Below, piece after piece: positions 1 through 64,000 of a stretch of DNA of 64,000 nt. How positions within the stretch are numbered: position 1 is the stretch's first letter; each line of letters opens with the position of its first letter. The DNA lies in the sequence record PP359570. The stretch is one strand, 5' to 3'. The stretch is from Escherichia phage ALITA. Below the pieces are notes generated by a model, which worked only from the letters and a program-made list of their open reading frames with translations, had not been told where the DNA came from and ran no database searches. The position numbers were made by a program, and so were the translations under genes.

Positions 1-2
1 GA

Positions 3-152
3 GCAGCAGAACACTGGTTAGAAATTCTTGAAAAAATGGAGTCCTCTTTTAAAGATTCAACTCCACCGGAAGAAGTTAATGAAAAACAACGGCAAGAGCG
101 TTTAGAAGGTCGTATTTTGTTTGCTAAGTATTTCCATAATTTGTGGAGCTAA
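3..152 (+). CDS. hypothetical protein, C-terminal fragment (5' end outside window)
   Basis: Frame open from window edge to TAA at 150-152; same strand as following genes. Confidence 0.4.
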   Translation, partial: AAEHWLEILEKMESSFKDSTPPEEVNEKQRQERLEGRILFAKYFHNLWS

Positions 153-228
153 ACATATCTGGTAAAATCACTTATATGTTCTTAGTATACTTGTGTAAAG
201 AAGTTATCGGTCTAATTAAGGGGAAGAT

Positions 229-480
229 ATGATTCAGTTTCAAAAAGGTCAAAAGATGACAGTTCACAATGCAGAGGAAATGGAATTTGCACTTAAACTT
301 CTCGAAAATGCTGGGTTTGTGTGGATCAACGGTGGAGAGAAGCCTACAGCTTGGCTTCCACATGAGAAAATAGCCAACCACACCTTTCCTGATAGTATCA
401 ATTGGCATTCTGATGGTAAGATTTGCCGTGGAAGTTACCCAACAGGTGTTGAGTGGACTATTAAATTAGGAGGGCTTTAA
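229..480 (+). CDS. hypothetical protein
   Basis: 83-aa ORF, purine-rich RBS (aaggggaag) upstream, followed 1 nt later by next gene. Confidence 0.6.
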   Translation: MIQFQKGQKMTVHNAEEMEFALKLLENAGFVWINGGEKPTAWLPHEKIANHTFPDSINWHSDGKICRGSYPTGVEWTIKLGGL

Positions 481-481
481 T

Positions 482-820
482 ATGTTTAGTAAAGAAATGA
501 GAGAAGTAATTGCCACTTTGGTAGTTGATCATGGTGTTGAAGTTGAGCGTCACGTTTGGAACGATGAACCTCCTTTCTTCGATTTGGCATCACGAGCTAA
601 AAGTCATATGCACCTGCTGGAAGACGGTAATGAGTTTGTTCTCCGTATGCGTTATGATCGAGAGTTTCGAATTCCGCTTGACACTGAACCAGATGGTGTA
701 GTAATGTGGTTGGCAGAACATTTCGCATACGATGCACTACATGGAAGAAGTTTTGGTAATGAGCGTTGGGATGCCATTTGTCGTAAGCATAATATTGAAC
801 CAGAGTACGGGAGTATGTAA
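482..820 (+). CDS. hypothetical protein
   Basis: 112-aa ORF, head-to-tail packing, stop overlaps next start (TAATG). Confidence 0.65.
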   Translation: MFSKEMREVIATLVVDHGVEVERHVWNDEPPFFDLASRAKSHMHLLEDGNEFVLRMRYDREFRIPLDTEPDGVVMWLAEHFAYDALHGRSFGNERWDAICRKHNIEPEYGSM

Positions 821-1071
821 TGTTAAGTATCAAACCTAAAATGATAACGGAAGATGAAGCAGACTTTATTTTCAAATGTGGACGTGTATGGAGAGAATTC
901 ACAAAAGGAAATGAAGTGGTTGTTGTTGTCGAACACAAGATATCTATCCAGGATCTGTTTGGACAATATGTTGATGTTATTAAATTAGGTATTGACAAGG
1001 GTTTAGTTGAGGTGTTAACATTAGATCAAGTTGAAGCAGAGCACCTCGATAAAGTAGTGGTTGAATTTTAA
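820..1071 (+). CDS. hypothetical protein
   Basis: 83-aa ORF, start overlaps previous stop. Confidence 0.65.
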   Translation: MLSIKPKMITEDEADFIFKCGRVWREFTKGNEVVVVVEHKISIQDLFGQYVDVIKLGIDKGLVEVLTLDQVEAEHLDKVVVEF

Positions 1072-1091
1072 AATACAGACGGGAGAAAGGT

Positions 1092-1265
1092 ATGAGTTTC
1101 TTTGTTACAGTATTTATGGCTATCTGGATTGTAGTCTCACTCGTTCTTTTCCTGGTGGGTTGTCTGGAAGAGATTAAGAAAGCGGTTATTTGCGGTTTCT
1201 TTGGCTTTATTATCTCTCCTGCCTGGATGTGGTTCTTCATTATGATTGGTTTCCTTAAAAGGTAA
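1092..1265 (+). CDS. small membrane protein (57 aa, hand-called)
   Basis: GGGAGAAAGG RBS then ATG; two hydrophobic segments; fills gap between annotated ORFs. Confidence 0.5.
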   Translation: MSFFVTVFMAIWIVVSLVLFLVGCLEEIKKAVICGFFGFIISPAWMWFFIMIGFLKR

Positions 1266-1279
1266 GTGAGGAATAAAGA

Positions 1280-1717
1280 ATGAGTAAAACAAACGCAATT
1301 GCAGATAAAGCAACGGATGTACTTCTGAACATGGTTAACGTCACTATTCAAACAATGAGTGATGTTGTAGAGTTTGGAAAACAACAAATTCCAGAAGTAA
1401 TCCATCAATTATTAGTGTGGAAAGCAGTATCCGCAGGTTTATGGCAACTTTTTAGTATTTGCTTTATGTTTATTACTTTTATTGCTGTGCGGAACCTCGT
1501 AAAAGCAATTAAAGATAAAGAATGCCTGTGGTCACGAGATCGCTATGGTGAAGTATCTGCTTTACCTATTGTTGGTCTTGTTGTCTGTGCTTTCTTTTTC
1601 TTTTTAGGATTTGTTATTTTCTTTTCGAATTTTGATTGGCTAAAAATCATTATTGCACCAAAAGTGTATCTGATTGAATTTGCTGCTGATTTAATTCGTT
1701 CATCTCAACAAAAATAA
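1280..1717 (+). CDS. membrane protein
   Basis: 145-aa ORF, GAGGA RBS, two long hydrophobic helices (LWQLFSICFMFITFIAV; IVGLVVCAFFFFLGFVIFF). Confidence 0.65.
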   Translation: MSKTNAIADKATDVLLNMVNVTIQTMSDVVEFGKQQIPEVIHQLLVWKAVSAGLWQLFSICFMFITFIAVRNLVKAIKDKECLWSRDRYGEVSALPIVGLVVCAFFFFLGFVIFFSNFDWLKIIIAPKVYLIEFAADLIRSSQQK

Positions 1718-1728
1718 AAGGGGTTAAA

Positions 1729-2856
1729 ATGAAATACACGATTTATGGTGATATTGTAAGTGTAAATAAAGATATGGGCGTGGAATCTAACTATCTTCCA
1801 CCTGGATTCTATACTGTTAGTCGTGATCCCCTTGGCAATTATTTTTTAAGCCGTGGTAATCTAACAGGTGTACCGGATGTTTTGTATGGTGAAACAGAAA
1901 AACGAGCAAATCACGTTATCCGTACATTCCATCGCCGGAGTGCACAAGGTAAAAACACAGGCTTGCTTCTGACAGGAACTAAGGGCAGTGGTAAAACTAT
2001 GTTAGCCAAACTCATTAGTCGTGACCTTGTAGAAGAAGGTATTCCAACTATTATGGTTACTCAAGCCTACAGCGATGCTAATTTCATTGAACTTATTAGC
2101 AAGATCACCGACAAAGCAGTGATTATTTTTGACGAGTTTGATAAAGTATATGAGAAGAAACAAGATCAAGAAGCACTTCTCACTTTGTTAGATGGTACTG
2201 GGAGTGGTAATAAACTGTTTATTCTAACTAAAAACAGTGGTTTTATCTCTGAATTCTTTTTAAATCGTCCTAGTCGTGTGTTTTATAATTTTAATTATGA
2301 TAAAATCTCACTAGAAACTATGATTGACTATTTAGATAAAAACTTGGATAACAAAGCACACTTTGATAATTTCCAAAGGCTTTGGGATGTAAGTTTAGAG
2401 TTGTCCTTTGATGTGATCCAAGGTATAGTAGAAGAACTTAATTTCTACCCTGATTTATCCTTTAAAGAATGCATCTCTATGATGGGCGTTTCTTTGGGTG
2501 GTGGTAATAAATGGGATATCAGCAGCGTTGTTATTAATGGAAAACTTCAGAAAGTTAGCTGGGTATCTAGTTGGCATAACTTCACACCTGCAATCTTCTT
2601 AGGTGGCTCGTGCACACTAGACGTGTACTTGTCATCTCCAAGTGATGCAGACTCTAAAGAAGCCCTTGCTAATAGCTCTTACGTGGTTTTTGATGATGAA
2701 GGCGATGCTCGAATTCCATTGAATGCGACAAAAATGAAAGCAGATCTTATTACAGGCGGTAAAATCGTTGTGTTTAGTGATGATCCAGAAGATTCTTTCC
2801 GTATTGTTCTGGAACCAACTATCACCAATGGTGCAACTTTGGCAAGCGTGTTTTAA
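1729..2856 (+). CDS. AAA+ family ATPase
   Basis: Walker A LLLTGTKGSGKTMLAK, Walker B VIIFDEFDK, AAA-like spacing. Confidence 0.8.
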   Translation: MKYTIYGDIVSVNKDMGVESNYLPPGFYTVSRDPLGNYFLSRGNLTGVPDVLYGETEKRANHVIRTFHRRSAQGKNTGLLLTGTKGSGKTMLAKLISRDLVEEGIPTIMVTQAYSDANFIELISKITDKAVIIFDEFDKVYEKKQDQEALLTLLDGTGSGNKLFILTKNSGFISEFFLNRPSRVFYNFNYDKISLETMIDYLDKNLDNKAHFDNFQRLWDVSLELSFDVIQGIVEELNFYPDLSFKECISMMGVSLGGGNKWDISSVVINGKLQKVSWVSSWHNFTPAIFLGGSCTLDVYLSSPSDADSKEALANSSYVVFDDEGDARIPLNATKMKADLITGGKIVVFSDDPEDSFRIVLEPTITNGATLASVF

Positions 2857-2874
2857 GTAAGCCAGCAAATAAAA

Positions 2875-2896
2875 ACCCGCTTCGGCGGGTTTTCTT
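2875..2896 (+). terminator. intrinsic terminator ACCCGC-TTCG-GCGGGT + T-run
   Basis: Perfect 6-bp GC stem, UUCG tetraloop, tttctt tail right after stop of 1729..2856. Confidence 0.7.
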
Positions 2897-2930
2897 GTAT
2901 TGATACCAGATTTAATAAGAGGAGTAATAG

Positions 2931-4337
2931 ATGCCAGCACCAAAATCATGGGAACAATATAAAGAAGAATTAACACCCCTTGCTAAAAATCACAACATTC
3001 AGATTCTGGGTTATATTGGTGAATGGAAAGGGAGCAAGACTAAACTTAAGCTATCTTGCTCTGATCATGGGGAGTGGGAAAGTACCATAATCAATAGCTT
3101 TAAAACTAAAGGCGGTAAATGTTGCCCCGATTGCAATGGTCGTAGAAAAGTAACAGAAGAAAAGGAATGTATTTCCCTTGTTGATGTTGCTAAAGAAAGA
3201 GGGTTTACTTTTATAGGTCTTGCCGAAGAGTGGCGAGGTGTGCTAACAAAAATCCGCATAGTTTGCCCTAAACATGGAGAGTGGAACACCACGACCATTA
3301 GTGGTTTTAGGAAGGGACGTGGTTGTCCGGCATGTGCAAGTAATAAGCCGTTAACATGGGAAACAGAATTACCGATCTTGGAAGAGATAGCACAGAAGAA
3401 GGGGTATCAGGTGTTAGGGTACGTGGGAGAATGGAAAGGGATTGATACAAAACTTGATTTGTTGTGTCACTGTGGTAACAGATGGGATACTACAAGTATT
3501 AACAGTTTTAAACATGATCATGGTTGTCCTTTATGTGGGTATGAGAATACAAGGAAGGCACAAACAATACCCGACGATCAACATATTGCAGATTTCTTTT
3601 CTACAGGGAAATTTAAGGAAGGCACTATCTTTACCAATACAGGGAAACGTAGTTGTAGTAAAAACAAGGACATTATCTGGATGATCGAATGTCCTGTTTG
3701 CTCTCATGATGAGTATGTGCAAGCAGGTGTATGTGATGGTAAGTTTTATATGACACGTAGCGATCTTAAGGCTGGACACTTGCCCTGCCGCTGTGCAACT
3801 AACTCTCATTATACAGAAAATCAGATTACCTACAGGGTAAAAAAGGAAGTAGAAGGGAGAGGGTATGTCTGGGTAGGTTGGATCGGTAAACCGTCTATAA
3901 GACTGGGTAATTTTAAATATCTTTGTCTTGTTCATGGGGAACAAATTGGTAGTGCTTATCGCTTACTATATCAGGATAATGGTTGTCCACAATGTGCAGG
4001 TCATAGTCAGCAGCAATTGTATGTTAATGTTGTTAAAGATAATGGTATTATAGTTGCTCTTAAGTTTGGTATATCTAAAGATAGTGCTAGGAGATTAAAC
4101 ATTCAAAATAGGCGTAATATGTTTTTTATGGAGCGTATTTGTTTATATGATTTTAGTACAGTGAAGCAGTGTAAGGCTGCTGAAAGAGCTATAAAGAAAA
4201 AATTAAAAACTGGTATCTTAACAGCAAGAGAGTTGAAAGATGGTTATACAGAAACAGTAAGTGTTTCTGATTTGGAAAATCTTCAAAAAATTATTACACA
4301 ATATGGTGGCAAATTAGTATACAGTAAGGAGGTGTAA
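2931..4337 (+). CDS. multi-Zn-ribbon protein with C-terminal T5orf172/GIY-YIG-like domain (possible homing-type nuclease)
   Basis: 4-5 tandem ~50-aa repeats (xGYxGEWKGxxTKLxLxCxxHGEWxTTxxxF...GCPxC); C-terminus LKFGIS...ERAIKKKL resembles T5orf172. Confidence 0.55.
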   Translation: MPAPKSWEQYKEELTPLAKNHNIQILGYIGEWKGSKTKLKLSCSDHGEWESTIINSFKTKGGKCCPDCNGRRKVTEEKECISLVDVAKERGFTFIGLAEEWRGVLTKIRIVCPKHGEWNTTTISGFRKGRGCPACASNKPLTWETELPILEEIAQKKGYQVLGYVGEWKGIDTKLDLLCHCGNRWDTTSINSFKHDHGCPLCGYENTRKAQTIPDDQHIADFFSTGKFKEGTIFTNTGKRSCSKNKDIIWMIECPVCSHDEYVQAGVCDGKFYMTRSDLKAGHLPCRCATNSHYTENQITYRVKKEVEGRGYVWVGWIGKPSIRLGNFKYLCLVHGEQIGSAYRLLYQDNGCPQCAGHSQQQLYVNVVKDNGIIVALKFGISKDSARRLNIQNRRNMFFMERICLYDFSTVKQCKAAERAIKKKLKTGILTARELKDGYTETVSVSDLENLQKIITQYGGKLVYSKEV

Positions 4338-4889
4338 ATGCGGATTACTGATAAGTATGTGTTCTTCTTCTCGGCAAAAGATGAATTTAGCAACTGGTAT
4401 CTATCATCTTTTATTGAACCTTTAGCTCCCAAGTATAATAATTCTATTACAAGTTCTGTTGAATTTACTTGTGTGGAACAATATATGATGTGGAGAAAAG
4501 CATGTTTGTTTTATGATTACAGTATTGCATCTTCTATTTTAACCGGAGATCTAAGATATACAGGAGAAAAAGAACAAGCATATTATAAACGACTAGGCAG
4601 ATTAGTTAAAGATTATGATGAAGATACCTGGGCTTCTTTACGGGAGAAGATTGTCAAGCGTGGTTTGTATCTTAAATACACACAAAATGAAGATCTCAAA
4701 AATAAACTTATCGCTTACGCAGATAAGGAGTTCGTAGAGGCAAGCCCCTATGATTCTATTTATGGTATCAAAATGGGGATGTGGGATCGGGACGTGGAAA
4801 ATAAGGATTGTTGGAAAGGGCAAAATCTTTTAGGAAAATGGCATACAGACCTTGCTGTTTATCTAAAATCACAATCTGATATTTCCTGA
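4338..4889 (+). CDS. NADAR (YbiA/DUF1768) family protein
   Basis: VFFFSAKDEFSNWY and EFTCVEQYMMWRKA motifs typical of NADAR domain; start abuts previous stop. Confidence 0.75.
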   Translation: MRITDKYVFFFSAKDEFSNWYLSSFIEPLAPKYNNSITSSVEFTCVEQYMMWRKACLFYDYSIASSILTGDLRYTGEKEQAYYKRLGRLVKDYDEDTWASLREKIVKRGLYLKYTQNEDLKNKLIAYADKEFVEASPYDSIYGIKMGMWDRDVENKDCWKGQNLLGKWHTDLAVYLKSQSDIS

Positions 4890-5104
4890 TATTTTGAAAA
4901 TTTTTATTTTTATAAAAAGGGGTGTGGGTTTCATGTACGGAAATCCACCCTCTGAATAATATATCCAGAGTAAGTAGTATTCTGTACTCTGTTAATAAAG
5001 TATTTAATTTGTTTGTTGGATTATGGTGGCTGATCTTTAAAAGGCATACTATCTCTTAACTACTACTTATAACAAAACAGTAAAATCCTTTTTATAAAAG
5101 TACA

Positions 5105-5305
5105 AAATTATTTAAAGTTTTTACAGATTTTCGGGTACAAATTTTGAAAATGAAAAGTTCAAGTTTGGTCAAAATTATTTAAAGTTTTTGTACGTATTTC
5201 TGTCCAGATTTTGAAAATGAAAACTTCAATTTTTTAAAAATTCCCCAGTTTATTTAAAGTTTTTTTGCCTTTTTCCGTAGAAAAATCAAAAATGAAAAGT
5301 TCAAT
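5105..5305. repeat. three imperfect direct repeats (~67-75 bp iterons)
   Basis: Blocks TTATTTAAAGTTTTT (5108, 5175, 5249) and GAAAATGAAAAGTTCAA (5144, 5210, 5287) recur in the same order. Confidence 0.6.
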
Positions 5306-5327
5306 TTCGTGTTTTTATAGGTGTGTT

Positions 5328-5439
5328 AATGAGAATCATTTTCGTTTGTAAATGAGAATCATTATCATTTAACTATGTAAGTGATAATCATTCTCAGTAA
5401 GAGAATGAGAATCATTAGCAAATGAGAATTTTTCTCATT
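5328..5439. promoter_or_regulatory. array of five Fur-box-like operators (AATGAGAATCATT)
   Basis: 13-mers at 5328, 5351, 5380, 5404 and the perfect palindrome AATGAGAA-TTT-TTCTCATT at 5421-5439; the 19-mer ending at 5364 matches GATAATGATAATCATTATC at 16/19. Confidence 0.5.
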
Positions 5440-5674
5440 TACAGAATAACGCGCAGGGGCGGTGTTTGTCTCGCGCTCCCGTGTCCCCTCGCCATACAAT
5501 AAGAATAGCATAACCAATAACAAAAGCAAGCGATTATTTTTATCTTTACATTTCTTTACAAATTTATTTTAGACGAGCTACCGGCGATCAACCTTCCAAC
5601 CAGTGCCCCCTGGTATGTTAGCCCCGCCTTTACGCCGTGGGGTGGCGTTTCCTCTTCTGTATGTAAAACAGTAT

Positions 5675-5693
5675 AAGCCCGATCCCTGGGCTT
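5675..5693 (-). terminator. intrinsic terminator AAGCCC-N7-GGGCTT
   Basis: Hairpin 7 nt after stop of 5701..5967 on minus strand, followed by atactgtttt. Confidence 0.5.
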
Positions 5694-5700
5694 GTCAAGA

Positions 5701-5967
5701 TTATTTTTTGTTTTCTTGCCAGGATAGGACACCTAACCAAAAATACATGTCGCCCCGCGCCCCTGGTGGGATCTTGCTTTCCCCGCCGCCACTGCAAGCC
5801 CATAAATAACCATCAGCGAACGGATCAAAGTGATCTATCTCTTCCACCTTATGATCGCCCAGGTTGAGAACGGTTTCAACCTTTAAGCCCGTTGCGCTTG
5901 CTACCTGGTGCACCGTGCCGCCTTGCCAGCCCAGTGAGTGCATGAGATGTAAAGAAGTATTTGTCAT
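5701..5967 (-). CDS. hypothetical protein (only minus-strand gene of the island)
   Basis: 88-aa ORF with its own promoter/hairpin/purine leader upstream and a terminator downstream. Confidence 0.6.
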   Translation of the reverse strand: MTNTSLHLMHSLGWQGGTVHQVASATGLKVETVLNLGDHKVEEIDHFDPFADGYLWACSGGGESKIPPGARGDMYFWLGVLSWQENKK

Positions 5968-5989
5968 GGTATCGCCCTTTCTTTGTTGT

Positions 5990-6043
5990 GCGCCCTGGTT
6001 GGCGCGGTAGAAAGATGATAGCCGTTTCCTTCATATATAGCAA
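5990..6043 (-). promoter_or_regulatory. promoter + leader hairpin cassette (minus strand) for 5701..5967
   Basis: TTGCTA-N17-TATCAT, then GCGCC-AACCAG-GGCGC hairpin, then acaacaaagaaaggg leader before ATG. Confidence 0.5.
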
Positions 6044-6077
6044 GCAAAAAAGAAATGAAAAAAAGATTAAAAAATGG

Positions 6078-6106
6078 TTGACGTTCCTCACCTGGTAGCG
6101 TAGTAT
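6078..6106 (+). promoter_or_regulatory. sigma70-like promoter TTGACG-N17-TAGTAT
   Basis: Consensus-like hexamers, divergent from the minus-strand promoter at 6015-6043. Confidence 0.45.
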
Positions 6107-6233
6107 TCATCTTGTCGAGGGGGGCAAGACACAACGACAATAAACAATAGGCGGGTGCAATGCAAGACGGGCAAAGGTGAGGATCTCCACAATCCACCGT
6201 CACAATAACATTACTTATAAAAGGTTGATAACG

Positions 6234-6329
6234 ATGATCAAGAAAGAAAATAGCTTGACGGTTGGAACGATTAACGCTATCATTCTTGCCGTTCCATTTT
6301 GGATTGTAGTTGCGGTTATTATTTTCTAA
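6234..6329 (+). CDS. 31-aa hydrophobic peptide (hand-called)
   Basis: ATG..TAA, sequence MIKKENSLTVGTINAIILAVPFWIVVAVIIF; lies between promoters 6078 and 6340. Confidence 0.4.
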   Translation: MIKKENSLTVGTINAIILAVPFWIVVAVIIF

Positions 6330-6339
6330 AAAAATATTC

Positions 6340-6397
6340 TTGACAACGTTTTTTAATCTGATAAGATGTATCACATAGGGCGGCAATAGTGCCGCTC
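6340..6397 (+). promoter_or_regulatory. promoter/hairpin cassette C1 (serves 6420)
   Basis: TTGACA-N16-TAAGAT (TGn extended), cacATAG, hairpin GGCGGCA-ATAG-TGCCGC, leader cataacagaagagagaaataatc. Confidence 0.7.
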
Positions 6398-6419
6398 ATA
6401 ACAGAAGAGAGAAATAATC

Positions 6420-6692
6420 ATGGCATCATATAGCGCATCAATGATTGTAAAGGGTATCACTGGTAAACCTATGCGCGGTGGCGGATCTTTCGCTAACATC
6501 AATATTGATGGACGTTTATCCCTGGACGCAGCGATCACAGTGGCACGGGAAACATTTAAAAAAGAATGTAATTTCAATAAACAAGATTATCTCGGTTTTG
6601 CTATTGAAAAAACCGCGCGCTTTGTGGATTATAAAAGCCCGAAAATGATCGACACTACACTAAAAGCGCAAGATGTAGCGTTTTTGCTTTAA
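6420..6692 (+). CDS. hypothetical protein
   Basis: 90-aa ORF directly behind cassette C1. Confidence 0.7.
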   Translation: MASYSASMIVKGITGKPMRGGGSFANINIDGRLSLDAAITVARETFKKECNFNKQDYLGFAIEKTARFVDYKSPKMIDTTLKAQDVAFLL

Positions 6693-6705
6693 GACTTGAC
6701 ACTGA

Positions 6706-6756
6706 AAAATAATTTGATAATATATACCACATAAGGCGGGGAAATGGTTTCCCGCC
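6706..6756 (+). promoter_or_regulatory. promoter/hairpin cassette C2 (serves 6779)
   Basis: TTGACA-N16-TAATAT, hairpin GGCGGGGAAA-TGG-TTTCCCGCC, leader aaatcaaagaaaggg. Confidence 0.7.
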
Positions 6757-6778
6757 AAATCAAAGAAAGGGTAATGCA

Positions 6779-7141
6779 ATGAGCAAGCAAATCAATACTA
6801 TCATGTTTAATCTGGTATCTTTCCGCGATGACGTGAAAAACCTTTCGCGTGATGCAGTGGATGCACGGATCGAAAGCTATCGCACACAGATCGCAACGTT
6901 ACCGCTGAAACGTGATCAACATGCCGCTAATATGATGCTTGATGCTATGATTAAAAAGATGATTCAATGTGATCTTACCCTGGCTTATGAATATGCTGGC
7001 GATCTCTTTGTAACATATAGCAAGCCCGTTCCAGGTATGAGCACCACGGAAGAATTGCATGCCTTAAATCTGCGACAAGATGCATGGGATAACATGCGCC
7101 GTGTTATGGTATGGGTAGAAAGCGGTAAAATTTACGAATAA
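6779..7141 (+). CDS. hypothetical protein
   Basis: 120-aa ORF behind cassette C2. Confidence 0.7.
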   Translation: MSKQINTIMFNLVSFRDDVKNLSRDAVDARIESYRTQIATLPLKRDQHAANMMLDAMIKKMIQCDLTLAYEYAGDLFVTYSKPVPGMSTTEELHALNLRQDAWDNMRRVMVWVESGKIYE

Positions 7142-7147
7142 AAACGG

Positions 7148-7200
7148 TTGACATTGCACTAAAACCTGATAAGCTATCTTAAAGCGGGAATAGTTCCCGC
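7148..7200 (+). promoter_or_regulatory. promoter/hairpin cassette C3 (serves 7220)
   Basis: TTGACA-N16-TAAGCT, hairpin GCGGGAA-TAG-TTCCCGC. Confidence 0.65.
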
Positions 7201-7219
7201 TTACATAGGATAAAACTTT

Positions 7220-7366
7220 ATGAAACAATATGTAATGAGTATTCACACCAAAAACGGCGCTACTGTTACGACTCCGGCACGGTTTGCACTTGTAAACCGT
7301 TGCAAGAGACTAAAACGAGAGCTAAAAAACAACCGTGCAACGGGCTTTAAACGCTGGGGAGGATAA
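7220..7366 (+). CDS. 48-aa basic protein (hand-called)
   Basis: ATG 20 nt after hairpin C3; ends GGAGGATAA, which supplies the RBS for the next gene. Confidence 0.5.
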   Translation: MKQYVMSIHTKNGATVTTPARFALVNRCKRLKRELKNNRATGFKRWGG

Positions 7367-7368
7367 TC

Positions 7369-7629
7369 TTGTTTTTTCTAAAAGTTTTTGATAATGTGAT
7401 CGCTTTTGAACATGCTACAACGTTCGACCTGGCGAGATACGCTATCAGGTTTAAAGATAATGTTTATCCCCGTGCTGGCGGCGGTTACACTATTTTTAAT
7501 CATCGCAACGCGCAACTAACTGATATAACTAATCCAGATCCTGGAGTGTATCGGATAGGCTGGCTACCGTCAAAAGATGCGGCAAGCATGTTTAAGGTAT
7601 GTAAACTACTAACAGAAGAGGCGAACTAA
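7369..7629 (+). CDS. hypothetical protein (TTG start)
   Basis: 86-aa ORF, GGAGG 6 nt upstream of TTG. Confidence 0.55.
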   Translation: MFFLKVFDNVIAFEHATTFDLARYAIRFKDNVYPRAGGGYTIFNHRNAQLTDITNPDPGVYRIGWLPSKDAASMFKVCKLLTEEAN

Positions 7630-7630
7630 C

Positions 7631-8185
7631 ATGGGGCGTGAATATGTGATCCAGTCCTGGGTAAAGCATGATGCTAATGATCCGCGCATAATACCAGATG
7701 ACATGATCGATCACATGGTAGGGTATAGCGGGGAGCAGATAGGAAATCGAGCGGCAAAGAGCAACGGCAACACCAGGACGCGATCCGTTCGCCCTGGATG
7801 GCTGGCAAATGGTAACGCTGACATTGCAAGCGCCGCAGATCCAAGCGATGACGCTAAAAATAATCCCTTATACAGTATTGATCCGGCTTTTAAGGTGTTG
7901 GAAGAGTATCCCGCTAAATTAGCCGCACTAGATAAAGCATACGAAGAAAAACGGGTGGCATGGACTGTATACAACACCGCTAAAATGGTGCTAGATGCAA
8001 AATTGATTAAAGCCCAGGAGAAGATCAATAAACTTGTTACCATAGCGCAAGAGGAAGACCAGGACGACCAGGAGGAAGAGGAAGAAATCATGCCTAACCT
8101 GGAAGAGGAAGAGATCCAGCCATACACGCCGACAGAAGAGGAAAAAATACAAGCCTTAAAAAATTATAAAAATTGTATTGTGTAA
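7631..8185 (+). CDS. hypothetical protein with strongly acidic C-terminus
   Basis: 184-aa ORF, 1 nt after previous stop; tail QEEDQDDQEEEEEIMPNLEEEE. Confidence 0.65.
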   Translation: MGREYVIQSWVKHDANDPRIIPDDMIDHMVGYSGEQIGNRAAKSNGNTRTRSVRPGWLANGNADIASAADPSDDAKNNPLYSIDPAFKVLEEYPAKLAALDKAYEEKRVAWTVYNTAKMVLDAKLIKAQEKINKLVTIAQEEDQDDQEEEEEIMPNLEEEEIQPYTPTEEEKIQALKNYKNCIV

Positions 8186-8188
8186 GGC

Positions 8189-8245
8189 TTGACATATGCA
8201 AACAAGCCCCGTAATATGTACCACATAGAGCGGGGCAACCCCCTC
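8189..8245 (+). promoter_or_regulatory. orphan promoter/hairpin cassette C4 (no ORF behind it)
   Basis: TTGACA-N17-TAATAT, cacATAG, GAGCGGGG-CAA-CCCCCTC hairpin, aaaggtgaaataaaaatc leader runs straight into the next promoter. Confidence 0.55.
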
Positions 8246-8265
8246 AAAGGTGAAATAAAAATCAC

Positions 8266-8293
8266 TTGACAACTGAAATCAGTAAGCTATAAT
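8266..8293 (+). promoter_or_regulatory. sigma70-like promoter TTGACA-N16-TATAAT (serves 8331)
   Basis: Perfect consensus hexamers; no GC hairpin in this leader. Confidence 0.6.
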
Positions 8294-8330
8294 GCTTATA
8301 TAAATTAAAGCGTTACTAAGGAATAAAATC

Positions 8331-8696
8331 ATGGCTAAAAATATCAATGTTTCTGCTTATGCTACCCTGGCTAACACTGCTAAAATTGAACTATCCAGCA
8401 TTGAAGCGGTACATATTAGCGCCCGTCGCTGGTTTCAAAAGTCTTATGGTAATACTTATTTCTCTTTGATGGTTGACGTTGAGATCGGCGGTAAACTGAT
8501 TGAAGTCGTTAACGTTCCGTTTCAATATGGTTATGGTGATCATTTTGATACCGTTGCCCTAGAAGAGTTTAGCAAGGTTATCAACCTGGAAGGTAAAGAC
8601 TTTTCAAATTATGCTTACCTTTCCCGTTTTTGCCGTGATAATGGGATCGCTGTATACAGTCATGCAAGCGATGTTAAACGTAAAAAAGATTTATAA
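8331..8696 (+). CDS. hypothetical protein
   Basis: 121-aa ORF, AAGGA RBS. Confidence 0.7.
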   Translation: MAKNINVSAYATLANTAKIELSSIEAVHISARRWFQKSYGNTYFSLMVDVEIGGKLIEVVNVPFQYGYGDHFDTVALEEFSKVINLEGKDFSNYAYLSRFCRDNGIAVYSHASDVKRKKDL

Positions 8697-8702
8697 AAAG
8701 TA

Positions 8703-8766
8703 TTGACAGCACGAATAAAAAGCGTAAAATGTTTTATATCAGGACGGGGGAACGGTTTCCCCTCCT
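8703..8766 (+). promoter_or_regulatory. promoter/hairpin cassette C5 (serves 8786)
   Basis: TTGACA-N16-TAAAAT, hairpin AGGACGGGGGAA-CGG-TTTCCCCTCCT, leader taacaaagagagaaataaaa. Confidence 0.65.
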
Positions 8767-8785
8767 AACAAAGAGAGAAATAAAA

Positions 8786-8968
8786 ATGGCTAAATGCACT
8801 ATCTGTAAGAAAGAAATAGTATTAGTTCCAAGCGCCCGTGAACGTGCCGCTAAGTTTGGTGGCAAACCGTCAGACTATACAAAAATGTTCACTACCCATG
8901 CAGCTTGCCAGGTAGCGAAACGTTCACAAGAAAGCGTAGAATTAATGCGTAAACTTTCCAAAAAATAA
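8786..8968 (+). CDS. hypothetical Cys-containing small protein
   Basis: Start moved to MAKCTICKK because the longer ORF (8729) would read through the promoter and hairpin. Confidence 0.6.
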   Translation: MAKCTICKKEIVLVPSARERAAKFGGKPSDYTKMFTTHAACQVAKRSQESVELMRKLSKK

Positions 8969-8970
8969 TA

Positions 8971-9029
8971 TTGACAAAGTATTTTATTACTATATAATGG
9001 TTTACATCGAGAGCGGGAATAGTTCCCGC
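8971..9029 (+). promoter_or_regulatory. promoter/hairpin cassette C6 (serves 9054)
   Basis: TTGACA-N16-TATAAT, hairpin GCGGGAA-TAG-TTCCCGC. Confidence 0.7.
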
Positions 9030-9053
9030 CTCACTGAAAAAGAGATTAACATC

Positions 9054-9293
9054 ATGGCTAAATCTAAAATGTACAACGGTCACAAAAACAAAACTCATTG
9101 GAATGTAAGCCTTTGGATCAACAACGATGAAGGTTTTTATAATCTTGCGCGTGAATTTATCGCAGCTAACACCAATAAGAATGACGCAGCGCGGGATATG
9201 ATGTTATTTCTTGAAAGTATGGATCAAGATAAAACGCCAGACGGTTACAAGTTCAGTAAAACTGCAATCCGTGCCGCTATGGTTGGAATGTAA
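9054..9293 (+). CDS. hypothetical protein (HWNVSLWINNDE motif)
   Basis: Start at MAKSKMY downstream of the hairpin; 79 aa. Confidence 0.65.
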   Translation: MAKSKMYNGHKNKTHWNVSLWINNDEGFYNLAREFIAANTNKNDAARDMMLFLESMDQDKTPDGYKFSKTAIRAAMVGM

Positions 9294-9306
9294 AGGAGAC
9301 ATAAAA

Positions 9307-9387
9307 ATGAAACATCGTTCGACCTATCTGACAAAACGTTTTAGCTTAGATCATAAATTAGGCTATTACGGAAGAAATAGAAAATAA
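9307..9387 (+). CDS. 26-aa basic peptide (hand-called, weak)
   Basis: GGAGA RBS then ATG; fills the 9294-9388 gap. Confidence 0.3.
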   Translation: MKHRSTYLTKRFSLDHKLGYYGRNRK

Positions 9388-9388
9388 T

Positions 9389-9448
9389 TTGACAACGTTT
9401 AAAATTAGTGTAAGATGTATCACATAGGGCGGGAAATGGTTTCCCGCC
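9389..9448 (+). promoter_or_regulatory. promoter/hairpin cassette C7 (serves 9471)
   Basis: TTGACA-N16-TAAGAT, cacATAG, GGCGGGAAA-TGG-TTTCCCGCC, leader aaatcaaagaaagg. Confidence 0.7.
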
Positions 9449-9470
9449 AAATCAAAGAAAGGTTATCATT

Positions 9471-9698
9471 ATGGCTATCGTTATTGTTCGCGTATCCGGT
9501 ACGGTTGGGATCTCCCAGGTAGTAGCAGTTATCACCGAGAAGAAAGGAGATGATCTTCACTCCTCCTTGAATAGCTGGGCGGTCGCTAACTTTGGGCAAT
9601 GGTCGAGCGTTGAGTACATCGAATCCTACCAGGTGCCAACGATTAGCCTAACCGATCTAAATGTTGATCGCTTGTTGTGCCTGGATCAATTAAACTAA
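9471..9698 (+). CDS. hypothetical protein
   Basis: 75-aa ORF behind cassette C7. Confidence 0.65.
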   Translation: MAIVIVRVSGTVGISQVVAVITEKKGDDLHSSLNSWAVANFGQWSSVEYIESYQVPTISLTDLNVDRLLCLDQLN

Positions 9699-9706
9699 AA
9701 ATAATA

Positions 9707-9764
9707 TTGACAAGATAACTAAAATCAGTAAAATGTAATGCATAGGGCGGCAATAGTGCCGCTC
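9707..9764 (+). promoter_or_regulatory. promoter/hairpin cassette C8 (serves 9786)
   Basis: TTGACA-N16-TAAAAT, gcATAG, GGCGGCA-ATAG-TGCCGC. Confidence 0.7.
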
Positions 9765-9785
9765 CTAGTGAGAGAGATTATCAAG

Positions 9786-10001
9786 ATGGCTAATATCCGC
9801 ACACTGTTAAAAAATGCAAGTCAAGTTTTATTTTCAGATGACGAGTATTTCAACAAAGACATTACAGGCGTGAAAAATTTAAAAGACGTGAAGGATGTTA
9901 TCGGTATCCGTGGATCTTTACGTAAAGGTGACATATACGGTAACAAGGTGCAATATAAACTGTCAAAAGATTATGATTTTACTTTGACATTTATTTCATA
10001 A
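9786..10001 (+). CDS. hypothetical protein
   Basis: Start at MANIRTLL after the hairpin; 71 aa. Confidence 0.6.
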   Translation: MANIRTLLKNASQVLFSDDEYFNKDITGVKNLKDVKDVIGIRGSLRKGDIYGNKVQYKLSKDYDFTLTFIS

Positions 10002-10007
10002 AACCGC

Positions 10008-10068
10008 TTGCAATACTGCAAAAATAAAGTAAACTGTATTCATCAAGGCGGTGGAATAGCCCACCGCC
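10008..10068 (+). promoter_or_regulatory. promoter/hairpin cassette C9 (serves 10092)
   Basis: TTGCAA-N16-TAAACT, hairpin GGCGGTGG-AATAGC-CCACCGCC, leader taacaaagagaagagg. Confidence 0.6.
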
Positions 10069-10091
10069 TAACAAAGAGAAGAGGAAACATC

Positions 10092-10262
10092 ATGATCACT
10101 TTCGCTACCCGTGAAGCCGCTCGCAACGTTGCACGTAAAGTTAACGCCGCCAACCTGGGCGCTACGCTTAAAGCCCCGGTAAAAGATGAATCAGGTAAAT
10201 GGATCTTCCCTGGTCTGCGTCACGCTGATAAGCTGGGAACGTTAACGCTAAAAAATAAATAA
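10092..10262 (+). CDS. hypothetical protein (56 aa)
   Basis: Start at MITFATRE after the hairpin. Confidence 0.55.
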   Translation: MITFATREAARNVARKVNAANLGATLKAPVKDESGKWIFPGLRHADKLGTLTLKNK

Positions 10263-10269
10263 AATCCGC

Positions 10270-10328
10270 TTGACAGTAGCATCATTTATAAGTAAAGTAA
10301 CAACAACGGCGGGAAATGGTTTCCCGCC
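10270..10328 (+). promoter_or_regulatory. promoter/hairpin cassette C10 (serves 10349)
   Basis: TTGACA-N17-TAAAGT, GGCGGGAAA-TGG-TTTCCCGCC, leader atcaataaagagataagatc. Confidence 0.7.
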
Positions 10329-10348
10329 ATCAATAAAGAGATAAGATC

Positions 10349-10708
10349 ATGAAATCAGTAAAAGCAATTAAAACTTACATTGTGTCGGCTATTTCTTTTG
10401 ATGGTACTACAACCGAAAAAGAAAAGATCACCGAACTGATGCGCCGTTTTAACTCTGAATACTGGTATCCCGATAATCAAAAACGTTACAATTATAACGT
10501 GATCAAGGCAATAGCCTCATGGTTACAAGGTTTACCGTCAGAAATCAATATTGCTTTTGATTATAACGAGATCGATCACTTGTTAATTGAATGGAAGTAC
10601 ATAAAAGAAACAAGCAAAGAAACAACCGTTACCCGTGAGCGGGAAAATTATTGGTTATATATTGCAAGCATGATCGTAATCCTGGCAAAACAGCATAACG
10701 CGGCGTAA
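10349..10708 (+). CDS. hypothetical protein
   Basis: 119-aa ORF behind cassette C10. Confidence 0.7.
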   Translation: MKSVKAIKTYIVSAISFDGTTTEKEKITELMRRFNSEYWYPDNQKRYNYNVIKAIASWLQGLPSEINIAFDYNEIDHLLIEWKYIKETSKETTVTRERENYWLYIASMIVILAKQHNAA

Positions 10709-10723
10709 TTAAGAGGAAAAAAC

Positions 10724-10861
10724 ATGAACGCATCACAGCAGATCGAAAAATTCAACCGCAGCAAGGCGCGTAAAGATTGGAACGAAGAGATCACCAAAAA
10801 AGGCGACAAGCGGAACAAAACAAAAAGAGATCGCAGCACAAAAAGATACTGGAACGAATAA
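10724..10861 (+). CDS. 45-aa lysine/arginine-rich protein (hand-called)
   Basis: AAGAGGA RBS, ATG; ends 6 nt before the terminator. Confidence 0.45.
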   Translation: MNASQQIEKFNRSKARKDWNEEITKKGDKRNKTKRDRSTKRYWNE

Positions 10862-10867
10862 CAAAAA

Positions 10868-10888
10868 GGGCGCAATAAGCGCCCTTTT
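10868..10888 (+). terminator. intrinsic terminator GGGCGC-AATAA-GCGCCC + TTTT
   Basis: Perfect stem plus T-run; same design as 14803 and 15959. Confidence 0.65.
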
Positions 10889-10978
10889 AGCTTATATAGA
10901 GGCTTGTTACCCATAGGCAATGGTAACGCCAGGGCAAGCCTATAAATCAACGTTAGACGGCTTTACAGGAGCTTTAAA

Positions 10979-11161
10979 ATGAGATTAGAAGAAATAAGCA
11001 AGGCACTAGCCCAGGGGCAAAGGTTAAACGCCCGTTATCGTGATCAATATGGCTTCATAACTAGCGGCGTGATCCTGGGGATTGAAGGCAATAAGATTTT
11101 TATTGACACGTTGAAAAACGTTGTATATAGTGACAATATAATCTCAATAAAACATATATGA
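10979..11161 (+). CDS. hypothetical protein
   Basis: 60-aa ORF with AGGAG RBS. Confidence 0.55.
   Translation: MRLEEISKALAQGQRLNARYRDQYGFITSGVILGIEGNKIFIDTLKNVVYSDNIISIKHI
11103..11131 (+). promoter_or_regulatory. sigma70-like promoter TTGACA-N17-TATAGT (inside 3' end of previous gene)
   Basis: Consensus-like hexamers ~40 nt upstream of 11170. Confidence 0.45.
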
Positions 11162-11169
11162 GGCAAGAA

Positions 11170-11571
11170 ATGAAAAAATTATTGATCGCTGGTTTAATCT
11201 CTTTTGGCATGGTTGGAACATCTAGCGCGGCGATATCCTCCACAGTAGCAGAATTAAGCGCCGTTGATGCAATGGAAAACGTCATGCTTATTAATAATGC
11301 GATCCCCGATGAAATCATGGAGGATTCACACATGATCGCTTATGGTGCTGTTACACAACTAACGGCAAAAATAGATAAATCTATTGTTAATGGCTTAAAT
11401 GAAGATGTACCATGTGAAATTATTACCAGTGTGCTCACTACTCAAAATTTTACGCCGTGGTTAAAAAGTATTCAAAAAGTACACAGTACAGCCGCAGATC
11501 GTAGCAATGAAAAACTAGTGTCAGCACTTGCAACGTATACCCTAGCAAAATGCACTGAAATAAAAGATTGA
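11170..11571 (+). CDS. secreted protein (signal peptide)
   Basis: MKKLLIAGLISFGMVGTSSA-A signal-peptide-like N-terminus; start chosen at MKKLL. Confidence 0.65.
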   Translation: MKKLLIAGLISFGMVGTSSAAISSTVAELSAVDAMENVMLINNAIPDEIMEDSHMIAYGAVTQLTAKIDKSIVNGLNEDVPCEIITSVLTTQNFTPWLKSIQKVHSTAADRSNEKLVSALATYTLAKCTEIKD

Positions 11572-11596
11572 CAGCATAGAAAGCACGTTATAAGAT
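11568..11596 (+). promoter_or_regulatory. sigma70-like promoter TTGACA-N17-TAAGAT (serves 11619)
   Basis: Consensus hexamers, no hairpin; leader acacacaacaaaggag. Confidence 0.55.
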
Positions 11597-11618
11597 ACAC
11601 ACAACAAAGGAGAACTAC

Positions 11619-11921
11619 ATGAACGGCATAGCTAAAACGTTTTTTCTTTTTTCTGGTGTAAATGATCCATCAATAAAAGTCGATAGTGTAAAAGAAAACA
11701 ATACTATCACCGCTAAATTGTTTCAAGATGAAACAAATAACGTGCTAATCATTAATCTTAAAGAAATAACTAAAGGTTATTATACTATTGCTTACCATGC
11801 GATCTATCATGCTGGTACTAGCGAGGAAGTGCAAACAAGCAACAACGAAAGCGCGGCGCTACCTGGTGATCTGGTGCTGGGTGTTATTAGTTTAATTGTC
11901 AATGATTTTTTTAAGGAGTAA
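11619..11921 (+). CDS. hypothetical protein
   Basis: 100-aa ORF with AAGGAG RBS. Confidence 0.6.
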   Translation: MNGIAKTFFLFSGVNDPSIKVDSVKENNTITAKLFQDETNNVLIINLKEITKGYYTIAYHAIYHAGTSEEVQTSNNESAALPGDLVLGVISLIVNDFFKE

Positions 11922-11925
11922 AACC

Positions 11926-12021
11926 ATGCCCTATTTACATTTATTTTTCGGGATCTTATTGTCAGGATCTTTTTTCTTCTGTATGCTTGTTTCTATTGTA
12001 AACCACGTTTTAAGACATTAA
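11926..12021 (+). CDS. 31-aa hydrophobic peptide (hand-called)
   Basis: AAGGAG RBS in the end of the previous gene; MPYLHLFFGILLSGSFFFCMLVSIV. Confidence 0.4.
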   Translation: MPYLHLFFGILLSGSFFFCMLVSIVNHVLRH

Positions 12022-12030
12022 GGAAACAGC

Positions 12031-12150
12031 ATGAAAATTATTCCCGTACAATATAGCGTAATAAATCCAGCATATGAGGAAGGAAGGAAAACAAGCATGG
12101 CTTTATGTTGTATTGTTACTATAGCCATGTTGTTATATATTGTGTTTTAA
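12031..12150 (+). CDS. 39-aa peptide with C-terminal TM segment (hand-called)
   Basis: AAGGAAACAGC then ATG; ...MALCCIVTIAMLLYIVF. Confidence 0.4.
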   Translation: MKIIPVQYSVINPAYEEGRKTSMALCCIVTIAMLLYIVF

Positions 12151-12179
12151 TAGGTTTTATAGTTGTACGCTTTAAAGGC

Positions 12180-12231
12180 TTGACAATTTTTTGTTATGCT
12201 TTAAAATATATCTTGAAAACGGCAAAGGCCG
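12180..12231 (+). promoter_or_regulatory. promoter TTGACA-N16-TAAAAT + short CGGC-AAAG-GCCG hairpin (serves 12251)
   Basis: Consensus hexamers; degenerate version of the cassette hairpin. Confidence 0.5.
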
Positions 12232-12250
12232 CAAACAAAAGGGTAAAATT

Positions 12251-12574
12251 ATGAAATCTGTGATCGGTGTTTATTTGGATAACTCTGATTTTTTCTATCA
12301 TCGCGCGCGTTTACTTGATGCTATTGAAATGATAGAATCAGGCTTTAAAGAGTATCGCCTTGCACATGATGACCTGGAAGCATTACAGGGCAATAGTGTT
12401 TTTACATTGCAAGCGAAAGCACTATGCAAAAGCCGGATCGAGATTGCAAGTAAAAAGATAGAGCGCGGCATGTCCTGGTTACGCACCGCAGAAATCAACA
12501 TGGGGCAATGGTACGGCAAAAACTTAGAAAATAAACATGCTTTTGTAAATGTAGAAAATATTGAAGATTATTGA
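12251..12574 (+). CDS. hypothetical protein
   Basis: Start at MKSVIGVY downstream of the promoter; 107 aa. Confidence 0.6.
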   Translation: MKSVIGVYLDNSDFFYHRARLLDAIEMIESGFKEYRLAHDDLEALQGNSVFTLQAKALCKSRIEIASKKIERGMSWLRTAEINMGQWYGKNLENKHAFVNVENIEDY

Positions 12575-12636
12575 TTGACAGCACACCTGATAAGGAGTAT
12601 ATTGTATCTCATAGAGCGGGGAAATGGTTTCCCCGC
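12575..12636 (+). promoter_or_regulatory. promoter/hairpin cassette C15 (serves 12657)
   Basis: TTGACA-N17-TATATT, tcATAG, GCGGGGAAA-TGG-TTTCCCCGC, leader ttaacagaagagataagat. Confidence 0.7.
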
Positions 12637-12656
12637 CTTAACAGAAGAGATAAGAT

Positions 12657-12941
12657 ATGAAGATCACAAAAGCACTTTCCAACTATGCAGCACGTCGCGG
12701 ATTATGCTTATCCGTTGAAAACTTAGGGAAAGAAGATTTTTTGTGCTTTTGGGAGCTTGAGAATGATAATGAGTGGATCTTCTCTTATTCTATCTGCAAA
12801 GATCAAAATGGTTGCTTGTTAACCTGGCGCGGTAATATCTATCTACCGGAAGAAATCAAAGAAGAATTACCAGGCACGATCATGACTGAGAAACAGCTTA
12901 AGGAAGTGATTAATTTTGTAGGGCAAAACATTAAAAAATAA
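12657..12941 (+). CDS. hypothetical protein
   Basis: 94-aa ORF behind cassette C15. Confidence 0.7.
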   Translation: MKITKALSNYAARRGLCLSVENLGKEDFLCFWELENDNEWIFSYSICKDQNGCLLTWRGNIYLPEEIKEELPGTIMTEKQLKEVINFVGQNIKK

Positions 12942-12942
12942 T

Positions 12943-13001
12943 TTGACACTAGGCAAACAACGTAGTAAAGTTTATCACATAGGGCGGCAATAGTGCCGCT
13001 C
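12943..13001 (+). promoter_or_regulatory. promoter/hairpin cassette C16 (serves 13024)
   Basis: TTGACA-N17-TAAAGT; 54 nt from tatcacatag to ATG (12973-13026) are identical to 6369-6422. Confidence 0.7.
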
Positions 13002-13023
13002 ATAACAGAAGAGAGAAATAATC

Positions 13024-13194
13024 ATGATCCCAACTATGTTTTATGTATCGCGCAAAGGTCACAATATTTTTTGGTCTGAAGATTTAAATGAAGCCATGAC
13101 GTTTGCCCGTGATCGTGTTGCTATCGGTGGCGTTAATATTACCGTAACCGATGAAAACGGCATTGAATACTACAACGGCGACGATGAAGAGTAA
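13024..13194 (+). CDS. 56-aa hypothetical protein (hand-called)
   Basis: ATG at the end of the duplicated leader; MIPTMFYVSRKGHNIFW... Confidence 0.55.
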   Translation: MIPTMFYVSRKGHNIFWSEDLNEAMTFARDRVAIGGVNITVTDENGIEYYNGDDEE

Positions 13195-13201
13195 TTAATA
13201 A

Positions 13202-13223
13202 GGCGGGGGGAGTATTCCCCGCC
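13202..13223 (+). promoter_or_regulatory. leader hairpin without promoter (C17, serves 13243)
   Basis: GGCGGGG-GGAGTATT-CCCCGCC then atcaataaagagataaatc ATG; no TTGACA upstream. Confidence 0.5.
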
Positions 13224-13242
13224 ATCAATAAAGAGATAAATC

Positions 13243-13512
13243 ATGAAAATATCATTGGACGTTGCAATCAAGGCCATCGAATCCGGTTACACCCTGGTAA
13301 AAGATGATAAGGCTAAAACCGTGCACCACGTTAACAAGGAAACAGGCGAAAGCATGATCACATATAAAGCCGCCTACTTTCTCCAATCAGTAGCAGATCC
13401 GCGCGTACAACGCCAGGTTACGGCGGCTATTGCTAAAAAATTATGTGCTTTACAGGGTACAAGTTTTAACGAGATCGCCCCGTGTTTTGACTGGTCGAGC
13501 TTGAAAAAATAG
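13243..13512 (+). CDS. hypothetical protein
   Basis: 89-aa ORF behind hairpin C17. Confidence 0.7.
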   Translation: MKISLDVAIKAIESGYTLVKDDKAKTVHHVNKETGESMITYKAAYFLQSVADPRVQRQVTAAIAKKLCALQGTSFNEIAPCFDWSSLKK

Positions 13513-13513
13513 T

Positions 13514-13575
13514 TTGACAATACGCGGTTATCTGGTAAAGTGTACGACATAGGGCGGGGCAATAAGGCAACGCCC
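13514..13575 (+). promoter_or_regulatory. promoter/hairpin cassette C18 (serves 13594)
   Basis: TTGACA-N16-TAAAGT, acATAG, GGGCG...CGCCC stem with large loop. Confidence 0.6.
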
Positions 13576-13593
13576 ATTAATGAGGGTAGAATC

Positions 13594-13698
13594 ATGTTAG
13601 AGAAAATTTTCACGGTTGTAGTAGTGGGCCTGGCGTTATCGGTTGGAGTGGTTGCAACTATGGCTAACATGATCCTATCTTCCCACGGTATTGGATAA
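13594..13698 (+). CDS. 34-aa membrane peptide (hand-called)
   Basis: GAGGG RBS; MLEKIFTVVVVGLALSVGVVATMANMIL. Confidence 0.45.
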   Translation: MLEKIFTVVVVGLALSVGVVATMANMILSSHGIG

Positions 13699-13708
13699 GG
13701 TGAATCAA

Positions 13709-13924
13709 ATGATCACGAATAAGACAGGTAAAACGGAATTCTTGCGCGGCTTGCAAATAGGTAAACCTGAGATCTGGCATTGCACTAAATCCGCGCATAA
13801 TGAAATGAAAGATTTTACCGCTACTTTACAACGTGTTAAAATATCTATCACGCAGAAAAAAGCCTTGTTAGTAGTAGAAAACGAGATACCGCAAACCATT
13901 ATTATTGTCGAGCGTACAGCATGA
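13709..13924 (+). CDS. hypothetical protein
   Basis: ORF track starts at TTG 13691; ATG 13709 has better TAAGGTG spacing. Confidence 0.55.
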   Translation: MITNKTGKTEFLRGLQIGKPEIWHCTKSAHNEMKDFTATLQRVKISITQKKALLVVENEIPQTIIIVERTA

Positions 13925-14307
13925 AAACTGAAATCATTATTGAAATCATCAACGGTTATAAAGAAGCCTTTATTTTTGCTGAATCAGCCAGGGATCATGA
14001 AGGTAATTTTATAGATGACATGACTGATCATGAGTTTTCAGATCAAGCCCATCAGCGGATCATACATGACGTGGCGGCGTTTTGTGATGCCAATGATGCC
14101 GCTATCTCTGAGGCAATGAGCGACGGCGCTACAGCAAACCAGATCGGGAATGACTTACATTTCACCCGTAATGGTCACGGCGTAGGCTTTTGGGATCGCC
14201 CTGAAATATACACTACTAACACCGCCAACCGACTAACAAATGCAGCTAAATTAATGCCATCGGTGCATGCTTACATTGGTGAAGATAATTTGATTTATAT
14301 TGAATAA
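13921..14307 (+). CDS. hypothetical protein (RNGHGVGFWD motif)
   Basis: 128-aa ORF, ATGA overlap with the previous gene. Confidence 0.7.
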   Translation: MKTEIIIEIINGYKEAFIFAESARDHEGNFIDDMTDHEFSDQAHQRIIHDVAAFCDANDAAISEAMSDGATANQIGNDLHFTRNGHGVGFWDRPEIYTTNTANRLTNAAKLMPSVHAYIGEDNLIYIE

Positions 14308-14313
14308 AAAGTA

Positions 14314-14372
14314 TTGACACCGATCCCCAATATGGTATGATTTACCACGTAGGCGGGAAATGGTTTCCCGCC
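14314..14372 (+). promoter_or_regulatory. promoter/hairpin cassette C19 (serves 14396)
   Basis: TTGACA-N16-TATGAT (TGn extended), cacGTAG, GGCGGGAAA-TGG-TTTCCCGCC. Confidence 0.7.
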
Positions 14373-14395
14373 AGGTAATCAAAAAGGTAAATACT

Positions 14396-14785
14396 ATGCG
14401 CAACCTGGTTTCTGTTTCTAACGTTGAAAAATTCCAATCTTTACAGGGTATCGTTAACAACGTAGCGCCTTTTTTAGTCAATGGCTTGATTGCAAAGATG
14501 AAAAATAAACATCATGCGGCATGGTCTGCTTACTGCTTTGATAATGATGAAAAAGCGGCTGAAATGATGTTAGATATGCTGTTAGATAGTGTAGAAACAT
14601 CTTTACCGGAAAACATCGCAGAAGAGATCACCTATCGTTATAATATGGCGATCACTTACCAGGAGGTTGCGCAATTTAATATGATGGATGATGACGAACA
14701 ACAGGATCAGGAAATGTTCTGGGAGTATGCAGATCGTCAATCGGCTTTTGATGAAAAGTTAGCGATGTATTATAACGAATATTAA
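14396..14785 (+). CDS. hypothetical acidic protein
   Basis: Start at MRNLVSV after the hairpin; 129 aa. Confidence 0.6.
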   Translation: MRNLVSVSNVEKFQSLQGIVNNVAPFLVNGLIAKMKNKHHAAWSAYCFDNDEKAAEMMLDMLLDSVETSLPENIAEEITYRYNMAITYQEVAQFNMMDDDEQQDQEMFWEYADRQSAFDEKLAMYYNEY

Positions 14786-14802
14786 TACACGGTAAAAGAA
14801 AG

Positions 14803-14826
14803 GGGCGCACTAAGCGCCCTTTTTTG
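14803..14826 (+). terminator. intrinsic terminator GGGCGC-ACTAA-GCGCCC + T6
   Basis: Perfect stem plus tttttt. Confidence 0.7.
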
Positions 14827-15170
14827 TATTCTTTTTTCACGATGGAAACAACACGTAAAGAATAGGCGTAAAGGTGGCGTAAAACAGCCTAAAACCGATT
14901 ATAACCGCTTAAACAAGGTAATAATGACTAATCACCTTGCCAGGATGAAAAAGCTGTTATAAAGCTATTTAGAGCGTTTAAAGCACATAGGAAATAATTT
15001 GCTTTTTATCTTGCCTTTTATCCTGCTTTTGATTATTATTATGGAACGGGCGGCACCTGGGGACAGGGGAAGATAATCACCGGAAGATCCCGCTATATAT
15101 TAATAGCTAATACCTATCAAACAACAAAACATCAAAGGAATAAACTATCAAATCTTTACAATCCTACCTA

Positions 15171-15231
15171 TTGACACAGGATCACCCTTATACTAATATG
15201 TATCCCGTAGGGCGGGAAATGGTTTCCCGCT
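15171..15231 (+). promoter_or_regulatory. promoter/hairpin cassette C20 (serves 15250)
   Basis: TTGACA-N17-TAATAT, ccGTAG, GGCGGGAAA-TGG-TTTCCCGC. Confidence 0.7.
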
Positions 15232-15249
15232 TGATATAGGAATCATACC

Positions 15250-15483
15250 ATGATCGAACAAATTAAAAGCACTACACCAAATGTTAACGGCAATGTTTCA
15301 CACTTTATCGGTGATAATGAAAGGGGCACACCATACGCCGCCGTAACCGTGCAACCTAATGGCGATTATTGGTTTACCGTGTACGGATCATACTCTTTCG
15401 GACGCCCGGCACATGATAAGATCTTGCAAGCGGTTAAACCTGCGGGGAAGAATATCACAGCAGAAAAATTTTATAAAAAATAG
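15250..15483 (+). CDS. hypothetical protein
   Basis: 77-aa ORF behind cassette C20. Confidence 0.7.
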   Translation: MIEQIKSTTPNVNGNVSHFIGDNERGTPYAAVTVQPNGDYWFTVYGSYSFGRPAHDKILQAVKPAGKNITAEKFYKK

Positions 15484-15484
15484 C

Positions 15485-15513
15485 TTGCTTTATTTCTTCT
15501 GTTAACTTATAGT
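15485..15513 (+). promoter_or_regulatory. promoter TTGCTT-N17-TATAGT with degenerate cassette remnant (gcGTAGGGC, no stem)
   Basis: Hexamers plus a conserved GTAGGGC word, but the palindrome is lost. Confidence 0.45.
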
Positions 15514-15558
15514 TATCGCGTAGGGCAAACAATTTTAAACGGTAAACGAGGAATCACC

Positions 15559-15942
15559 ATGAGCAATATCATCAACCTGGCAGCGACTGTAAACGGTAAA
15601 GACTTTAACGGCGCTGTAGACCGTGATCCTATGTGGTGCTTATCAGTGTTTAAAGGCGATCTGGTTGAAGTTAGAACAACCGAAGGTTATAGCGACGATT
15701 ATAAATGCGAGATTCATTTACACAACTGGTACACGGGTAAAACTTATGCGCTGAATCACGCGTTTATCGGGAAAATTGAATATCGCGAGATGATCGACGA
15801 AGAAACGGGGCAAGATTTTAGCGAGCATGTTTATATTCGTTCAGAAACATTAGCCGAACGTTTGATCGAGAAAATGAAAGCAAAAAATAAAATTAATTTA
15901 TCTCATTGGATTGATATAACAAACGATCCGGCTTATAAGTAA
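15559..15942 (+). CDS. hypothetical protein
   Basis: 127-aa ORF with GAGGA RBS. Confidence 0.7.
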   Translation: MSNIINLAATVNGKDFNGAVDRDPMWCLSVFKGDLVEVRTTEGYSDDYKCEIHLHNWYTGKTYALNHAFIGKIEYREMIDEETGQDFSEHVYIRSETLAERLIEKMKAKNKINLSHWIDITNDPAYK

Positions 15943-15958
15943 ATAACATTTCACACCA

Positions 15959-15985
15959 GGGCGCACAAAGCGCCCTTTCTTTTTA
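15959..15985 (+). terminator. intrinsic terminator GGGCGC-ACAAA-GCGCCC + T-run (end of island)
   Basis: Perfect stem plus tttcttttt. Confidence 0.7.
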
Positions 15986-16189
15986 CCTAAATAAAGATGA
16001 TAGCTTTTACCTATCAAAAACGTTCACCGAAAAAAGTGAATAGATCGCGGTATCGAACTAATCAAGCAACAGATGAACAACCATACCATGAAGGTCATAA
16101 GGCGCTTACAACGTGTTTTAGACCGCTTATTTTTAATTTCTTCATGTAACTATCTGGCAAAAACAGCCTTTTTCTTGTCTTTCCTCTTA

Positions 16190-16260
16190 AATGATAATCA
16201 TTCTTATTTATAGCTGATTATTTATGCAATTTATTGCATAATGCAATAATGATAATCATT
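16190..16260. promoter_or_regulatory. two exact Fur-core 13-mers AATGATAATCATT flanking a triple ATGCAAT/ATTGCAT palindrome
   Basis: 13-mers at 16190-16202 and 16248-16260; ATGCAAT-TT-ATTGCAT-A-ATGCAAT at 16224-16247. Confidence 0.5.
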
Positions 16261-16640
16261 CCTAACTTAAGACCATCTAACCTATAAAATAATAAGTTAT
16301 CTAACTAAATTAAAACTAATTATCTCACTTTTATTTATAACTTACTGTTACTATCTCATTGATAACCTTATATTAAACAACAATAACTAATATAAATCAT
16401 TACTAAGCTAAATATAATCTATCTAACCCTTAAAACTACAATTATAATCTATCTAATTGTTGCACAAAGTAACTATTAAATTGTTAGTAACATTACTAAA
16501 TAATTCACATCCTATCTATTTATGATCTAATCTTTACCTTTCTATCTATTACCTAAATAACCATTTCATACAGTAATTATTCCATATGGTAATCATTTCA
16601 TACAATAATTATAACAAGAAATATAATTCGCAAGCGTATC

Positions 16641-16816
16641 ATTAGCAGCCTATGCCGGACACATAGGCGGCTAATAATAACGCAACTACACACCCCACAT
16701 AATAACCATCAACGATGGTTATTATTTGTGTTTATGTAGCTTGCAACAATTGCAAGCGCAACAATATACATGGTATATTGTATTCCCTTACATTGTTGCG
16801 GTGCGTTATTATTAGC
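16641..16816. repeat. nested perfect palindromes / cruciform-capable element
   Basis: Outer arms GCTAATAATAACGCA (16670) / TGCGTTATTATTAGC (16802) enclose hairpins at 16699-16725 (12 bp), 16739-16757 (8 bp) and 16762-16780 (8 bp); a further hairpin lies at 16642-16673. Confidence 0.6.
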
Positions 16817-17119
16817 TAATGTTTAGAACATTGGCTATAATATAAGCTGCATATAATAAACTATGCAATAATAAACATGGTGAATAATGACACCGATGAT
16901 CATAATGCGCCACCCTCCAGGGGGCGCTATGTAAACACAAAGAAATCTTTCTTGTCAAGAAAATATTGCCACTATTGCGCAAAATTATTTTTATCTGAAT
17001 AGATGATTTTTCATACTATTGCCCCTATAACATACCTCATTTGTTGAGCCTACTTTCTTAAAAGCGCAATAAATCAGAATTATCTTGATTTTTAGGGCGT
17101 TTTATAGTACAGAAAGTAT

Positions 17120-17138
17120 GCAAATGATAATCATTATC
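17120..17138. promoter_or_regulatory. Fur-box-like site (17/19 to GATAATGATAATCATTATC)
   Basis: gcaAATGATAATCATTATC read directly from the sequence. Confidence 0.5.
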
Positions 17139-17305
17139 AGCTATCTTCCACGGGTAGCACTATTTCACGCCAGATCATTTCATTTGGCAAGGTGTATATA
17201 GATGTTTAGACTTGCCAAGCCATTGATTTACTTAGAATTTATCTGTTTTGTTGTGAGTAATACCTTTCTTACTCAGAAAATAATCAAAAGTCTTATAAGT
17301 CATTG

Positions 17306-17336
17306 AATGATAATACAAATGATAATTATTCTCATT
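17306..17336. promoter_or_regulatory. tandem Fur-hexamer-like repeats
   Basis: AATGATAATacaAATGATAATTATTCTCATT. Confidence 0.4.
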
Positions 17337-17695
17337 GATATTTGAGGGGGACGGTCGGCAGAAATCGGGGGGCGCTGAAAATCGCGTTAAGCACCTCTCG
17401 CAAGCGAGCAGTATTTTGCGGCAAGTTATTGATATTATTGACTTTACGCTTATGAAAAGGGGGTGTGTCGAAATAAATCGGGTATACCGGAAAATTTTTG
17501 TGGCATAGATATTTATTTGTCTATATTATGTACAAAGGGGTGTATTAAAAATAATAGGTATATATAGAATAATTGATAGGGAAATCCTATACTAATCCCT
17601 CCATTAATGATGTTTCTATGTTGCTGTTATTGTAATAGATGAAAAGACGCTGTATGATGTGTGGCATGAAACGTAAACTTATAAAGGAGTCTGAT

Positions 17696-18065
17696 ATGTG
17701 TGTCCCTCTTAGCAGTCCACTGCTGTTAGAATTTTACAAAGCATGGATGGAAGATCATTCCTCAATGCATCGTGAGAATGTTGGTTTGTGTATTTGCCTT
17801 ATGGATTATCTGGCAACCACTATGTCAAAGAAAAAAAAAACCTACGCAAGAAGATATAGAACATTTCAAGATGGTTCGTAGTAAAACGCTGGAAGAGATG
17901 AAATTGCAATTCACGTGTGCTGGGCTATCCTCCTTCCTGCCCTTTAATGATGACCTTCTGTGTTATGAAGATGAAGGTAAGAAACATTCTTGCCATACTA
18001 ACCCAGAGAGATTGCAGTGGGTGAAAGATCGTATCGAAGATGCAAATAATGTTTGCATTGGATAG
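17696..18065 (+). pseudogene. frameshifted member of paralog family A (split at A10 run 17831-17840)
   Basis: ORFs 17639..17881 and 17772..18065 together align with the full length of paralogs 19847..20215 and 20839..21423; removing one A restores the frame; AAGGAG RBS before ATG 17696. Confidence 0.6.
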
Positions 18066-18135
18066 AAATGCCTGTACACTGTGTTCCATAAGATATGCAA
18101 TATCGCGCATAACAAACTACTAATGAGAGGTGTAA

Positions 18136-18453
18136 ATGAGAACTTTATCTTTGTATATTGATCGTAACTCCATTCGAGAAATGCGAGATGTACAACAGGA
18201 TTATGAATTCTACCCGGAAATTTGTGAACGCTATGAAACTATTCTTAATTCTGTAGAAGACCCAGATACCAGTGAAACAGGTGCTTCCCACTTACTGTGG
18301 ATGTTGAATGAAATTCAGGATGGGTGTAATGATATGTCTGAAACCAAACGCCATCGTTGGCTAGGCTATATTCAGGGTGTTATGGTTATGAAAAACCTTA
18401 TTACAGTTGATGATGAACGTAACGCTACACGCCCCATCTTTAATGGAGCATAA
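18136..18453 (+). CDS. hypothetical protein
   Basis: 105-aa ORF with GAGAGG RBS. Confidence 0.65.
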   Translation: MRTLSLYIDRNSIREMRDVQQDYEFYPEICERYETILNSVEDPDTSETGASHLLWMLNEIQDGCNDMSETKRHRWLGYIQGVMVMKNLITVDDERNATRPIFNGA

Positions 18454-18454
18454 C

Positions 18455-18670
18455 ATGAAAAGCATTCAGGTGTGTATTGAAAATAATTGTGGTTATCTGG
18501 GGTTGACACATGTTGCTTTCCCTCTTATGTTAGATGCCGATATCGCTTACAGCGGAGTTGCTTATGTGTCATTCAAGACAATGAGCCAAGTACCTGGCTG
18601 GAAGTGGGAAGTAGTTGATGTTGTTGAAGGAGAAGATTATGTTTTCCTTCCACACGAATATATTGTTTAA
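18455..18670 (+). CDS. hypothetical protein
   Basis: Start at MKSIQVC with GGAG RBS, 1 nt after previous stop. Confidence 0.6.
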   Translation: MKSIQVCIENNCGYLGLTHVAFPLMLDADIAYSGVAYVSFKTMSQVPGWKWEVVDVVEGEDYVFLPHEYIV

Positions 18671-18684
18671 AAGAGGAAAAGAAG

Positions 18685-18861
18685 ATGGATAAAGAGACTA
18701 CTGTGTACTTAGTAACAAAGAATACCCCAGGCTGGAGCCAATGCAGCACTGTACCTTACAAAATCTGTGCAACATTAGAACTAGCACAACGTGCAGAAGC
18801 AGAAGTGAATGCCATGCAATACAGCTATGGTGAAATCATTCCTTTTACTCTTGAACAATAA
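18685..18861 (+). CDS. 58-aa hypothetical protein (hand-called)
   Basis: AAGAGGAAAAG RBS; fills the gap. Confidence 0.5.
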   Translation: MDKETTVYLVTKNTPGWSQCSTVPYKICATLELAQRAEAEVNAMQYSYGEIIPFTLEQ

Positions 18862-18872
18862 GGAGTTGTGTA

Positions 18873-19325
18873 ATGTTTGAAATTGGTAAAGTGTATCGTT
18901 TTAAAAACCCATCTTATATCCGTAAGTTTGCTAACGTGTCTGAGTGCAATAGCAGGATTGCTTCTTTTTTAGGTGATTCCTATTTTCGTGTATTAGATGT
19001 GGATGATTGGTATGGTGTCACTGCTTTGCAATCCTTAGCAGGAGAACAAGAAATTATCGCTCAAAATGAAGGAGACTTTCTTCAGTGTTACACGTTGCTT
19101 GCAAAAAGTGAGTTTGAATATTTTGTAGAAGTCTTAGAGGAAGCACCAAAAAGTAAACACGAAGAGAAATACCTGCTTGTAGTGGATGGAGTTCCGATCA
19201 TGGAAACCATCTCCCGTGAGGAAGTTGAAAAAGAGGCGAAACGTTACAAGCTGGATCGTACACAGAGTGTAGTTGAAATCTATTCTCTTGTTGGTGTTGC
19301 AGATATTAGTGTGAACATCGTATAA
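18873..19325 (+). CDS. hypothetical protein
   Basis: 150-aa ORF with AAGGAG RBS. Confidence 0.7.
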   Translation: MFEIGKVYRFKNPSYIRKFANVSECNSRIASFLGDSYFRVLDVDDWYGVTALQSLAGEQEIIAQNEGDFLQCYTLLAKSEFEYFVEVLEEAPKSKHEEKYLLVVDGVPIMETISREEVEKEAKRYKLDRTQSVVEIYSLVGVADISVNIV

Positions 19326-19328
19326 TAT

Positions 19329-19541
19329 ATGTGTAATGGCAGATACATTCTTCGTGTATCTGATAAGTCTCCTATGTTTGACTGGCGGGGCTGGTGGCTA
19401 CTAGCTCCGATGCAAGGTCTGACAGACGTGGAAAAGGAGGCTTATGTGTATACAAAAGAAGAGATAGAAGATAGTCTTTATTTGACAGATAACATTAAGA
19501 ATGGTATCTTTGAGTGTAAATTGAAAGGAGAGGAAGAATGA
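19329..19541 (+). CDS. hypothetical protein
   Basis: 70-aa ORF; weak RBS but tightly packed. Confidence 0.5.
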   Translation: MCNGRYILRVSDKSPMFDWRGWWLLAPMQGLTDVEKEAYVYTKEEIEDSLYLTDNIKNGIFECKLKGEEE

Positions 19542-19837
19542 CTATTACAGAAAAACTGCGCTGTATTGCGAAGCAAAGTGGAGAAGGTTTATGGTTTCCT
19601 ATTGAGGAAATTATTCAGGACTGTTATGATCAGGCTAAGACTGGCAAATACTCCAAAGCATTTAAACCATCTGTTTTCGGTTTGGATGACTATCCAAAAA
19701 ATGAGCAAGCAAAGAAACGACAAGTTGATTTGATTGATCTTGCTATGGAAGCACTACGAGAGCATGGGCTTAGTAAGGTGTATGCTTTAAACACCAAAGA
19801 GGGTTTTGTAGATTCAGTGATCGTAGACTGGTATTAA
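19538..19837 (+). CDS. hypothetical protein
   Basis: 99-aa ORF, ATGA overlap, GGAGAGGAAG RBS. Confidence 0.65.
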   Translation: MTITEKLRCIAKQSGEGLWFPIEEIIQDCYDQAKTGKYSKAFKPSVFGLDDYPKNEQAKKRQVDLIDLAMEALREHGLSKVYALNTKEGFVDSVIVDWY

Positions 19838-19846
19838 GGAGAAGCC

Positions 19847-20215
19847 ATGCAAGAGAATAGTAAAGTGTGTAACATGAAAAGCAGCCCCTATTTGCTACAA
19901 TTTTATGAGTGGTGGTTAGAACAAGAAGATACAAACTTTAGCAAAAAGCATTATGGTCTTTGCACGTGTCTTGTAGACTTCTTATACAATATTGCTTTGA
20001 TAAAAGATGTTGAGAATGTAGCAAAGCTCCAATCCTCTGTACGAGAGGAAATGAAGGAACAATTTAAGAAAGCGGGTTTGAACCATTTACATCCGTTTAA
20101 TACGGATTTCTCGCACTACTTTACGGAAACAGAACTAGGCATTGCACACCTTAATAAAGAACGTGTACAATGGGTGATTGATCGTATTCGTGATATGGAG
20201 GAATACAATGGTTAA
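19847..20215 (+). CDS. paralog family A protein
   Basis: SPYLLQFYEWW, GLCTCL, LHPFN, ERVQWVIDRI motifs shared with 17696.. and 20839.. Confidence 0.7.
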   Translation: MQENSKVCNMKSSPYLLQFYEWWLEQEDTNFSKKHYGLCTCLVDFLYNIALIKDVENVAKLQSSVREEMKEQFKKAGLNHLHPFNTDFSHYFTETELGIAHLNKERVQWVIDRIRDMEEYNG

Positions 20216-20426
20216 GTTTAAAACTTTCTGTGCAATCACTGTTTGTCTTATTCTTGCATACGTGTTATTCTCTAGTATCATTCGTTTAGGTGAGTATATG
20301 GCAAGAGAAGCTCGTGAAAGTGAAGCTAAAAAAGAACAGTGCATCGTGTTAAAGCACCAAAGGGATGCTGAAAAGTTTCTCGCACTTGATTGCAATCGTT
20401 ATGTATCTTATCAAATGTATGAGTAA
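20208..20426 (+). CDS. paralog family B membrane-anchored protein
   Basis: N-terminal TM segment + KEQCIVLKHQRDAEKFL, matching 23680..23904; GGAGG RBS before ATG 20208. Confidence 0.6.
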   Translation: MVKFKTFCAITVCLILAYVLFSSIIRLGEYMAREARESEAKKEQCIVLKHQRDAEKFLALDCNRYVSYQMYE

Positions 20427-20435
20427 GGAGGGTTT

Positions 20436-20660
20436 ATGGTAAAACGTCTGGAATGGGATGCGTGTACTGCTCACGCTTGTCACTGTGATATTGTTGAAGA
20501 TCCTAATGGAGAGATGGTGTATTATGAGGATTACGAAGCATTGCACAATGCTGTGATTGCTTTACTGGATGATATTGGCTCACGCTATCCAGGACAACAA
20601 TTCACGTGTCCACATATCCAACTATTAGCCGAACTTACGGAGTATCCAAGTGTTCCATAA
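20436..20660 (+). CDS. paralog family C protein
   Basis: CDIVEDPNGEMVYYEDYEAL matches CDIVPDPEGDYVLLADYNKL of 24565..24828; AAGGAGG RBS. Confidence 0.65.
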   Translation: MVKRLEWDACTAHACHCDIVEDPNGEMVYYEDYEALHNAVIALLDDIGSRYPGQQFTCPHIQLLAELTEYPSVP

Positions 20661-20661
20661 T

Positions 20662-20829
20662 ATGGGTGTCCCTGAACAACTGCTCTTTATTGTAGGATTA
20701 GTAGGCTTATTGGCGGCTGGCGCTAAAGCCGCTTCTCACACGCATCACATAATGTTAAGATTTCTATTCCTGCTCCCTTCTATCCTCGTACTACTAGTCA
20801 TACTGATCGATAACATTTTTCACAATTAA
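20662..20829 (+). CDS. 55-aa membrane protein (hand-called)
   Basis: Two hydrophobic stretches; fills the gap; no clear RBS. Confidence 0.4.
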   Translation: MGVPEQLLFIVGLVGLLAAGAKAASHTHHIMLRFLFLLPSILVLLVILIDNIFHN

Positions 20830-20838
20830 GGAGAGGTC

Positions 20839-21423
20839 ATGAGTAAAATTATACCAAGCAGTTATGAATTATTGCAGTTTTATGTATATTATATAGACTG
20901 GGTTAATAGATCGAATGTTAAAGACAATGCGATGTTTAGTAAAAACATCTGTTTAACAGAAAGTATCTTCCGTTACTGGCACACAGGTAGAAAGTGTACA
21001 CACAGTGAAGCTATGCGCATTGTAGGTGAATACCTGGAGCAATTGCAAAAAGCAGAGCTACCTGTCCTTCACCCATTCAATGAATCTAAAGAAGAATTAG
21101 AACAAGAGTGTAGAGAAGGTAAGTGCCATTTGAATGAAAAACGTATCGAATGGGTGAGGCAACGTTTAGCCGATGCAGGAAAGACTCCTAGTGACTCTGA
21201 CTATACGTGGTATGATGTAGAGGGTTTAGTTCAAGGTTTTGAGGCTTGTGCTATAGATAATACAAACTTTGCCAAAGTTTTATGCGAGGCTTATGACCTG
21301 GCAGATAAAATCCGAAATCACGGATGGAAACAAGAGCATAAAGAATCATATGAACGCCTTGACAAGATTTTCAAACAGATCTATTCTAACCACAAGAAGA
21401 TGTTCCAAATGGAGGATGTGTAA
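20839..21423 (+). CDS. paralog family A protein (long form)
   Basis: ELLQFYVYY..., LHPFN, KRIEWVRQRL; AAGGAGAGG RBS. Confidence 0.7.
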   Translation: MSKIIPSSYELLQFYVYYIDWVNRSNVKDNAMFSKNICLTESIFRYWHTGRKCTHSEAMRIVGEYLEQLQKAELPVLHPFNESKEELEQECREGKCHLNEKRIEWVRQRLADAGKTPSDSDYTWYDVEGLVQGFEACAIDNTNFAKVLCEAYDLADKIRNHGWKQEHKESYERLDKIFKQIYSNHKKMFQMEDV

Positions 21424-21495
21424 TGAAAGAGATTATTTTGAAGGGCATCGTTACGAAGTTCCAGAATACTGTCTTTGGATAAAACGGGAGGAATA

Positions 21496-21663
21496 ATGCA
21501 AACATTTTTTATCGACAAGTTCAATAAAAGTATGAACACGTGGATGGCAACATTCACTATGCAATTTGCGTCATTTAAAGAAGCTCAAGAATGGTGCGAT
21601 CAACACAAGGATTTTGATTTTTACTATCAAGTTAATGCAAACCTTTCTCCAGAGGAGAAATAA
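21496..21663 (+). CDS. hypothetical protein (55 aa)
   Basis: GGGAGGAATA then ATG (MQTFFIDKF). Confidence 0.55.
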   Translation: MQTFFIDKFNKSMNTWMATFTMQFASFKEAQEWCDQHKDFDFYYQVNANLSPEEK

Positions 21664-21664
21664 T

Positions 21665-22009
21665 ATGTTGGCTGATATTGAAATCCTTATGTACCGACAA
21701 GGTATGATCAAAATGTGGCTAGATTCTTTTAGCAACATATACTGTACAGTACGATCAGCAGACGAGCGTAAAACGCTTATTTTATCTGCTATTGTTGATA
21801 AACAACGTTTCTTCAAAGAAATTTTGCAAACAGGCTTCTCCGATGCAGGAGTAGAGATTGCAACGCTTAGTCTTGGAGTGCTGTCTTACTTGGAATCCGT
21901 TGTTTTATATGTCTTCTCTTTAGAGGAAGACTTGCAATTTGAAGCATTAAAACTTATCCTAGATGCTGCAATTGACATAGAACAAAATCGAATTGATTCT
22001 TTTGAATAA
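21665..22009 (+). CDS. hypothetical protein
   Basis: Start at MLADIEIL with GAGGAG RBS. Confidence 0.6.
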   Translation: MLADIEILMYRQGMIKMWLDSFSNIYCTVRSADERKTLILSAIVDKQRFFKEILQTGFSDAGVEIATLSLGVLSYLESVVLYVFSLEEDLQFEALKLILDAAIDIEQNRIDSFE

Positions 22010-22024
22010 AATAAGGAGAAAACT

Positions 22025-22483
22025 ATGAAAGAGGTTAAACATTATCCACATGGTCGTAGTTTTGTAGCTGTATGGCATGTTCCTGCTCGTAATGAACTAT
22101 TTTGTGCATCTTTTCATTACAAAGATGGACAATATTTCACCTATGACGAAACGATGGATGATTTTATCCCAGAGTGCGATCATGGGTATACACCAATGTT
22201 CTTTAAACGTATGAAAGCTCGTTTCTTCGTTACAGATGTTGATGGTGAACCTACTTGGCACATCGAAGAAGATTGGCAAGATTCTGTGGATATTAAAGAA
22301 GCCCCAGAATGGGCTACACTACTGGTACACGTCAAAACCCCTACTCTTGACGTTATGGCGTGGGTTAATCATGATGATACCCATTACCAATACATAAATG
22401 GTAGCACAGAGATTTCTGGTGAGATTATTGGTCGTTGGAAGCCTACGAATCAGGTTGCTATTGTCGGGTATAAGACAGTATAA
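22025..22483 (+). CDS. hypothetical protein
   Basis: 152-aa ORF with AAGGAG RBS. Confidence 0.7.
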   Translation: MKEVKHYPHGRSFVAVWHVPARNELFCASFHYKDGQYFTYDETMDDFIPECDHGYTPMFFKRMKARFFVTDVDGEPTWHIEEDWQDSVDIKEAPEWATLLVHVKTPTLDVMAWVNHDDTHYQYINGSTEISGEIIGRWKPTNQVAIVGYKTV

Positions 22484-22484
22484 T

Positions 22485-22679
22485 ATGAAAAATAATGTAG
22501 ATTGGGATGATTTATCCGATTTTGAAAAATGGTTCTTAGGTAGTGGTTGTTATGCAGATGGGGATCTCGAAAGAGATCCTTCTGGAAACTACACTATGCC
22601 ATTAACCCAAGGTTTTTATGAGTGCTGGTGCGCAGCACAAAACAACGTACTGATTAAGGAGACAACACAATGCAATTAA
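22485..22679 (+). CDS. hypothetical protein (64 aa)
   Basis: Start at MKNNVDWDD, 1 nt after previous stop. Confidence 0.5.
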   Translation: MKNNVDWDDLSDFEKWFLGSGCYADGDLERDPSGNYTMPLTQGFYECWCAAQNNVLIKETTQCN

Positions 22680-22909
22680 ACATCGGACAACCAATTTTTG
22701 ATGCAGATACTGGTCAATATGCAGTGATTGTTGCTCGTATGAGCGGTGATGACCTTATTGTTTCAGAACTACTCGGATCAGATCCGCAACTGCGCGTAGT
22801 ATGTGACCTATATCTTCGAGACGAAAGTGATCGCATTGCACTGAAAGAAGATGGTATGCTCTACTATACCTGGACTAGAGATCCTGGGGTAACGGAGGTA
22901 GAGGTATAA
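22670..22909 (+). CDS. hypothetical protein
   Basis: 79-aa ORF with AAGGAG RBS. Confidence 0.65.
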   Translation: MQLNIGQPIFDADTGQYAVIVARMSGDDLIVSELLGSDPQLRVVCDLYLRDESDRIALKEDGMLYYTWTRDPGVTEVEV

Positions 22910-23208
22910 TGGTAAGGAATAGGGGTTTACATAAAAGAAGACACCTTACTTACTGGCATCGTAAAGTACATGAACCTGTATCAAAGAAAGAATGGCAATA
23001 TCTGCCTTATGGGAAGGAGCGAAGAAAGTATCTGTTAGCTCACTTAAGGGTACATGGTTCTCTTCCTGTTAACAGTAAGTGGCAATTGCAAACAGCTTAT
23101 GACGAAGATATGAAATATCTGTTAAAGAGAGGCATTATTTGCCTTGTTAAGATAGGACGATGGAAATCTCGTCAATCTTATATCGTACTTAAACAGGAGA
23201 AACGATGA
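22909..23208 (+). CDS. basic protein, possible nucleic-acid binder
   Basis: 99 aa, very K/R/H-rich; GGAGGTAGAGG RBS. Confidence 0.6.
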   Translation: MVRNRGLHKRRHLTYWHRKVHEPVSKKEWQYLPYGKERRKYLLAHLRVHGSLPVNSKWQLQTAYDEDMKYLLKRGIICLVKIGRWKSRQSYIVLKQEKR

Positions 23209-23456
23209 ATATCAAAGATGTTGTAGCATACGTAGAAGATGAAGTTAAAAACCATACAAGTTTACTGAAAGTAATGGTTGTGGTTAAAGATGGTATTGGA
23301 CAAGTAAACGTACAACATGTCTTATCTGACACTGTATATAATGTGTTTGAATGTAAAGAAACACCTCATGGAGTACGTGTGGTTTATATTGATAACAATT
23401 TCAAAGAATGTGTGAGACATACCTTAGAAAATGAACTAAGGATCACAATCTTATGA
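23205..23456 (+). CDS. hypothetical protein
   Basis: 83-aa ORF, ATGA overlap. Confidence 0.65.
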   Translation: MNIKDVVAYVEDEVKNHTSLLKVMVVVKDGIGQVNVQHVLSDTVYNVFECKETPHGVRVVYIDNNFKECVRHTLENELRITIL

Positions 23457-23626
23457 GTTATTATGTTGTACCTTATGCCAATAAGTGGAGAGTAAGAGAA
23501 ACTTGTTTTCTATTCTCCTGGTGGGCTACGTTCGGAGATGGTTGTGGAAATGATACAGGAAAGCCTGTAGAGTACGACACAAAAGAAGAATGTGAACAGT
23601 GGATAAAATTAACACAAAGATGTTGA
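23453..23626 (+). CDS. 57-aa Cys-rich protein (hand-called)
   Basis: ATGA overlap with previous stop; MSYYVVPYANKWRV... Confidence 0.45.
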   Translation: MSYYVVPYANKWRVRETCFLFSWWATFGDGCGNDTGKPVEYDTKEECEQWIKLTQRC

Positions 23627-23651
23627 CACGATCTTAACTTCTTGTTAGTAT
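23623..23651 (+). promoter_or_regulatory. sigma70-like promoter TTGACA-N17-TAGTAT
   Basis: Consensus hexamers 30 nt upstream of 23680. Confidence 0.5.
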
Positions 23652-23679
23652 CAATGTGTACTAACGATAAGGAGGGTTT

Positions 23680-23904
23680 ATGAAGTCTGTAAACAAGTTG
23701 CAACAATTTTTGTTATCAACAGCAATCTTTTTGCTTTTGTTAATTGGTATTCTGTATGGTGCATCTAACTTATACAATCTACATAATGATGTAGAACAGA
23801 ATAAAGAGAAGTGCATCATTCTAAAACACAAGAAACAAGCAGAAGATTTCTTAAAGAATAAGTGTTACAACTACATTGATTATGAGGAGACAAACAATGA
23901 TTAA
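23680..23904 (+). CDS. paralog family B membrane-anchored protein
   Basis: TM segment + KEKCIILKHKKQAEDFL; AAGGAGGG RBS. Confidence 0.65.
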   Translation: MKSVNKLQQFLLSTAIFLLLLIGILYGASNLYNLHNDVEQNKEKCIILKHKKQAEDFLKNKCYNYIDYEETNND

Positions 23905-24139
23905 AGAATTAGGTATGCGAGTATACAGTGAGTGGACTCCAAGCAATGGCCCAGGAGTTGTTGCAGCTAAATGTATCAATGGTCGTATTGAGTACCTGGA
24001 AGGGTATGAAGATAATGAAGAGTTAGTAGATTATGCTAAATCTTTTATTGAAGATGATACAGACTTTATTGTATTATATGATACAGGAGAGTTAGAGTAT
24101 GGATATGATGGAGATGGGGATATCTTTGAACTTCAATAA
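23897..24139 (+). CDS. hypothetical acidic protein
   Basis: Start at MIKELGMRVY with GAGGAG RBS. Confidence 0.6.
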   Translation: MIKELGMRVYSEWTPSNGPGVVAAKCINGRIEYLEGYEDNEELVDYAKSFIEDDTDFIVLYDTGELEYGYDGDGDIFELQ

Positions 24140-24346
24140 GAGTAGTAAGTAAGGTATAAAGAGTATATAGTTAGTTATAGAGTTAGTAACATTACATATA
24201 CTCTTTCCATGTATAACATGGAATATTCTCTACCTCGCTATCGCTCGGTATATAAGATTAGGGTAGCATGTTTTTTACGAAAAGTAAAACTGTTTATACC
24301 GATTGATAGCAGGTTTTTAATAGATTCTATCTATGAGGAGTAAAAA

Positions 24347-24565
24347 GTGTACAAATTATATAAAGGAAAAGATAAGTTTACGGGTAATACATCTGGTTTC
24401 TATGTAACACCACGTGGCGTTGCCGTATTTGATTGGATTCCTGGTACTCCAGATCGTGAAATGATCTCTCTTGTAAAACTGTCGGAACAAGAGTACACTT
24501 ACGGTGACATTACAACATTCTATTCTCGTGCAGAAAATCCAAAACTGATCGCGGAGTGGGAATAA
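24347..24565 (+). CDS. hypothetical protein (GTG start)
   Basis: GAGGAG 6 nt upstream of GTG. Confidence 0.6.
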   Translation: MYKLYKGKDKFTGNTSGFYVTPRGVAVFDWIPGTPDREMISLVKLSEQEYTYGDITTFYSRAENPKLIAEWE

Positions 24566-24828
24566 TGGTTACACGATATGGCTTAGAGGTGTACAGCCAA
24601 GGTGCTGCTGGTCAATGTGATATTGTACCAGATCCAGAAGGAGACTATGTTCTTCTTGCTGATTACAACAAGCTAGAAGAAAGACTTCTGGCTGTGTATG
24701 CTAAAGAGAACAAAACAATCTGTCCTTATTGCAATGGAATGGGTTGGGTGGTTGCAGATGTTGGACAAATGTATGAATGTGTACCTTGTAAAACCACAGG
24801 CTTTATTGAAAAGGATACTGACAAATGA
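24565..24828 (+). CDS. paralog family C protein with DnaJ-type CxxCxGxG zinc finger
   Basis: CDIVPDPEGDYV...; CPYCNGMGWV...CVPCKTTGFI. Confidence 0.6.
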   Translation: MVTRYGLEVYSQGAAGQCDIVPDPEGDYVLLADYNKLEERLLAVYAKENKTICPYCNGMGWVVADVGQMYECVPCKTTGFIEKDTDK

Positions 24829-25073
24829 CTGTAGCAGATAAAATGAGAGAACTGGCAGAAAACGCAGAACTTAACAAAGCAAAAGAGAGTTTACAAAACG
24901 TCTACGCGTATATTGAAAGAGCAGCTAAAGATGGAGACAGAGAAGCTGCTATATATACGCTTTATCCAACTTTCGTAAAAGTTAGTTTGGATGCTGAAGG
25001 TTTTTCAACTTTTATTGATACAGAAACATCTCATTACGATGAAAACTTTACTCGAATAGTTATTCGATGGTAA
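24825..25073 (+). CDS. hypothetical protein
   Basis: 82-aa ORF, ATGA overlap. Confidence 0.65.
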   Translation: MTVADKMRELAENAELNKAKESLQNVYAYIERAAKDGDREAAIYTLYPTFVKVSLDAEGFSTFIDTETSHYDENFTRIVIRW

Positions 25074-25178
25074 ATTTCTGATATTTATGCGCCCTGGCTA
25101 CCTGGGCGTAATAAATTCAGCTTATATTTGATCCGCGCCTTCGGCGCTTAGGCAAAGCCACGCCACACAGGAGAGTTT

Positions 25179-25589
25179 ATGTTCAAATGGTTAAAAGAGT
25201 TTCTAACATCTTTGGCAGAACCTAAGCAAGATGTTATTAAAAGCTCTATCACAGGAAAACCGCTTGTTATAGTTACAGGCGGTTTTGGTCATGGGTTTTC
25301 TCTTAAACAAACAGATATAGGTTTACAGGGATCTTTGATTAGTTTTAGAATCACCCAACTAGGAGATAATAGACAAACAATCTTAGACCTTTTCAATGGG
25401 GAATTTGATGACTATTTATCCAAGAGTGGTAAAGAACGTCTGATCGAGCATATAAAACACCGCTATGAGCATGGTGGTTACTACTTAGATACAAAACGTA
25501 ATGCACAAGGTGATCTTGACATAGTTCGTATAGCGTGGGATAATGAATTTAAAACTAAACTTGGTAAACTTCTGGAGGAGTTATGGTAA
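25179..25589 (+). CDS. hypothetical protein
   Basis: 136-aa ORF with AGGAG RBS. Confidence 0.7.
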   Translation: MFKWLKEFLTSLAEPKQDVIKSSITGKPLVIVTGGFGHGFSLKQTDIGLQGSLISFRITQLGDNRQTILDLFNGEFDDYLSKSGKERLIEHIKHRYEHGGYYLDTKRNAQGDLDIVRIAWDNEFKTKLGKLLEELW

Positions 25590-25765
25590 ATATTAAAACA
25601 GGTGATATTGTACGTCTTGCCAGTGAAGAAATGTTAATGACTGTAATGGTATCTACTTATGATACTTGCGAAGTGGTATGGTTTGATGTTAATGAACAAC
25701 TACAGAAAGCTACATTTGATAAACGTATGCTTCGTAAAGTTGAAGAAGTGAAGGAGGAAGAATAA
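25583..25765 (+). CDS. DUF2158-like small protein
   Basis: GDIVRLASEEMLMTV...CEVVWFD pattern recalled from the YodC/DUF2158 family; GGAGGAG RBS. Confidence 0.55.
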   Translation: MVNIKTGDIVRLASEEMLMTVMVSTYDTCEVVWFDVNEQLQKATFDKRMLRKVEEVKEEE

Positions 25766-25766
25766 T

Positions 25767-25979
25767 ATGACAATGTTGCTTCGTATGTTTGTGTTTCTTA
25801 TGTTCTGGATTATCGTTGGTAACGGTATTGTATTTTTGATTTTTCCTGAAGTAATGACAGGTAATGAAAATAAGGCAGTGCCTTACATTATGCTTATCGG
25901 TTACGGTATTGGTACACTTGGATTACTGTTTGCTGACTGGTTAGTCAATACCTTGTTCTCTAAGTACAGGAACAACTAA
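25767..25979 (+). CDS. membrane protein (2 TM)
   Basis: MFVFLMFWIIVGNGIVFLIF and IMLIGYGIGTLGLLFADWLV. Confidence 0.65.
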   Translation: MTMLLRMFVFLMFWIIVGNGIVFLIFPEVMTGNENKAVPYIMLIGYGIGTLGLLFADWLVNTLFSKYRNN

Positions 25980-25980
25980 T

Positions 25981-26253
25981 ATGTCAGAAAAATTACCTAA
26001 TGTTTTCTTTTGTTTTGTAGATTGTGTTACACAAGAAATTATAGTTGACGAAGAAGGTATGTTTACTTATTTTGCATCTGAAGAAGAGGCAAAACTATCA
26101 GCTATGAAATGTATAAGCCAACTATCAGTACCTGCTGTCAACAGGTTCGGTATTGCACAGGTGTATAAAACAGTAACAGAGTTTACACCAGATCGAAAAC
26201 TAACTTTTCTTAACGTTCACTTTGTTTGTAAGTTTAGTGAACTACGACATTAA
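25981..26253 (+). CDS. hypothetical protein
   Basis: 90-aa ORF, 1 nt after previous stop. Confidence 0.6.
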   Translation: MSEKLPNVFFCFVDCVTQEIIVDEEGMFTYFASEEEAKLSAMKCISQLSVPAVNRFGIAQVYKTVTEFTPDRKLTFLNVHFVCKFSELRH

Positions 26254-26266
26254 ATCAGGAGTAAAA

Positions 26267-26866
26267 ATGAAAGAATATTGGAGTGGTGAGAAGGGCTTAC
26301 TGAAGCCAGGAATGCTTTTGCGAGTGAAGAACATGTTGATCACACAAGATTACATAATGCCTAACCCTGGAGCATTAGTAGAATTCCTTACTGCGCGAGA
26401 TCAACCTGGGGTTGGTGAAATGTGGATTGTAACGTGGATATCTCTCGATGGTAAATTGCGCGTTGCTCCTATTGACCCAAAACACCTAGAATCTCCTTAC
26501 GCCAGTATTGATCCTCGGATCATAGATTTGGCTAGAGTTTATAAAGCTCGGACTGGTGTAGAATTAAATGTGGAAATTTTAAATCAATGTATTGACTTCT
26601 TACCGGAAAAAGTGCATAATGCACAACAAGAAGGCAACGGTTTAGAAGTTGTTCTTCTTAATGATGGGATGTTCTCTGGTTTGGCATCCGTAGATTTTCC
26701 AATAACATTAAGATTGTTACCTGGAGAATATGTACTGGATGAAGATACTATTGCTATATCCTCTAAGATTTTAGAACTCATTCCAGGTGCAAGGTGTGTT
26801 GGTGATACATCTTCCTTGCTGTTTACCCTGAATGAAGAAGCCATTATAGTTAAAAAGGAGAAGTAA
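26267..26866 (+). CDS. hypothetical protein
   Basis: Start at MKEYWSGEK with AGGAG RBS; 199 aa. Confidence 0.65.
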   Translation: MKEYWSGEKGLLKPGMLLRVKNMLITQDYIMPNPGALVEFLTARDQPGVGEMWIVTWISLDGKLRVAPIDPKHLESPYASIDPRIIDLARVYKARTGVELNVEILNQCIDFLPEKVHNAQQEGNGLEVVLLNDGMFSGLASVDFPITLRLLPGEYVLDEDTIAISSKILELIPGARCVGDTSSLLFTLNEEAIIVKKEK

Positions 26867-26971
26867 ATGATGACGTTTATTGTTGGTGTTGTTGTTGGTT
26901 ATTTTGGTCACAAGTACCAAGATGTTATCATCGCTAAAGTTGACGAAGTAATCGAAAAATTTAAACACTAA
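26867..26971 (+). CDS. 34-aa peptide with N-terminal hydrophobic segment (hand-called)
   Basis: AAGGAGAAGTAAATG; abuts previous stop. Confidence 0.4.
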   Translation: MMTFIVGVVVGYFGHKYQDVIIAKVDEVIEKFKH

Positions 26972-27022
26972 TTTTTTAAAAGGCTGTACTGCTGTGCAGC
27001 CTATCTTTCAAAGGAGAGTAAA

Positions 27023-27196
27023 ATGTTCAAAGATACCAATTATAAATGTGTACATTGTGGTAAATCTTTTGGTGATCACAAAGCTAAAACATTCAATTGT
27101 CCACGAAAAGGGCGGGGTAGCTTTAAAGGTTTTAATCCATCCCACGTTTATTCTCCCAACTACGAGAAACCAGAAGAAGAAAAATTTGTAATCTGA
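27023..27196 (+). CDS. 57-aa zinc-ribbon-like protein (hand-called)
   Basis: AAGGAGAG RBS; CVHCGK...FNCPRKG; preferred over the track ORF 26994..27191 in another frame. Confidence 0.5.
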   Translation: MFKDTNYKCVHCGKSFGDHKAKTFNCPRKGRGSFKGFNPSHVYSPNYEKPEEEKFVI

Positions 27197-27205
27197 GGAG
27201 GCAAT

Positions 27206-27493
27206 ATGGAACTAGTGCAAGAAGTTTATGAAAAACTGAAAGAAGAGAATCTTGATTGGCCTGAACATGCTCTTATTGTCGTCAAAGATACTAATGGTGA
27301 AATAAAATTCTCAAGTGTAAGTGAAGATGATGTTGTTTTAAGTCCTACAGGATATTATATGAGAGGTGTTACGTGTCTATTCAACACCAAAGTGTATCCT
27401 GAAATTAAACTTAGTTACGGTGAACCTGATCATCCAGAAATCGTTACACGTAATGAATATGAAAATTATTATTTTGCTCGTGAAAGCAAATAA
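27206..27493 (+). CDS. hypothetical protein
   Basis: 95-aa ORF with GAGGAGG RBS. Confidence 0.7.
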   Translation: MELVQEVYEKLKEENLDWPEHALIVVKDTNGEIKFSSVSEDDVVLSPTGYYMRGVTCLFNTKVYPEIKLSYGEPDHPEIVTRNEYENYYFARESK

Positions 27494-27501
27494 GGAAAAC
27501 T

Positions 27502-27825
27502 ATGCAAAAAATAAACACTGGTTCTCGTCCTAAACAGAAGCAAACAAAAGCAAGGGTATCTTATGTTGACAACTCTTGTTATAATTTCAAAAATGTTAAA
27601 GAAGTTATCATTGATGAAAAAGAAGGTTTGATTCACATTTCATCTGAACGTTTGAAAGGTAGTGTTACTCTTCGTGAGAATGTATCTATACCTATGAAAG
27701 TTGTGGCTACACTCTGTGTTGATAAACCAGATGTTGTTAACTACTATGTGTTCCGTGATAGTTGTATTTCATTACATAACAAGATTTTTAAATCTTCGCA
27801 CGTTAAAACAAAACACATTGTATAA
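27502..27825 (+). CDS. hypothetical protein
   Basis: 107-aa ORF with TAAGGA RBS. Confidence 0.65.
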   Translation: MQKINTGSRPKQKQTKARVSYVDNSCYNFKNVKEVIIDEKEGLIHISSERLKGSVTLRENVSIPMKVVATLCVDKPDVVNYYVFRDSCISLHNKIFKSSHVKTKHIV

Positions 27826-27832
27826 CACATAA

Positions 27833-27854
27833 ACCCGCTTCGGCGGGTTTTCTT
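27833..27854 (+). terminator. intrinsic terminator ACCCGC-TTCG-GCGGGT + T-run
   Basis: 28-nt sequence identical to the terminator at 2873-2900. Confidence 0.7.
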
Positions 27855-27899
27855 GTATGTGTGTTTTTATTTGTCTTAGCATAAACAATAGGAGGTATT

Positions 27900-28121
27900 A
27901 TGTCTGTAGTTGTAGAAGGTAGTATTGGTTTCTTAGTAGATAACCCTCACCCTTTCGTGGTTAAGGTTCATATTCAAGAAAAGGTAAGCAACAATACGTG
28001 GTTGTGCTTGTTAGATAGTAAGATACACTCTTATACAGAGGTTTATCTTCACACTTGGCAAATTGGTACGATAACAGCAGAGGATGAATTGATAATTGAA
28101 CTATATGAACGAGATCTATAG
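27900..28121 (+). CDS. hypothetical protein
   Basis: 73-aa ORF with TAGGAGG RBS. Confidence 0.65.
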   Translation: MSVVVEGSIGFLVDNPHPFVVKVHIQEKVSNNTWLCLLDSKIHSYTEVYLHTWQIGTITAEDELIIELYERDL

Positions 28122-28196
28122 ATGACTTTATTAGAGAGTATCGTAGTGTTAATCATCTTTATCATTGTTGTCATAGGATATTTTACAGAAGACTAA
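28122..28196 (+). CDS. 24-aa hydrophobic peptide (hand-called)
   Basis: ATG abuts previous TAG; MTLLESIVVLIIFIIVVIGYF. Confidence 0.35.
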   Translation: MTLLESIVVLIIFIIVVIGYFTED

Positions 28197-28197
28197 A

Positions 28198-28233
28198 ATA
28201 AAGCCCCTAGAATCGCTTCTAGGGGGCTTTTGT
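28198..28233. terminator. bidirectional terminator at the convergence of + and - gene blocks
   Basis: AGCCCCTAGAA-TCGC-TTCTAGGGGGCT with an A-run on the left and a T-run on the right. Confidence 0.7.
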
Positions 28234-28297
28234 TTGCATTAGATAGGGAAACGTATTACTAAAATAAAAAGTGCGTTAGAATGCGTTACAGGAGGTT

Positions 28298-28555
28298 TTA
28301 AGAATGCATAAAATCTTCTTCAGGGCAGGTTGAGAGATAAGAGATGCACGTTGGGACAACAACAACATTATCTTTAAGGTTTGCAACCAAGCCTTTTGTA
28401 ATTCCAGCCACTGCCCCGTTAATATCTGCTTGACGGATACCGAAACCTTGTTGTGCGGATAGATAACAAAATCCCTCACCTTTCTGTTGATTATTATTGA
28501 AGTAATAAACGTAGTGCATCATAAAATGGTCTTTAACGATTTGTTCTGTGGTCAT
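28298..28555 (-). CDS. hypothetical protein
   Basis: 85-aa ORF with TAGGAGAA RBS; last gene of the minus block. Confidence 0.6.
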   Translation of the reverse strand: MTTEQIVKDHFMMHYVYYFNNNQQKGEGFCYLSAQQGFGIRQADINGAVAGITKGLVANLKDNVVVVPTCISYLSTCPEEDFMHS

Positions 28556-28571
28556 AATATTCTCCTATAAG

Positions 28572-28590
28572 AAAAGGGGCTTTCGCCCCC
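28572..28590 (-). terminator. hairpin GGGGC-GAAA-GCCCC + TTTT
   Basis: Just after the Sir2 stop; same hairpin recurs at 39854 and 52941. Confidence 0.55.
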
Positions 28591-28599
28591 TTGGTCAAG

Positions 28600-29412
28600 T
28601 TACTTAGTCAAATGATCTTCTATCATTTTTATGAAAGCAGGATTGCTAAAAGCCTCTGCTGCCTTTTCTCTATAAACAAAGACTCCTCTATCTTCGTAAA
28701 GAAGAGTTTCTTCGTAATTAATTCCTGGGTTAACAACAATCATTTTTGTACCCATATTAAGTGCAGGGAATAATTCCCAATTAAAATTGATAACTTGGTT
28801 TGAACATCCTACTACAACAACCAAATCTTGCATGGTCAAAGTATCAAACAAGTGAGCCATATCTGCATACAAAGGTGCAGCCTCACCAAAAAATACAACA
28901 TTAGGCTTCACCCAGTTATAATCATCTATGTTTATACTATTGTAACCAATGTCTACCAGTGTTTTGTAATCTCCAGGATGCATACGGTAAACTACTTCAG
29001 GAAGATACCCGTGCACGTGAATAACAGAATCCCTGTCCACACCTGCTCGCTCTAATAGATCATCAACGTTTGTTGTCAAGTTTACTACTTGGTTAGGATA
29101 TTCCTTAAACCACTTTGCTATTTGAATATGTGCAGCATTAGGTTGTACATCTTTAAGCTCAACACGTCTTTTGTTATAAAATTCGTGTGTTTTGGCATAC
29201 AAATCCATACCGTTCTCGTCTACACCACCGACCACTGGAAGATCTGGAGATGTTCTCACACGATAACCTGCTTGGAAAGCTCCAATATCGCAGACCTCTT
29301 CTAAATCATATTCTTCCCACAAGGCACGACCACTATCTGTGTCTGTTCGGAACGTTCGAATCCCACTGTCTGCACTTAAACCTGCGCCACTAACAAAAAT
29401 TACTCTTCGCAT
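28600..29412 (-). CDS. SIR2-family NAD-dependent deacylase / ADP-ribosyltransferase
   Basis: VSGAGLSADSGIRTFR NAD-binding motif at the N-terminus; length and VVVGCS...VN layout typical of CobB-like sirtuins. Confidence 0.85.
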   Translation of the reverse strand: MRRVIFVSGAGLSADSGIRTFRTDTDSGRALWEEYDLEEVCDIGAFQAGYRVRTSPDLPVVGGVDENGMDLYAKTHEFYNKRRVELKDVQPNAAHIQIAKWFKEYPNQVVNLTTNVDDLLERAGVDRDSVIHVHGYLPEVVYRMHPGDYKTLVDIGYNSINIDDYNWVKPNVVFFGEAAPLYADMAHLFDTLTMQDLVVVVGCSNQVINFNWELFPALNMGTKMIVVNPGINYEETLLYEDRGVFVYREKAAEAFSNPAFIKMIEDHLTK

Positions 29413-29954
29413 TCAATATCCTCTTCGTAATCATCATCCCAAGAAGATGCGTCGTAACGCTCTTCCTCTTCGAAATCCCAATTAATTTCTACTCCAAAAT
29501 CTAAAAACAATTTAACAATGTTTTCTGTAGAGTAGTATTTATCATAAGCGTTAGCTAGTTCCCAATACTTGTCACTCAATTTTTTATATTTAGGATCATT
29601 ATAATCATAATCTACTTTATAACCATAATCATACATCTCTTGTTCAGCTTTAAGCATAGCTTCTGGTGTAAGAAGATTAGGGAACGGACGATTTCTTTCT
29701 TTTAACTTAGAAACAATCCAGTTTGCAACATTTGCCACTTCACCATCTTGATTATCACCTAAACAACTTGCATAATCTCCATCTTCGTAAGTGCCTAAAT
29801 CCCCACAGACCACATGTACAATAGATGAATACGATCCACACGTTTCACAATCTGAAAAAGTGTCTACTGTTGTAATATCAATAGATAAAACTGGTAAAGC
29901 CATAGCTTCTTTCACACAAGCCTCCTCATATAATAACATATCATCAAAACCCAT
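29400..29954 (-). CDS. hypothetical acidic protein, translationally coupled to Sir2
   Basis: GGAGG RBS before ATG 29954 (MGFDDML); 13-nt overlap with the Sir2 start; C-terminus DDDYEEDIECEE. Confidence 0.6.
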   Translation of the reverse strand: MGFDDMLLYEEACVKEAMALPVLSIDITTVDTFSDCETCGSYSSIVHVVCGDLGTYEDGDYASCLGDNQDGEVANVANWIVSKLKERNRPFPNLLTPEAMLKAEQEMYDYGYKVDYDYNDPKYKKLSDKYWELANAYDKYYSTENIVKLFLDFGVEINWDFEEEERYDASSWDDDYEEDIECEE

Positions 29955-29970
29955 ATATCCTCCACACAAA

Positions 29971-29990
29971 TAAAGCCCCTGATTGGGGCT
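29971..29990 (-). terminator. hairpin AGCCCC-N5-GGGGCT (weak terminator or RNA-stability element)
   Basis: Sits in the 54-nt gap between two same-strand genes; poor T-run. Confidence 0.35.
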
Positions 29991-30008
29991 TTGGTTAAGT
30001 TTTACGGA

Positions 30009-30617
30009 TTATACCAGACTTTTAAGGTACTTGTCAAGGGCTTCTTGATCACCTTGACAAACATAGCAACGGAAGTCTTGAGCAGAAGGTTCTTTGTCCT
30101 CGTCCCAATCCCAATAAACAGTACCTTTATAACGTGAGCCTGGGAACTCGAAATATGCTGTATGAGTAATATGATGTGGGCCACCCCAAAACTGTATAAA
30201 AGTAAATTGAGGATACGCTGCTTTAACTGTATTTTCAAACCAAGTTTTACGATCTAATGCTTCGTTTATAAAATAAGCATGGCGTTCCATTTCATCCCAG
30301 TTTTTCCAAACGCATTTTTCATCCAGAGAAAAAACAAAATCCTCGCTGTTGAATTCATCTGTATCTTCCAAAATATCATAATCATGTGCACTAGGTATCC
30401 ACCATCCAGCTTCTAATAGTGCTTTCACGGGTACAAAACCTTTTTCAGCATATTGATCAAATTCTTTTACTCTACGTACAGTGCAGTATTCATCTTCACC
30501 ACCAATGTCCAGCAGACAAGCACCTTTGCGTCTTGCTGCAAGACCATGTGTATCAAAAACTACAACACTACCTTCACCATCTTCACGATCTACTTGATAT
30601 GCAACTTTTTGAGTCAT
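30009..30617 (-). CDS. hypothetical protein
   Basis: 202-aa ORF. Confidence 0.65.
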   Translation of the reverse strand: MTQKVAYQVDREDGEGSVVVFDTHGLAARRKGACLLDIGGEDEYCTVRRVKEFDQYAEKGFVPVKALLEAGWWIPSAHDYDILEDTDEFNSEDFVFSLDEKCVWKNWDEMERHAYFINEALDRKTWFENTVKAAYPQFTFIQFWGGPHHITHTAYFEFPGSRYKGTVYWDWDEDKEPSAQDFRCYVCQGDQEALDKYLKSLV

Positions 30618-30618
30618 A

Positions 30619-30741
30619 TTACCCCCAATGTATATGGGAAATTAACCAAAAGATAAATTCCCAAAAACACCAACCAAGAAAAGTTAATGGAATTATAAAA
30701 GCTATCAGAGCAGTCTTCCAGCCTTTCCACAATGTTTCCAC
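30619..30741 (-). CDS. 40-aa Trp-rich membrane peptide (hand-called, GTG start)
   Basis: GTG overlaps the methyltransferase stop (TAGTG) after GGAGGAATA; stop lies 1 nt before the next ATG. Confidence 0.4.
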   Translation of the reverse strand: METLWKGWKTALIAFIIPLTFLGWCFWEFIFWLISHIHWG

Positions 30742-31730
30742 TATTCCTCCATACATTTAAGAATATGTGCAATGACAGGTATAGTCCAACCGTTACCTAA
30801 CATCTTATATGCTTGTGTGTTACTACTCACTTTAAAGTAGTCATCTGGCACACCTTGCAAACGGCAACACTCTTTAACGGTTAACTTTCTATAATGTACG
30901 CCTTCACTCAATTTTTCAAAAGCATCTAAATATCTTCCAGGTGGAATGTAAGCTAATAGTACGTCTTTCGGCACAGTCGTGAGGCAACGAGTTTTTTCAC
31001 TGTCCTGAACTTCCAAACAATGTACCAAACGATCAGTTTTAGATGTACTACGTTTGCCATTTTCATTAATTCTACGCCCATATATTGCTGCTGGATAAAA
31101 AACCAGTTGTCTGCGACTCTTTTCAAAATACTGTTCTATATTACCACCTTTGGCATAATTTGCATCTATGCAATAAGCCTTATCTCTGTCTACAATACTA
31201 TCATCTTCAATGATATCTTGCAACACTTCATTGGTAATATCCCAGGGTTTTATTTCCCAGTTGCACCAGTATAAACGTTGTCTATTCTGTGCCGTGAAAT
31301 CTGCGGAGTTAATGAATACGGGATCAACACCTAAGTAACTTGTGATCACGTTTTCCCACTCCACTTTCATCTTAACGTTTTCAAGCATGAACTTAACATT
31401 AGGGTTAAACTTTTTAATATGTTCAAGAATCTCAACATATTCGAAGAATAGCTTAGATCGCGGATCTTGAAAGTTCAAACCCTTACCAGAAGAAGAGAAG
31501 CCTTGACACGGACTACCACCTAACAAAAGATCAATTTCTCCCCACGGGATATCCCATTCTCTCCATTTTGTAACATCACCTAACTGAATAATATCTGGAA
31601 AATTTGCTTGGCTTTCAGCTATGGCGAATTTGTCTAATTCTGAAGCATAATATGTATCTACGTCAATACCTGCACTTTTTAGCGCAAGCATTCCTCCTGA
31701 CATGCCATCAAAAAGACTTAAAACTTTCAT
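30741..31730 (-). CDS. DNA (cytosine-5)-methyltransferase
   Basis: Motif I LFDGMSGG, IV GGSPCQGFS, VI ENV, VIII QNRQR, X GNGW. Confidence 0.9.
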   Translation of the reverse strand: MKVLSLFDGMSGGMLALKSAGIDVDTYYASELDKFAIAESQANFPDIIQLGDVTKWREWDIPWGEIDLLLGGSPCQGFSSSGKGLNFQDPRSKLFFEYVEILEHIKKFNPNVKFMLENVKMKVEWENVITSYLGVDPVFINSADFTAQNRQRLYWCNWEIKPWDITNEVLQDIIEDDSIVDRDKAYCIDANYAKGGNIEQYFEKSRRQLVFYPAAIYGRRINENGKRSTSKTDRLVHCLEVQDSEKTRCLTTVPKDVLLAYIPPGRYLDAFEKLSEGVHYRKLTVKECCRLQGVPDDYFKVSSNTQAYKMLGNGWTIPVIAHILKCMEE

Positions 31731-31732
31731 TA

Positions 31733-32143
31733 TTACTTCTTCTCCTTAACACTAGCTGGTAATTCTGCCTTGAGGCAGAAGTTTAAACGGTAAGCCTCAT
31801 TCTCATTTAAAAGTACAGATTCACACGATAACCAGAACAAGAGATCCTCAATACCAGGGCTGTTAAGCCAACAGTGCAGAAGAGAATGTTGTTCTATATC
31901 AATGTAATTTAGTAACAAGGCTTGTAAGGCGTAACTAGTTCCTGTCGTTTTTGCTTTTTCAAGGATGATATTGTGTTTACTAACAACTTTCTTCCTAAGA
32001 CCAAACCATTTATTAACAACAACAGTCTCTTCTTGTAGTTGTTTTCTTATTTTCTCACATTCTTTAACTACAATCTGCATCTTATCCACTGCTGATTGAA
32101 GTTGTTCTTTTGTTGGGTTTACAAAATAATCACTATAATACAT
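31733..32143 (-). CDS. hypothetical protein
   Basis: 136-aa ORF with GAGGAG RBS. Confidence 0.65.
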   Translation of the reverse strand: MYYSDYFVNPTKEQLQSAVDKMQIVVKECEKIRKQLQEETVVVNKWFGLRKKVVSKHNIILEKAKTTGTSYALQALLLNYIDIEQHSLLHCWLNSPGIEDLLFWLSCESVLLNENEAYRLNFCLKAELPASVKEKK

Positions 32144-32169
32144 GCTAAACTCCTCTTCTGTTTTTCTGT

Positions 32170-32198
32170 AGTTTATTCGAAAAAACTGGTGTTGTCAA
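32170..32198 (-). promoter_or_regulatory. sigma70-like promoter TTGACA-N17-TAAACT (minus strand)
   Basis: Immediately downstream of terminator 32200-32220, upstream of 31733..32143. Confidence 0.5.
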
Positions 32199-32199
32199 C

Positions 32200-32220
32200 A
32201 AAAAACCCGCCGAAGCGGGT
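32200..32220 (-). terminator. intrinsic terminator ACCCGC-TTCG-GCGGGT + T5 (minus strand)
   Basis: Same hairpin as at 2875 and 27833 but on the other strand. Confidence 0.7.
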
Positions 32221-32225
32221 TTATA

Positions 32226-32483
32226 TTATTCTACAGGAACTTCTTCACCAAGAGAAACTTCTAAACGGAATGCTTTACTTTCAATACATTCACTACCTTT
32301 TAAGAAATCGAATTGCACTATAGACTGACTTAATAGAATAGATAGAATCACATCGCAATCTTCACTAGGGGCTAGATGTTTGTATTCTTCCTTCAAGGTA
32401 ACATCATAAAAACATAAGTCCCCTACTCCTAGTTCATCCCATCCTTCCCACGCATCTACAAAGTTAAACTCTAAACCTTTCAT
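32226..32483 (-). CDS. hypothetical protein
   Basis: 85-aa ORF, ATGA overlap. Confidence 0.6.
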   Translation of the reverse strand: MKGLEFNFVDAWEGWDELGVGDLCFYDVTLKEEYKHLAPSEDCDVILSILLSQSIVQFDFLKGSECIESKAFRLEVSLGEEVPVE

Positions 32484-33004
32484 ACAATCTCCTCGTAATT
32501 GTTATTGTGTTTTACTGTCTCAACATACAATAAAGATTCCATCTGTAATACATTACCAGAAATAATAAACCCATAAGCCATTTCAGATGTGTCTATATCA
32601 TATGCCCCGTCTTCCGGTTTAGCAAAGTGTAAAACTATTTCATCTGGGTTTTCTTCATCCCATAGTTTAGAAATTTTCCGAACCAGAATGTTAGCTAAAA
32701 TAGTTGACATTCGGGATAAAGCTGTATCCTCATATCTTTTAAAACCTAGCCAATAGAGGTTAAGAATTTCTACTTCTTCTTGTGTTAAGTTTTTGTCTAA
32801 AGTAATCAGATCTGTAGAGCACGGCGTTTTTGTTGAACCTACTGTTACAAAACCTGGAGTGTTATGAAAAACAATCTTAACTTTATCACGTATAAAGTTT
32901 AAACCTTGTGCCTCAACTATATATTGTATTGTAGGTACAATATCGTTTGTTACATCAATAAAACTATCTTTAATGACGCTTATATTATTTCTGGACAATA
33001 CCAT
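32480..33004 (-). CDS. hypothetical protein
   Basis: 174-aa ORF. Confidence 0.65.
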   Translation of the reverse strand: MVLSRNNISVIKDSFIDVTNDIVPTIQYIVEAQGLNFIRDKVKIVFHNTPGFVTVGSTKTPCSTDLITLDKNLTQEEVEILNLYWLGFKRYEDTALSRMSTILANILVRKISKLWDEENPDEIVLHFAKPEDGAYDIDTSEMAYGFIISGNVLQMESLLYVETVKHNNNYEEIV

Positions 33005-33566
33005 TCTCCTCTAAGATAGGCTTAATAAATTCGAAAATTTGTTTTTTACTTTTACCTCGAATATTAAAACAAGGAACATTAAACTTTTTAGCCAACATCC
33101 AAGCTGTTCTTGTACCACCTAAAGGATCTCCATTTTTATCTGTATTTGCACAAGCCAAAAGAAAACAAGATGGTTTTGGATTCTCAAGATCTCTTCCAAG
33201 AACTTGGTGGATATTTCTTTGATGTAATTTTTTAGCACCTTGAGATAATCTGTCCCAAGCTGGATGCAATTCTTTTGCATATTGCAAGGTTAAAGCATAG
33301 TTTACACTATCTGGTCTGTCAAGAACAATAACCTCTCCCTCTATTTCATTACCTTTAAACGAGAGCCAAGGGATGTATATTTCTTTCTTTGTATTGTTCC
33401 CACTATCATATACCCCGCATTCAAATGCGGAATCTGCACCTTCTGCTTTACCAGATCGCAAAATGAACCATGTAGATAGCCATTTTGCAACAGATACCAT
33501 AGTATCCCATTCTTCGTCTGTAATATCTCTGCTACCAACACCTGTGTAGAATAAATCGCTCATGGT
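32985..33566 (-). CDS. SLOG-superfamily (DprA/Smf-like) Rossmann-fold protein
   Basis: YTGVGSRD...RSGKAEGADSAFECG pattern; start set at MSDLFY with AAGGAG RBS. Confidence 0.55.
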   Translation of the reverse strand, partial: TMSDLFYTGVGSRDITDEEWDTMVSVAKWLSTWFILRSGKAEGADSAFECGVYDSGNNTKKEIYIPWLSFKGNEIEGEVIVLDRPDSVNYALTLQYAKELHPAWDRLSQGAKKLHQRNIHQVLGRDLENPKPSCFLLACANTDKNGDPLGGTRTAWMLAKKFNVPCFNIRGKSKKQIFEFIKPILEENGIVQK

Positions 33567-33573
33567 TTTCTCC

Positions 33574-33894
33574 TTAACAAGTAATATTGGGAGTAACAAT
33601 TGGATTAACAATTGGAGTGATAGGGTACGTAAACCAAGGGCTTCCAATTTCCCAAGGATTATAAGGTCTACGAGGATCAAATGGAGGAGTTACTTCAGGC
33701 TTTTTCCAAATCTCCGCTAGTTGTTTCTTCCATTTATCCCTTGCTGTCTCATTATCTTCATCCAACTGTTCATCATTATCTTTTATTTCTGGTTTTGGAA
33801 ATAAAAGCTCTTTGACTAACTCAACATCTTCCGTCTCAATAGTAGTTTCTTTCGTAAGTTCTCCTACTGTTTCTTTAATTGTGATTTTATACAT
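33574..33894 (-). CDS. hypothetical protein
   Basis: 106-aa ORF. Confidence 0.6.
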   Translation of the reverse strand: MYKITIKETVGELTKETTIETEDVELVKELLFPKPEIKDNDEQLDEDNETARDKWKKQLAEIWKKPEVTPPFDPRRPYNPWEIGSPWFTYPITPIVNPIVTPNITC

Positions 33895-34640
33895 TAGTCC
33901 TCCTCTAAAGTAGAATAAAATTGTAACGTATTTGAATCATCAAAATATGCAAAGGTTAAATTACCATTGAAGCAAGATCCTGTGTCCATATATACCCTAT
34001 TACTGCTAATCATAGGTTTAGGAACATAAGAATGCCCGTGAAATACATAATCTACTCCTGAAACCCTAGGAAGAAGAATCCCTTCAAGTGCGCAATCTAT
34101 CATATCACGATCCCACATTAAAGATTCTGTGAATCGAGAAACTTGCTCTTTATTCATATTCAAACAAAATGGCAAAACTTCTGTCACTGGTAAATGTTCC
34201 AAAACTGAAGGATACCCACCGTGAATAAAGCCTAGTTTCATATTACGATAATTGACAACAAGTACAACAGGTAAATCTTCTAGCATCAAAGCAAGAGCAG
34301 TTGCACCCTCTTCTCCACACTCGTCTAGAACTGTATGGCCTCCGTTCTGAAACCAACATTCGTAATATCGTCTATCACCTTCTAGCAACCCTTTAATCAT
34401 CATATCTTCATGGTTCCCACGAATACCATAACGATTTAGCTTTCTGGTGAATTCAACAACACAACGAAAATTCTGCTTGCCGCGATCTGTAAGATCTCCT
34501 AAAGATACAACAACATCTTGATCTCGGATACCTAAAGTATTAACACCTTTCTGGTACAAATCAAAGCAACCATGTAAATCACCAATAATAAACAGGTCTT
34601 GATCATCTTTTACACTAATTTCTTGATATACTAGCATCAA
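33894..34640 (-). CDS. Ser/Thr protein phosphatase (lambda PPase / PrpA-like metallophosphoesterase)
   Basis: GDLHGC, GDLTDRG, GNHE, HGG and HGH motifs in canonical order. Confidence 0.85.
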   Translation of the reverse strand: MMLVYQEISVKDDQDLFIIGDLHGCFDLYQKGVNTLGIRDQDVVVSLGDLTDRGKQNFRCVVEFTRKLNRYGIRGNHEDMMIKGLLEGDRRYYECWFQNGGHTVLDECGEEGATALALMLEDLPVVLVVNYRNMKLGFIHGGYPSVLEHLPVTEVLPFCLNMNKEQVSRFTESLMWDRDMIDCALEGILLPRVSGVDYVFHGHSYVPKPMISSNRVYMDTGSCFNGNLTFAYFDDSNTLQFYSTLEED

Positions 34641-34963
34641 CTCTCCTCAAAATCCATAAGTATAAAGATATTAACTTTACCTTCTATATTATGTTCTACA
34701 ACAAGATCTGCAAATTCTTTGTAGGCTTTTTCTTCTATTTGTTCAATGTGAGACGCTACATCTTTGTATATAGCGTCACCATCTACTTTAACAAGGAGGA
34801 ATAGAGATCTTACTTCAATCTCTTTATTTTTACGGGGTAGAAAATCGACGGCTTCTTGTATACGCCAGCCGAGATACCCTGGAGTCCTTTGAATATCCTC
34901 CAAATGACTTTCTAAGATTTCCCTTCCTTTGTCTATTAAAGCCTGTTCTGTCGTTATTTTCAT
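34637..34963 (-). CDS. hypothetical protein
   Basis: 108-aa ORF, 4-nt overlap. Confidence 0.65.
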   Translation of the reverse strand: MKITTEQALIDKGREILESHLEDIQRTPGYLGWRIQEAVDFLPRKNKEIEVRSLFLLVKVDGDAIYKDVASHIEQIEEKAYKEFADLVVEHNIEGKVNIFILMDFEES

Positions 34964-34973
34964 CCCCTTCTCC

Positions 34974-35546
34974 TTAATGTGTTAATGAAACTGCGTAACT
35001 AAACACAGGTTCAGATATTACATCGGCTACAGTAATAAAAACGTCTTCGTCTTGAGTTGTTTCTACACGACATACAGTTACACCATTCACCACGAATTCA
35101 ACGCAATGTGGAATATCTTCACAAACGAAGGTAGTGTAAGTAACACCCAAAGCATCATACAAAGATTTAACAGTGTTTGCAAGTGCCGCAGTTTCTTCTT
35201 TTTCTGAGACAATGAATGCTGTAACAACAAGATTGTTTGCATAGTTTAGACTGTCCTCTATAGCCAATGATTTACAAGGTAGTAATGCAAAATATTTACC
35301 TGGTTTAATCAGACCTGCTTCCCATTGATTCAAAATTGCTTGGGATGGTTTAGTAATATAAAACAGATTTTCACTTGGGTTATCAATATTACTTCTGGCG
35401 ATACAACGTGAAGGATTATTAATATCAAACACATGATCAAAATCTACACAAACTGGTAAACTGAAAGGTGTGAATTTTTTACCTAATAATCCTACTGCTG
35501 ACAATATGTTTGCTGTGCTTATCTTCCCGTTAAAAGCTAAACGCAT
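34974..35546 (-). CDS. hypothetical protein
   Basis: 190-aa ORF. Confidence 0.65.
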   Translation of the reverse strand: MRLAFNGKISTANILSAVGLLGKKFTPFSLPVCVDFDHVFDINNPSRCIARSNIDNPSENLFYITKPSQAILNQWEAGLIKPGKYFALLPCKSLAIEDSLNYANNLVVTAFIVSEKEETAALANTVKSLYDALGVTYTTFVCEDIPHCVEFVVNGVTVCRVETTQDEDVFITVADVISEPVFSYAVSLTH

Positions 35547-35557
35547 ATTTAACTCCT

Positions 35558-35761
35558 TTAACTAGCAACCGTAACTTCCGAACTTTCTTCTTTCGTACTG
35601 TCTACGATATGCCTGGTGGCAATATACGAGACTTGCCAGTTACCATCTGGTGTAGTCTCAATAAGTACCCTATCTACTTCGAGAAAATGCAAAAATTCAA
35701 CCATCGCTCGCTTCGATAGGAATTGTTTTTTAACAGTCTCCTCAAAAGATTGAACTGCCAT
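35558..35761 (-). CDS. hypothetical protein
   Basis: 67-aa ORF with GGAGGAAAC RBS. Confidence 0.6.
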   Translation of the reverse strand: MAVQSFEETVKKQFLSKRAMVEFLHFLEVDRVLIETTPDGNWQVSYIATRHIVDSTKEESSEVTVAS

Positions 35762-35770
35762 GTTTCCTCC

Positions 35771-36433
35771 TTATTTAATATTCAATTTTGCACAAAGACG
35801 TTGTACCGCTTTGGCATCGAACAAACTCCCACGAATAGTTCTCTTTCCTGATTCATTCAGATGTTTTGCAATCGTCATATATGGCGTTTTACAAGCTCTG
35901 TATGCAACTAAAGAATCTTTTAAAGAAAGCGCAAACTCTTTTGAGCGTTTTGCTTCTTCCGTTTTCGTATAATCTGTTCTTTTGTATTTAGGGTTTGCTG
36001 CACCAAGAAGCGTTCCCTTCGCTTTTGCTACTTTAAGGCTCTTCTTAACACGATCAGATATTGCACGAGCCTCTTCTTCTGCCAGAACTGCTAAAATATT
36101 TATTATCATATTTTCAGCGGAGGGCATAGTTGCTATTCGTACATTAATCATCTCTAACAAGGTTGCAACAGAAGCTGTGTTACGTCCAAGACGGTCAACC
36201 TTAGCAACAACAAGTGTAGCACCTGTTTCTTTGCAAAGATTAACAGCTTTTACAAGCTCTCTACGTTGCTTCCAATCGCCTTTACCCGAATAAAACTCTG
36301 CAAAGCTACCTACAATAGTATAATTTTCTTGTGAATCCAGGAAGCGTTGGATATCTGCTTCCTGTGATTCTATACCATACTGGTTGCCTTGTTGTTTCTT
36401 CTTAGAAAGTCGATGATACAGTACAAACTTCAT
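35771..36433 (-). CDS. small serine recombinase (resolvase/invertase type, C-terminal HTH)
   Basis: YHRLSKKKQ catalytic-Ser motif, VAKVDRLGRN, EEEARAISDRVK, C-terminal HTH IAKHLNESGKRTIRG. Confidence 0.85.
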   Translation of the reverse strand: MKFVLYHRLSKKKQQGNQYGIESQEADIQRFLDSQENYTIVGSFAEFYSGKGDWKQRRELVKAVNLCKETGATLVVAKVDRLGRNTASVATLLEMINVRIATMPSAENMIINILAVLAEEEARAISDRVKKSLKVAKAKGTLLGAANPKYKRTDYTKTEEAKRSKEFALSLKDSLVAYRACKTPYMTIAKHLNESGKRTIRGSLFDAKAVQRLCAKLNIK

Positions 36434-36490
36434 AATACCCTCCTGTTCTGTTACAGGAAGTATGCACTACCTTAACGTTAAAGTCAACAG

Positions 36491-36694
36491 TTAAGTAGTG
36501 GTAATATCATCTTCTTGAATATCAGGATCAACTTCTGCAAAGATAGCTTCTACAGGAATTTCTTCACCTGCTATTCTAGAAAGAAGCACTGAACCAATAG
36601 CTTTTGCGTGTTCTTCGGATTCCGCATAAACATTAGTCCCTGTGTCTTTTTTCTTAGTTTCGTTAAAATATACCAGATAGTAATTGTATGCCAT
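36491..36694 (-). CDS. hypothetical protein
   Basis: Start at MAYNYY overlapping the previous stop (TAATG). Confidence 0.55.
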   Translation of the reverse strand: MAYNYYLVYFNETKKKDTGTNVYAESEEHAKAIGSVLLSRIAGEEIPVEAIFAEVDPDIQEDDITTT

Positions 36695-36924
36695 TATTCT
36701 TCCCAATCGTTGTTACGAGCATTTTCAAGAACCTTGACAACTTCTGCATACTCTACAGCTAAACCAGCACACACTTCAGCTTGTTTTGCAATTGCTTGTT
36801 TAAAGAACATAGCGATTGCAACACTCTGTGTTGTGTGAATGTTATCTGCTTTAGTTGATACGTGAAGATCAAAATCTTCTTCATCAAAGGGGAGTTCCAT
36901 AGTAACAATAAATTTCTCGGTCAT
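36694..36924 (-). CDS. hypothetical protein
   Basis: Start at MTEKFIV with AAGAGGAG RBS. Confidence 0.55.
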   Translation of the reverse strand: MTEKFIVTMELPFDEEDFDLHVSTKADNIHTTQSVAIAMFFKQAIAKQAEVCAGLAVEYAEVVKVLENARNNDWEE

Positions 36925-36937
36925 AAAAATGCTCCTC

Positions 36938-37447
36938 TTAAACAAAATAGAAAGGTTGAGTTAAACCCAGCCTGTTTTTTGGGTCGTAGACGTACCAAGC
37001 ATATGCTGTCTTATCAGTACCACCTGCAACAAAAGATGGTCGTTCAGAAAGAACAATCAAATTTGTTGGTGGATTCTGTTTATGGAACTCCCTTCGTTTA
37101 ATAGACTCTAGGAACCCAAGACGCAACAAGTATATGCAAACGTCTGCTTCTTTTAAGCTCTTTTGCAAGAACTCAAGTGCAAGTTTGAATGGGGGATTTG
37201 TGATTATAATATCCGGCTTAGTATGCCATTCGTGGTTAAAATAATCTTTCCCTTCTTCTAACTCACAATATTCTGATCCTTCTGGAAAATGTTGATAAAT
37301 TGCAGCAGCAGCACCTTTACACGGTTCTGCAAAAATAAAACCTTCTTCTTTAAGGTTATTAAAATCTATTACACTAAATAATGCATTTATACATTTTTGT
37401 GGAGTAGGATAGTAATCAGTTGGTGGACGATCATACTTATTTGCCAC
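36938..37447 (-). CDS. DNA N6-adenine methyltransferase (gamma-type, NPPF)
   Basis: YYPTP (motif X), FAEPCKGAAA (motif I-like), IIITNPPF (motif IV). Confidence 0.7.
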   Translation of the reverse strand: MANKYDRPPTDYYPTPQKCINALFSVIDFNNLKEEGFIFAEPCKGAAAAIYQHFPEGSEYCELEEGKDYFNHEWHTKPDIIITNPPFKLALEFLQKSLKEADVCIYLLRLGFLESIKRREFHKQNPPTNLIVLSERPSFVAGGTDKTAYAWYVYDPKNRLGLTQPFYFV

Positions 37448-37865
37448 TACTTAAAATCTCCTCTTTTGTGATTTCAGGGTCTTCTTCAAAAACCATAATA
37501 TCTCTTAAGAACGTTAATTCTTCCATAGATACTGGTATTGTATCTTCTTCTGTTTTTCGTTTACATAAATCGTCAAGAAAGTTTTTAAAGTTTTCTGACA
37601 AATCGTAAAATTTCAACAGTTGATAATCACAGGAGGAGATCCTATCTAGTTCTAACATTCTTTCTAAGATATTTTCTGTGTTGCCATACAGCACACGAAC
37701 TTCTCCGAAAGGGTTGACTGAATATTGTGAAGTTCTGAACCATCCCTTTTTAGATACAGTGTAACGCTGTTCTGCTAAACTTTCAATAAAATTTTTAGCT
37801 CTTTTACAGTTTTGTTCTAAAGAGTAGTAGGCTTTTTCTACAAAGGTTACAGGTACTGGTAACAT
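37437..37865 (-). CDS. hypothetical protein
   Basis: 142-aa ORF with GGAGGAG RBS. Confidence 0.65.
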   Translation of the reverse strand: MLPVPVTFVEKAYYSLEQNCKRAKNFIESLAEQRYTVSKKGWFRTSQYSVNPFGEVRVLYGNTENILERMLELDRISSCDYQLLKFYDLSENFKNFLDDLCKRKTEEDTIPVSMEELTFLRDIMVFEEDPEITKEEILSSGK

Positions 37866-37875
37866 ATCTCCTCCT

Positions 37876-37896
37876 AATAAACCCCCTCAAGGGGGT
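37876..37896 (-). terminator. hairpin ACCCCC-TTGA-GGGGGT
   Basis: 10 nt after the stop of the HslV-like gene. Confidence 0.5.
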
Positions 37897-37906
37897 TTGT
37901 GTTAGA

Positions 37907-38560
37907 TTAATTATCAGAGGATACTTTATCAAGTTTTTCAGAGACTGTCAATACTTTTTCTTGTGATTCTTTCATTTCTGCTAAAATACTTTCAGCTTCA
38001 TCACTATCAGGATCACCAGTCAACAGCATACTAATTAGTTGCTCCTTGCTGAAGTTCAGAATATCTTCCGCTGTTAGCTCCAGTTGTTCTTCGATCTCTT
38101 CAACAAAAGTTTCACCCCCTGAAAAAGCATCTCGTAGTTTTGCAACTTCCATTGCTTCTTCTGGGGTTGCCCCAGCGTCTAAAGCTGCTAAAGCAAAATC
38201 TGCCCCACTACCAACAGCATAGTAATCTTCAGTTAAAGGATATGCTCGCGTTGGATTATTACCCTCGTGCATATAAATTTTACCGTCTGGGTGAACAACC
38301 AATGCCACAAACTCTTCATCTTCTTTATCAGGATCGGACTGGATCACCAAACCTGGGATTGTCTCTTGTGCTGCTTGGCATTGTAAGTTTTGTTCGAACC
38401 AAGAAAAGAAAGTCAGGATAGAAGACAGACGTCCTGCACCACCAACAAGGTAGTCCCCAATTTTACGCACTTTCTTGAAATTTAAAGTGTCTACACGACT
38501 ACCTACTGTTACTTTACCGTCAGACAGAATTTTGTTACGTGTTGCAATAATTGTTGTCAT
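37907..38560 (-). CDS. HslV/proteasome-beta-like Ntn peptidase with acidic C-terminal extension
   Basis: MTTIIATRNK (Thr2 nucleophile), KVRKIGDYLVGGAG, AVGSGADFALAA align with E. coli HslV as recalled. Confidence 0.75.
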   Translation of the reverse strand: MTTIIATRNKILSDGKVTVGSRVDTLNFKKVRKIGDYLVGGAGRLSSILTFFSWFEQNLQCQAAQETIPGLVIQSDPDKEDEEFVALVVHPDGKIYMHEGNNPTRAYPLTEDYYAVGSGADFALAALDAGATPEEAMEVAKLRDAFSGGETFVEEIEEQLELTAEDILNFSKEQLISMLLTGDPDSDEAESILAEMKESQEKVLTVSEKLDKVSSDN

Positions 38561-39051
38561 TGTACTTCCTCCTGTAGTGTTTTAAGGACTGCTTTACCAC
38601 CGCTTACATATTTACGGAGGTAATCAATAGCTCTTAGTGTTTCTTTATCCACAAGAATTTTATTAGTTCTTGTTAGTGGATGATTTAGTAAATCACTGCA
38701 ATTTCTTACTAACATAGATTTCTTGTGAAAAATACTGCTAAGAAAAAGAAGTTTAGAATCTTCTTCATCAATCAGGAGTAATTCTGAATTAGACCCAGCT
38801 ACATTTATTATACACTCAAACAAGCCTTCTTGACTATCAGATAATTCCTGGTAATATTTAGTTAGCCAATCCTCGCCTTTTAACCAACTAAAAAACATCT
38901 GAACTTTTTGTAAAGTTGTCATGTTCTCTAAACGAAGAGATATTTCTTTTTCAATCTTGTCAATATAAATCTGTCTAAACTCATTCGGCTTAACTAAGCC
39001 AGCTTGATAGCATTCATCAATACCATTGCGATCAATCTCAATTAGCGTCAT
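38557..39051 (-). CDS. hypothetical protein (4-nt overlap with HslV-like gene)
   Basis: 164-aa ORF. Confidence 0.65.
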   Translation of the reverse strand: MTLIEIDRNGIDECYQAGLVKPNEFRQIYIDKIEKEISLRLENMTTLQKVQMFFSWLKGEDWLTKYYQELSDSQEGLFECIINVAGSNSELLLIDEEDSKLLFLSSIFHKKSMLVRNCSDLLNHPLTRTNKILVDKETLRAIDYLRKYVSGGKAVLKTLQEEVQ

Positions 39052-39087
39052 TTAACCTCCATAACAGGCATCCTTGCCTTGTAATTA

Positions 39088-39840
39088 TTAGTATACTTCC
39101 GTGATGAACTGAGACAAACGGGAACGTTGGTTATCAGCAGTTGTCATTTCAACATAACCAATAAAATCCACAATAGCTTCCCTTTCTCCTTCTTCATTAA
39201 TAGGAACAACACGATCTAACAAATCACCTAACCCGTTAGCTCTTCGTTTAATTGCATATGTTTGATTAACATCGCCCATAATGACAATACGTGTATTAAG
39301 ACCTGCTCGCTCAAGGAGAAGTTTTACTGTATTTGGTGACATAAGTTGAACTTCATCAATAAGAATAATGCTGTTATCCCACGTAGCACCTAGTGCATAG
39401 TTTGGAATATTAAGTTCAATTTTGCCACTTGCAATATCGTTTTCCAATTTATTTGCAGTCATAAACTGTTGGAAAATTCTTTTAGTTGATTCGTAGTGTG
39501 CTGCTAGTTTATCAGTCTTATCTCCAGATAAGAAACCAATTTGATCATCACCTACTTCTGTCGGGTTTTTAAGGAAAATCAACTTTCTGAAGTCACCAGC
39601 TTTAAGCATTTGCAATGCTTTCCATAGTGCTGTTGTCGTTTTTCCTGTTCCTGCTGGGGCATTAACAATGGTTAAATCATTCCAAACCATGCTTCTTACA
39701 ATAGCTTCTTGATTCCCAACAGGGGTAAATTCATCAAGACGGTAATCATCATTTCCTACTGCTTTAGCCGCATAACGACTGGCACGTTTGTCATCATTGG
39801 CTGCTGATTGACGACGAGCCTTTGCGGTTTTATTTCCCAT
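39088..39840 (-). CDS. phoH: PhoH-like ATPase
   Basis: Walker A NAPAGTGKTT, Walker B ILIDEVQ, GDVNQ motif. Confidence 0.85.
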   Translation of the reverse strand: MGNKTAKARRQSAANDDKRASRYAAKAVGNDDYRLDEFTPVGNQEAIVRSMVWNDLTIVNAPAGTGKTTTALWKALQMLKAGDFRKLIFLKNPTEVGDDQIGFLSGDKTDKLAAHYESTKRIFQQFMTANKLENDIASGKIELNIPNYALGATWDNSIILIDEVQLMSPNTVKLLLERAGLNTRIVIMGDVNQTYAIKRRANGLGDLLDRVVPINEEGEREAIVDFIGYVEMTTADNQRSRLSQFITEVY

Positions 39841-39853
39841 GTTTGCACTCCTT

Positions 39854-39874
39854 ATAAAAGGGGCTTTCGCCCCT
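39854..39874 (-). terminator. hairpin AGGGGC-GAAA-GCCCCT + T-run
   Basis: Directly after the lysozyme stop. Confidence 0.6.
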
Positions 39875-39878
39875 TTGT

Positions 39879-40379
39879 TTAGTTATAAGCGTCTAATGTT
39901 CCAGTTTTAAGTACCTGAATTACACGCTCTGCGCGATTAGGCGTTTGGCGATACCATTTACTTTTACGTAAATTTATAGAGGCTTGAGTATAATATGAAT
40001 TACTCACTAAAGTCAAGCTATTTTTGAAAGATTCTGCACCTTTCAATCCCATTTGAAATACCATATTGATAATAGCCATTTTACGATTAGGACTTACTTT
40101 ATCGTAAATAGGAGATAATATGGTGCTTGAATGGATCTGTTGTATCGCTTTCTTTACGTCACTCTCAAAGATTTTTCTAGCTTCCGCTTCAGTAATAACC
40201 CCATTGGTTTTTCTACCTACTAAGTTATCAAGAATGCGTATAGCTTCTGCTTTATCTTTGCGTTTTGTCAGAAGGTGTCCAATACCAACTGTCCAATACC
40301 CTTCGGTATCAGGATACACAGTTAGCTTTAGTCCTTCATCAAAACGTAACATATCAAACACATCAACTACTTTAGCCAT
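39879..40379 (-). CDS. T4-type lysozyme (endolysin, gpe homolog)
   Basis: FDMLRFDEGLKLTVYPDTEGYWTVGIGHLLTK and WYRQTPNRAERV nearly collinear with T4 lysozyme. Confidence 0.95.
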   Translation of the reverse strand: MAKVVDVFDMLRFDEGLKLTVYPDTEGYWTVGIGHLLTKRKDKAEAIRILDNLVGRKTNGVITEAEARKIFESDVKKAIQQIHSSTILSPIYDKVSPNRKMAIINMVFQMGLKGAESFKNSLTLVSNSYYTQASINLRKSKWYRQTPNRAERVIQVLKTGTLDAYN

Positions 40380-40391
40380 GTTTTCCTTATA

Positions 40392-40535
40392 TCAGTCGCC
40401 CTCCCCATGATCTAACTCTTGAAACAGTAGGTGTTCAGGAGACATTTCACGTTTAGGCTTCGTCTTTTTAGTTTGGGACTTAAGCTCTGTTGCCAAAGCA
40501 CGAGAAAAGATCTTACGTTTCTGTTTACCTTTCAT
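40392..40535 (-). CDS. 47-aa basic protein (hand-called)
   Basis: GGAG RBS in the end of the grx gene; MKGKQKRKIFSRALATELK... Confidence 0.4.
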   Translation of the reverse strand: MKGKQKRKIFSRALATELKSQTKKTKPKREMSPEHLLFQELDHGEGD

Positions 40536-40539
40536 ATTG

Positions 40540-40800
40540 TTACTCCGCAATCTGAGCCATGAATTCACGTAGTTCAGAAAAACCTCCTACGTGGGTTAGC
40601 TGTTCACCATCTTCCACAAAAATCTGAGGAAATGTACGTGGTAGAACACCTGTTTTCTCTAAGACCAGATTCTGAATCTGATCTAAAGAATAGTCTTCAT
40701 CTAAGGTAAGGTATTTAAAATCCTGTTCACGCTGTTCTAGTAGAATCTTAGCGTTAGTGCAGAAAGGACAATTTGGTTTACCGTAGATAATAAAATTCAT
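40540..40800 (-). CDS. glutaredoxin/NrdH-like redoxin
   Basis: YGKPNCPFCTNAK active site; AAGGAG RBS favours the ATG at 40800. Confidence 0.85.
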   Translation of the reverse strand: MNFIIYGKPNCPFCTNAKILLEQREQDFKYLTLDEDYSLDQIQNLVLEKTGVLPRTFPQIFVEDGEQLTHVGGFSELREFMAQIAE

Positions 40801-40802
40801 TT

Positions 40803-41633
40803 TCACTCCTTGTTTAAAAGTATAGTTAAAGTTCTTACAATACCGCTATCAACACTTCGCGGATTTAAAGTAGGATCTGTTTTTAAATAAGATGTTGCTG
40901 GTCTGACTGCTTTGGAGTTATAGGTTGAAGCAGACACAGGATTAACTGTAACCGATAAATCTATAACAAGAAATATCTTACGTGCAAAGTCATACCAAGA
41001 AATATAATCTGCACCTGCATAGTGTACAATTTTACTATTTACACCATCTTTTACAAGTTTAAAAATTGTTTCTGCAAGATCAGGTGCATAAGTAGGACAC
41101 GACAAATGATCACATACTACATTAAATTCTTTTTGACCACCGTTGTAGCGTTCCAACATAGTTTTCAAAAAGTTATGTCCAAATTCACTATAAACAGAAG
41201 CTGTTCTGATAATAAGTGCTGTAGGACAAACTGTTTGTACTAAAGTTTCACCTAATTGTTTACTATAACCGTAGGTGTTCAAGGGGTTTGTTTTACTATC
41301 TTCTGTACCAGCAACATGCCCATCAAAAACATAGTCTGTTGAAATATGTACAAACTGTATCAGTAAATCATTACATGCTTTGGCAATGTTTGTTGCACCG
41401 TATGCATTAACATTTATACAGGTGTTAACATCTTCTTCAGCTTTATCTACTGCCGTGTAAGCCGCACAATTCACAACAACATCAGGCACATGCTGTACAA
41501 GATTATTCATAACATCTTTAAAGTTGGTAATGTCTACATCACTTGCTTCAATCAAAATAACATCTTCGGGCGCAACTTTTGCCAAAGACTGTCCTAATTG
41601 ACCTTTTGAACCAAAGATTAAAAATTTTGTCAA
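40803..41633 (-). CDS. rmlD: dTDP-4-dehydrorhamnose reductase
   Basis: FGSKGQLGQ Rossmann motif, STDYVFDG, length 276 aa. Confidence 0.9.
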   Translation of the reverse strand: MTKFLIFGSKGQLGQSLAKVAPEDVILIEASDVDITNFKDVMNNLVQHVPDVVVNCAAYTAVDKAEEDVNTCINVNAYGATNIAKACNDLLIQFVHISTDYVFDGHVAGTEDSKTNPLNTYGYSKQLGETLVQTVCPTALIIRTASVYSEFGHNFLKTMLERYNGGQKEFNVVCDHLSCPTYAPDLAETIFKLVKDGVNSKIVHYAGADYISWYDFARKIFLVIDLSVTVNPVSASTYNSKAVRPATSYLKTDPTLNPRSVDSGIVRTLTILLNKE

Positions 41634-42184
41634 AGTATGATCTCCTTTAGTGTTTTTGCTTCCTGATCTTTTTGTGACAAGATAGGTTTAAAATTAATAT
41701 CATTAAAGATTAAATCAAAACCCCAATCTATATTGATATCTGGATCATTCCACGCAAGACTACACTCTGAAGTCGGATCGTAATATTCTGTACACTTATA
41801 TTCAAAATCAGCAATATCGCTAATCACAACAAAGCCATGAGCGAAACCAGGAGGAATCCAAAATTGTGTTTTATTCTTTTCAGATAAGAGAACACCTACC
41901 CATTCTCCAAATGTTGGACTACCAACTCTAATATCTACAGCAACATCATAAACTTCACCACGAACACAACGTACTAACTTCCCTTGTGGGTTTTTCTTTT
42001 GAAAATGAAGCCCACGTAGAACTCCTCGGATAGAACGTGAATGGTTATCTTGGACAAAGTTTTGTTTACCTATGTATTGATCATATAAAGCCTGATTAAA
42101 ACTTTCTAAGAAAAAACCACGTTCATCTCCGTAAACGTCAGGTTGAATGATCAACAAATCTTCGATTTTTGTTGCTTGAATCAT
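41630..42184 (-). CDS. rmlC: dTDP-4-dehydrorhamnose 3,5-epimerase
   Basis: GDERGFFLESF, RGLHFQ, PPGFAHGF cupin motifs. Confidence 0.92.
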   Translation of the reverse strand: MIQATKIEDLLIIQPDVYGDERGFFLESFNQALYDQYIGKQNFVQDNHSRSIRGVLRGLHFQKKNPQGKLVRCVRGEVYDVAVDIRVGSPTFGEWVGVLLSEKNKTQFWIPPGFAHGFVVISDIADFEYKCTEYYDPTSECSLAWNDPDINIDWGFDLIFNDINFKPILSQKDQEAKTLKEIIL

Positions 42185-42196
42185 TTAATCTCCCCT

Positions 42197-43066
42197 TTAT
42201 TTTAATTTAAGTAAATACTTGCCGTAGTCTGTTTTACTTAAAACCTCTCCAGAACTTTTTACGGAATCTAAAGTAATCCATTCATTTTTAAAAGCAATCT
42301 CTTCTAGACATGCAACCTTCATACCTTGTTGCTTTTCTATTGCATGAACAAATTGAGATGCTTCCATAAGACTTTCATGTGTTCCTGTATCCAGCCAAGT
42401 GAAACCTCTTCCTAGCTTACAGACACGTAAAGCCTTTTCTTTCCAGTACATCTCATTTATATCTGTGATCTCTAACTCCCCTCTAGCAGAAGGCTTAACG
42501 CTTTTAGCTTTCTGTATAACAGAATTATCGTAAAAGTACAAGCCTGTAATTGCATAGTTGCTTTTTGGTGCTTTTGGTTTTTCTTCAATACTTACCACTG
42601 TACCTTCAGAATCAAACTCAACAACACCAAATCTTTCAGGATCATTTACGTGATACCCAAAAATATTAGCTCCACCATTCTTTTCAATATGTTCTCTAGC
42701 AGAATCTAAAATGCTACCAAAACTCTGACCAAAGAATAAATTATCACCTAGAACAAGTGCTACAGAATCTTCACCAATAAAGCTCTCACCAATAATAAAC
42801 GCTTCTGCTAAACCTTTTGGGCTGTCCTGTATTGCATACTGTAGGGAAACACCAAAAGAAGAACCATCACCTAGAAGATTTACAAAATTAATTTGATCTT
42901 CTGGTGTTGTAATTATTAGTATTTCCCTAATTCCAGAAAGCATTAGGACAGAGAGTGGATAATAAATCATAGGTTTATCGTAAATTGGTAATAGTTGTTT
43001 ACTAACCCCTTTAGTAACTGGGTAAAGTCTTGTTCCACTACCACCCGCTAAGATAATACCTTTCAT
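42197..43066 (-). CDS. rmlA: glucose-1-phosphate thymidylyltransferase
   Basis: [31 protein letters not shown] motifs. Confidence 0.95.
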
Positions 43067-43074
43067 ACTCCTCC

Positions 43075-44064
43075 TTAAACTTTATTTTCCCACCACTCTT
43101 TGTTATCTACATACCAATCAATGGTTGAATAAAGTTTTTCTTCAAATGTGCCTTTAGCTTTCCACCCTAATTCCTTTTCAATCTTATAAGGATTCACTTC
43201 ATATCTTAGATCATGTCCAGGTCTATCTGTAACCATCTCAATTAGGCTACAAGCATCTGTTTCAGATGGATACACCGCATCCATATAATCACAAATCATA
43301 TAGATTACATCAATATTAGTTCTAGGGTTTCTGCTCCCAATATTATATGTTTCTCCAGATTTGCCTTTAGTTACTACTAGGTGTAATGCTTCTGCGTGAT
43401 CGTCAACGTATAACCAGTCTCTTACCTGAAGACCATTGCCATAAACAGGGATTGGTTTATTCATCAAGATATTTGTTATCGTTTTAGGTATTAGTTTTTC
43501 TGGATGATGGTATGCTCCAAAATTATTTGAACAATTTGTTATAACTGTCGGAATACCATAAGTACGATGCCACGCTCTTACCAAATGATCGCTTGCTGCC
43601 TTAGATGCAGCATATGGACTACTTGGCTTATAAGGATTCTGTTCTGTAAACGGATAATCCCCTTCTTCCATATCACCATATACTTCATCTGTTGAAATAT
43701 GATGGAACATTTTAAGATTTGATTTATCTCCCATTAAACGAACAGCTTCTAGGAGATTAAATGTCCCAACAATATTTGAATTTATAAAAACACTCGGTGA
43801 TGCTATTGAATTATCTACGTGACTTTCTGCTGCAAGATGCATTATATAATCTGGATTAACATCTGCCACAATCTTAGCAGTTAACTGCGCATTTGTCAAG
43901 TCAACACGACAAAACTTTACATTGGGTGTTTCTGATAAATTTCTAGGGTCTGAAGCGTAACCCCATTTATCTATAACGTAAATATCATTTTTAGTATTTT
44001 TAGCCAGGAAACGAACTACTGCACTTCCAATAAAGCCTAAACCACCTGTTACTAAGTATTTCAT
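43075..44064 (-). CDS. rmlB: dTDP-glucose 4,6-dehydratase
   Basis: [26 protein letters not shown] (YxxxK). Confidence 0.95.
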
Positions 44065-44261
44065 TTAGTCTCCTTCCAATTATTCCCTTCAGTAAAAATA
44101 ATACCTTCATAAAACAACCATCTGGAACCTTTTTCAACAGGAACAGGAATCTCTTCTTCAGTAAAGTTATAAACTTCTCTAGCATCTTCTAAAAGTGATG
44201 CAAATGTTTTTGGACTTACTGTTACGCGAGGAGCATTGATCAGTTGATCTAGCATCATTCT
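44061..44261 (-). CDS. hypothetical protein (66 aa)
   Basis: AAGGAGG RBS before MMLDQL; the longer track ORF overlaps the upstream gene. Confidence 0.55.
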   Translation of the reverse strand, partial: RMMLDQLINAPRVTVSPKTFASLLEDAREVYNFTEEEIPVPVEKGSRWLFYEGIIFTEGNNWKETK

Positions 44262-44271
44262 ACTATCCTCC

Positions 44272-44598
44272 TTACCAAACGTGTTGAGAAATAATAGTTT
44301 CCGTTTCAATGTTATATTTTTCAAGAAGTTGTGCGTAGGCTTCTTTTGCATTCTTATTTAGTTGCTCAAGATCTACAGCTATACTTCCTTCGCCACCTTC
44401 TAAATAAATGCCATATATGCAATAAGATTCATCAGCATCATAGAAAGGAGAGATACGGCTTAAATCAAGACCTTCTTGTAAGAACCAATTAAAATCTCCA
44501 TCAAATTCTTCTTCAATTCTAGGATCTTCTCCTACAGCCCCTTCCCATTTATTAAAAGGTGCACCCTGTAACATACGCCATGCAATATCAACCCCCAC
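44272..44598 (-). CDS. hypothetical protein (GTG start)
   Basis: 108-aa ORF. Confidence 0.6.
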   Translation of the reverse strand: MGVDIAWRMLQGAPFNKWEGAVGEDPRIEEEFDGDFNWFLQEGLDLSRISPFYDADESYCIYGIYLEGGEGSIAVDLEQLNKNAKEAYAQLLEKYNIETETIISQHVW

Positions 44599-44734
44599 TA
44601 TCTTCCTCCTCTTCTTTTTCTTCTGTATGAACGAAACCTAAGCCGTTACAATTCCAACAAGGAATAAATTGTTCCATACTAACAATAAAATTCCCAGTGC
44701 CGCCGCAGATAGGACAAATACTTACATCGTCCAT
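44588..44734 (-). CDS. 48-aa DnaJ-type zinc-finger mini-protein (hand-called)
   Basis: CPICGGTG...CWNCNGLG; acidic tail; overlaps the next start by 11 nt. Confidence 0.45.
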   Translation of the reverse strand: MDDVSICPICGGTGNFIVSMEQFIPCWNCNGLGFVHTEEKEEEEDSGG

Positions 44735-44736
44735 TA

Positions 44737-44919
44737 TTAAAGCTCCTCAATCTTTTCTAACATCTGTTTTAACTCATTCTCTGTTAACAGAATTTCTGTG
44801 ATACCATCATAAGTTTCTACCATCAGAGTAAAACATTTCTCTCCATCTGAACACACAAAAGCACCACCTTCATCTTCTGTTAAGTCAGAATTAATATCTA
44901 CATCAACAAAATCAATCAT
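44737..44919 (-). CDS. hypothetical acidic protein
   Basis: AAGGAGAAAAAG RBS before ATG 44919 (track ORF starts at TTG 44943). Confidence 0.55.
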   Translation of the reverse strand: MIDFVDVDINSDLTEDEGGAFVCSDGEKCFTLMVETYDGITEILLTENELKQMLEKIEEL

Positions 44920-45130
44920 CTTTTTCTCCTTTGATAATTTCAAACTTGGCTACACCATTAACTATAATATGACCGCAAGACAGAACTCCTAGCCAATGAT
45001 CACCATTCTTTTTTAAACGTTTACCGTAAACATCACAGAAACCATTCTGTAATTCGGAAGCCTCATAAGAGGCTCCCTTTTCGAAAACGTCTTTGAAGTC
45101 AGAAATTAATCCAACACAAAGTAGTTTCAT
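44912..45130 (-). CDS. hypothetical protein
   Basis: 72-aa ORF; start overlaps the nrdB stop. Confidence 0.6.
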   Translation of the reverse strand: MKLLCVGLISDFKDVFEKGASYEASELQNGFCDVYGKRLKKNGDHWLGVLSCGHIIVNGVAKFEIIKGEKDD

Positions 45131-46215
45131 TAGAAGTCTAACTCCTCGTCATCACTTACATCTTTATTTGCTGAATTCAGTTTGTAAGCTGTAATTTGGA
45201 TCTCCTGTGCTGCTGCTTGAATTTGATCTGGGTTTAACCAAACATCCATCCAAGGCAGTGGACTTTTCTTCGGTGCACGGAATTTGTGTTTCATTTTCAG
45301 TCTGCGATAGATAGGTGCAGCATTGAAGTAAACCCAAAGTTTGAACAACTCTGCGTTACCACCAACGATAACCCTTCCTTCACTAAACAGATAGTCACAC
45401 CAATCTTCCTCTTGTCCAACTACCGTGTCAAGAATTTCTGTCAGAACGTCGATATTATCTTCGTATACTTTTCTCCAAACAGGATCTTTCAGCAGTGCAT
45501 CAATAATAGCATAATCCATTTTAACGTGCAATAGTTCATCCAACATAATTTTTTGAATGAGTTTAGCTGCACCTACAAACAATTGCTGCTCTGCTAAGGC
45601 AAATGTTGCAGCAAAAGAGGATATGAATTGAATGCCTTCCAGACCGATAAGTGCAATCATTCCTTTCAAGATCAGTAGACGAAGGTTATCATCCTTCTCA
45701 ATCAGACCTAGAGCATATTTATGTCCTGCCTCTGCCAGATCACCCATTATCTCTTCAACTATACCCATCCTCTGGAAGATTCTTTCATTCTCCATAATCT
45801 GATCGATAACTTCATTTGGATTAGGGATACACTGACGAATAATTTCAGAATATGTCAAAGCGTGTAAAACTTCCATTTCTGATTGCTTCATCATCATTGC
45901 ACATGCTTCGTTGTTGCTTAAAAATGGTGCAAACAAAGTGATGATTGATTTAGCAAGTGAATCATTTTCCCATTGGAAAGATAGGTTTTTGATCATAACA
46001 TCATAGTTGCTTTTAGAACAAGCTACGAAATCTTTTCGTGTCTGATCTAAGTTTACTTCGTTTTCATCCCAATCTTGCTGTTTTTGTAGTTTGTACAGAC
46101 GATGCATTTCTGGGTATGTTACATTAATAGAATCAAAAATACCTAACTGTTCTCCCAAAAATACAGGGTAGAAACCTTCTTTGTAAGTGTCGTTGTATAA
46201 GTTAATTGCTGCCAT
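45130..46215 (-). CDS. nrdB: ribonucleotide reductase class Ia beta subunit
   Basis: Iron-ligand helices (EVLHALTYSE, LEGIQFISSFA, DELLHV) and acidic C-terminal tail. Confidence 0.9.
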   Translation of the reverse strand: MAAINLYNDTYKEGFYPVFLGEQLGIFDSINVTYPEMHRLYKLQKQQDWDENEVNLDQTRKDFVACSKSNYDVMIKNLSFQWENDSLAKSIITLFAPFLSNNEACAMMMKQSEMEVLHALTYSEIIRQCIPNPNEVIDQIMENERIFQRMGIVEEIMGDLAEAGHKYALGLIEKDDNLRLLILKGMIALIGLEGIQFISSFAATFALAEQQLFVGAAKLIQKIMLDELLHVKMDYAIIDALLKDPVWRKVYEDNIDVLTEILDTVVGQEEDWCDYLFSEGRVIVGGNAELFKLWVYFNAAPIYRRLKMKHKFRAPKKSPLPWMDVWLNPDQIQAAAQEIQITAYKLNSANKDVSDDEELDF

Positions 46216-46537
46216 TTAAATCCTCCACAATATCACACATTGCTTTTATTGTATCAATGTGTTCTCTCTCCATACCATCATCTAGGTAAGCCTTCTCTAA
46301 TGCGTCCCATACACTCTTTGTGAGTAGTATAGTAACCTCTCCCTCATACCTTGCTCTGGTTAAAGCATACCAGGTAGCTATGGGATCATTGGAAGCCCAT
46401 ATTTCAACACTGGAAAATTGAAAACCTGCAATATAATGACAACACCAATCGAATGTAAAATCTTTACTATCTACCAGTGTATAATTTCCCCAGCGTCTTT
46501 GTGGTGTTGCTCCAGGTAATACAACTAATGTAGGCAT
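46202..46537 (-). CDS. hypothetical protein between nrdA and nrdB
   Basis: AAGGAGG RBS before MPTLVVL; 14-nt overlap with the nrdB start. Confidence 0.55.
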   Translation of the reverse strand: MPTLVVLPGATPQRRWGNYTLVDSKDFTFDWCCHYIAGFQFSSVEIWASNDPIATWYALTRARYEGEVTILLTKSVWDALEKAYLDDGMEREHIDTIKAMCDIVEDLNGSN

Positions 46538-46550
46538 ATTCCTCCTTAAG

Positions 46551-46570
46551 AAAGGGGGACAAAGCCCCCT
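46551..46570 (-). terminator. hairpin GGGGG-N6-CCCCC + TTTC
   Basis: After the nrdA stop. Confidence 0.45.
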
Positions 46571-46577
46571 AGTTTCA

Positions 46578-48839
46578 TTACATCTTACAAGCCTCACAAC
46601 CGGATTCTTCATCCTCTTGAGCGAGTGAGGTTGCCGATTTTGTTCTGCTATTTAGATAGTACAAAGATTTACCACCAAGTTTTGCAAACTGAAGAATATA
46701 TTGCATTTCTGATTTAATGGATAAACGACCACCTTCCATCTTAGAATAGTCAATCCACTTATCACATGATGCACCTTGATCTAAGAATTTAGTCAACAGC
46801 CCATATGCTTCAGCCATATCTTTATCTGGTGTATCCCAAGCCGATTGGTAAATATCTTTTAGTTTATCGTAGTCTGGCACAATAAACAGAACATTACCCT
46901 TTTGGCTTTGTTTATAAACTATAGTATCACGTACAGGATACACAGAGTTAGTCGTATTACTTACAAGACTACTGGACTCATTTGGAGCAATAGCTGCTAA
47001 TACACTATTTCGGATACCGCCCTGTGCAATGATATCTTGTCGTAAACCTTCCCAATCCATTTTAAGTTTAAAATTGCCAATATCGTCTACAGCTTTAGCG
47101 TAGGTGTCAATAGGCAACCATCCTTCAGGCCATTTGGTTTTATGCATCCATTCTGCATTACCTTTCTCTTTTGCCAAACGAAGAGAAGCTCTTGCTAACC
47201 AATAATAATGTCTTTCTGCTAATTCGTGAATTAGTTTTTTGCCGTAAGGATCTGAATAAGTAACAAAATTACTTGCCAGATAATGTGCAAGGTTTGTAAT
47301 ACCTACACCGATAGACCTACGTGCTTTAGCAGTGATTTCGTTATGTTTAAACGGATACTGCATTGTTTCAATAACATTATCAATAGTTAGAACGGTATAA
47401 TATGCAACATCTTCATATTCTTCTGGTGTAACACGACCAGCTACAATAGAAGACAGGAAGCATAATGCCAATTCTTGGTCTTCTGTATTCTCACCTGTGA
47501 AAAGATCAGTCATATTGTGAAATGCTTTCGTAGGTAAGAAAATTTCTTGGCACAAGTTTGACTGGTAAATAACATCCTTAAACGGAGTATGCTTATTAGC
47601 ATTATCCGCAAAGAACATATAAATACGTCCTGTTTCTGCTCTTTGTGTAATAATTTCTGCCAGAAGATCTCGTGCTTTTACAAACTTCTTCTTAATTCGT
47701 TTGCGACTAACTTTTTCATATACTTCTTCAAACTCTTCCTCGCTTTTATAAAGCGCCTCATAGAGTTCTGGTGCTTCGTCATAACTGACTAGCATCCAAT
47801 CTTTACCTTTTGCTGCACGTCGCAGGAAAGCATTGTTTACTACAATAGAGTAATCAAGTTTATCTACTCGTTTTTCACTAACAGTAGTTGGGTTTTTCAA
47901 ACGTACCAGATCTTCAAAATCAGGTTCTAATATTGTAAACGTTACTGTTGCACTTCCACCACGGCTTGCTTGTTTTGATGCTCCAACACTTGTCTCCATC
48001 CATTTCAGATATGGTAAAAGACCACCGTGAACGATACGGTTGTTCTTAACACCTTGTCCTGTAGCACGGGTTTGGAGGTTAACACCAATACCTGCATTAT
48101 TCAATGTATATTCATGAGCAAGATAGTTAGCAATTGCTAAAGACTCTGCTGTATCATCTGCTCTAAACAGACAACAAGAAGCACTACCTTTAATCTTAGT
48201 ACGCAAAGTTGTTAAATAAGGCGATGGTAAATTAATCTTAAGATCACTTACGTAGGTATATAGACGTTTAATGTCTTCTACTCTGCGATCTTTTGGTTGA
48301 ATTTCCATTACCTTCATTGCTACACCAATGAATAAAAACTGTGGTGATTCAAAAACAACATCATTGATCGCATCTTTCACAAGATACTTATCAACCATCT
48401 GGCGCAGTACGGAATAACCATAAGTTAGGTTTTTATCGTGATTGACAATCTTACCAATCTCAATAATTTCTTCTTCTGTATAATCCATTTTTCCCCAATA
48501 GCCTTTACTTACAGACATATTGTAGAAATCCAGGAGGGAGGGGATATTGTGATATCCCCCATGAGCCTGTTTATAAATCATACCAAGAAGTAACCGACCT
48601 GCCATATCACTATATGCCTGATCTTTCTTATCAATACATGCTGCTATCATAGCTTTATGTAAATCACGAGTAGGCACACCGTCGTAACAACGTTTAACAG
48701 CTTCGAGTTCGATTTCAGACCAATTTAATTTACCAGCAGCAAACTCTGACCATTTACGAAGTTTTTCTGGATTAAATTCTTCTTTCTTGCCGTTTGTTTT
48801 TGTTACATAACGGATAGATTTGCTTAGATACTGAGTCAC
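46578..48839 (-). CDS. nrdA: ribonucleotide reductase class Ia alpha subunit
   Basis: N-terminal ATP-cone (YVTKTNGKKEEFNPEKL), catalytic-core motifs, C-terminal CEAC redox pair. Confidence 0.95.
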   Translation of the reverse strand: MTQYLSKSIRYVTKTNGKKEEFNPEKLRKWSEFAAGKLNWSEIELEAVKRCYDGVPTRDLHKAMIAACIDKKDQAYSDMAGRLLLGMIYKQAHGGYHNIPSLLDFYNMSVSKGYWGKMDYTEEEIIEIGKIVNHDKNLTYGYSVLRQMVDKYLVKDAINDVVFESPQFLFIGVAMKVMEIQPKDRRVEDIKRLYTYVSDLKINLPSPYLTTLRTKIKGSASCCLFRADDTAESLAIANYLAHEYTLNNAGIGVNLQTRATGQGVKNNRIVHGGLLPYLKWMETSVGASKQASRGGSATVTFTILEPDFEDLVRLKNPTTVSEKRVDKLDYSIVVNNAFLRRAAKGKDWMLVSYDEAPELYEALYKSEEEFEEVYEKVSRKRIKKKFVKARDLLAEIITQRAETGRIYMFFADNANKHTPFKDVIYQSNLCQEIFLPTKAFHNMTDLFTGENTEDQELALCFLSSIVAGRVTPEEYEDVAYYTVLTIDNVIETMQYPFKHNEITAKARRSIGVGITNLAHYLASNFVTYSDPYGKKLIHELAERHYYWLARASLRLAKEKGNAEWMHKTKWPEGWLPIDTYAKAVDDIGNFKLKMDWEGLRQDIIAQGGIRNSVLAAIAPNESSSLVSNTTNSVYPVRDTIVYKQSQKGNVLFIVPDYDKLKDIYQSAWDTPDKDMAEAYGLLTKFLDQGASCDKWIDYSKMEGGRLSIKSEMQYILQFAKLGGKSLYYLNSRTKSATSLAQEDEESGCEACKM

Positions 48840-48850
48840 TTCCTCTCCTA

Positions 48851-49099
48851 TTAATTGTGCATGTTTAGAACATCTACATCATAACCGCCACGCATCTCAT
48901 TATATAAGCCATTTGCGTATAGAAAACCTTCAAAATGATCTATACCTTCAAAACCTTTTGCCTTTGCTTTGCGGTCTGCTTCTTGTCTTTTTGGAGATAA
49001 TCTTTTAGATGTATCAAGGATAACTGTTACATTGCAACCTAATGTTTCATCAAAATAGACTTCAATTTCACAGCCTTCATATTTATTACTTTCTGTCAT
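48851..49099 (-). CDS. hypothetical protein
   Basis: GAGG RBS before MTESNKY. Confidence 0.55.
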   Translation of the reverse strand: MTESNKYEGCEIEVYFDETLGCNVTVILDTSKRLSPKRQEADRKAKAKGFEGIDHFEGFLYANGLYNEMRGGYDVDVLNMHN

Positions 49100-49111
49100 T
49101 TGGCCTCTCAA

Positions 49112-49522
49112 TTAGAATTCAGAATCATCATCTCGTGATGGATCATGTTCATTTCCGAAGTCTTCCATTTTGATATGAGAGCTACCCCAACCTGTAAAAT
49201 CTTCTTCTCCAAAGTGCAAAATATCTACACCTTGATAGATTCGCTTATATTTATAGTCCTGTCGAACTGGGAAAGTATACAATGTAGTATTTGCAAACAC
49301 CACACGTCGATTGTTGTTACTACGAATATTAACACCACGTTCTACTGTATAATGTCCATCGGTAGACATACCAAGCATTACTAATGCTGCTCGCAATGTA
49401 GTGTTATGATACTCGTGAGGAATTTTTCCTCCGTGCTTTTTAGCCATTTCTTTCCAGATCGGTGTAGCCTTAATGGTAGACATACTTACGGTCGCCCAAA
49501 TGGTTGTATTAATTAGTGACAT
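49112..49522 (-). CDS. hypothetical protein
   Basis: 136-aa ORF with AAGGAGAA RBS. Confidence 0.65.
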   Translation of the reverse strand: MSLINTTIWATVSMSTIKATPIWKEMAKKHGGKIPHEYHNTTLRAALVMLGMSTDGHYTVERGVNIRSNNNRRVVFANTTLYTFPVRQDYKYKRIYQGVDILHFGEEDFTGWGSSHIKMEDFGNEHDPSRDDDSEF

Positions 49523-49543
49523 AAATTCTCCTTCTCTCTTTTA

Positions 49544-64000: not shown

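Follow-up and report, generated by a model that had tools for sequence, protein, structure and literature searches.

The DNA considered here is a 64-kb stretch of Escherichia phage ALITA (PP359570), hereafter called the window, and all coordinates are those of the window unless stated otherwise. Over 3 kb the window is 95–97% identical to some 50 phages of Escherichia in the genus Justusliebigvirus, the phi92-like phages of the subfamily Stephanstirmvirinae. The locus of interest, a set of direct repeats, lies in a gene-poor stretch of about 1.5 kb (4890–6340) that is conserved in annotated relatives, and the 401 bp around the repeats are 99.5% identical to phage PD114. Bounded on the left by the stop codon of a NADAR-domain gene (4338–4889, plus strand) and on the right by the first gene in a long run of small rightward ones, the gene-poor stretch has a sole annotated open reading frame (ORF), an 88-aa homologue of phi92 gp224 on the minus strand (5701–5967). 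Besides the NADAR protein and the gp224-like ORF, the flanking genes encode an AAA ATPase of generic AAA type, 2.3 kb from the repeats, and a homing endonuclease (CapR/T5orf172). The ORF at 2931–4337, of homing-endonuclease type, contains four CapR-homology repeats and a weak T5orf172 match; its homologues are annotated at 1173, 1191 and 1398 nt in relatives, and this varying length fits a mobile or decaying element.

Three GenBank records carry the repeats as a 'repeat_region', without interpretation, and our literature searches for this subfamily turned up neither these repeats nor an origin or transcript maps. A host or plasmid source for the sequence of the region was ruled out, as 5300–6420 has no match in E. 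coli and 5060–5460 none among plasmids. Two unrelated GenBank records, Klebsiella phage phi1_175008 and OR786310 (ETEC-TG), start 87–170 bp upstream of the repeat array, which is probably an artefact of assembly or convention.

The array (5097–5307) consists of three bipartite direct repeats whose units begin at about 5097, 5164 and 5239, giving start-to-start spacings of 67 and 75 bp. Box A, TTATTTAAAGTTTTT, occurs in three exact copies (5108–5122, 5175–5189 and 5250–5264) and is invariant within the genus. Box B follows at a constant offset of 38 bp from box A; its first copy (5146–5162) is exactly GAAAATGAAAAGTTCAA, while the second, GAAAATGAAAACTTCAA (5213–5229), and the third, AAAAATGAAAAGTTCAA (5288–5304), each differ from it by one mismatch. 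A repeat search likewise returned a single repeat family in three 77-nt copies (5089–5165, 5156–5232 and 5231–5307) that are 71% identical. No further copy of either box was detected at 0–1 mismatches in the 64-kb window, nor in a complete congeneric genome of 148,442 bp. The original prediction, made from the letters of the window, had described two conserved blocks alternating three times with periods of ~67 and ~75 bp. The blocks are real, with 67 and 75 bp measured and box A exact in all three units. Their positions needed trivial shifts of 1–3 nt: the third box A moves from 5249 to 5250 and the box B copies from 5144, 5210 and 5287 to 5146, 5213 and 5288, the first two box A positions being the same. 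The predicted ORF-free, AT-rich setting was also borne out, since no ORF of at least 40 aa overlaps 5060–5364 and the AT content of the repeat stretch is 75–78%.

Selection on the boxes was examined in eight distinct congeneric sequences, in which the boxes were compared with the spacers, the inter-unit segments and the left flank. Variable positions numbered 0 of 45 in box A and 1 of 69 in box B (1/114 for the boxes together), against 11 of 134 outside (Fisher p=0.007). Judged from this distribution of variation, the boxes are under purifying selection, and since they stay invariant in eight congeneric sequences while the spacers vary, the repeats are far beyond chance. The architecture also recurs in other genera, so that the conservation in relatives that had been proposed as a check is indeed found. 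The same three units are present in Citrobacter phage Tr1, Klebsiella phage phi1_175008 and phages of the phAPEC8 and phiWec181 types. In further lineages box A recurs at spacings of 67/76, 67/75 and 66/72, and in phiWec181 the two spacings add up to 139; over all the sequences compared the unit spacings are 67/75, 68/75, 67/76, 67/75 and 66/72, and they are held in four or five genera.

Between genera, TATTTAAA of box A is invariant and the core of box B is AAAA.cAAAAttTAAAgTTT, with the spacers free to vary. Across 13 units from five lineages the information per column is 1.39 bits in box A, 1.11 in box B and about 0.65 in the spacer. Units within one genome are 67% alike, compared with 62% for units of the same rank in different genera; that units of one genome are at least as alike as units across genera is expected if all three fit one binding partner. 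Phages of the phAPEC8 and phiWec181 types have a degenerate middle unit (TTATCTTAAAATG, with box B shifted; in phAPEC8 at 2454–2500 of the compared sequence), notwithstanding which the distance between the outer units is kept at 138–139 bp. Most contigs retrieved from IMG/VR with the GC-rich anchor were unrelated, and only three could be used.

Several other readings of the repeats as a sequence signal were tried. Structured RNA was ruled out: at a permissive setting no Rfam family reached threshold, with only sub-threshold microRNA-type matches on the palindromes described below, and minus-strand folds were no better than those of shuffled sequence, neither for the repeats (z = -1.1) nor for the conserved element to their right (z = +0.55). 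Mini-ORFs starting from the ATG of box B were rejected because this ATG is absent in other genera. A consensus scan found no sigma-70-type promoter within the repeats, and a recurring promoter motif was discarded, as TTTAAAGTTT, box A and box B do not recur at other promoters in the window. Intrinsic curvature was set aside because the phasing of A-tracts, controlled by mononucleotide shuffling only, is inconsistent between genera. On the evidence of their sequence and its conservation, the three units are bipartite, non-coding sites at the level of the DNA itself.

Next to the repeats stands an array of five Fur-box-like palindromes (5324–5443; consensus AAATGAGAATCATTCTCATTT), with 15-mers at 5330, 5353, 5382, 5406 and 5423; the repeats had been predicted to lie directly upstream of an operator array, and this is where they are. 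With 0–1 mismatch, the palindromes fit the 7-1-7 motif of Fur, TGAnAATnATTnTCA, and the aerobactin operator holds GATAATGAGAATCATTATT. The 19-bp Fur box has been described by the 7-1-7 model (PMC2189734), and Fur, a repressor of transcription, occupies clustered sites. In the genome of phage alia there are 10 matches to the Fur motif where 1.6 are expected, and 9 of the 10 fall in two clusters, one adjoining the repeats and the other at the far end of the block of small genes. In the window, the corresponding outer boxes lie at 16190–16264 (16190 and 16248), where the early-type block ends on the side away from the repeats, and further Fur-motif matches at 17123–17139 and 17318–17336 fall inside the terminal repeat. 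Directly after the palindrome array follows a conserved GC-rich element (CAGAATAACGCGCAGGGGCGGTGTTTGTCTCGCGC...; 5444–5505). When 5440–6130 is compared with phAPEC8, the region from the palindrome array through gp224 is far more alike than are the three repeats or the flanking genes, a pattern that suggests either very strong constraint or the recent exchange of a cassette whose breakpoint is at the palindrome array.

A near-consensus leftward promoter of sigma-70 type (TTGACA-17-TATACT, 11/12; 5698–5670, minus strand) aims at the palindromes and the repeats, and by its sequence it appears to be conserved in the Klebsiella phage KaOmega. Beyond the repeats, a hairpin at 4919–4950, which the consensus scan missed and local folding revealed, has a T-run only on its minus side (4898–4918). 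It is probably a terminator for leftward transcripts that cross the repeats, and the one-sided T-run suggests that such transcripts, which would be non-coding, exist. About 200 nt of non-coding sequence after the promoter (5450–5700, minus strand) are almost identical in phi92-like phages and phAPEC8, and the same stretch is recognisable in Vequintavirinae (CTTTACAnTTCTTTACAAA; CTACCGGCGATC...GTTAGCCCCGCCTTTnCGCCGTGGGGTGGCG), with no thermodynamic structure signal. The stretch is possibly a non-coding RNA or a DNA site.

The position of the repeats relative to the genome ends follows from homology. The annotated 343-bp right terminal repeat of phi92, a direct repeat, corresponds to 17047–17389, which places the junction of the two physical ends of the genome within the window. 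The terminal repeat derived with PhageTerm for BME3 maps to 17120–17461, and short direct terminal repeats have been reported for the subfamily Stephanstirmvirinae. BME3 also differs from the window by a 53-bp insertion just upstream of the terminal repeat, between about 17034 and 17036. The repeats are 11.7–12.3 kb from one physical end; for the Fur-like array the distance is 11.9 kb, or 8.0% of phi92's 148.6 kb.

Between the repeats and the terminal repeat, small rightward ORFs occupy 6340–15940. At least seven promoter units, with strong promoters of sigma-70 type, are spread along this block, each consisting of TTGACA-N17-TAnnAT with a TAAGAT-like -10 element, followed by a hairpin of GGGCGGGAAATGGTTTCCCGCC/GTATCACATAGGGCGGGAAATGGTTTCCCGCC type. 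This family spans 6340–15232 and heads small rightward genes, its first promoter-plus-hairpin unit (6340–6367, plus strand) heading the block as a whole. The 'promoters' annotated in phAPEC8 with PHIRE are the 5' hairpins of these early promoter units. We infer that the block is a typical host-takeover or early block, and 'early' is used in this sense throughout. Beside the terminal repeat, 16260–16620 is very AT-rich and non-coding (GC about 0.30) and has many short repeats, among them ATCTATCTAA-type motifs and, at 16558–16612, three 16-bp-spaced copies of TAAyCATTTCATACArTAATTAT.

The same arrangement is found in sister lineages. KaOmega (Certrevirus), the E. coli phage 4MG (Seunavirus) and Vibrio phage 1.121.O each have exactly three direct repeats before three to four Fur-like palindromes, with spacings of 78/63, 76/67 and 56/63, respectively. 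The sequences of these repeats are unrelated to boxes A and B, and their composition also differs: the repeats are 75–82% AT in Stephanstirmvirinae and the equivalent Certrevirus repeats only 54%, so easy melting is probably not the conserved property. As far as the sequences tell, the palindromes are common to the lineages and the repeats are lineage-specific. Palindrome arrays of this kind occur in more than 200 phage records (217 matched the KaOmega query), T5-like phages among them, and blastn gives 75–80% identity between the array and the T5-like loci. Moreover, Fur-like boxes flank the small-gene block at both ends in four lineages: in alia; in KaOmega (960–1032 and 13700–14289, enclosing 12 kb of small same-strand genes); in Vibrio phage 1.121.O (15400 and 25305/25363, enclosing 8.4 kb); and in BF23 (232 and 9099–9235), where the positions for the last three are those of the compared sequences.

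Among the T5-like phages, BF23 has its palindrome array at 9156–9237 of the 9743-bp left terminal repeat, in non-coding DNA that separates the first-step-transfer (FST) operons from the early genes, and it has a perfect Fur-type box 232 bp from the genome end. In EC100 the order is two DnaA boxes, five palindromes, a hairpin and eight TGTGCAAATCCGACA repeats, which constitute the 'Repeat Region 3' of T5. The DRE and DRD repeats of this region have been put forward as a candidate injection stop signal (Davison, bioRxiv 10.1101/866236), in a paper in which Fur goes unmentioned, and the entry of T5 DNA pauses at the 7.9% point of the genome. A common order, namely a terminal block of small genes, a Fur-like array, lineage-specific direct repeats and the rest of the genome, can therefore be drawn up that covers Stephanstirmvirinae, two genera of Vequintavirinae, a Vibrio myovirus and the T5-like phages. 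The early proteins are another matter: 12 FST proteins of BF23, including A1, A2 and dmp, gave no tblastn match at E≤0.01 in the alia genome or the window.

These observations lead us to propose, tentatively, that the repeats and the Fur-type boxes form a composite boundary or gating element where the terminal early block borders the genome interior; we consider this possible rather than probable, and favour it over an origin of replication or a purely transcriptional operator. Each repeat unit would bind a lineage-specific phage protein, which is the most likely kind of partner given that the repeats co-vary with lineage. The palindromes would bind a host factor, presumably Fur, because they are unchanged across phages that share no early proteins; the lack of BF23 FST homologues in the phi92-like genome fits a host factor for the common palindromes. 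Together, the repeats and palindromes would assemble a nucleoprotein complex of fixed geometry, which would act in cis to delimit the terminal early segment and would be the counterpart of the untranslated 'injection stop' region of T5. By analogy, the composite element may be regarded as a relative in function of that 'iss' region. Its likeliest action would be to hold or gate something that moves along the DNA at this border, either the entering DNA, as in a T5-like pause, or RNA polymerase that leaves the early region in the leftward direction, or both.

A wider version of this proposal is conceivable, although we regard it as doubtful. Under it, phi92-like and rV5-like myoviruses and their Vibrio relative would share with T5 a two-stage delivery or activation of the genome, in which the gate would consist of the three lineage-specific repeats, read by a phage protein that is possibly virion-borne, together with host Fur sites, and the Fur sites at the end would bracket the ~8% of the genome that enters first.

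The strongest competitor is that the repeats belong to a transcription-activated origin of the iteron type, where a phage initiator would bind the units and a transcript from the leftward promoter would open or prime the AT-rich DNA. We consider this less likely than the boundary. Origins of this kind (lambda ori, P1 oriR, iteron plasmids and T4 oriE) contain direct repeats that bind an initiator, usually of ~17–22 bp and in a regular tandem array, and T4 oriE, with its early promoter, small Rep proteins and iterons, resembles what would have to be assumed here. The repeats are unique, conserved, non-coding and lineage-specific in sequence, and in this subfamily they are 75–78% AT; the near-consensus leftward promoter is aimed at them, with the minus-side T-run hairpin beyond; the small conserved gp224 ORF sits on the same leftward unit; and no origin has yet been located for this phage group in the literature. 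Against this, the 54% AT of the equivalent Certrevirus repeats suggests that easy melting is not the conserved property, and exactly three units with unequal, fixed spacing are unlike typical ~20-bp tandem iteron arrays. Between 4890 and 6200 there are neither DnaA boxes (TTWTNCACA) nor IHF sites (WATCAANNNNTTR), the totals of both in the window being at chance level, and no recognisable initiator is found among the genes flanking the repeats, including gp224, to which no fold could be assigned. The repeats also show no similarity to any plasmid replicon, and in T5-like phages, which have the adjoining palindrome array, the reported origins lie near the centre of the genome.

It is important to consider the skew of base composition separately, as the original prediction had named cumulative GC skew as a check on an origin. 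In this phage the check is uninformative. GC and AT skew track transcription only, both in the window and in the complete genome, where the direction of transcription accounts for 70% of the variance of GC skew and a switch of polarity at the repeats adds 0.1% (R2 of 0.700 and 0.701, respectively). There is no change of skew polarity at the repeats; the extremes of cumulative skew lie at switches of gene orientation, which agrees with what the authors of the rV5 study concluded, and a skew test has little power in such phages. The suggestion of a replication origin gains no support from DnaA or IHF sites, from an adjacent initiator gene or from a skew that follows transcription. The term 'iteron-like' remains apt as a description, for these are conserved, spacing-constrained, non-coding direct repeats with the behaviour of protein-binding sites, whereas none of the three functions named with it, origin, partition site or packaging signal, is supported.

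Somewhat less likely again is a purely transcriptional role, in which the repeats would be operators of a phage regulator and Fur an iron-responsive roadblock, without any part in DNA entry or replication; what would be controlled is the leftward non-coding transcript, or the insulation of the early block from the upstream operon. Fur is, after all, a repressor that binds in clusters, the element is flanked by leftward promoters and a downstream hairpin, and Fur-like boxes stand at both ends of the early-type block in four lineages. The layout of the locus is harder to reconcile with it. The repeats lie 360–600 bp downstream of the strongest leftward promoter with no gene after them, they contain no sigma-70-type promoter, and none of the other promoters in the window carries their box motif; a terminator alone would be enough for insulation, and a fixed three-unit geometry across subfamilies exceeds the needs of a simple operator.

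Packaging and partition are essentially excluded: a pac- or cosB-like site with three binding sites for the small terminase subunit could be imagined, given that the three unequally spaced sites recall R1–R3 of lambda cosB and that two unrelated GenBank records start just upstream of the repeats, but the packaging signal suggested originally is contradicted by the physical ends, since the 343-bp terminal repeat of phi92 maps to 17047–17389, 11.7 kb away, and no terminase is found among the seven flanking ORFs scanned, while a centromere is very improbable in a virulent phage with terminal repeats whose scanned neighbours (four genes upstream, then gp224 and the two that follow it downstream) include no parA/parB-type gene and whose repeat region has no plasmid homology.

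Returning to the boundary element that we favour, its interest extends beyond this phage. Large virulent phages that infect enterobacteria and vibrios have one composite non-coding architecture in common in at least five lineages, and it supplies a candidate host factor for the injection stop of T5, whose cis-signal has been a puzzle for decades. If two-stage delivery should prove true, the host factor that has been missing from the long-unexplained injection stop of T5 would be Fur. In practical terms, phi92-like and rV5-like phages are widely used therapeutic candidates, and an element that is short, unique and conserved in cis is one that phage engineers should leave intact.

The locus can be compared with three known systems. 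With iteron origins it has in common lineage-specific direct repeats in an AT-rich non-coding stretch and transcription directed into them, as is generally known of such origins. It differs in that the phage units are ~70 bp long, bipartite and exactly three per lineage instead of ~20-bp tandem iterons, and in that the region is without DnaA or IHF sites, an adjacent initiator or a skew signal, its AT-richness apparently not being conserved in sister lineages. With the Fur operator clusters of enterobacterial iron-uptake promoters the match to TGAnAATnATTnTCA and the clustering of the adjoining palindromes are shared; this likeness concerns the palindromes beside the repeats and not the three repeats themselves, and the phage array, in a virulent phage, overlaps no recognisable promoter. 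The closest comparison is with the injection stop region of T5, where the differences are clear as well. T5 has eight to nine short DRD repeats of unrelated sequence where the phi92-like phage has three bipartite units of ~70 bp, and paired DnaA boxes (IRD'/IRC') where none were found in the phi92-like region; its region lies in, or at the end of, a terminal repeat of 8.5–10 kb, as against 343 bp; and its A1, A2 and dmp have no homologues in the phi92-like genome by tblastn. Nevertheless, both phages have at least 1 kb of non-coding DNA where a terminal block of small genes driven by host promoters gives way to the genome interior, about 8% from the end, and in both, palindromes of AATGAGAATCATT type (DRE in T5) are followed genome-inward by lineage-specific direct repeats (DRD in T5), with a further Fur-like box close to the physical end.

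Follow-up and report, generated by a model that had tools for sequence, protein, structure and literature searches.

An array of Fur-box-like palindromes in a conserved non-coding module of Stephanstirmvirinae and Vequintavirinae phages

Related systems and genomic context of the array

Fur boxes themselves are textbook elements, and the enterobacterial examples at iucA (aerobactin), fepA-fes, entC, fecI and ryhB consist of a 19-bp palindrome with the 7-1-7 core TGA(G/T)AAT-N-ATT(C/A)TCA. Lytic phages are known to read host nutrient regulators, as seen with the PhoB boxes and NtcA sites of cyanophages, while stx1 is a Fur-controlled cargo gene of temperate phages. In phage T7, the primary replication origin has two tandem promoters with an AT-rich region behind them. 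Phages of Alphaproteobacteria are described as carrying CtrA sites (PMC9437464), and Fur-controlled sitABCD is carried on lambdoid phages (PMC6969025). The relatives of phage rV5 possess a T7-like PolA and a gp4-type primase-helicase, and skew analysis of rV5 gave no origin signal; the rV5 genome paper mentions a non-coding block and no Fur sites (PMC3606486). A full-text literature search revealed no connection between Fur and Stephanstirmvirinae, Vequintavirinae or lytic coliphages, and no report was found in which strictly lytic enterobacterial phages carry conserved arrays of Fur operators.

The locus described here shares features with each of these systems. The phage boxes possess the palindrome and core of the enterobacterial Fur boxes and score equal to or above genuine sites. 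Unlike the enterobacterial boxes, they occur on a strictly lytic genome, 56–167 nt downstream of a promoter with no promoter overlap in the window, as discrete elements 17–29 bp apart which favour G at position 6. As in the PhoB, NtcA and CtrA cases, a virulent phage carries sites for a host global regulator, so that its programme may partly follow host physiology; however, the regulator here would be the iron-sensing Fur and the target a non-coding module together with the terminal repeat, whereas the sites in those cases lie at promoters of auxiliary metabolic or lysis genes. The presence of a Fur box on phage DNA is shared with sitABCD and stx1, where a single box covers the promoter of a prophage cargo operon related to iron, in contrast to an array on a lytic phage with no iron-related gene nearby. 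P1 and P2 form a tandem pair of promoters directed at the stretch of the window that ranks second in AT content, in a manner resembling the T7 primary origin, but they are of the host sigma-70 type and an operator array is located between them and the AT-rich repeats. Finally, the location of a Fur box immediately before some 200 nt of structured and conserved non-coding sequence recalls RyhB and PrrF; unlike these RNAs, the phage sequence gave no sequence or covariance-model match (PrrF, 17.7 bits against a gathering score of 90), and in this genus its rightward promoter is either weak or missing.

The window, which is the whole 64-kb stretch of DNA analysed, belongs to the genus Justusliebigvirus (phi92-like) of the subfamily Stephanstirmvirinae. 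Megablast analysis of the 811-nt gap at 4890–5700 revealed matches in 150 phage records, the best of which was Escherichia phage PD114 with 99% identity. The annotated relatives inny, alia, EmilieFrey and phi92 are members of Justusliebigvirus, strictly lytic myoviruses with genomes of approximately 148 kb. The gap represents a convergent junction because a rightward NADAR-domain gene borders it on the left and a leftward gene of 88 amino acids on the right (Table 1). An initial sequence-only reading had described the region as free of ORFs and as the edge of an island. In practice the first description holds, since no ORF of at least 60 amino acids occurs within 4890–5602 and a single 54-amino-acid ORF with a TTG start (5365–5529, minus strand), predicted mechanically, crosses the gap; the second agrees with the G+C content, which climbs from approximately 0.24 to 0.54 immediately right of the boxes.

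Table 1. Coordinates of the features in the window (bit scores refer to the E. coli-derived Fur matrix)
Feature	Position	Strand	Details
NADAR-domain gene	end at 4889	+ (rightward)	Left border of the gap
Terminator-like hairpin followed by UUUUU	4913–4948	-	Shortly before the end of the convergent NADAR gene
Three AT-rich tandem direct repeats	5089–5307	none	Approximately 67–75 nt each; immediately left of the boxes
Fur-type box 1 (distal)	5328–5346	none	AATGAGAATCATTTTCGTT; 19.8 bits
Fur-type box 2	5351–5369	none	AATGAGAATCATTATCATT; 24.2 bits
Fur-type box 3	5380–5398	none	AGTGATAATCATTCTCAGT; 16.7 bits
Fur-type box 4	5404–5422	none	AATGAGAATCATTAGCAAA; 19.2 bits
Fur-type box 5 (proximal)	5421–5439	none	AATGAGAATTTTTCTCATT; 18.4 bits
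GC-rich hairpin	5451–5492	undecided	Conserved GGTGTTTGTCT core, variable stems; between proximal box and P2
P2, leftward sigma-70-type promoter	5502–5529	-	TTGCTT, 16-nt spacer, TGC-TATTCT (extended -10)
Direct repeat GTAAA-N5-GTAAA	5545–5559	-	Just upstream of the P2 -35 element; single occurrence in the window
Most conserved non-coding core	5575–5660	none	CTACCGGCGATC.ACCTTCC ... GTTAGCCCCGCCTTT.CGCCGTGGGGTGGCG; 70–87% identity, two subfamilies
P1, leftward sigma-70 promoter	5670–5698	-	TTGACA, 17-nt spacer, TATACT; 11/12 in the window scan
88-amino-acid gene	5967–5701	-	Right border of the gap
Long array of small genes	from 6420	+ (rightward)	Behind promoter 6340–6367
Second Fur-like cluster	16190–16266	none	16190–16208, 21.2 bits; 16242–16260, 12.5 bits; 16248–16266, 10.1 bits
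Equivalent of the phi92 343-bp direct terminal repeat	17047–17389	none	phi92 annotation and k-mer mapping
Fur-like boxes in terminal repeat	17117–17141	none	15.4 bits (17117), 15.5 bits (17123)
Fur-like boxes in terminal repeat	17312–17336	none	11.0 bits (17312), 22.9 bits (17318)

Resemblance of the boxes to E. coli Fur sites

The 13-mer AATGAGAATCATT starts at 5328, 5351 and 5404, its variant AGTGATAATCATT starts at 5380, and the perfect palindrome AATGAGAA-TTT-TTCTCATT occupies 5421–5439, giving start-to-start spacings of 23, 29, 24 and 17 bp. All five of the packed Fur-box-like elements which the sequence-only reading had placed at 5328–5439 could be found at those places. The same reading had reported one 16/19 and one 15/19 match to the classical consensus GATAATGATAATCATTATC, ending at 5364 and 5394; both matches exist, but at 5348–5366 (overlapping box 2) and 5377–5395, so that the reported ends were off by 2 and 1 nt, respectively. 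Two additional 16/19 matches were present at 5325–5343 and 5401–5419. Allowing up to two mismatches, the 13-mer occurred 17 times in the window compared to 5.3 expected, and none of 100 shuffles reached 17. The 13-mer AATGAGAATCATT is also the core of a box located approximately 20–70 nt upstream of iucA on ColV-type plasmids, where the Fur matrix described below gave scores of 16.0 and 13.3 bits; iucA is among the footprinted Fur sites (Chen et al. 2007).

The Fur matrix was trained on 13 intergenic regions of E. coli K-12 which control known Fur-repressed genes (fepA-fes, fepD-entS, fepB-entC, ryhB, sodA, fecI, fhuF, fhuA, cirA, tonB, exbB, fiu, and gpmA), chosen with the guidance of the site list of Chen et al. 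(2007). It was built de novo by a Gibbs-type search from random starts and is independent of the classical consensus. The search converged on the 19-bp motif AATGA(G/T)AAT-N-ATTATCA(T/A)T, which shares its register with the phage palindrome; 5 of the 13 training sites contained GAGAAT. Leave-one-out scores of the E. coli sites ranged from 7.9 to 22.0 bits with a median of 18.8. As a specificity control, the 17.5-kb ent cluster was scanned, and all five matches of at least 12 bits fell within its three Fur-controlled intergenic regions.

Against the E. coli median of 18.8 bits, the five phage boxes scored 16.7–24.2 bits. Box 2 was the top match of the 64-kb window and exceeded every leave-one-out score of the training sites. 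Matches of at least 15 bits numbered nine in the window compared to 0.185 in dinucleotide shuffles, and five in the 811-nt gap compared to 0.0025, in agreement with the earlier view that the array is far from random; shuffles of the 112 bp itself produced 0.0045 such matches. The nine top matches of the window were all located within three non-coding places. The sequence-only reading had staked the resemblance to Fur boxes on a comparison of position-weight-matrix scores with shuffled DNA, and the scores lay far above the shuffled background. The resemblance is strongly supported, since a matrix derived from E. coli places the boxes level with or above genuine Fur sites, and as far as their letters can tell the boxes are indistinguishable from high-affinity Fur sites.

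In register, a frequency matrix constructed from 33 distinct phage boxes and that of E. coli had a correlation of r = 0.92, which dropped to approximately zero at shifts of 1–2 nt. The phage boxes possess the inverted-repeat core of the 7-1-7 model of the Fur box, which comes from the cited literature, together with its position preferences. The only clear difference was observed at position 6, where the phage boxes have G at 0.65 and T at 0.30 while the E. coli sites have T at 0.69. G and T alternate at this position in one arm with no compensating change in the other, which fits a protein site and not an RNA hairpin. Secondary sites of at least 8.9 bits lay at exactly -6 bp from five of the nine strong sites, including 5374–5392 beside box 3 (10.1 bits) and 5398–5416 beside box 4 (8.9 bits), a pattern partly explained by the 6-bp periodicity of the motif itself (r = 0.68 at shift 6). 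Genuine Fur clusters display such shifts, with overlapping sites 6 (or 3) bp apart, and 303 of 363 E. coli Fur clusters overlap a sigma-70 promoter while 60 of 363 do not (Chen et al. 2007). In the window, no overlap of the boxes with sigma-70 -35 and -10 elements was found; of the rightward promoter candidates across the proximal box, the best reached 5/12. Repression from Fur sites located between a promoter and the start codon is perhaps only weak (Chen et al. 2007). In a comparison by eye, the consensus sequences of ArgR, Zur, Cra, and TyrR did not match the boxes in half-site spacing or sequence, and these regulators were rejected.

Four more Fur-like boxes were located near the genome end, two of them within the equivalent of the terminal repeat, where the matches at 16190, 16242/16248, 17117/17123 and 17312/17318 all fell in a 1.7-kb ORF-free gap. 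The region 16283–16482, which abuts the boxes at 16.2 kb, had a G+C content of 19% and was the most AT-rich 200 nt of the window. Fur-like boxes also occurred approximately 10 kb downstream of the module in Vequintavirinae-like contigs, and some of these contigs contained a second, inverted and partial cassette (box, GAAT, hairpin, TATTCT) in a different intergenic gap. The boxes at the genome end and the second cassettes therefore indicate that the motif is a recurrent regulatory word confined to non-coding regions. Separately, a 13.1-bit match at 6266 overlapped a separate promoter-like site upstream of the promoter at 6340–6367.

A non-coding module conserved in two subfamilies

Sensitive blastn analysis matched 251 phage records. 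The region from the proximal palindrome rightward (5421–5680) showed 70–87% identity in another subfamily, Vequintavirinae, with matches in phages SSE121, 4MG, phiTE, CR8, CR9, Kashira, and Hena1, and the Klebsiella phages gave similar results. The boxes are part of an ancient non-coding module common to Stephanstirmvirinae and Vequintavirinae. A single architecture was evident in all of the loci that were read, in which three AT-rich tandem repeats (60–75 nt) precede between one and five palindromes of the Fur type, after which come the GC-rich hairpin, the repeat CTTTAC..CTTTAC, approximately 90 nt of highly conserved core sequence and TGTCAA; two conserved leftward sigma-70 promoters, located after the GC-rich hairpin, close the order. 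The boxes were kept between the subfamilies while their flanks diverged.

Sixteen distinct relatives, from hosts of the genera Escherichia, Salmonella, Klebsiella, Cronobacter, Serratia, Pectobacterium, and Erwinia, were aligned. The proximal box, which is the sole box found at its position in all 16, scored 12.3–25.3 bits with the E. coli matrix and was a perfect AATGATAATCATTATCATT in 4MG. Its distance to the -10 element of P2 was 58–63 nt in 16/16 relatives. Extra boxes were present at -29 and -58 nt in many relatives, and the total varied from one (SSE121, Hena1) and two (4MG, Kashira) to three to five in the Certrevirus-like and Klebsiella phages and five in the window. The short loci of relatives contained essentially no Fur-matrix matches outside the module. 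Taken with the shuffles, the array is real in both statistical and evolutionary terms. A pattern scan of IMG/VR with 14 specified bases returned mostly chance loci and was usable after profile filtering. Derivation of the module from the host was considered and rejected, as it was absent from 5,426 E. coli genomes and a single metagenome-assembled contig carried it.

Both leftward promoters were retained in 16/16 relatives. P1 kept 9–11 of 12 matches despite divergence of the spacer sequence, and P2 kept 7–10 of 12, with TGn wherever the spacer was 16 nt; independent promoter scans reported P2 in phiTE, CR9, Hena1, and SSE121. The predicted start of P2 lies near 5495. Since the distance between P2 and the box is constant, the five boxes would lie at approximately +56 to +167 of the P2 transcript, just past the GC-rich hairpin. 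The hairpin core was invariant in the alignment at G47, G48, T49, G50, T52 and T53 (GGTG.TT), and its outer stem was conserved on the minus strand, where two pairs had changed on both sides. Upstream of the P2 -35 element, the GTAAA-N5-GTAAA repeat, which may resemble the CpxR consensus, has its equivalent in the CTTTAC..CTTTAC repeat kept in relatives, with small changes in Kashira and Hena1. On the far side of the boxes, the region 5067–5266, at 21% G+C, was the second lowest 200 nt of the window, and three analogous tandem repeats were also found in SSE121 and the remaining relatives read. The 91-nt stretch containing the minus-strand hairpin at 4948–4913 folded at -17.6 kcal/mol (z = -2.1), and this hairpin is likely the end of the leftward unit.

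The sequence-only reading had offered control of the adjacent early region as one role of the boxes. The rightward early promoter at 6340–6367 is approximately 900 bp away and has no Fur box, while the boxes sit downstream of two conserved leftward promoters, and control of the early genes to the right was rejected on position. Given the positions of the promoters and the weakness of any rightward promoter at the boxes, the arrangement with the best support is one in which the operators form an array within the leader of a non-coding unit running leftward.

A scan of the whole 64 kb with Rfam 15 at gathering thresholds together with a tRNA scan detected no described RNA, a permissive Rfam scan of 4890–5760 gave matches at chance level only, and the conserved core matched no Rfam family. 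Alignment folding produced similar energies and covariation for both strands and assigned no strand, so the analysis rests instead on promoter conservation. On the plus strand, a hairpin at approximately 5617–5650 (alignment columns 213–253) showed invariant G-U pairs. In the divergent Hena1 this hairpin was maintained by replacements of U-G with C-G and a single replacement of C-G with A-U, of which one was compensatory and several were one-sided. The outer stem of the GC-rich hairpin had more G-U pairs on the minus strand. The three tandem repeats gave no RNA structure signal on either strand (z of approximately 0) and were therefore treated as a DNA-level element.

Proposed function and competing explanations

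The favoured explanation of the module, which we hold with about even confidence, is that the boxes are operators for the iron-loaded Fur dimer of the host, located in a transcribed leader, and that they let leftward transcription enter the AT-rich repeats or not depending on iron. P1 and P2 would fire leftward through the GC-rich hairpin and the operator array into the three tandem repeats. When iron is plentiful, Fur-Fe2+ bound to the array would block or silence this transcription; when iron is scarce, the array would be free and transcription would proceed. Five boxes in place of the ancestral one would strengthen the block, and their multiplication may be what makes it effective, while Fur could be soaked up as a side effect of the extra boxes once the genome has replicated. 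We infer that Fur binds in the infected cell, and that it does so as a roadblock to transcription and not by occluding a promoter; any purpose of the leftward transcription, such as a role in a T7-like origin, is speculative. Several observations speak against the gating proposal: the boxes show no obvious helical phasing, being 17–29 bp apart here and 29 bp apart in relatives, and they overlap no recognisable sigma-70 promoter in the window, as Fur sites usually do. The perhaps weak repression from sites between promoter and start codon, the preference for G at position 6 and the lack of RNA structure in the repeats also count against it.

The identity of the binding protein bears on this proposal. 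A tblastn search of 50,697 phage records with E. coli Fur detected no Fur homologue in either subfamily, and Fur is conserved in all of the host genera concerned. Host Fur is the most economical binder. Alternatively, a non-Fur factor could use the boxes as operators or iterons, for instance a dimeric DNA-binding protein encoded by the phage, such as a replication initiator or a genome-end protein; we consider this rather unlikely. The preference for G at position 6, where Fur sites favour T, could mark such a binder; boxes in the terminal repeat and beside the two most AT-rich stretches recall origins and end-processing sites, and a conserved small protein gene (5701–5967, minus strand) adjoins the module. 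However, the boxes agree with the Fur matrix even in their secondary preferences, and no Fur-family gene was found in these phages. The 88-amino-acid neighbour was confined to 151 records and was undetected in SSE121, 4MG, CR9, and Hena1, all of which keep the boxes; its 21 homologue clusters were all from phage-sized or short contigs. It had no Pfam match, and its structure model, although confident, gave no significant fold match, DNA-binding folds included. This protein was rejected as the box binder on both grounds, its absence from box-bearing phages and its lack of a recognisable DNA-binding fold. Among the genes screened (Fur family and the 88-amino-acid gene), no cognate repressor gene co-occurred with the operators in the manner of lambda OR/OL, leaving the phage-encoded look-alike repressor suggested at the outset without support. 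As for an iteron-type origin, the boxes adjoin AT-rich repeats, yet no initiator was identified, and SSE121 and Hena1 possess a single box, which is hard to reconcile with an array of iterons.

Since folding favoured neither strand, there is room for a Fur-repressed RNA in the rightward direction. A promoter over the proximal box would produce an iron-starvation RNA of approximately 200 nt, which would extend to the hairpin at approximately 5617–5650, be antisense to the transcripts of P1 and P2, and resemble RyhB or PrrF. We regard this as unlikely. The TTGAAT-18-CAGAAT promoter of Vequintavirinae, with the box filling its spacer, reached 8/12 matches in 9 of the 16 relatives, and the GAAT after the box was invariant; however, the range over the relatives was 5–8/12, the -35 element is absent in the window and the other Stephanstirmvirinae (5–6/12), and the -10 element is without the key A at position 2 in phiTE, KP13-16, L008, and L016. 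The far end of the proposed RNA is similarly divided. The plus-strand hairpin is kept in Hena1 where a long-range helix of the minus strand is broken, and terminator-like sites occur on the plus strand at 5624–5648 of the window and at the corresponding position of SSE121, but the U-tract after the hairpin is not conserved, no terminator was scored in phiTE, CR9, or Hena1, and the alignment folding energies do not favour the plus strand.

A broader proposal retains the Fur array as an iron gate and would make the module a control point gated by host signals, a type so far undescribed in lytic phages, at which transcription into the repeats primes or activates replication, as at a T7-like origin, or opens a programme of the terminal region. 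One promoter would carry the response-regulator-like GTAAA-N5-GTAAA site, and the same operators would mark the terminal repeat. This more ambitious reading is improbable as a whole.

Multicopy Fur sites titrate Fur, which is the principle of the Fur titration assay, and the array could act as a sponge which titrates Fur during genome replication and derepresses host iron uptake or TonB-dependent receptors. This idea, also raised in the sequence-only reading, is conceivable for this genus: nine sites of at least 15 bits are present in the window, two sites lie in the terminal repeat and would therefore be present twice per packaged genome, and box number has grown from one to five in some lineages. 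On the other hand, Seunavirus, Henunavirus, and Kashira retain the module with no more than two boxes, and the distance to P2 is always fixed. Few boxes at a fixed distance point to a positional, cis-acting role, whereas a sponge needs no fixed geometry, and the single-box relatives make titration unlikely as the ancestral function. The gain for a lytic phage late in infection is also unclear, and the sponge is distinctly improbable as an explanation of the array. A last explanation, under which no protein binds and the boxes arose by chance or as a by-product of an RNA hairpin or of AT-rich repeats, can point to an AT-rich and repetitive region and to sub-threshold Rfam hairpin matches over 5328–5439, but dinucleotide-preserving shuffles almost never reached the box scores, the boxes are conserved between subfamilies with diverging flanks, and the arm asymmetries are uncompensated, so that this explanation has a vanishingly small likelihood and is effectively refuted by the shuffles and the conservation.

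The module of approximately 750 nt is deeply conserved, non-coding and equipped with two conserved promoters. If the control-point proposal were true, the phage would time replication or early expression by the iron and envelope state of its host. The conserved Fur-like sites suggest that these phages may read host iron status. The phi92-, phAPEC8- and rV5-like phages have broad host ranges and are popular candidates for therapy and biocontrol. They are applied in food, urine, blood and the gut, all settings with limiting iron, in which Fur is off. Should early transcription, the timing of replication or infection itself depend on Fur occupancy, phage efficacy would track iron availability in a predictable and testable manner.

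Promoter P1 and neighbouring genes

The GC hairpin that forms the spacer of the leftward sigma-70 promoter P1 reads, on the minus strand, as the terminator of the 88-amino-acid protein gene, so that terminator and promoter would overlap. The 88-amino-acid protein yielded a confident five-helix predicted model (pLDDT 93), and since neither a Pfam family nor a significant fold neighbour was found for it, it ranks as an orphan fold. The 468-amino-acid protein carries four CapR-homology repeats and shows weak matches to T5orf172, DUF723 and treble-clef zinc-finger. After the rightward early promoter lies the leader ATGTATCACAT.GGGCG.CA...GCCGC, which is also kept in the relatives SSE121 and Hena1, ahead of the first downstream gene in each.

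Features discussed in this section and those below, with positions in the window
Feature	Position	Strand or direction	Remarks
468-aa protein gene	2931-4337		Directly upstream of NADAR gene
GTAAA-N5-GTAAA direct repeat	5545-5559	minus	Immediately upstream of P2 -35 element
GC hairpin, spacer of P1	5675-5693		Covarying stems in relatives
88-aa protein gene	5701-5967	minus	Restricted to these phages
Early promoter and leader	6340-6400	rightward	TTGACA, 16-nt spacer, TAAGAT with TG
Palindrome TTATGCAATTTATTGCATAATGCAA	16190-16482 region		Between two Fur-like boxes
Terminal-repeat equivalent	17047-17389		Counterpart of phi92's annotated 343-bp direct terminal repeat

Fur-like boxes at the genome end

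Two pairs of Fur-like boxes (17117-17141 and 17312-17336) were located within the terminal-repeat equivalent, together with a rightward promoter-like site (17184-17212) that has TTGACA in phi92. In the 16190-16482 region, the two boxes and the palindrome between them give way to the 200-nt stretch with the highest AT content of the window (19% G+C); this stretch bears ATCTATCTAA-type repeats.

Additional module copies in relatives

A second, inverted and partial copy of the cassette consisting of a Fur-like box, GAAT, the AGCGGGCA hairpin and TATTCT was present in some Vequintavirinae-like contigs (L016, L008, L093 and L131). In L016 it occupies an intergenic gap (4960-5100) with a leftward gene on either side, approximately 7 kb from the main module, and its Fur-like box is degenerate. 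In the contig of Raoultella phage Ro1 (L018, 6150-7180), a gene lies between the full module and a duplicated 3' half of the module, and at the homologous match in the related Klebsiella phage K23PH08C2 an HNH endonuclease gene is annotated. This arrangement and annotation suggest that the highly conserved core of the module may be a homing target.

Near-identical genomes in the phage database carry the names of phages of Campylobacter, Acinetobacter and Pseudomonas, host assignments that are probably mistaken or the result of contamination.

GTAAA repeat upstream of P2

The GTAAA-N5-GTAAA repeat upstream of the leftward promoter P2 was retained in the aligned relatives, slightly altered in Kashira and Hena1. 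Justusliebigvirus and Phapecoctavirus have a 10-nt insertion that leaves it on the same helical face. The repeat resembles the CpxR-P consensus; if this candidate CpxR-P site is real, an envelope-stress signal would also feed into the module.

Follow-up and report, generated by a model that had tools for sequence, protein, structure and literature searches.

Escherichia phage ALITA carries a block of about 10.5 kb in which the genes, their expression signals, and their base composition differ from those of the surrounding backbone. This raises the question of whether the block is a foreign insertion, a genome end, a region under a selection of its own, or something else. The block was analyzed within a window of 64,000 nucleotides (record PP359570), which shares 96% identity with phages inny and Paula and in which the island corresponds to gp225 to gp248 of phi92. 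It is flanked by two AT-rich non-coding segments, AT1 and AT2 (Table 1). ALITA is a phi92-like myovirus (Justusliebigvirus), and in our view the island is probably its hyperplastic array of immediate-early genes, built from cassettes and drawing on a traded gene pool.

Composition and gene content of the island

A cumulative-CpG change-point analysis placed the borders of the island at positions 5449 and 16124, close to the steps at ~5.45 and ~16.0 kb claimed in an earlier sequence-only reading of this DNA. The GC content is 0.402 for positions 5441 to 15985, compared with 0.373 for positions 1 to 4889 and 0.368 for positions 17639 to 64000, and the observed/expected (o/e) CpG ratio is 1.19 versus 0.67 to 0.68 in the backbone. 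GCGC and CGCG words reach 4.55 and 3.22 per kb, versus 0 to 0.69 and 0 to 0.47 per kb in the backbone, in agreement with the enrichment that had been noted by eye. The dinucleotide distance δ* between island and backbone is 169, whereas a null distribution from 24 backbone windows of 10.5 kb gave 32 ± 12, with a maximum of 62; no other segment of sustained CpG o/e above 1 was found across the ~147-kb genome. The composition step lies within coding sequence, and hairpins are not its sole source: the CpG o/e of coding sequences is 1.25 in the island and 0.69 in the backbone, exceeding 1.0 in nearly all island genes and staying below 0.9 in nearly all backbone genes. GC3 is 0.40 in the island versus 0.27 in the backbone, with similar GC1 and GC2, and the suspected preference for CTG, GCG, and CCG codons is evident from relative synonymous codon usage (RSCU; 1.08 versus 0.64, 0.82 versus 0.25, and 1.47 versus 0.40, respectively). 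RSCU correlates with that of real E. coli genes at 0.69 for the island (bootstrap range, 0.57 to 0.74) and at 0.30 for the backbone (0.25 to 0.35). Since the δ* values to E. coli are nearly equal (97 and 105), however, the island is not simply "E. coli-like"; that label is too simple.

The island comprises about 29 genes rather than the ~35 proposed before, but they are indeed tiny, six have hydrophobic segments, and, as stated in the same reading, no recognizable enzymes were found among them. A role in host takeover or counter-defense is a reasonable guess from position and timing only. The gp0.15 counterpart of the gene at 15250 is the first early gene of CLB_P1, which hints at early timing, and it adjoins gp0.3, annotated as an antirestriction protein in the CLB_P1 record. 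The exceptional sensitivity to restriction-modification systems that is reported for this phage group (PMC8594841), on the other hand, argues against effective anti-restriction by island genes.

Table 1. Features of the island and its flanks (window coordinates)
Feature	Position	Strand	Details
AT1, AT-rich non-coding left flank	4890..5440		GC 0.258
Fur-box-like cluster, 4 to 6 overlapping sites	5325..5443		15 to 16/19 matches to GATAATGATAATCATTATC
Conserved non-coding element at left edge of island	5440..5668	-	Candidate RNA, leftward from promoter 5698-5670
Predicted near-consensus σ70 promoter	5670..5698	-	TTGACA-17-TATACT, 11/12 matches
Only minus-strand island gene	5701..5967	-	88 aa, PHROG 19316
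Cassette array	6078..15985	+	28 ORFs, 31 to 184 aa
Example cassette	6340..6422	+	61-nt core 6362-6422, 95% identical to 12966-13026
Example cassette with commonest hairpin GGCGGGAAATGGTTTCCCGCC	9389..9470	+	ΔG −15.4 kcal/mol
Predicted intrinsic terminator AAAAGGGCGCAATAAGCGCCCTTTT, bidirectional	10864..10888	+	GGGCGC-N5-GCGCCC match at 10868
Second copy of 61-nt cassette core	12943..13026	+	Direct repeat, 6.6 kb from the first (6340..6422)
Predicted intrinsic terminator, same design	14797..14825	+	Match at 14803
77-aa gene	15250..15483	+	Homolog (~90% nucleotide identity), gp0.15 of T7-like phage CLB_P1
127-aa gene	15559..15942	+	Pfam PF06019, "Phage GP30.8 protein", E = 8e-29, 100.5 bits (cutoff, 25)
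Predicted intrinsic terminator, same design, right end of array	15958..15976	+	Match at 15959
AT2, AT-rich non-coding right flank	15986..17638		GC 0.314, promoter-poor
Best Fur-box-like site GCAAATGATAATCATTATC	17120..17138		17/19; contains perfect 7-1-7 motif TGATAATcATTATCA

Expression cassettes of fixed format

The array is made of fixed-format expression cassettes, in which a stop codon is followed after ~6 nt by TTGACA-N16/17-TAnnnT, then after ~10 nt by an 8- to 9-bp GC hairpin, a purine leader, and ATG. The median distances are 6 nt from the stop codon to the −35 element and 52 nt from the −10 element to ATG; 12 of 27 intergenic distances in the island measure 81 to 90 nt, and the AT fraction upstream of the promoters is 0.74. 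Seventeen plus-strand ORFs of the island have a predicted promoter of their own within 110 nt upstream. Because 18 of the 25 strict plus-strand promoter matches of the window fall into the island, i.e., into 16% of the sequence, the island is very probably transcribed early by the host RNA polymerase; which promoters are used, where transcripts start, and when are all predicted from consensus matches. With these 18 promoters, and roughly 20 in all, the three transcription units originally assumed are an understatement.

Hairpins with a ΔG of −8 kcal/mol or below (typically −14 to −17) follow 15 of 20 island promoters, starting 10 to 12 nt past the −10 element, which places them downstream of the predicted start, at the 5′ end of the predicted transcript. 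They carry no T-run, and their stem types differ by compensatory changes. In the ASO2A record, the depositors annotated a promoter followed by a terminator ahead of many homologous array genes. The leaders are weak, as had been suggested: the mean anti-Shine-Dalgarno duplex ΔG is −4.3 kcal/mol in the island and −7.5 kcal/mol in the backbone (Mann-Whitney P = 6e-6), and AAGGAG or AGGAGG occurs in 4% versus 37% of the leaders. The same applies to the single island-specific terminator design, since GGGCGC-N5-GCGCCC has exactly three matches in the 64 kb (0 expected), all in the island, whereas the backbone designs GGGGCGAAAGCCCC and ACCCGCTTCGGCGGGT, with three copies each, occur outside it only.

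Variation among relatives and probable exchange between phage families

All Justusliebigvirus and Phapecoctavirus relatives that were examined carry the island at the same site, again with this CpG step. Its content varies between relatives by single-gene indels and replacements, as expected for the separately evolving tiny-gene module with its own expression signals that had been postulated. Alignments show differences that start and stop at cassettes, with genes gained, lost, or replaced singly. High-scoring segment pairs end inside cassettes in 20 of 32 cases (21.7% expected; P = 7e-7); if only intergenic breakpoints are considered, 16 of 19 lie in cassettes versus 60% expected, a modest excess, and the enrichment is largely one at gene boundaries.

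Phapecoctavirus ukendt has 22 of the 29 island genes, with a bimodal distribution and a median of 92.5% amino acid identity, and lacks seven; the median for flank genes is 52.5% (P = 0.007 for island versus flank). The minus-strand gene is 96.6% identical to its homolog in this phage. Strong purifying selection, rather than recent exchange, could however account for part of the high identity between genera. The alleles of the gene at 15250 are 70% identical in some Justusliebigvirus members and 95% identical in Phapecoctavirus. Island DNA matches Vequintavirus, Asteriusvirus, and one Kayfunavirus at 77 to 90% identity, whereas the backbone lacks such matches, and rV5-like phages, 350-kb jumbo phages, and a T7-like phage share some island genes at 77 to 90% nucleotide identity. 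A backbone control protein shows 27 to 31% identity in Phapecoctavirus and, beyond the subfamily, only a couple of marginal matches of 27 to 29%. The same cassette grammar and raised CpG were observed in FV3 and SP27; the SP27 array forms a discrete 20-kb block (CpG, 1.0 to 1.2 versus 0.46 to 0.88 in the flanks), whereas in the rV5-like FV3 the GC content is flat and the step is confined to CpG. As judged from these matches, unrelated coliphage families share both genes and cassette grammar with the island, and the island composition apparently reflects trade among unrelated phages rather than inheritance with the backbone.

These data bear on an account by expression-phase selection under vertical inheritance, according to which the immediate-early genes fit host tRNAs and later genes fit the 15 tRNAs of the phage itself. 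The codon usage nearer to that of E. coli genes and the restriction of the shift to synonymous sites speak for it, as does T4, for which an early/late codon contrast tied to phage tRNAs is an established idea. The closest relative has tRNAs for ACA, GGA, CCA, and CAA, all commoner in the backbone, but the match is partial, as TCA, TTA, and CTA are not enriched there and no tRNA exists for AGA, the most backbone-biased Arg codon. The account leaves unexplained why island genes reach 77 to 95% nucleotide identity in other genera and families, why alleles are incongruent, and why presence or absence varies gene by gene; moreover, the adjacent plus-strand block of small genes at 17.6 to 28 kb has the same composition as the backbone, together with strong Shine-Dalgarno sites. 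As a full explanation it is unlikely; it is best seen as a complement to gene exchange that names the constraint keeping the pool coherent.

Relation to known early gene modules

PeSL (promoter-early stem-loop) cassettes have been described in hyperplastic regions of T4-like phages (Arbiol et al. 2010, PMC2839356; Comeau et al. 2014, PMC4122927). Like these, the island couples a near-perfect σ70 promoter with AT-rich upstream sequence to a G/C-tract stem-loop, and its cassettes lie in short intergenic spaces just 5′ of small genes of unknown function within a plastic region, bounding the indels and replacements between close relatives; by analogy, flanking direct cassette repeats could excise circles, and such mini-circles are the hallmark by which PeSL shuffling is recognized in experiments. 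In contrast to PeSLs, the island belongs to the Stephanstirmvirinae, with look-alikes in Vequintavirus and Asteriusvirus, and is without detectable sequence homology to T4-like phages. A DNA search with the cassette at 9389 gave 2 to 5 places per Stephanstirmvirinae record plus a few Vequintavirus records but no T4-like phage at E ≤ 1e-3, and the likeness is therefore one of design, not of detectable homology. Whereas most PeSLs have their stem-loop between the −35 and −10 elements or overlapping them, the island hairpin would be part of its own transcript; the leaders lack the Shine-Dalgarno site shown in PeSL figures, and the island, known here from predicted signals, forms a single uninterrupted 10-kb block set off by a sharp step in composition. 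Composition is not discussed in the 2010 description of PeSLs (PMC2839356), as far as a text search shows.

The excerpts of the rV5 paper considered here describe "88 mainly small ORFs," an ORF-free 2.6-kb box, and 33 σ70-type promoters (PMC3606486), and those of the CBB paper describe RpoD-like promoters with UP elements clustered at short hypothetical ORFs for which an early role in host takeover was proposed (PMC5259590). Unlike the present account, these excerpts contain no composition step, fixed cassette format, 5′ hairpin, weak leaders, cassette-bounded variation, or cross-family sharing.

The T5 pre-early region and the SPO1 terminal redundancy are host-takeover modules with strong early promoters, located in long direct terminal repeats at the genome ends, and their genes are non-essential or of unknown function. 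The island would resemble them as a compact block of many small genes expressed first from strong host-RNA-polymerase promoters; to our knowledge, neither cross-family exchange nor a composition step is part of their descriptions. By this analogy, the island might be a long direct terminal repeat whose two copies were merged into one during assembly, with AT1 and AT2 as its boundaries, which we consider improbable. The phi92 gene numbering wraps inside AT2, with gp248 on one side and gp002 on the other, and several related records begin inside AT1 or AT2 as read from match coordinates, but record starts mostly follow reference conventions. A second copy of island DNA was not found in the genome parts examined, although a collapsed repeat would show none. 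According to the CBB excerpts, the RpoD-promoter-rich region of short early ORFs of this Rak2-like jumbo phage adjoins a 22-kb terminal repeat with three such promoters (PMC5259590). A terminal repeat is nevertheless unsupported for the island because the related rV5 is described, in the excerpts of its paper, as circularly permuted, with a pulsed-field gel estimate of 132.5 kb that is not above the sequence length of 137.9 kb (PMC3606486).

AT-rich flanks of the island

AT1 contains three tandem repeats of ~70 nt at 5089 to 5307, and AT2 also has short repeats and palindromes. The two flanks had been reported to share 13-mers, and indeed all 13 matches to AATGAKAATCATT with at most one mismatch lie in 5328 to 5416 or 16190 to 17336 (0.71 expected in 64 kb). 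The E. coli Fur operator has the consensus GATAATGATAATCATTATC and the 7-1-7 motif TGATAATnATTATCA; by sequence comparison, the 13-mer is the core of a Fur box, and the sites are of E. coli Fur-box quality. They start at 5325, 5348, 5377, and 5401 in AT1, followed by the palindrome AAATGAGAAtttTTCTCATTT, and at 16187, 16245, 17120, and 17315 in AT2. Six sites in AT1 and AT2 match at 15 or more of 19 positions, versus 0.05 in dinucleotide shuffles, and a control scan of the E. coli ent/fep intergenic regions gave 13 to 16, with the identical 13-mer in fepB-entC. Like E. coli Fur operators, the phage sites match at 14 to 17 of 19 positions, one with a perfect 7-1-7 motif; unlike them, they lie in promoter-poor non-coding DNA of a virulent phage, without visible overlap of a −35/−10 pair. 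A T-to-G variant common to the AT1 copies (GAGAAT) could point to a protein other than Fur.

The conserved element at the left edge is 89 to 93% identical to Phapecoctavirus and 73 to 76% identical at the nucleotide level to Seunavirus and Vequintavirinae. Its sole small ORF is broken by indels, and one helix has three compensatory pairs; a comparison with Rfam gave no match, and its folding energy is unexceptional (z = +0.4).

The original proposal that a foreign 10.5-kb island split one ~2.2-kb AT-rich regulatory or origin region into AT1 and AT2 did not hold up and is very unlikely: although both flanks are AT-rich, non-coding, and carriers of a 13-mer family absent elsewhere in the 64 kb, although composition changes abruptly at each border, and although rV5-like phages have a single ORF-free block of 2.2 to 2.6 kb adjoining a small-gene array, both genera of the subfamily have the island bordered by the same flanks, AT1 and AT2 can be aligned at short box clusters only, no similarity to the non-coding block of FV3 was detected for AT2, and none of 284 matching records revealed a relative with an unsplit region. 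The left-border layout (boxes, conserved element, minus-strand gene, and array) also occurs in the Vequintavirinae Serratia phage ChuuTotoro, and the box cluster of AT1 is kept in this phage and in Phapecoctavirus; any insertion would therefore be older than these subfamilies. The FV3 array likewise has a box-bearing gap on its left and a large gap on its right, and the bracketing thus looks like ancestral design.

Proposed function and origin of the array

In the cassette-built array proposed here, unmodified host RNA polymerase would start at the ~20 predicted cassette promoters after injection. Every transcript would open with a hairpin, which probably shields the 5′ end from degradation, reduces upstream read-through, or does both, and messages with codons near host usage would be translatable by the uninfected cell for that reason. 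The three terminators would end blocks of the array, and the repeated cassettes of 50 to 90 nt may serve as portable homology for gene exchange. Because cassette genes appear to be exchanged one by one among unrelated coliphage families, we infer that the distinct composition does not record a single recent insertion but marks a gene pool that has had a history of its own and is under constraints of its own, i.e., host-only expression.

Identity of the phage and composition of the island

The phage from which the window derives is a phi92-like myovirus of E. coli, placed in the genus Justusliebigvirus of the subfamily Stephanstirmvirinae. Phages inny (MN850601) and Paula (LR865361) share about 96% identity with the window. 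In the annotation of these two phages the island, an array of tiny genes, corresponds to phi92 gp225 to gp248. AT2, the AT-rich non-coding segment to the right of the island, separates gp248 from gp002, so that the phi92 gene numbering wraps within it.

The sequence-only reading had described the island as richer in G+C and CpG than the backbone, i.e., the remaining genome, and the computed profile agrees, for most features more strongly than could be seen without computation. The GC content of the island (5441 to 15985) is 0.402 versus 0.373 and 0.368 in the flanking backbone, with 0.258 in AT1, the AT-rich non-coding segment to its left, and 0.314 in AT2. The ratio of observed to expected CpG (o/e) is 1.19 versus 0.67 to 0.68 in the backbone, and GCGC occurs 4.55 times per kb versus 0 to 0.69 elsewhere. 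Steps are present at both ends, with CpG borders at 5449 and 16124 according to a cumulative-sum change-point analysis. The GC-rich hairpins of the island do not cause this step, because coding sequence alone shows it (GC3 of 0.40 in the island versus 0.27 in the backbone; CpG o/e of 1.25 versus 0.69, consistent gene by gene). The supposed preference for CTG, GCG, and CCG codons is likewise reflected in the relative synonymous codon usage, with island and backbone values of 1.08 and 0.64, 0.82 and 0.25, and 1.47 and 0.40, respectively. The dinucleotide distance delta* between island and backbone is 169, which confirms the deviating composition; 24 backbone windows of island length gave 32±12 (maximum, 62) against the pooled backbone. 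No second sustained segment with a CpG o/e above 1 was detected in the approximately 147 kb formed by the window and the rest of inny.

The first 4.9 kb (1 to 4889) contain neither GCGC nor CGCG, and the two words reach just 0.5 to 0.7 per kb in the backbone from 17639 to 64000; this scarcity may stem from the overall depletion of CpG, or it may mean that certain restriction sites are avoided. The GC skew flips sign at window position ~28,000, where the coding strand switches from plus to minus; within the plus-strand region it is about +0.05 in the island, much below the +0.15 to +0.25 of the backbone.

Anatomy of the cassettes

The island genes are preceded by cassettes consisting of the stop codon of the previous gene, a predicted sigma-70 promoter, a GC-rich hairpin, and a purine leader ahead of the next small open reading frame (ORF). 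The genes are indeed tiny (31 to 184 amino acids), but they number 29 rather than the roughly 35 proposed from sequence alone; six of the 29 encode hydrophobic segments. The proposed division into three transcription units did not hold, the island carrying about 20 predicted promoters. With the strict pattern TTGACA-N16/17-TAnnnT, 18 of 25 plus-strand sites fall in the island (16% of the window) and 7 in the other 53 kb. The -35 hexamer begins a median of 6 nt past the stop codon of the ORF before it and is itself preceded by 25 nt with an A+T fraction of 0.74 (0.60 overall); the median spacing from the -10 element to the ATG is 52 nt. Intergenic distances of 81 to 90 nt account for 12 of the 27 island gaps, and a promoter of its own is predicted at most 110 nt upstream for 17 of the 28 plus-strand island ORFs.

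The hairpin comprises 8 to 9 bp, starts 10 to 12 nt past the -10 element, and commonly reads GGCGGGAAATGGTTTCCCGCC or GGGCGGCAATAGTGCCGCTC. Behind 15 of 20 island promoters its folding energy is -8 kcal/mol or lower, typically -14 to -17 kcal/mol, and no T-run follows the cassette hairpins. Several stem types with compensatory differences were found (GGCGGGAA/TTCCCGCC, AGCGGGAA/TTCCCGCT, GGGGAGAA/TTCTCCCC, and GAGGGGAA/TTCCCCTC), GGCGGG/CCCGCC being an example for which compensatory variants were seen; since the stems were fitted to the predicted structure, this comparison is indicative only. In the record of Phapecoctavirus ASO2A, the depositors labeled a "promoter" and then a "terminator" ahead of many island-type genes. 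Transcription would start about 7 nt past the -10 element, so that each mRNA would begin 3 to 5 nt ahead of the hairpin. In E. coli mRNA decay, a hairpin so near the 5' end goes with protection of that end. The cassette hairpin may have this role; attenuation of upstream read-through is equally possible.

The leaders are as weak as had been surmised, with a mean anti-Shine-Dalgarno duplex energy of -4.3 kcal/mol in the island versus -7.5 kcal/mol in the backbone. AAGGAG or AGGAGG occurs in 4% of island leaders versus 37% of backbone leaders (P = 6e-6), typical island leaders being AAAGAGAGA or AGAAGAGAG. The terminator assignment also stands: GGGCGC-N5-GCGCCC is present in three copies in the 64 kb, at 10868, 14803, and 15959, with none expected, and both backbone designs are confined to DNA outside the island. 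A tRNA scan and an Rfam search of the whole window gave no match.

Two 61-nt cassette cores (6362 to 6422 and 12966 to 13026), 95% identical and in direct orientation 6.6 kb apart, are by their sequence candidates for recombination that would cause deletions or release circles. The circular records pEC-M2929-1AR.1 and AMO3598 both start and end within a cassette, and a 127-nt "repeat region" annotated at that record junction (end of record OP177727; L004 1-127) corresponds to window positions ~6696 to 6728. Repeated cassettes appear to break or falsely close assemblies.

Position of the island in related phages

It had been proposed that insertion of the island split a single AT-rich region. 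The comparison speaks otherwise: in all relatives examined, which represent two genera and include two members of Phapecoctavirus, the sister genus, the island lies at the same locus with the same flanks and the same CpG step. A Serratia phage of the Vequintavirinae has a left-border order identical to that of ALITA, namely, replication and peptidase genes, a gap with boxes, the conserved element, a minus-strand small gene, and the plus-strand array. AT1 and AT2 align with one another in the box clusters only, and none of the genomes among 284 matching records carries them contiguously. In the rV5-like phage FV3, the array likewise lies between a gap with boxes, on its left, and an ORF-free stretch of 2.2 kb, on its right; bracketing by non-coding gaps therefore appears to be the ancestral layout. 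No homology was detected between AT2 and the 2.2-kb block of FV3. Of the features of a recently inserted island, deviating composition was found, and absence from or other placement in relatives was not. The island is not an insertion on any recent time scale.

T5, SPO1, and CBB suggest an alternative, in which the island would be a long terminal repeat that assembly had collapsed; a host-takeover module of the T5/SPO1 type is present at each end of the DNA in the virion. This is unlikely, as the rV5 paper describes that phage as circularly permuted, with a size in pulsed-field gel electrophoresis not exceeding the sequence length (PMC3606486). No second copy of island DNA was found elsewhere in the genome, although a collapsed repeat would not reveal one.

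Divergence and spread of the island genes

The suggestion that the module evolves separately from the backbone was supported, as island and flanks diverge differently between genera. In DNA comparisons of Justusliebigvirus with Phapecoctavirus, the island is 79 to 95% identical, and the flanks are 67 to 83% identical or unalignable. Of the 29 island genes, 22 have a counterpart in Phapecoctavirus ukendt (median amino acid identity, 92.5%; 14 at 91% or more, the others at 35 to 85%) and 7 do not; among 20 flank genes, counterparts were detected for 10, the median identity being 52.5% (P = 0.007). Variability among relatives, which the sequence-only reading had called for, takes the form of single-gene insertions and deletions. 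Alignment breakpoint clusters lie inside cassettes in 20 of 32 cases, versus an expectation of 21.7% of the region (P = 7e-7). Among intergenic breakpoints the excess is modest (16 of 19 versus 60% expected), so that the enrichment is largely a preference for gene boundaries. Neighboring alignment blocks often share a stretch of the subject as long as one cassette. The distribution of alleles of the 77-residue gene at 15250 is incongruent with taxonomy, since some Justusliebigvirus members carry a 70% allele and Phapecoctavirus a 95% allele.

Island segments match rV5-like Vequintavirus, the ~350-kb Asteriusvirus, and the T7-like Kayfunavirus CLB_P1 at 77 to 90% nucleotide identity, whereas backbone DNA gave no match beyond the subfamily in the same search. 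At the protein level, the DUF7249 protein (9054 to 9293) also has relatives among cyanophages and among T7-like phages that infect other hosts; a neighboring backbone protein is 27 to 31% identical in Phapecoctavirus, with a couple of marginal matches (27 to 29%) outside the subfamily. FV3 and the jumbo phage SP27 display the same cassette grammar as the ALITA island. The GC content of FV3 is flat across the array, and the step is visible only in CpG. The array of SP27 is a discrete, promoter-rich, 20-kb block of small genes (134,001 to 154,000) with a CpG o/e of 1.0 to 1.2 versus 0.46 to 0.88 around it; adjoining regions of tightly packed small genes retain backbone composition. Some host labels among the matching records appear doubtful: MG0656xx ("Campylobacter phage"), OR847174 ("Listeria phage LM 4-11-1"), and MT119359 ("Enterococcus phage heks") match the ALITA DNA or its cassettes closely, the heks genome (39.7 kb) having its cassette match at 545 to 613.

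The AT-rich flanks

All 13 matches to the 13-mer reported to be shared by AT1 and AT2 fall within these two segments (0.71 expected), as claimed. This 13-mer forms the central part of the Fur-box consensus of E. coli. AT1 and AT2 together contain 11 Fur-like sites that agree with the consensus at 14 or more of its 19 positions (0.45 expected), 6 at 15 or more (0.05 expected), and 4 at 16 or more (0 expected), the expectations being derived from dinucleotide shuffles of the same segments; their clusters bracket the array (see the table). A perfect 7-1-7 motif is located at 17125 to 17139, and the copies in AT1 share a GAGAAT variant. As a control, three intergenic regions of the E. coli ent/fep cluster, which are Fur regulated, were scanned and scored 13, 16, and 15, values that the phage sites equal or exceed. 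Two of the AT2 sites are kept at matching positions in Phapecoctavirus, where AT2 is just ~60% identical. At its operators, Fur-Fe2+ binds over a promoter and thereby represses it. No convincing pair of sigma-70 -35 and -10 elements overlies the boxes, and AT2 has 9 promoter-like sites versus 12.8 in shuffled sequence. Searches for literature on Fur boxes in virulent phages and on transcriptomes of Stephanstirmvirinae found nothing relevant. Fur binding to these boxes, predicted from their sequence, is a lead and not a result.

Features flanking the island
Feature	Position	Basis
Fur-like box clusters bracketing the array	5325-5443, 16187-16263, 17120-17339	19-bp consensus scan
Left island edge, conserved non-coding element (minus strand), downstream of the near-consensus promoter	5440-5668	
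Left island edge, near-consensus minus-strand promoter	5698-5670	
Left island edge, sole minus-strand gene	5701-5967	

The left edge of the island is built differently from the array. Its conserved element is the most widely conserved DNA of the region, with 89 to 93% identity in Phapecoctavirus and 73 to 76% in Seunavirus and another Vequintavirinae phage. Indels exclude a coding function. One helix carries three compensatory pairs; the fold is no more stable than that of shuffled sequence, and the element matches no Rfam family. The element may represent a small RNA or a site in the DNA, and we do not claim an RNA. A permissive Rfam scan of 4850 to 6150 returned only chance matches to miRNA families, over the palindromic boxes.

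Other repeats are found in both segments. AT1 contains three tandem repeats of ~70 nt (5089 to 5307), labeled repeat_region in inny and alia, and AT2 contains three overlapping copies of the 23-nt motif TAAYCATTTCATACARTAATTAT with a spacing of 16 nt (16558 to 16612), as well as several palindromes. A role of these repeats as an origin or in packaging is possible. The sequence AAAGGGGTGT, which occurs in both segments, was considered as a phage-specific promoter element and discarded, as it is not enriched (5 found versus 4 expected).

Gene content

In accordance with the statement that the island encodes no recognizable enzymes, searches of its proteins against Pfam, PHROGs, and PDB sequences yielded no function. 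Of 20 proteins scanned, 19 belong to PHROGs of unknown function and 1 had no match; the only Pfam matches above the cutoff were PF06019 ("Phage GP30.8 protein"; 15559 to 15942) and DUF7249. In the PDB sequence search, the 77-residue protein (15250 to 15483) showed similarity to one blade repeat in the beta-propeller of virginiamycin B lyase (E = 1.5e-9), and the other island proteins gave nothing. The close homolog of this 77-residue protein in the T7-like phage CLB_P1, gp0.15, is the first gene of that genome (L010 452-772) and directly precedes gp0.3, labeled antirestriction protein in that record; this position supports immediate-early expression by the host polymerase. Because the searches gave no function, a role in host takeover or counter-defense is a guess from position and timing. 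According to the BASEL study, the phi92-like group is exceptionally sensitive to restriction-modification systems (PMC8594841), which argues against an effective anti-restriction function.

Discussion

The system described to date that is closest to the island is the promoter-early stem-loop (PeSL) cassette of hyperplastic regions in T4-like phages (PMC2839356, PMC4122927). As in PeSLs, a near-consensus predicted sigma-70 promoter with an AT-rich upstream region is coupled to a stable stem-loop (in PeSLs often a G tract followed by a C tract), the cassettes lie directly upstream of small genes of unknown function in a plastic region, and indels and replacements between relatives are bounded by cassettes, with the modest intergenic excess found here. 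In contrast to most PeSLs, the ALITA hairpin is located past the predicted start site, within the transcript; moreover, the leaders lack a Shine-Dalgarno sequence, the cassettes form a single contiguous block, and there is a composition step. PeSLs are further characterized by a stem-loop with terminator or attenuator function and by encapsidated mini-circles that arise through recombination between motifs; the pair of 61-nt cores would be a candidate substrate for such recombination. In blastn searches (E ≤ 1e-3), the complete cassette matched Stephanstirmvirinae, a few Vequintavirus records, and one 39.7-kb phage, and no T4-like phage. The island is therefore classed as an analogous variant and kept apart from the PeSL sequence family. 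According to a text search, base composition is not discussed in the 2010 PeSL paper (PMC2839356). The rV5 paper notes many small ORFs, an ORF-free box, and sigma-70 promoters and concludes from base composition that there is very little evidence of horizontal acquisition (PMC3606486); the CBB paper proposes an early region from clustered RpoD-type promoters (PMC5259590).

With respect to the origin of the composition, codon usage of the island correlates with that of real E. coli genes at r = 0.69 (bootstrap, 0.57 to 0.74) and that of the backbone at 0.30 (0.25 to 0.35). Since delta* to E. coli is alike for both (97 and 105, respectively), the island signature as a whole is not closer to the host, and "host-like" is limited to codon choice and CpG/GpC. 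Explaining the codon contrast purely by early versus late translation is incomplete, as the 15 tRNAs of a relative fit the backbone-preferred codons only partly. In the co-directional block of small genes at 17.6 to 28 kb, the composition is that of the backbone, Shine-Dalgarno sites are strong, and matches to the sigma-70 consensus promoter are few; hence it is the cassette format, and not gene size or strand, that composition follows. In our reading, the island genes belong to a pool whose members pass from one phage backbone to another and rely solely on host machinery, in which case history and constraint together would hold their composition coherent and distinct. Escape from the silencing that H-NS imposes on AT-rich DNA may also play a part.

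We tentatively propose, while considering it on balance rather unlikely, that unrelated lineages share one immediate-early gene pool in a plug-in format with its own host-like composition and that genuine Fur operators bracket the phi92/phAPEC8 array. The lineages would comprise Stephanstirmvirinae, Vequintavirinae, and the Asteriusvirus jumbo phages, with T7-like phages for single genes; the format would be a sigma-70 promoter, a 5' hairpin, a leader without Shine-Dalgarno sequence, and a small ORF, and the composition of the pool would show itself in every genome concerned by an abrupt step in CpG.

A CpG or dinucleotide step together with the promoter-hairpin-leader grammar would provide a simple computable marker, applicable to large virulent phages, of a first-expressed, horizontally traded gene set, almost entirely of unknown function and the usual hunting ground for host-takeover and counter-defense genes. 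In the papers considered here, cassette shuffling is described for T4-like phages only; our data suggest a counterpart elsewhere, which may cross families. Two very different compositions have persisted within one phage genome since the split of two genera, which bears on composition-based host prediction and on the detection of horizontal transfer. The Fur-box clusters offer a testable lead linking a virulent phage to host iron regulation. If the proposed reading is true, the phage would tie its early program to the iron status of the host; alternatively, hundreds of replicated phage copies would titrate Fur and de-repress the iron-uptake regulon of the host.

Follow-up and report, generated by a model that had tools for sequence, protein, structure and literature searches.

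The island of small genes between positions 5990 and 15513 of the 64-kb window (the whole stretch of DNA analyzed) raises the question of why almost every open reading frame should be preceded by what the original prediction described as the same promoter, hairpin, and leader. The window shares 96-97% identity with Justusliebigvirus phages, and by this measure its source is a phi92-like myovirus of that genus. In phi92, the annotated right terminal repeat comes after the equivalent island. The island is best explained as an early, right-terminal small-gene region built of about 20 autonomous expression cassettes.

The repeated module is real, and every coordinate predicted for it could be reproduced, including that of the minus-strand copy at 5990 (Table 1). 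Within 5990-15560 we counted 21 σ70-type promoter cassettes, and in 16 of them the -10 box is followed after 6-16 nt by a near-perfect GC hairpin; the unit is about 85 bp long and combines a strong host-type promoter, a GC hairpin at the predicted mRNA start, and a purine-rich leader. Eighteen plus-strand promoters from 6340 to 15171 match TTGACA-N16/17-TAnnnT perfectly, and in the closely related phage inny, where about 3.4 such promoter matches are expected by chance in each ~50-kb third, the island third holds 33. Between 5990 and 15513 there are 12 distinct perfect GC hairpins (stem of at least 6, at least 5 GC pairs, loop of 3-5), whereas 200 dinucleotide shuffles yielded 0.3 on average.

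The description of a hairpin before almost every open reading frame nevertheless proved too broad, as it holds for these 16 promoter cassettes and fails at the promoters at 8266, 11103, 11568, 12180 (weak 4-bp stem only), and 15486. The cassette at 8189 lacks its own open reading frame, and at 13202 a single copy of hairpin and leader stands without a promoter. This last hairpin is conserved across genera, and its A7_1 orthologue is a full promoter cassette. The (A/G)TAG word, predicted at 5-8 nt past the -10 box, is present and can be narrowed to 7-8 nt, the expected transcript start. The hairpin always lies downstream of the -10 box; of 204 instances, 188 have it at a distance of 9-14 nt (mode, 12). 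Each predicted 5' untranslated region folds into a single hairpin with 0-5 unpaired 5' nucleotides and an energy between -13.6 and -18.7 kcal/mol. The stem is thereby placed, as proposed, in the first ~30 nt of the mRNA as predicted, and the ribosome-binding site is left unpaired in most folds. The stretch before the ATG is an A/G-rich leader, 17-25 nt long and unstructured, which in the hairpin cassettes is open and has a weak Shine-Dalgarno sequence. That this leader takes the place of a strong Shine-Dalgarno is borne out by mean anti-Shine-Dalgarno duplex energies of -4.3 kcal/mol for 15 hairpin genes versus -6.6 kcal/mol for 14 other island genes (p=0.0016), and the phi92 ribosome-binding site classes agree that a weak Shine-Dalgarno accompanies the hairpin.

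Table 1. Cassettes and related elements of the island (window coordinates)
Feature	Coordinates	Strand	Details
Cassette, ORF 5701-5967	5965..6043	-	TTGCTA-17-TATCAT; hairpin GCGCC-aaccag-GGCGC 5990-6005; leader acaacaaagaaagggcgatacc, then ATG
Promoter without family hairpin	6078..6130	+	TTGACG-17-TAGTAT
Cassette	6340..6422	+	TTGACA-16-TAAGAT; hairpin 6379-6395 GGCGGCA-atag-TGCCGC; leader; ATG 6420
Cassette	6696..6781	+	TTGACA-16-TAATAT; hairpin 6735-6756; ATG 6779
Cassette	7148..7222	+	TTGACA-16-TAAGCT; hairpin 7182-7202 AAGCGGGAA-tag-TTCCCGCTT; ATG 7220
Cassette without own ORF	8189..8262	+	Promoter and imperfect hairpin 8228-8245; next promoter directly after
Promoter without hairpin	8266..8333	+	Consensus TTGACA-16-TATAAT; ATG 8331
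Cassette	8703..8788	+	Hairpin 8741-8766; ATG 8786
Cassette	8971..9056	+	TTGACA-16-TATAAT; hairpin 9013-9029; ATG 9054
Cassette	9389..9473	+	Hairpin 9428-9448 GGCGGGAAA-tgg-TTTCCCGCC; ATG 9471
Cassette	9707..9788	+	Hairpin 9746-9762; ATG 9786
Cassette, -35 box TTGCAA	10008..10094	+	Hairpin 10046-10069 AGGCGGTGG-aatagc-CCACCGCCT; ATG 10092
Cassette	10270..10351	+	Hairpin 10308-10328; ATG 10349
Bidirectional intrinsic terminator (contrast case)	10864..10888	.	AAAAGGGCGC-aataa-GCGCCCTTTT
Promoter cassette without family hairpin	11103..11172	+	ATG 11170
Promoter cassette without hairpin	11568..11621	+	Strong AAGGAG Shine-Dalgarno; ATG 11619
Promoter cassette, weak 4-bp hairpin only	12180..12253	+	Hairpin 12220-12231; ATG 12251
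Cassette	12575..12659	+	Hairpin 12616-12636 GCGGGGAAA-tgg-TTTCCCCGC; ATG 12657
Cassette	12943..13026	+	Hairpin 12983-12999; ATG 13024
Hairpin and leader without promoter	13195..13245	+	Hairpin 13202-13223; between two co-transcribed genes; ATG 13243
Cassette	13514..13596	+	Interrupted hairpin 13552-13575; ATG 13594
Cassette	14314..14398	+	Hairpin 14352-14372; ATG 14396
Intrinsic terminator with T-run	14797..14825	+	End of second cassette run
Cassette	15171..15252	+	Hairpin 15212-15230; ATG 15250
Weaker promoter without hairpin	15486..15561	+	TTGCTT...TAGTTA; GTAGGGC start region kept; ATG 15559

When covariance model R1 was scanned over the 64-kb window, it matched inside the island only, and the remaining GC hairpins of the window are all A-tract/T-tract terminators. 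Likewise, in the whole inny genome modules of promoter and GCGG..CCGC hairpin lie only at 127.4-136.4 kb, the composite module being restricted to the equivalent ~9 kb. The module is conserved in Justusliebigvirus, Phapecoctavirus, and Klebsiella relatives, with fewer copies in rV5-type phages; it is kept across two phage subfamilies, Stephanstirmvirinae and Vequintavirinae, where the neighboring DNA either shares 70-80% identity or cannot be aligned. The minus strand has, at 49602, a unit of promoter, 11 nt, hairpin, and purine leader whose stem (AGGAGAGC) is unrelated.

Hairpin alleles recur within the island. The GGCGGGAAA-TGG-TTTCCCGCC allele is found at 9428, 10308, and 14352 (near copies at 6735, 12616, and 15212), GGCGGCA-ATAG-TGCCGC at 6379, 9746, and 12983, and GCGGGAA-TAG-TTCCCGC at 7182/7184 and 9013, with single variants at 8228, 8741, 10046, 13202, and 13552. 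Across alleles the stem spans 5 to 11 bp and the loop 3 to 7 nt; GCGG/CCGC stem bases predominate, as do U(A/G)G loops (132/165), for which recent shared ancestry or some form of recognition could be responsible. A repeat search places the modules in families D1-D7 of 3-9 copies each, and hairpin alleles, leader sub-types, and open reading frames are recombined in the mosaic originally described. Positions 6362-6422 and 12966-13026 share 95% identity over 61 nt, yet the open reading frames behind them are unrelated, and the hairpin-to-ATG part of the 12943 cassette (12973-13026) is identical to the 6340-module copies of inny and Paula.

The hairpin is selected for base pairing and not for a particular sequence. 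Stem cells pair in 97.9% of cases, compared with 82% in shuffles and 45-77% in slid controls, and 84 cells are changed on both sides versus 29 in shuffles, the observed value being reached in 0 of 500. Before orthologous genes the entire stem allele has been exchanged with promoter and leader constant (GCGGCA/TGCCGC, GCGGGAAA/TTTCCCGC, GCGGCGGA/TCCACCGC), and in ukendt a two-sided deletion preserves the stem. With the stems constant, the loop sequence drifts (tag, ttg, cta, cac, tgt, aac; the first three among orthologues of the 7148 cassette), and of 145 orthologous 5' regions, Klebsiella phages and rV5 included, 144 retain structure of -9 kcal/mol or stronger. No wobble-pair asymmetry was found inside stems (G·T versus A·C, 4 versus 3) or at loop-closing (5 versus 5) and flanking (13 versus 14) positions, so that selection on pairing could in principle act on DNA.

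Placed into this anatomy, the stem-loop is most likely a 5'-terminal mRNA stabilizer or insulator and not a terminator. Each cassette would lead from a near-consensus host σ70 promoter through an (A/G)UAG start region and a GC hairpin to leader and ATG, with 0-5 nt separating the predicted 5' terminus from the start of the stable hairpin. In the mRNA this hairpin would form a 5'-terminal cap-like structure that hinders RppH and 5'-end-dependent RNase E attack, like the 5' stem-loops of ompA, papA, and T7 gene 10. It would also shield the open, weak Shine-Dalgarno leader from upstream sequence and, in read-through transcripts, could serve the upstream cistron as a 3' exonuclease barrier. Against stabilization, the promoterless hairpin at 13202 means that the stem is retained even away from a primary 5' end, and 3-5 unpaired 5' nucleotides are at the upper limit reported as protective in work on ompA. 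A stabilizing role would still be the best fit to the anatomy given the predicted start sites. Stabilization of E. coli mRNAs by 5'-terminal stem-loops is credited in PMC3997798 to Emory 1992, Bouvet and Belasco 1992, Arnold 1998, and Bricker and Belasco 1999.

The hairpin might instead be a common operator, bound by one phage or host protein that co-regulates the island, for example in early-gene shut-off, either on the RNA as a site for a translational repressor or activator or as a lacO-like DNA palindrome at +4 to +25. Its place ahead of 16-17 genes of one temporal class, its absence elsewhere in the window and the inny genome, the predominant stem bases and loops, and a palindrome center near +14 would all suit such a role. 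We consider it unlikely, and the single operator of the original prediction is disfavored, as stem and loop vary in sequence and length between orthologues with pairing kept. Half-site spacing and sequence differ by allele, yet one allele may replace another before a given gene, loops drift around constant stems, the 49602 unit has its own stem, and mirrored changes on both arms are a signature of pairing and not of a half-site consensus.

The likeness to the PeSL cassettes of T4-type phages, which the original prediction had drawn, is apt for genomic behavior, namely modular shuffling. In all described PeSLs, however, the stem-loop lies upstream of or within the promoter, whereas in the phi92-like cassette it lies downstream of the predicted start site, and the best reading of the layout is a PeSL-like shuffling cassette with its stem-loop shifted to that position. 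It could be speculated that the hairpin stops or attenuates read-through from the upstream cassette, leaving every gene transcriptionally isolated and in need of a promoter of its own. This would agree with one promoter per island gene, with the lack of classical terminators inside a run of cassettes, and with a PeSL stem-loop of RB49 whose lowering of lacZ expression was similar to that by rrnB T1 (PMC2839356). Such attenuation is nonetheless improbable. No terminator pattern or U-tract qualifies behind the module hairpins on the plus strand, in line with the earlier view that they are not intrinsic terminators, and the true island terminators (10864-10888, 14797-14825, and 15958-15976), which end the runs, are of a separate, canonical GGGCGC/GCGCCC plus T-run type. 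As the stem is downstream of its own start site, an efficient terminator would abort the cassette's own transcripts too, and the conserved gene behind the promoterless 13202 stem is expressible by read-through only.

Gene gain and loss coincide with the modules. In indels of the window against nine relatives, 23 of 32 distinct junction ends fall inside modules, which make up 22.7% of the island (p=5e-9), though part of this enrichment is to be expected, since indels survive only between genes; 5 of 10 window-side gaps overlap, by 7-21 nt. The gene at 8786-8968, between cassettes 8703 and 8971, is missing in Paula, phi92, PaulScherrer, and EC.P2, and Paula's single module aligns with both window modules across 71 nt. 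It is a directly visible hybrid, its -35 box and spacer being those of 8703 and its -10 box, hairpin, and leader those of 8971. In SD2 and EC.P2 a deletion joins the 6078 promoter directly to the 6379 hairpin, and ATG 8331 is the exact insertion point of an extra gene in relatives. Paula, muut, ESCO32, and PD06 have an insertion junction at the -35 box of the 13514 cassette, and ESCO32 and EC.P2 have a junction at that of the 15171 cassette. Junctions are spread over -35 box, spacer, hairpin, leader, and ATG, and this scatter, with no single cleavage site, fits general homologous recombination. On these alignments the cassette repeats are evidently, as foreseen, sites of gene insertion, deletion, and replacement among relatives via homologous recombination.

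A site-specific or HUH/RAYT-like enzyme mobilizing cassettes through the hairpin DNA, in the manner of REP/RAYT or integron attC, could also be invoked for the mosaic cassettes and cassette-bounded indels, for the xTAG word adjoining the GC palindrome on its 5' side, and for the PeSL mini-circles reported in T4-type phages. The scattered junctions make this very improbable, and the suggested REP/RAYT likeness did not hold up: the xTAG word sits exactly at the expected transcription start, the exact hairpin gave 7 scattered single matches in 185,579 bacterial genomes and 0 in enterobacterial ones, and the test of a single candidate, inny's only annotated "transposase-like" protein, revealed no Y1 transposase, as this protein has no Pfam match. 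That the modules are functionless copies of one duplicated intergenic sequence, as the close similarity of paralogues such as the pair 95% identical over 61 nt might suggest, is already contradicted by their conservation in both subfamilies within diverged surroundings, by changes that are compensatory or on both arms, and by the structure retained in nearly all orthologous 5' regions, and is hardly credible.

In conclusion, the explanation that we favor as a whole, and hold with middling confidence, is that of autonomous, PeSL-like shuffled cassettes with a pairing-selected, cap-like and insulating 5' hairpin. The layout is a modified form of the T4-type PeSL cassette, and this form is new, no prior description for this phage lineage having been found in the literature. 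If the insulation reading is true, any open reading frame placed in such a cassette would be expressed early and independently of its context.

The module that the original prediction saw repeated across the island of small early genes (window 5990 to about 15560), a unit of about 85 bp composed of promoter, GC hairpin, purine leader and ATG, is confirmed here and lies far above chance. When both strands of the whole window are scanned, 18 perfect TTGACA-N16/17-TAnnnT promoters are found, on the + strand between 6340 and 15171 and 34-68 nt 5' of start codons, as expected of the promoter and SD/ATG unit of promoter-early stem-loop (PeSL) cassettes, and a second promoter scan recovers the same sites with scores of 10-12 of 12 matches. 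For the related phage inny, about 3.4 chance matches to the promoter are expected per ~50 kb, and 33 are present in the genome third that bears the island. Every hairpin coordinate originally proposed was reproduced, with 12 distinct perfect GC hairpins in the island region against 0.3 expected from dinucleotide shuffles, and a density of 2.0 per kb against 0.23 per kb in the remaining window. A repeat search sorts the modules into families of 3-9 copies each. The mosaicism claimed for them is equally apparent: positions 6362-6422 and 12966-13026 are 95% identical with unrelated ORFs downstream, and the leader ATCAATAAAGAGATAA stands behind two different stems, at 10320 and 13215.

Classes of cassette and related sites in the island, with the module hairpins labelled as terminators in the related phage Paula
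Feature	Number	Position	Strand
Hairpin-bearing promoter cassettes, all	16
Hairpin-bearing promoter cassettes, + strand	15		+
Hairpin-bearing promoter cassette, minus strand	1	5965-6043	-
Promoterless hairpin with leader		13202
Promoters without a stem or with a trivial stem only	5	8266, 11103, 11568, 12180, 15486
Cassette without an ORF of its own		8189
Paula hairpins labelled terminator (coordinates of Paula sequence L001)		1245-1269, 1697-1716, 4568-4591, 4825-4852, 7138-7161, 7724-7749

Across the window and 18 related loci, the stem begins 9-14 nt past the -10 box in 188 of 204 instances (mode 12), and it is always 6-16 nt downstream of that box. If the start site is the purine 7-8 nt past the -10 box, as predicted, the (A/G)TAG word is predicted to be the first four transcribed bases, and the predicted 5' UTR forms one hairpin only, with a folding energy of -13.6 to -18.7 kcal/mol (z = -1.9 to -4.5), which in most cases leaves the ribosome-binding leader unpaired. 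In 15 leaders taken from these predicted start sites, 0-5 unpaired nucleotides precede the stem, compared with no more than about 4 for a 5' stabiliser. Shine-Dalgarno pairing is weaker behind hairpins than in other island genes (-4.3 against -6.6 kcal/mol, p=0.0016), and the RBS classes annotated in the record of the related phage phi92 agree with this weakness.

No U-tract lies 3' of the module stems on the + strand, and the combination of GC stem and U-rich tract that marks an intrinsic terminator is thus absent. Real terminators occur in the island at 10864-10888, 14797-14825 and 15958-15976; all three are of a GGGCGC/GCGCCC plus T-run type and pass the terminator pattern, and the remaining GC hairpins in the 64-kb window are all A-tract/T-tract terminators. 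By these sequence features, the early view that the stems are not intrinsic terminators appears to hold. In the public record of Paula, module hairpins are labelled 'terminator' on the strand opposite to the genes, and in that of Schickermooser some are labelled as ARNold terminators; the labels in these two records, several and mostly on the opposite strand, are probably mis-annotations.

Placed into genomic context, region 5990-15513 of the window aligns along 97-99% of its length, at 95-97% identity, with inny, Paula, Nernie, ESCO9 and PaulScherrer, all Justusliebigvirus (Stephanstirmvirinae), and along 80%, at 95.7% identity, with phi92. The phi92 counterpart of the island occupies 138.3-147.2 kb of a 148.6-kb linear genome and precedes the annotated right terminal repeat (148,270-148,612), towards whose end all island genes are oriented. 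Gene content differs from that of every relative compared, and all ten island proteins scanned belong to PHROG families of unknown function; the island proteins are good candidates for host-takeover or anti-defence factors.

The modules are restricted to this one ~9-kb island, as PeSL cassettes are to hyperplastic small-ORFan regions. A covariance model built from seven window copies of the hairpin finds window matches inside the island only, and in inny the promoter with a GCGG..CCGC-type hairpin is found at 127.4-136.4 kb only. Architecture and spacing are kept in the Phapecoctavirus phages ukendt, Schickermooser, 10C3 and iGC_PHA_EC001 (14-16 copies each), in the Klebsiella phages phi1_175008 and KP2025 (3-4 copies) and in the vequintavirine phages A7_1, naswa and rV5 (10, 6 and 3 copies), exemplified in rV5 by GGCGGGAA-tgt-TTCCCGCC. 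An exact-pattern scan of IMG/VR yielded no more than 8 stretches, carried by six contigs of 15-153 kb. Among 185,579 bacterial genomes, just 7 copies of the exact 21-nt hairpin were found, each a singleton in an unrelated bacterium, and none of them in an enterobacterial genome. An Rfam scan of 5500-16500 at E<=1 gave one chance-level match (RF03142, 20.8 bits against a gathering score of 37.8). A description of the module was not found in the literature on phi92, rV5, PVP-SE1 (whose paper lies outside the coverage), Phapecoctavirus and Justusliebigvirus, nor was transcriptomics or transcript-end mapping for the phi92-rV5 lineage; the rV5 genome paper lists promoters and terminators and leaves 5' hairpins unmentioned.

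Several further sites were recorded in the window. Although outside the island, 49544-49602 (-) copies the island layout with an unrelated stem: a promoter-like site, the hairpin AGGAGAGC-tat-GCTCTCCT 11 nt past the -10 box, and a purine-rich leader. Another promoter-like site outside the island, at 51753-51800 (-), has the unrelated stem CGCTCCCA-caaa-TGGGAGCG directly past the -10 box, followed by a purine-rich leader. At 30037 (-) and 37951 (-), a perfect TTGACA promoter is followed by a pre-gene canonical terminator hairpin with a T-run (AAAGCCCC-aatca-GGGGCTTT and AAACCCCC-ttga-GGGGGTTT, respectively). An ~800-bp non-coding stretch upstream of the island holds, at 5324-5440, about five copies of AATGAGAATCATT and one GTGATAATCATTCTC, which resemble the E. 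coli Fur box (GATAATGATAATCATTATC); the cluster may serve Fur regulation or Fur titration, or may represent origin iterons. The same stretch holds 2-3 tandem ~67-bp repeats (…AAATTATTTAAAGTTTTT…GAAAATGAAAAC/GTTCAA…) at 5103-5300, given as a repeat_region in the inny record, which may be an origin or packaging-related array. A 31-codon ORF at 6235-6329, annotated in PaulScherrer and unannotated in most relatives, encodes the hydrophobic peptide MIKKENSLTVGTINAIILAVPFWIVVAVIIF downstream of the hairpin-less promoter 6078 and a leader of ~130 nt. At 15011-15110, a separate promoter-like site (TTGCCT-17-TATTAT) precedes the non-coding element AACGGGCGGCACCTGGGGACAGGGGAAGATAATCACCGGAAGATCCCGCTATATATT, a possible small RNA. 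Justusliebigvirus, Phapecoctavirus and A7_1 conserve this element almost without change and rV5 conserves its first ~38 nt, and the Rfam scan gave no match to it. The non-coding stretch that separates the island from the following gene block contains 3.4 copies of the 16-nt tandem repeat AATAATCATTTCATAC (16556-16609), near the terminal-repeat position by comparison with phi92.

The cassettes are units of gene turnover. To locate junctions, the BLAST blocks that the island shares with each of nine close relatives were chained, and a junction end was counted as in-module when it lay within a module ±10 nt. On this basis, 23 of 32 distinct junction ends fall in modules, which make up 22.7% of the island (binomial p=5e-9), and part of this enrichment is to be expected because only intergenic indels are viable. 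Most breakpoints coincide with cassettes, as had been suggested for checking, and Paula carries a hybrid module. Window-side overlap of 7-21 nt at 5 of 10 distinct junctions indicates that a piece of module is present on either side of the gained or lost gene. The gene at 8786-8968, for example, lies between the modules at 8703 and 8971 and is missing from Paula, phi92, PaulScherrer and EC.P2, whose single module has the -35 box and spacer of 8703 and the -10 box, hairpin and leader of 8971. Junction homology and this hybrid are direct evidence of recombination between cassettes. Junction positions are scattered over -35 box, spacer, hairpin, leader and first codons, and extra genes of relatives are inserted exactly at the ATG of 8331 and also at the -35 boxes of cassettes 13514 and 15171. 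Five island genes (8331, 8786, 9054, 9471 and 9786) share an ATGGCTA start (Met-Ala-Lys/Asn/Ile), so the opening codons are part of the cassette homology, and it is at exactly such starts that two indel junctions fall (8331/8337 and 8795).

The module stem is maintained for base pairing. The 165 instances collapse to 43 distinct hairpins, almost all perfect, and within groups of downstream orthologues the promoter and leader stay constant and the stem is exchanged as a whole: GCGGCA-atag-TGCCGC, GCGGGAAA-tgg-TTTCCCGC, GCGGCGGA-atgg-TCCACCGC and GCGGGAA-gtggt-TTCCCGC all occur before one gene. Loops drift (tag, ttg, cta; tag, cac) over unchanged stems. The promoterless stem at 13202 is kept across genera; its ukendt orthologue has lost two bases from each arm and retains pairing, and in A7_1 the orthologue is a full promoter cassette with the unrelated stem GGGGCG-acaag-CGCCCC. 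A structure of -9 kcal/mol or stronger is kept in 144 of 145 orthologous 5' regions. When whole leaders were aligned with MAFFT and folded with RNAalifold, the stems fell out of register and the resulting 4-bp consensus was meaningless; a loop-anchored alignment with a covariance model was used in its place. There, 97.9% of stem cells pair, against 82% in column shuffles, and two-sided changes affect 84 cells, where shuffles give 29 and none of 500 reaches 84. Relatedness among the sequences and the fitting of the alignment to the structure make these figures lean high; slid controls pair at 45-77%. The orthologue comparisons are independent of this fitted alignment. Mispairs of G·T and A·C, which could have told RNA on the + strand from DNA, show no asymmetry (4 vs 3, 5 vs 5 and 13 vs 14).

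A 5'-terminal mRNA element is the role that fits the stem best, and by analogy with known stem-loops we give it, with the mechanism proposed here, about an even chance of being right. It is favoured because the stem always lies downstream of the predicted start site and adjoins an open, A-rich leader with a weak Shine-Dalgarno sequence; the length of this leader is about one ribosome footprint. Matching protective stem-loops of the ompA/papA type in stability and 5' proximity, the stem would block 5'-end-dependent decay, and it would insulate the ribosome-binding site against upstream sequence, which would suit a socket receiving unrelated ORFs by recombination. In read-through transcripts, and likewise at 13202, the stem could hold back 3' exonucleases or, once the RNA is processed, protect the new 5' end. 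Protection of 5' ends would make sense in the presence of a protein such as T4 Srd, which stimulates RNase E. A homologue of Srd is proposed in the rV5 genome paper, and a PHROG scan found no Srd annotation among eight neighbouring ORFs. Two other candidates were set aside: N4-type hairpin promoters, as the phi92-like lineage is not known to have a virion RNA polymerase and each stem follows a canonical σ70 promoter, and RNase III sites, as the stems are only 5-11 bp.

The exchange of stem alleles before one and the same gene, together with changes mirrored on both arms, also makes it unlikely that the stem is a common operator for one RNA- or DNA-binding regulator, as had been suggested. Such a regulator would agree with the specificity of the hairpin to the island and with the fact that 132 of 165 loops read U(A/G)G, but stem length, loop length and sequence all vary, and an unrelated stem occupies the same layout at 49602 (-). 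It is somewhat less likely again, and must be regarded as speculative, that the hairpin goes beyond passive stabilisation and is the shape-read handle of an 'early RNA regulon', through which a phage or host factor sets when the island mRNAs as a group decay or are translated, at the switch from early to middle expression, and/or that cassettes leave the genome and are traded as circles in the way of integron cassettes; if true, a large lytic phage would possess a system dedicated to gene capture. Slightly more doubtful still is a PeSL-type attenuator of upstream transcription, since no U-tract follows the stems, their position would abort the cassette's own transcripts, the conserved gene after the promoterless 13202 depends on read-through, and the island has separate canonical terminators. 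Dedicated HUH/RAYT-like or site-specific recombination is very improbable: the inny 'transposase-like' protein, the one Y1/HUH candidate tested, has no Pfam match, the junctions have no fixed site, and the hairpin has no host counterpart. Non-functional duplication is contradicted by conservation and covariation and is the least credible explanation.

The initial comparison with PeSL holds for shuffling, as composition, location among small ORFans and role in indels are common to both. In T4-type phages, repeated units of ~60-100 bp likewise lie in a plastic small-ORFan region, each with a near-consensus σ70 early promoter, a GC-rich stem-loop and an SD/ATG at the 3' end, and junctions between close relatives fall inside the units (Arbiol, Comeau and Krisch 2010, PMC2839356; Comeau et al. 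2014, PMC4122927), which in both systems implies recombination between them. The PeSL stem-loop, shown or argued to be a terminator, overlaps the -35 and -10 boxes or sits between them in RB49/phi1, and is found just upstream of the promoter in PST/T4 and nt-1/KVP40 (PMC2839356, PMC4122927). In contrast, the island stem lies downstream of the -10 box and would thus be transcribed as the mRNA 5' end. No U-tract follows it, the leader behind it is purine-rich with a weak SD, and the phage lineage is another one, with no sequence similarity. Judged by stem position, U-tract and the 13202 site, it does not appear to be a terminator upstream of or inside the promoter. As order and role differ, the island element is PeSL-like at the genome level but fails one defining PeSL feature. 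Cassette mini-circles are a further trait reported for PeSLs of T4-type phages.

The host-takeover modules of the SPO1 terminal redundancy and the T5 pre-early region are dense in tiny early genes near a genome end, with a strong host-type promoter for each or nearly each gene, as in the island; they use strong Shine-Dalgarno sequences, unlike the island, and to our knowledge a repeated 5' hairpin has not been described there. The T7 gene 10 leader is a 5'-terminal stabilising stem-loop, as are those of ompA and papA, and the island element resembles all three in placing a stable hairpin a few nucleotides from the (predicted) 5' end, before an accessible ribosome-binding region. They are single-gene elements of known stabilising function, whereas the island type precedes 16-17 genes, evolves as a mobile module and would stabilise by analogy. 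The ompA and papA stem-loops prolong E. coli mRNA life by blocking 5'-end-dependent decay, according to references in PMC3997798. With REP/BIME elements the module shares a GC-rich palindrome after a short conserved word ending in TAG, but it is tied to a promoter at fixed spacing. None of a Y1/HUH transposase (one candidate protein, without a Pfam match), a multi-copy repeat in enterobacterial host genomes or tetranucleotide cleavage at a single junction site was found, and the REP/RAYT reading falls with them. The original interpretation is thus upheld for PeSL-like shuffling and non-terminator stems, and abandoned for REP/RAYT, with a single operator unlikely. The module is apparently an undescribed, clear and experimentally tractable variant of the PeSL idea, rather than a new kind of system.

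An annotation rule follows for module stems, which automatic annotation at present calls as terminators and frequently places on the wrong strand, and phage engineering and synthetic biology gain a compact natural part in the module. If the proposed reading as a 5'-terminal mRNA element is true, phi92/rV5-type phages would own a standard plug-in expression socket, made of promoter, 5' protective hairpin and insulated leader, and any small gene recombined into it would be expressed at once post-infection, which would explain why island gene content differs in almost every isolate. The PeSL idea of a shuffling vehicle would then reach a second, unrelated group of large myoviruses, in which the stem-loop would be able to take a different job, as a 5' mRNA element instead of a terminator.

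Follow-up and report, generated by a model that had tools for sequence, protein, structure and literature searches.

A family of expression cassettes resembling the promoter-early stem-loops (PeSLs) of T4-type phages is present, as judged by sequence comparison, in a coliphage outside that group, and an exact 54-nt repeat within the family appears to be the product of a very recent leader-to-leader conversion. The finding carries the known PeSL concept over to another phage lineage and describes it at finer resolution, and does not represent a new kind of system. The whole is probably best explained by transcribed leader cassettes that undergo conversion among themselves, that serve as recombination joints and that carry a 5' stem-loop protecting the mRNA. 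The analysis covered one stretch of 64 kb, referred to below as the window, and its comparison with related phage genomes.

An exact repeat within an array of leader cassettes

The closest genomes identified the source of the window as a phi92-like coliphage (Justusliebigvirus, Stephanstirmvirinae) and not a T4-type phage. The region 5500-14500 shared 94.8-97.4% identity with phages of the genus Justusliebigvirus, the best match being inny (97.4%), with Paula at 96.8% and PaulScherrer at 94.8%; phi92 and alia are members of the same genus. A string of small ORFs, all on the + strand, extended from ~6.3 to 15.3 kb, and the gene content of this array was variable among seven close relatives. Of the ten array ORFs tested, nine were assigned to PHROGs without a known function and the tenth matched none; a Pfam search gave no match at threshold for any of the ten.

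The array contained 15 cassettes with a promoter and one promoter-less combination of hairpin and ribosome-binding site (RBS), the positions of which are given in Table 1. They are arranged head-to-tail, and nearly all ORFs of the array have one in front. Each cassette started with an AT-rich stretch holding an upstream stop codon (for instance TTTTCTAAAAAAATATTC-TTGACA at 6322-6345 and AAAAAATAATTTGACA at 12933-12948), followed by a promoter of the form TTGACA-N16/17-TAnnnT, a stretch of ~10 nt (consensus GTAyCACATAG), a GC hairpin of 7-11 bp, a purine-rich RBS and the ATG. The segment between core stem and ATG that contained the RBS was 18-22 nt long, purine-rich and unpaired. On the + strand of the array, 20 predicted promoter sites scored at least 10/12. 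In the promoter of the first cassette, which was conserved in Paula, inny, PaulScherrer, alia, KKP3264 and KKE7M, a TG precedes the -10 hexamer. A likeness to the T7 promoter (CACATAGGG compared with the core CACTATAGGG) was judged coincidental, the sigma-70 hexamers being perfect and correctly spaced.

Table 1. Positions of the cassettes, the repeated leader and associated features in the window
Feature	Position	Strand	Remarks
Cassette array, ~16 promoter/GC-hairpin/RBS units	6340..15252	+	Units precede small ORFs of unknown function
-35 hexamer starts, cassettes 1-10	6340, 6696, 7148, 8189, 8703, 8971, 9389, 9707, 10008, 10270	+	
-35 hexamer starts, remaining five cassettes	12575, 12943, 13514, 14314, 15171	+	
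Sigma-70-type early promoter, cassette 1 (predicted)	6340..6367	+	TTGACA 6340-6345, 16-nt spacer, TAAGAT 6362-6367
54-mer copy 1	6369..6422	+	Leader of gp226 homologue, likely donor
Type-A hairpin GGGCGGCA-ATAG-TGCCGCTC	6378..6397	+	8 bp, tetraloop, no T-run after
Purine-rich ribosome-binding tract AGAAGAGAGAAATAATC	6403..6419	+	Unpaired in MFE and centroid folds
90-aa ORF, phi92 gp226 homologue	6420..6692	+	PHROG 8099
Third type-A cassette	9707..9788	+	Before gp234 homologue (71 aa); hairpin 9745-9764
Sigma-70-type promoter, cassette 12 (predicted)	12943..12971	+	TTGACA, 17 nt, TAAAGT
54-mer copy 2	12973..13026	+	Leader of 56-aa gene, probable conversion recipient; hairpin 12982-13001
Differences between window and inny-type allele	13015..13019	+	1-nt indel 13015; substitutions 13018, 13019
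56-aa ORF, phAPEC8_009-like	13024..13194	+	PHROG 20874, no gp226 homology
Promoter-less hairpin and RBS	13198-13242	+	Hairpin 13198-13224; between two genes
AAAAAATAGTTTGACAA (stop/AT-rich/-35)	13504..13520	+	17 nt, single-copy in window; module presence/absence junction

Two hairpin types predominated, type A, which is that of the 54-mer, and type B (GGCGGGAAA-TGG-TTTCCCGCC). A total of 110 cassettes with 23 distinct hairpins was detected when the window was combined with 14 related loci; in 94 of these cassettes the stem began 9-12 nt past the -10, and in the others 6 or 13-14 nt past it. Most of the cassettes of the window itself had a core GC hairpin beginning ~9-12 nt past the -10 (6 nt in the cassette at 7148), and in five of them the minimum free energy fold lengthened the hairpin outward. 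Stems were tabulated directly, as the MAFFT alignment of 20 leaders was not structure-aware. The 67-nt leader had a predicted folding energy of -16.6 kcal/mol, equalled in 1 of 200 shuffles, and in the predicted folds the hairpin formed independently and the RBS remained unpaired in front of both coding sequences. Hairpin diversity was low, with essentially two stem families, and covariation support for an RNA structure was therefore weak. An RBS is annotated in phi92 at the equivalent of 6403-6419; some annotated ORF starts were wrongly placed inside the leader.

The 54-mer, TATCACATAGGGCGGCAATAGTGCCGCTCATAACAGAAGAGAGAAATAATCATG, occurred in front of the 90-aa and the 56-aa ORF, at sites 6.6 kb apart, with 0 mismatches, in agreement with the first-pass annotation in which the duplication had been noticed. 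It was the longest exact direct repeat of the 64-kb window (20-nt seed), no further copy was present in the window when up to 3 mismatches were allowed, and the number of matches expected by chance was 0 (100 shuffles). A diverged third copy of the hairpin leader was located at 9729-9789 (70% over 61 nt). The shorter shared blocks listed in the same annotation were also exact (a 30-mer at 6741 and 9433, a 21-mer at 10324 and 13219), and its description of the leader as transcript start, hairpin, RBS and ATG fitted the sequence, in which a sigma-70 promoter ending at 6367 is followed by the hairpin at 6378-6397, the purine tract and the ATG.

Different promoters and different coding sequences had been reported on either side of the repeat, and this proved correct. 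Upstream the -10 regions differed, TAAGATG in copy 1 vs TAAAGTT in copy 2, as did the spacers of the two promoters; at the 3' end the sequences diverged immediately past the ATG. A BLASTP comparison of the 90-aa and 56-aa products gave no alignment at E<=100, and they were assigned to separate PHROGs, neither with a known function. Homology between the two ORFs had been named as the sign of an ordinary gene duplication; given that identity stops at the ATG and that the proteins are unrelated by BLASTP and PHROG assignment, gene or segmental duplication was ruled out.

Allele history of the repeated leader

The leader of the gp226 homologue was identical in eight of eight genomes (the window, Paula, phi92, inny, PaulScherrer, alia, KKP3264 and KKE7M). 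Among 52 matching phage records it was at least 99% identical in 35, and it was exact in at least 28 records among the matches listed. The leader of the 56-aa gene was found as four alleles behind homologous promoters, the largest difference in the promoter spacer being the 4 bases seen in phage ukendt (genus Phapecoctavirus), which served as the outgroup. In ukendt the hairpin is GGGCGGCGGAATGGTCCACCGCTC, followed by ACAACAGAAGAGAAACAAATC. A second allele, in Paula, alia and KKE7M, consists of a type-B hairpin and a 3' part of the ukendt kind, with single-base variants in alia and KKE7M. The third, in inny, PaulScherrer, KKP3264, VEcB, phiWec187 and muut, has the type-A hairpin and CATAAC of the gp226 leader but ...GAGAAACAAATC before the ATG, resulting in 42 nt of identity with that leader. 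The fourth is the allele of the window, which equals the gp226 leader up to the ATG and is the only one so far to do so.

The three differences between the window and the inny-type allele all change the window to the gp226 sequence, and around 13015-13019 the relatives are otherwise collinear at ~97-98% identity. The leader junction of the 56-aa gene in the window was absent from 50,697 phage records, among which the best full-length match (95.1%) was the inny-type allele; for the full 271-nt region the best identity was 97.8%. A search of IMG/VR for the junction returned 0 matches, a result of little weight as this collection holds one related contig according to control patterns.

The simplest reading of these alleles is that the 54-mer at copy 2 resulted from two successive short-patch conversions with the gp226 leader as donor, stepwise because the allele of the window matches gp226 up to the ATG and those of close relatives do so over only 42 nt. 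The cassettes would be similar enough to one another for recombination. In a first step the gp226 leader would have converted the hairpin and CATAAC of the 56-aa gene leader, generating the 42-nt identity in a sub-clade; in a second step, restricted to the genome of the window, the RBS would have been converted up to the ATG, extending the identity to 54 nt. We infer the direction of conversion from the invariance of the donor and not from a rooted phylogeny. On this comparison only the last ~12 nt of the repeat appear recent and private to the window genome, the 42-nt identity being older and common to the sub-clade, and the event would be a conversion between pre-existing homologous cassettes and not the insertion of a new module. 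The proposal that the regulatory module alone had recently been copied is thus supported, as other leader alleles precede the same gene in relatives and the junction of the window is unique among the 50,697 records, with the refinements that the private tract is limited to those ~12 nt and that an existing cassette was converted without any module being inserted.

That the repeat should instead stem from a plain duplication of a gene or segment, from chance or from faulty assembly is scarcely credible. Mis-assembly can create exact repeats, and the copy-2 allele is unique among database genomes. Duplication and chance are countered by an identity that ends precisely at the ATG of unrelated proteins and by the zero matches expected. 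Against an artefact, synteny of both loci and their genes extends to many relatives that were sequenced independently and already share 42 nt of the repeat, and the private differences are three within 5 nt of a region otherwise collinear at 97-98% identity.

Structural breakpoints and the cassettes

Structural breakpoints (indels or replacements) between the window and seven relatives were located in cassettes in 12 of 20 cases, compared with 15.2% expected from the share of cassettes in 6300-15300 (binomial p = 6e-6, which is indicative only, as the breakpoints are the ends of BLAST alignments to seven related genomes and the comparisons are non-independent). Three further breakpoints were at most 16 nt from a cassette. 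At base level, junctions were placed in the -35, in the spacer/-10, in the hairpin and at the ATG.

In KKP3264, the cassette of the 56-aa gene (P12943, hairpin A) is followed 568 bp downstream by the gp243 cassette, which has another promoter and hairpin A. In phi92 the P12943 promoter is joined to the gp243 leader and gene and the two intervening genes are absent; the crossover lies within a shared 23-nt TAGGGCGGCAATAGTGCCGCTCA in the hairpin, and both parental cassettes are present in KKP3264. A 259-bp extra block, comprising the promoter, hairpin and gene of the gp243 module, was flanked by AAAAAATAGTTTGACAA in KKP3264, Paula and alia, the copies of this repeat starting 276 nt apart around the block.

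Other relatives differed from the window by gene absence, gene presence or a change of leader. Paula lacks the gene at 8786-8968 of the window and has a hybrid promoter made of the -35 and spacer of the cassette at 8703 and the -10 and leader of the cassette at 8971. An extra 59-aa gene in relatives is joined at ATGGCTA (window position 8331). The 56-aa gene is located behind a P6340-type promoter in EF1-1 and behind a P9389-type promoter in NHEP1 (Vequintavirus), and gp226 is behind a type-B leader in WPEC4. In this comparison the same cassettes act as joints for the gain, loss and swapping of genes among relatives.

The first-pass annotation had also regarded the two copies of the 54-mer as a substrate for deletion or circle formation, by analogy with PeSLs. 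By clade analogy this is supported by the phi92 crossover in the same hairpin and by the enrichment of breakpoints in cassettes, but no deletion or circle between these two particular copies was present in the databases. With a chimeric query for the deletion (P6340, 54-mer and 56-aa gene), no record was covered by at least 80% in one place, and the partial matches in EF1-1 and NHEP1 proved to have the usual locus with a swapped promoter and no deletion. The reciprocal 54-mer junction, expected for a circle or duplication, was absent from the 50,697 phage records: WPEC6 matched with 99% coverage but in two pieces spanning ~920 bp at 88% identity and so is not contiguous, and single-piece partial matches in WPEC4 and phiWec188/190 represent a gp226 homologue with a type-B leader. 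The event in phi92, as reconstructed from the compared sequences, is of the predicted kind and involved a different pair of copies of this hairpin.

The leader hairpin and comparison with known systems

Host sigma-70 RNA polymerase would use the cassette promoters early in infection. With transcription starting 6-8 nt past the -10, the predicted starts are A6373 or A6375 for copy 1 and A12977 or A12979 for copy 2, which would leave the hairpin 3-5 nt from the 5' end of the mRNA, a distance that derives from the usual spacing of -10 and +1 and hence from a predicted start. Stem-loops at the 5' terminus with few unpaired 5' nucleotides stabilise Escherichia coli mRNAs, as in the ompA 5' UTR and the T7 gene 10 leader. 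We infer that the hairpin of the cassettes is a 5' stem-loop of this mRNA-stabilising type, which would shield early mRNAs from 5'-end-dependent decay by RNase E/RppH. It may in addition insulate a standard, open RBS from any downstream coding sequence, with the unstructured purine tract providing a context-independent ribosome-binding site. Each promoter-leader would thereby be a portable expression unit, functional in front of a new gene, and this portability is proposed as the reason why exchanges at the joints survive selection. Against this role, the hairpin and RBS at 13198-13242 lack a promoter, so that a primary transcript cannot begin there.

Terminators or attenuators that stop or damp read-through from upstream cassettes and isolate each small gene are an unlikely identity for the hairpins; the 54-mer would in that case be a promoter-proximal terminator and RBS in shared use. 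This role was assigned to PeSL stem-loops in the papers describing them, and in a reporter assay one stem-loop of RB49 acted as a strong terminator, reducing lacZ expression as much as rrnB T1 (PMC2839356). The present hairpins are GC-rich and intergenic, one of them (13198-13224) lies between two genes with no promoter, and several were called terminators in the automated annotation of phage Paula. However, the + strand shows no T/U-run downstream of the hairpins (CATAACAG, CAAATCAA, CATCAATA), and each is downstream of its own promoter and would stop its own transcripts. A terminator scan called 0 leader hairpins on the + strand and two on the opposite strand only, which is also the strand of the Paula calls. 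The true terminators of the array, at 10864, 14797 and 15958, have a distinct GGGCGC..GCGCCC stem with flanking T-runs; those at 14797 and 15958 were called on the + strand and that at 10864 only on the - strand. Leader hairpins would be among the features wrongly annotated as terminators in such genomes.

A second alternative, which we consider quite unlikely, is that the CACATAGGGCGG motif and the hairpin form a recognition site, so that leader identity is kept by selection for binding and not by conversion alone. The ligand might be an RNA-binding regulator of phage or host, a translational repressor or processing nuclease, co-regulating early mRNAs; it might also be a protein that binds or cleaves DNA and promotes cassette exchange. 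The same idea was raised by the PeSL authors. Conservation was higher in the ~11 nt separating the -10 and the stem, and in the outer stem GGGCGG/CCGCTC, than in the promoter spacers, and the two main hairpin types among the 110 cassettes of the window and 14 loci each have a fixed loop (TGG or ATAG). The low diversity of the hairpins is compatible with sequence-specific recognition by a protein and also with homogenisation by conversion. On the other side, one gene has at least four hairpin alleles in relatives, which means that no single sequence is required, and the visible conversion accounts for the homogeneity. Among the neighbours of the array, which have CapR-repeat and NADAR domains, neither a recombinase nor a recognised RNA-binding regulator was identified. 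An Rfam search of 4800-16500 gave no match at the gathering threshold and two sub-threshold chance matches, one of them over copy 2 (L2-Alphaproteobacteria leader, 20.8 bits vs a cut-off of 37.8). The stronger proposal, that a phage-encoded protein, be it a structure-specific nuclease or recombinase with DNA as its target or an RNA-binding regulator, recognises CACATAGGGCGG and the hairpin and drives the exchange, is very improbable; active protein-directed cassette exchange has little support in the data. If true, the early region of a virulent phage would function like an integron, as a system of gene cassettes.

On the preferred reading, self-contained expression cassettes that double as recombination joints would occur beyond the T4-type phages and would also mould the set of accessory early genes in phi92/rV5-like phages, a group often isolated for use in therapy and biocontrol. 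In the series of alleles at a single locus, promoter, hairpin and RBS appear to have been replaced separately in tracts of ~10-40 nt, a resolution finer than previously described. A concrete, testable model results for the acquisition, loss and re-wiring of small host-takeover genes in these phages. The leaders may serve as portable expression parts, and deletions at low frequency in production lysates are predicted from the repeats.

A literature search found no description of these cassettes and no transcript-start data for Stephanstirmvirinae or Vequintavirinae; in the rV5 genome paper the listed elements are confined to promoters and terminators. Among known systems, integron attC arrays are similar in having small single-gene units with imperfect palindromes between them, and for PeSLs an intermediate in the form of a circular cassette has been proposed. 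In contrast to integrons, no integrase or site-specific recombinase was found here, each unit has its own promoter, and the junctions are at varied points (-35, spacer, hairpin, ATG), as expected of homologous recombination. The linker or boundary sequences of lambdoid and other mosaic phages belong to the classical theory of modular evolution (discussed in PMC2839356) and are likewise short conserved intergenic crossover points at which modules are exchanged without disruption. The linker in the present phage differs in being a complete expression signal in many copies per genome, and this copy number supports intragenomic conversion and deletion besides exchange between phages.

With the ompA 5' UTR and the T7 gene 10/phi10 leader the cassettes share a stable hairpin a few nucleotides from the predicted 5' end, followed by an unstructured spacer and RBS, in a unit that is portable between coding sequences. 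They differ in that one genome contains ~16 paralogous leaders and that their 5' end is a predicted one, and from T7 gene 10 also in the use of host sigma-70 promoters instead of those of a phage RNA polymerase.

The closest likeness in organisation is to PeSLs, described from the T4-type phages RB49/phi1, T4/PST and KVP40/nt-1, and in both papers the concept was confined to T4-like phages (Arbiol et al. 2010, PMC2839356; Comeau et al. 2014, PMC4122927). The two share an AT-rich stop region, a near-consensus sigma-70 promoter, a stem-loop of G-run and C-run, a Shine-Dalgarno sequence and an ATG; a clustered arrangement in a plastic region where the small ORFs have no known function; breakpoints between close relatives inside cassettes, including the interval from the -10 to the ATG; and repeats of tens of bases suitable for homologous exchange. 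The present phage belongs to the Stephanstirmvirinae and is not T4-like. Its stem-loop is nearly fixed in position, usually 9-12 nt past the -10 and inside the predicted transcript, whereas in RB49/phi1 PeSLs it varies among five positions, most of which lie between the promoter hexamers or overlap them; the position is near that of the published subclass 'downstream of the -10', yet past the predicted start. The U-tract is missing, making terminator function doubtful, and promoter, hairpin and RBS appear to be exchanged separately through short conversion tracts. The cassettes are named PeSL-like because we take the T4-type host as the scope of the original description and not as part of the mechanism.

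Hairpins with and without promoters

The early array, in which cassettes of promoter, GC hairpin and ribosome-binding site (RBS) drive small ORFs, contained a single hairpin and RBS lacking a promoter (Table). This element had a 21-mer, CCGCCATCAATAAAGAGATAA, in common with the array cassette at 10270 and may be a former cassette from which the promoter was lost. The occurrence of a GC hairpin without a promoter argues that the leader hairpin is not solely a 5′ structure of primary transcripts. The AAAGGGCGCnnTAAGCGCCCTTTT terminators of the array were distinct from the leader hairpins.

Outside the array, we identified consensus promoters on the minus strand at about 55338, 51800, 49602, 37951 and 30037, each followed by a hairpin unlike those of the array and then by an RBS and ATG. 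At 55338, 37951 and 30037 a T-run was present 3′ of the hairpin, and these minus-strand sites may represent composite promoter-terminator units of a type other than the array cassettes. A further hairpin resembling an intrinsic terminator, AAACCCGCTTCGGCGGGTTTTCTTGTAT, was present as an exact 28-nt duplicate at 2873-2900 and 27831-27858, 25 kb apart.

Features of the array and its surroundings (window coordinates unless a locus is named)
Feature	Position	Remark
468-aa protein, four CapR-homology domains and DUF723	2931-4337	just upstream of array
NADAR (YbiA-like) domain protein	4338-4889	next ORF after the 468-aa protein
Three tandem repeats, ~67-75 nt each	5089-5308	within non-coding stretch 5089-5440
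Three related terminators, AAAGGGCGCnnTAAGCGCCCTTTT	10864-10888, 14797-14825, 15955-15979	mostly bidirectional; spaced along array
GC hairpin and RBS without promoter	13198-13242	between 56-aa gene and ORF 13243
Last array gene, Pfam Phage_30_8 (T4 gp30.8 family)	15559-15942	E = 8e-29
Further AATGAGAATCATT-type boxes	16188-16213, 17116-17154, 17313-17349	past far end of array
inny_213, start inside leader	L003 (phage inny) 9689-9889	
muut_129, start inside leader	L010 (phage muut) 1564-1764	

The leader in annotations and database records

Some annotations placed the ORF start inside the leader, giving 201 bp as against 171 bp. Similarly, the longest window ORF for the gp234 homologue (9738-10001) started at an ATG within the equivalent of CACATAG, the motif between -10 and stem. 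The leader has apparently misled start-codon calling in these cases, inny_213 and muut_129 among them.

The coliphage leader was also found at 97.8% identity in GenBank entries labelled ‘Campylobacter phage’ (MG065639, MG065645, MG065656 and MG065689) and ‘Enterococcus phage heks’ (MT119359), the four Campylobacter-labelled entries matching the entire region of the 56-aa gene at 94.5%. All five records are probably mislabelled or contaminated.

Repeats and genes at the array edges

The tandem repeats were followed, inside the same non-coding stretch, by a series of palindromic boxes of the AATGAGAATCATT type. The stretch resembles an origin or operator region; the equivalent site in phage inny is annotated as repeat_region. 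The CapR/DUF723 protein is annotated as ‘endonuclease’ in relatives, and the Phage_30_8 gene was among the few array genes given any family assignment.
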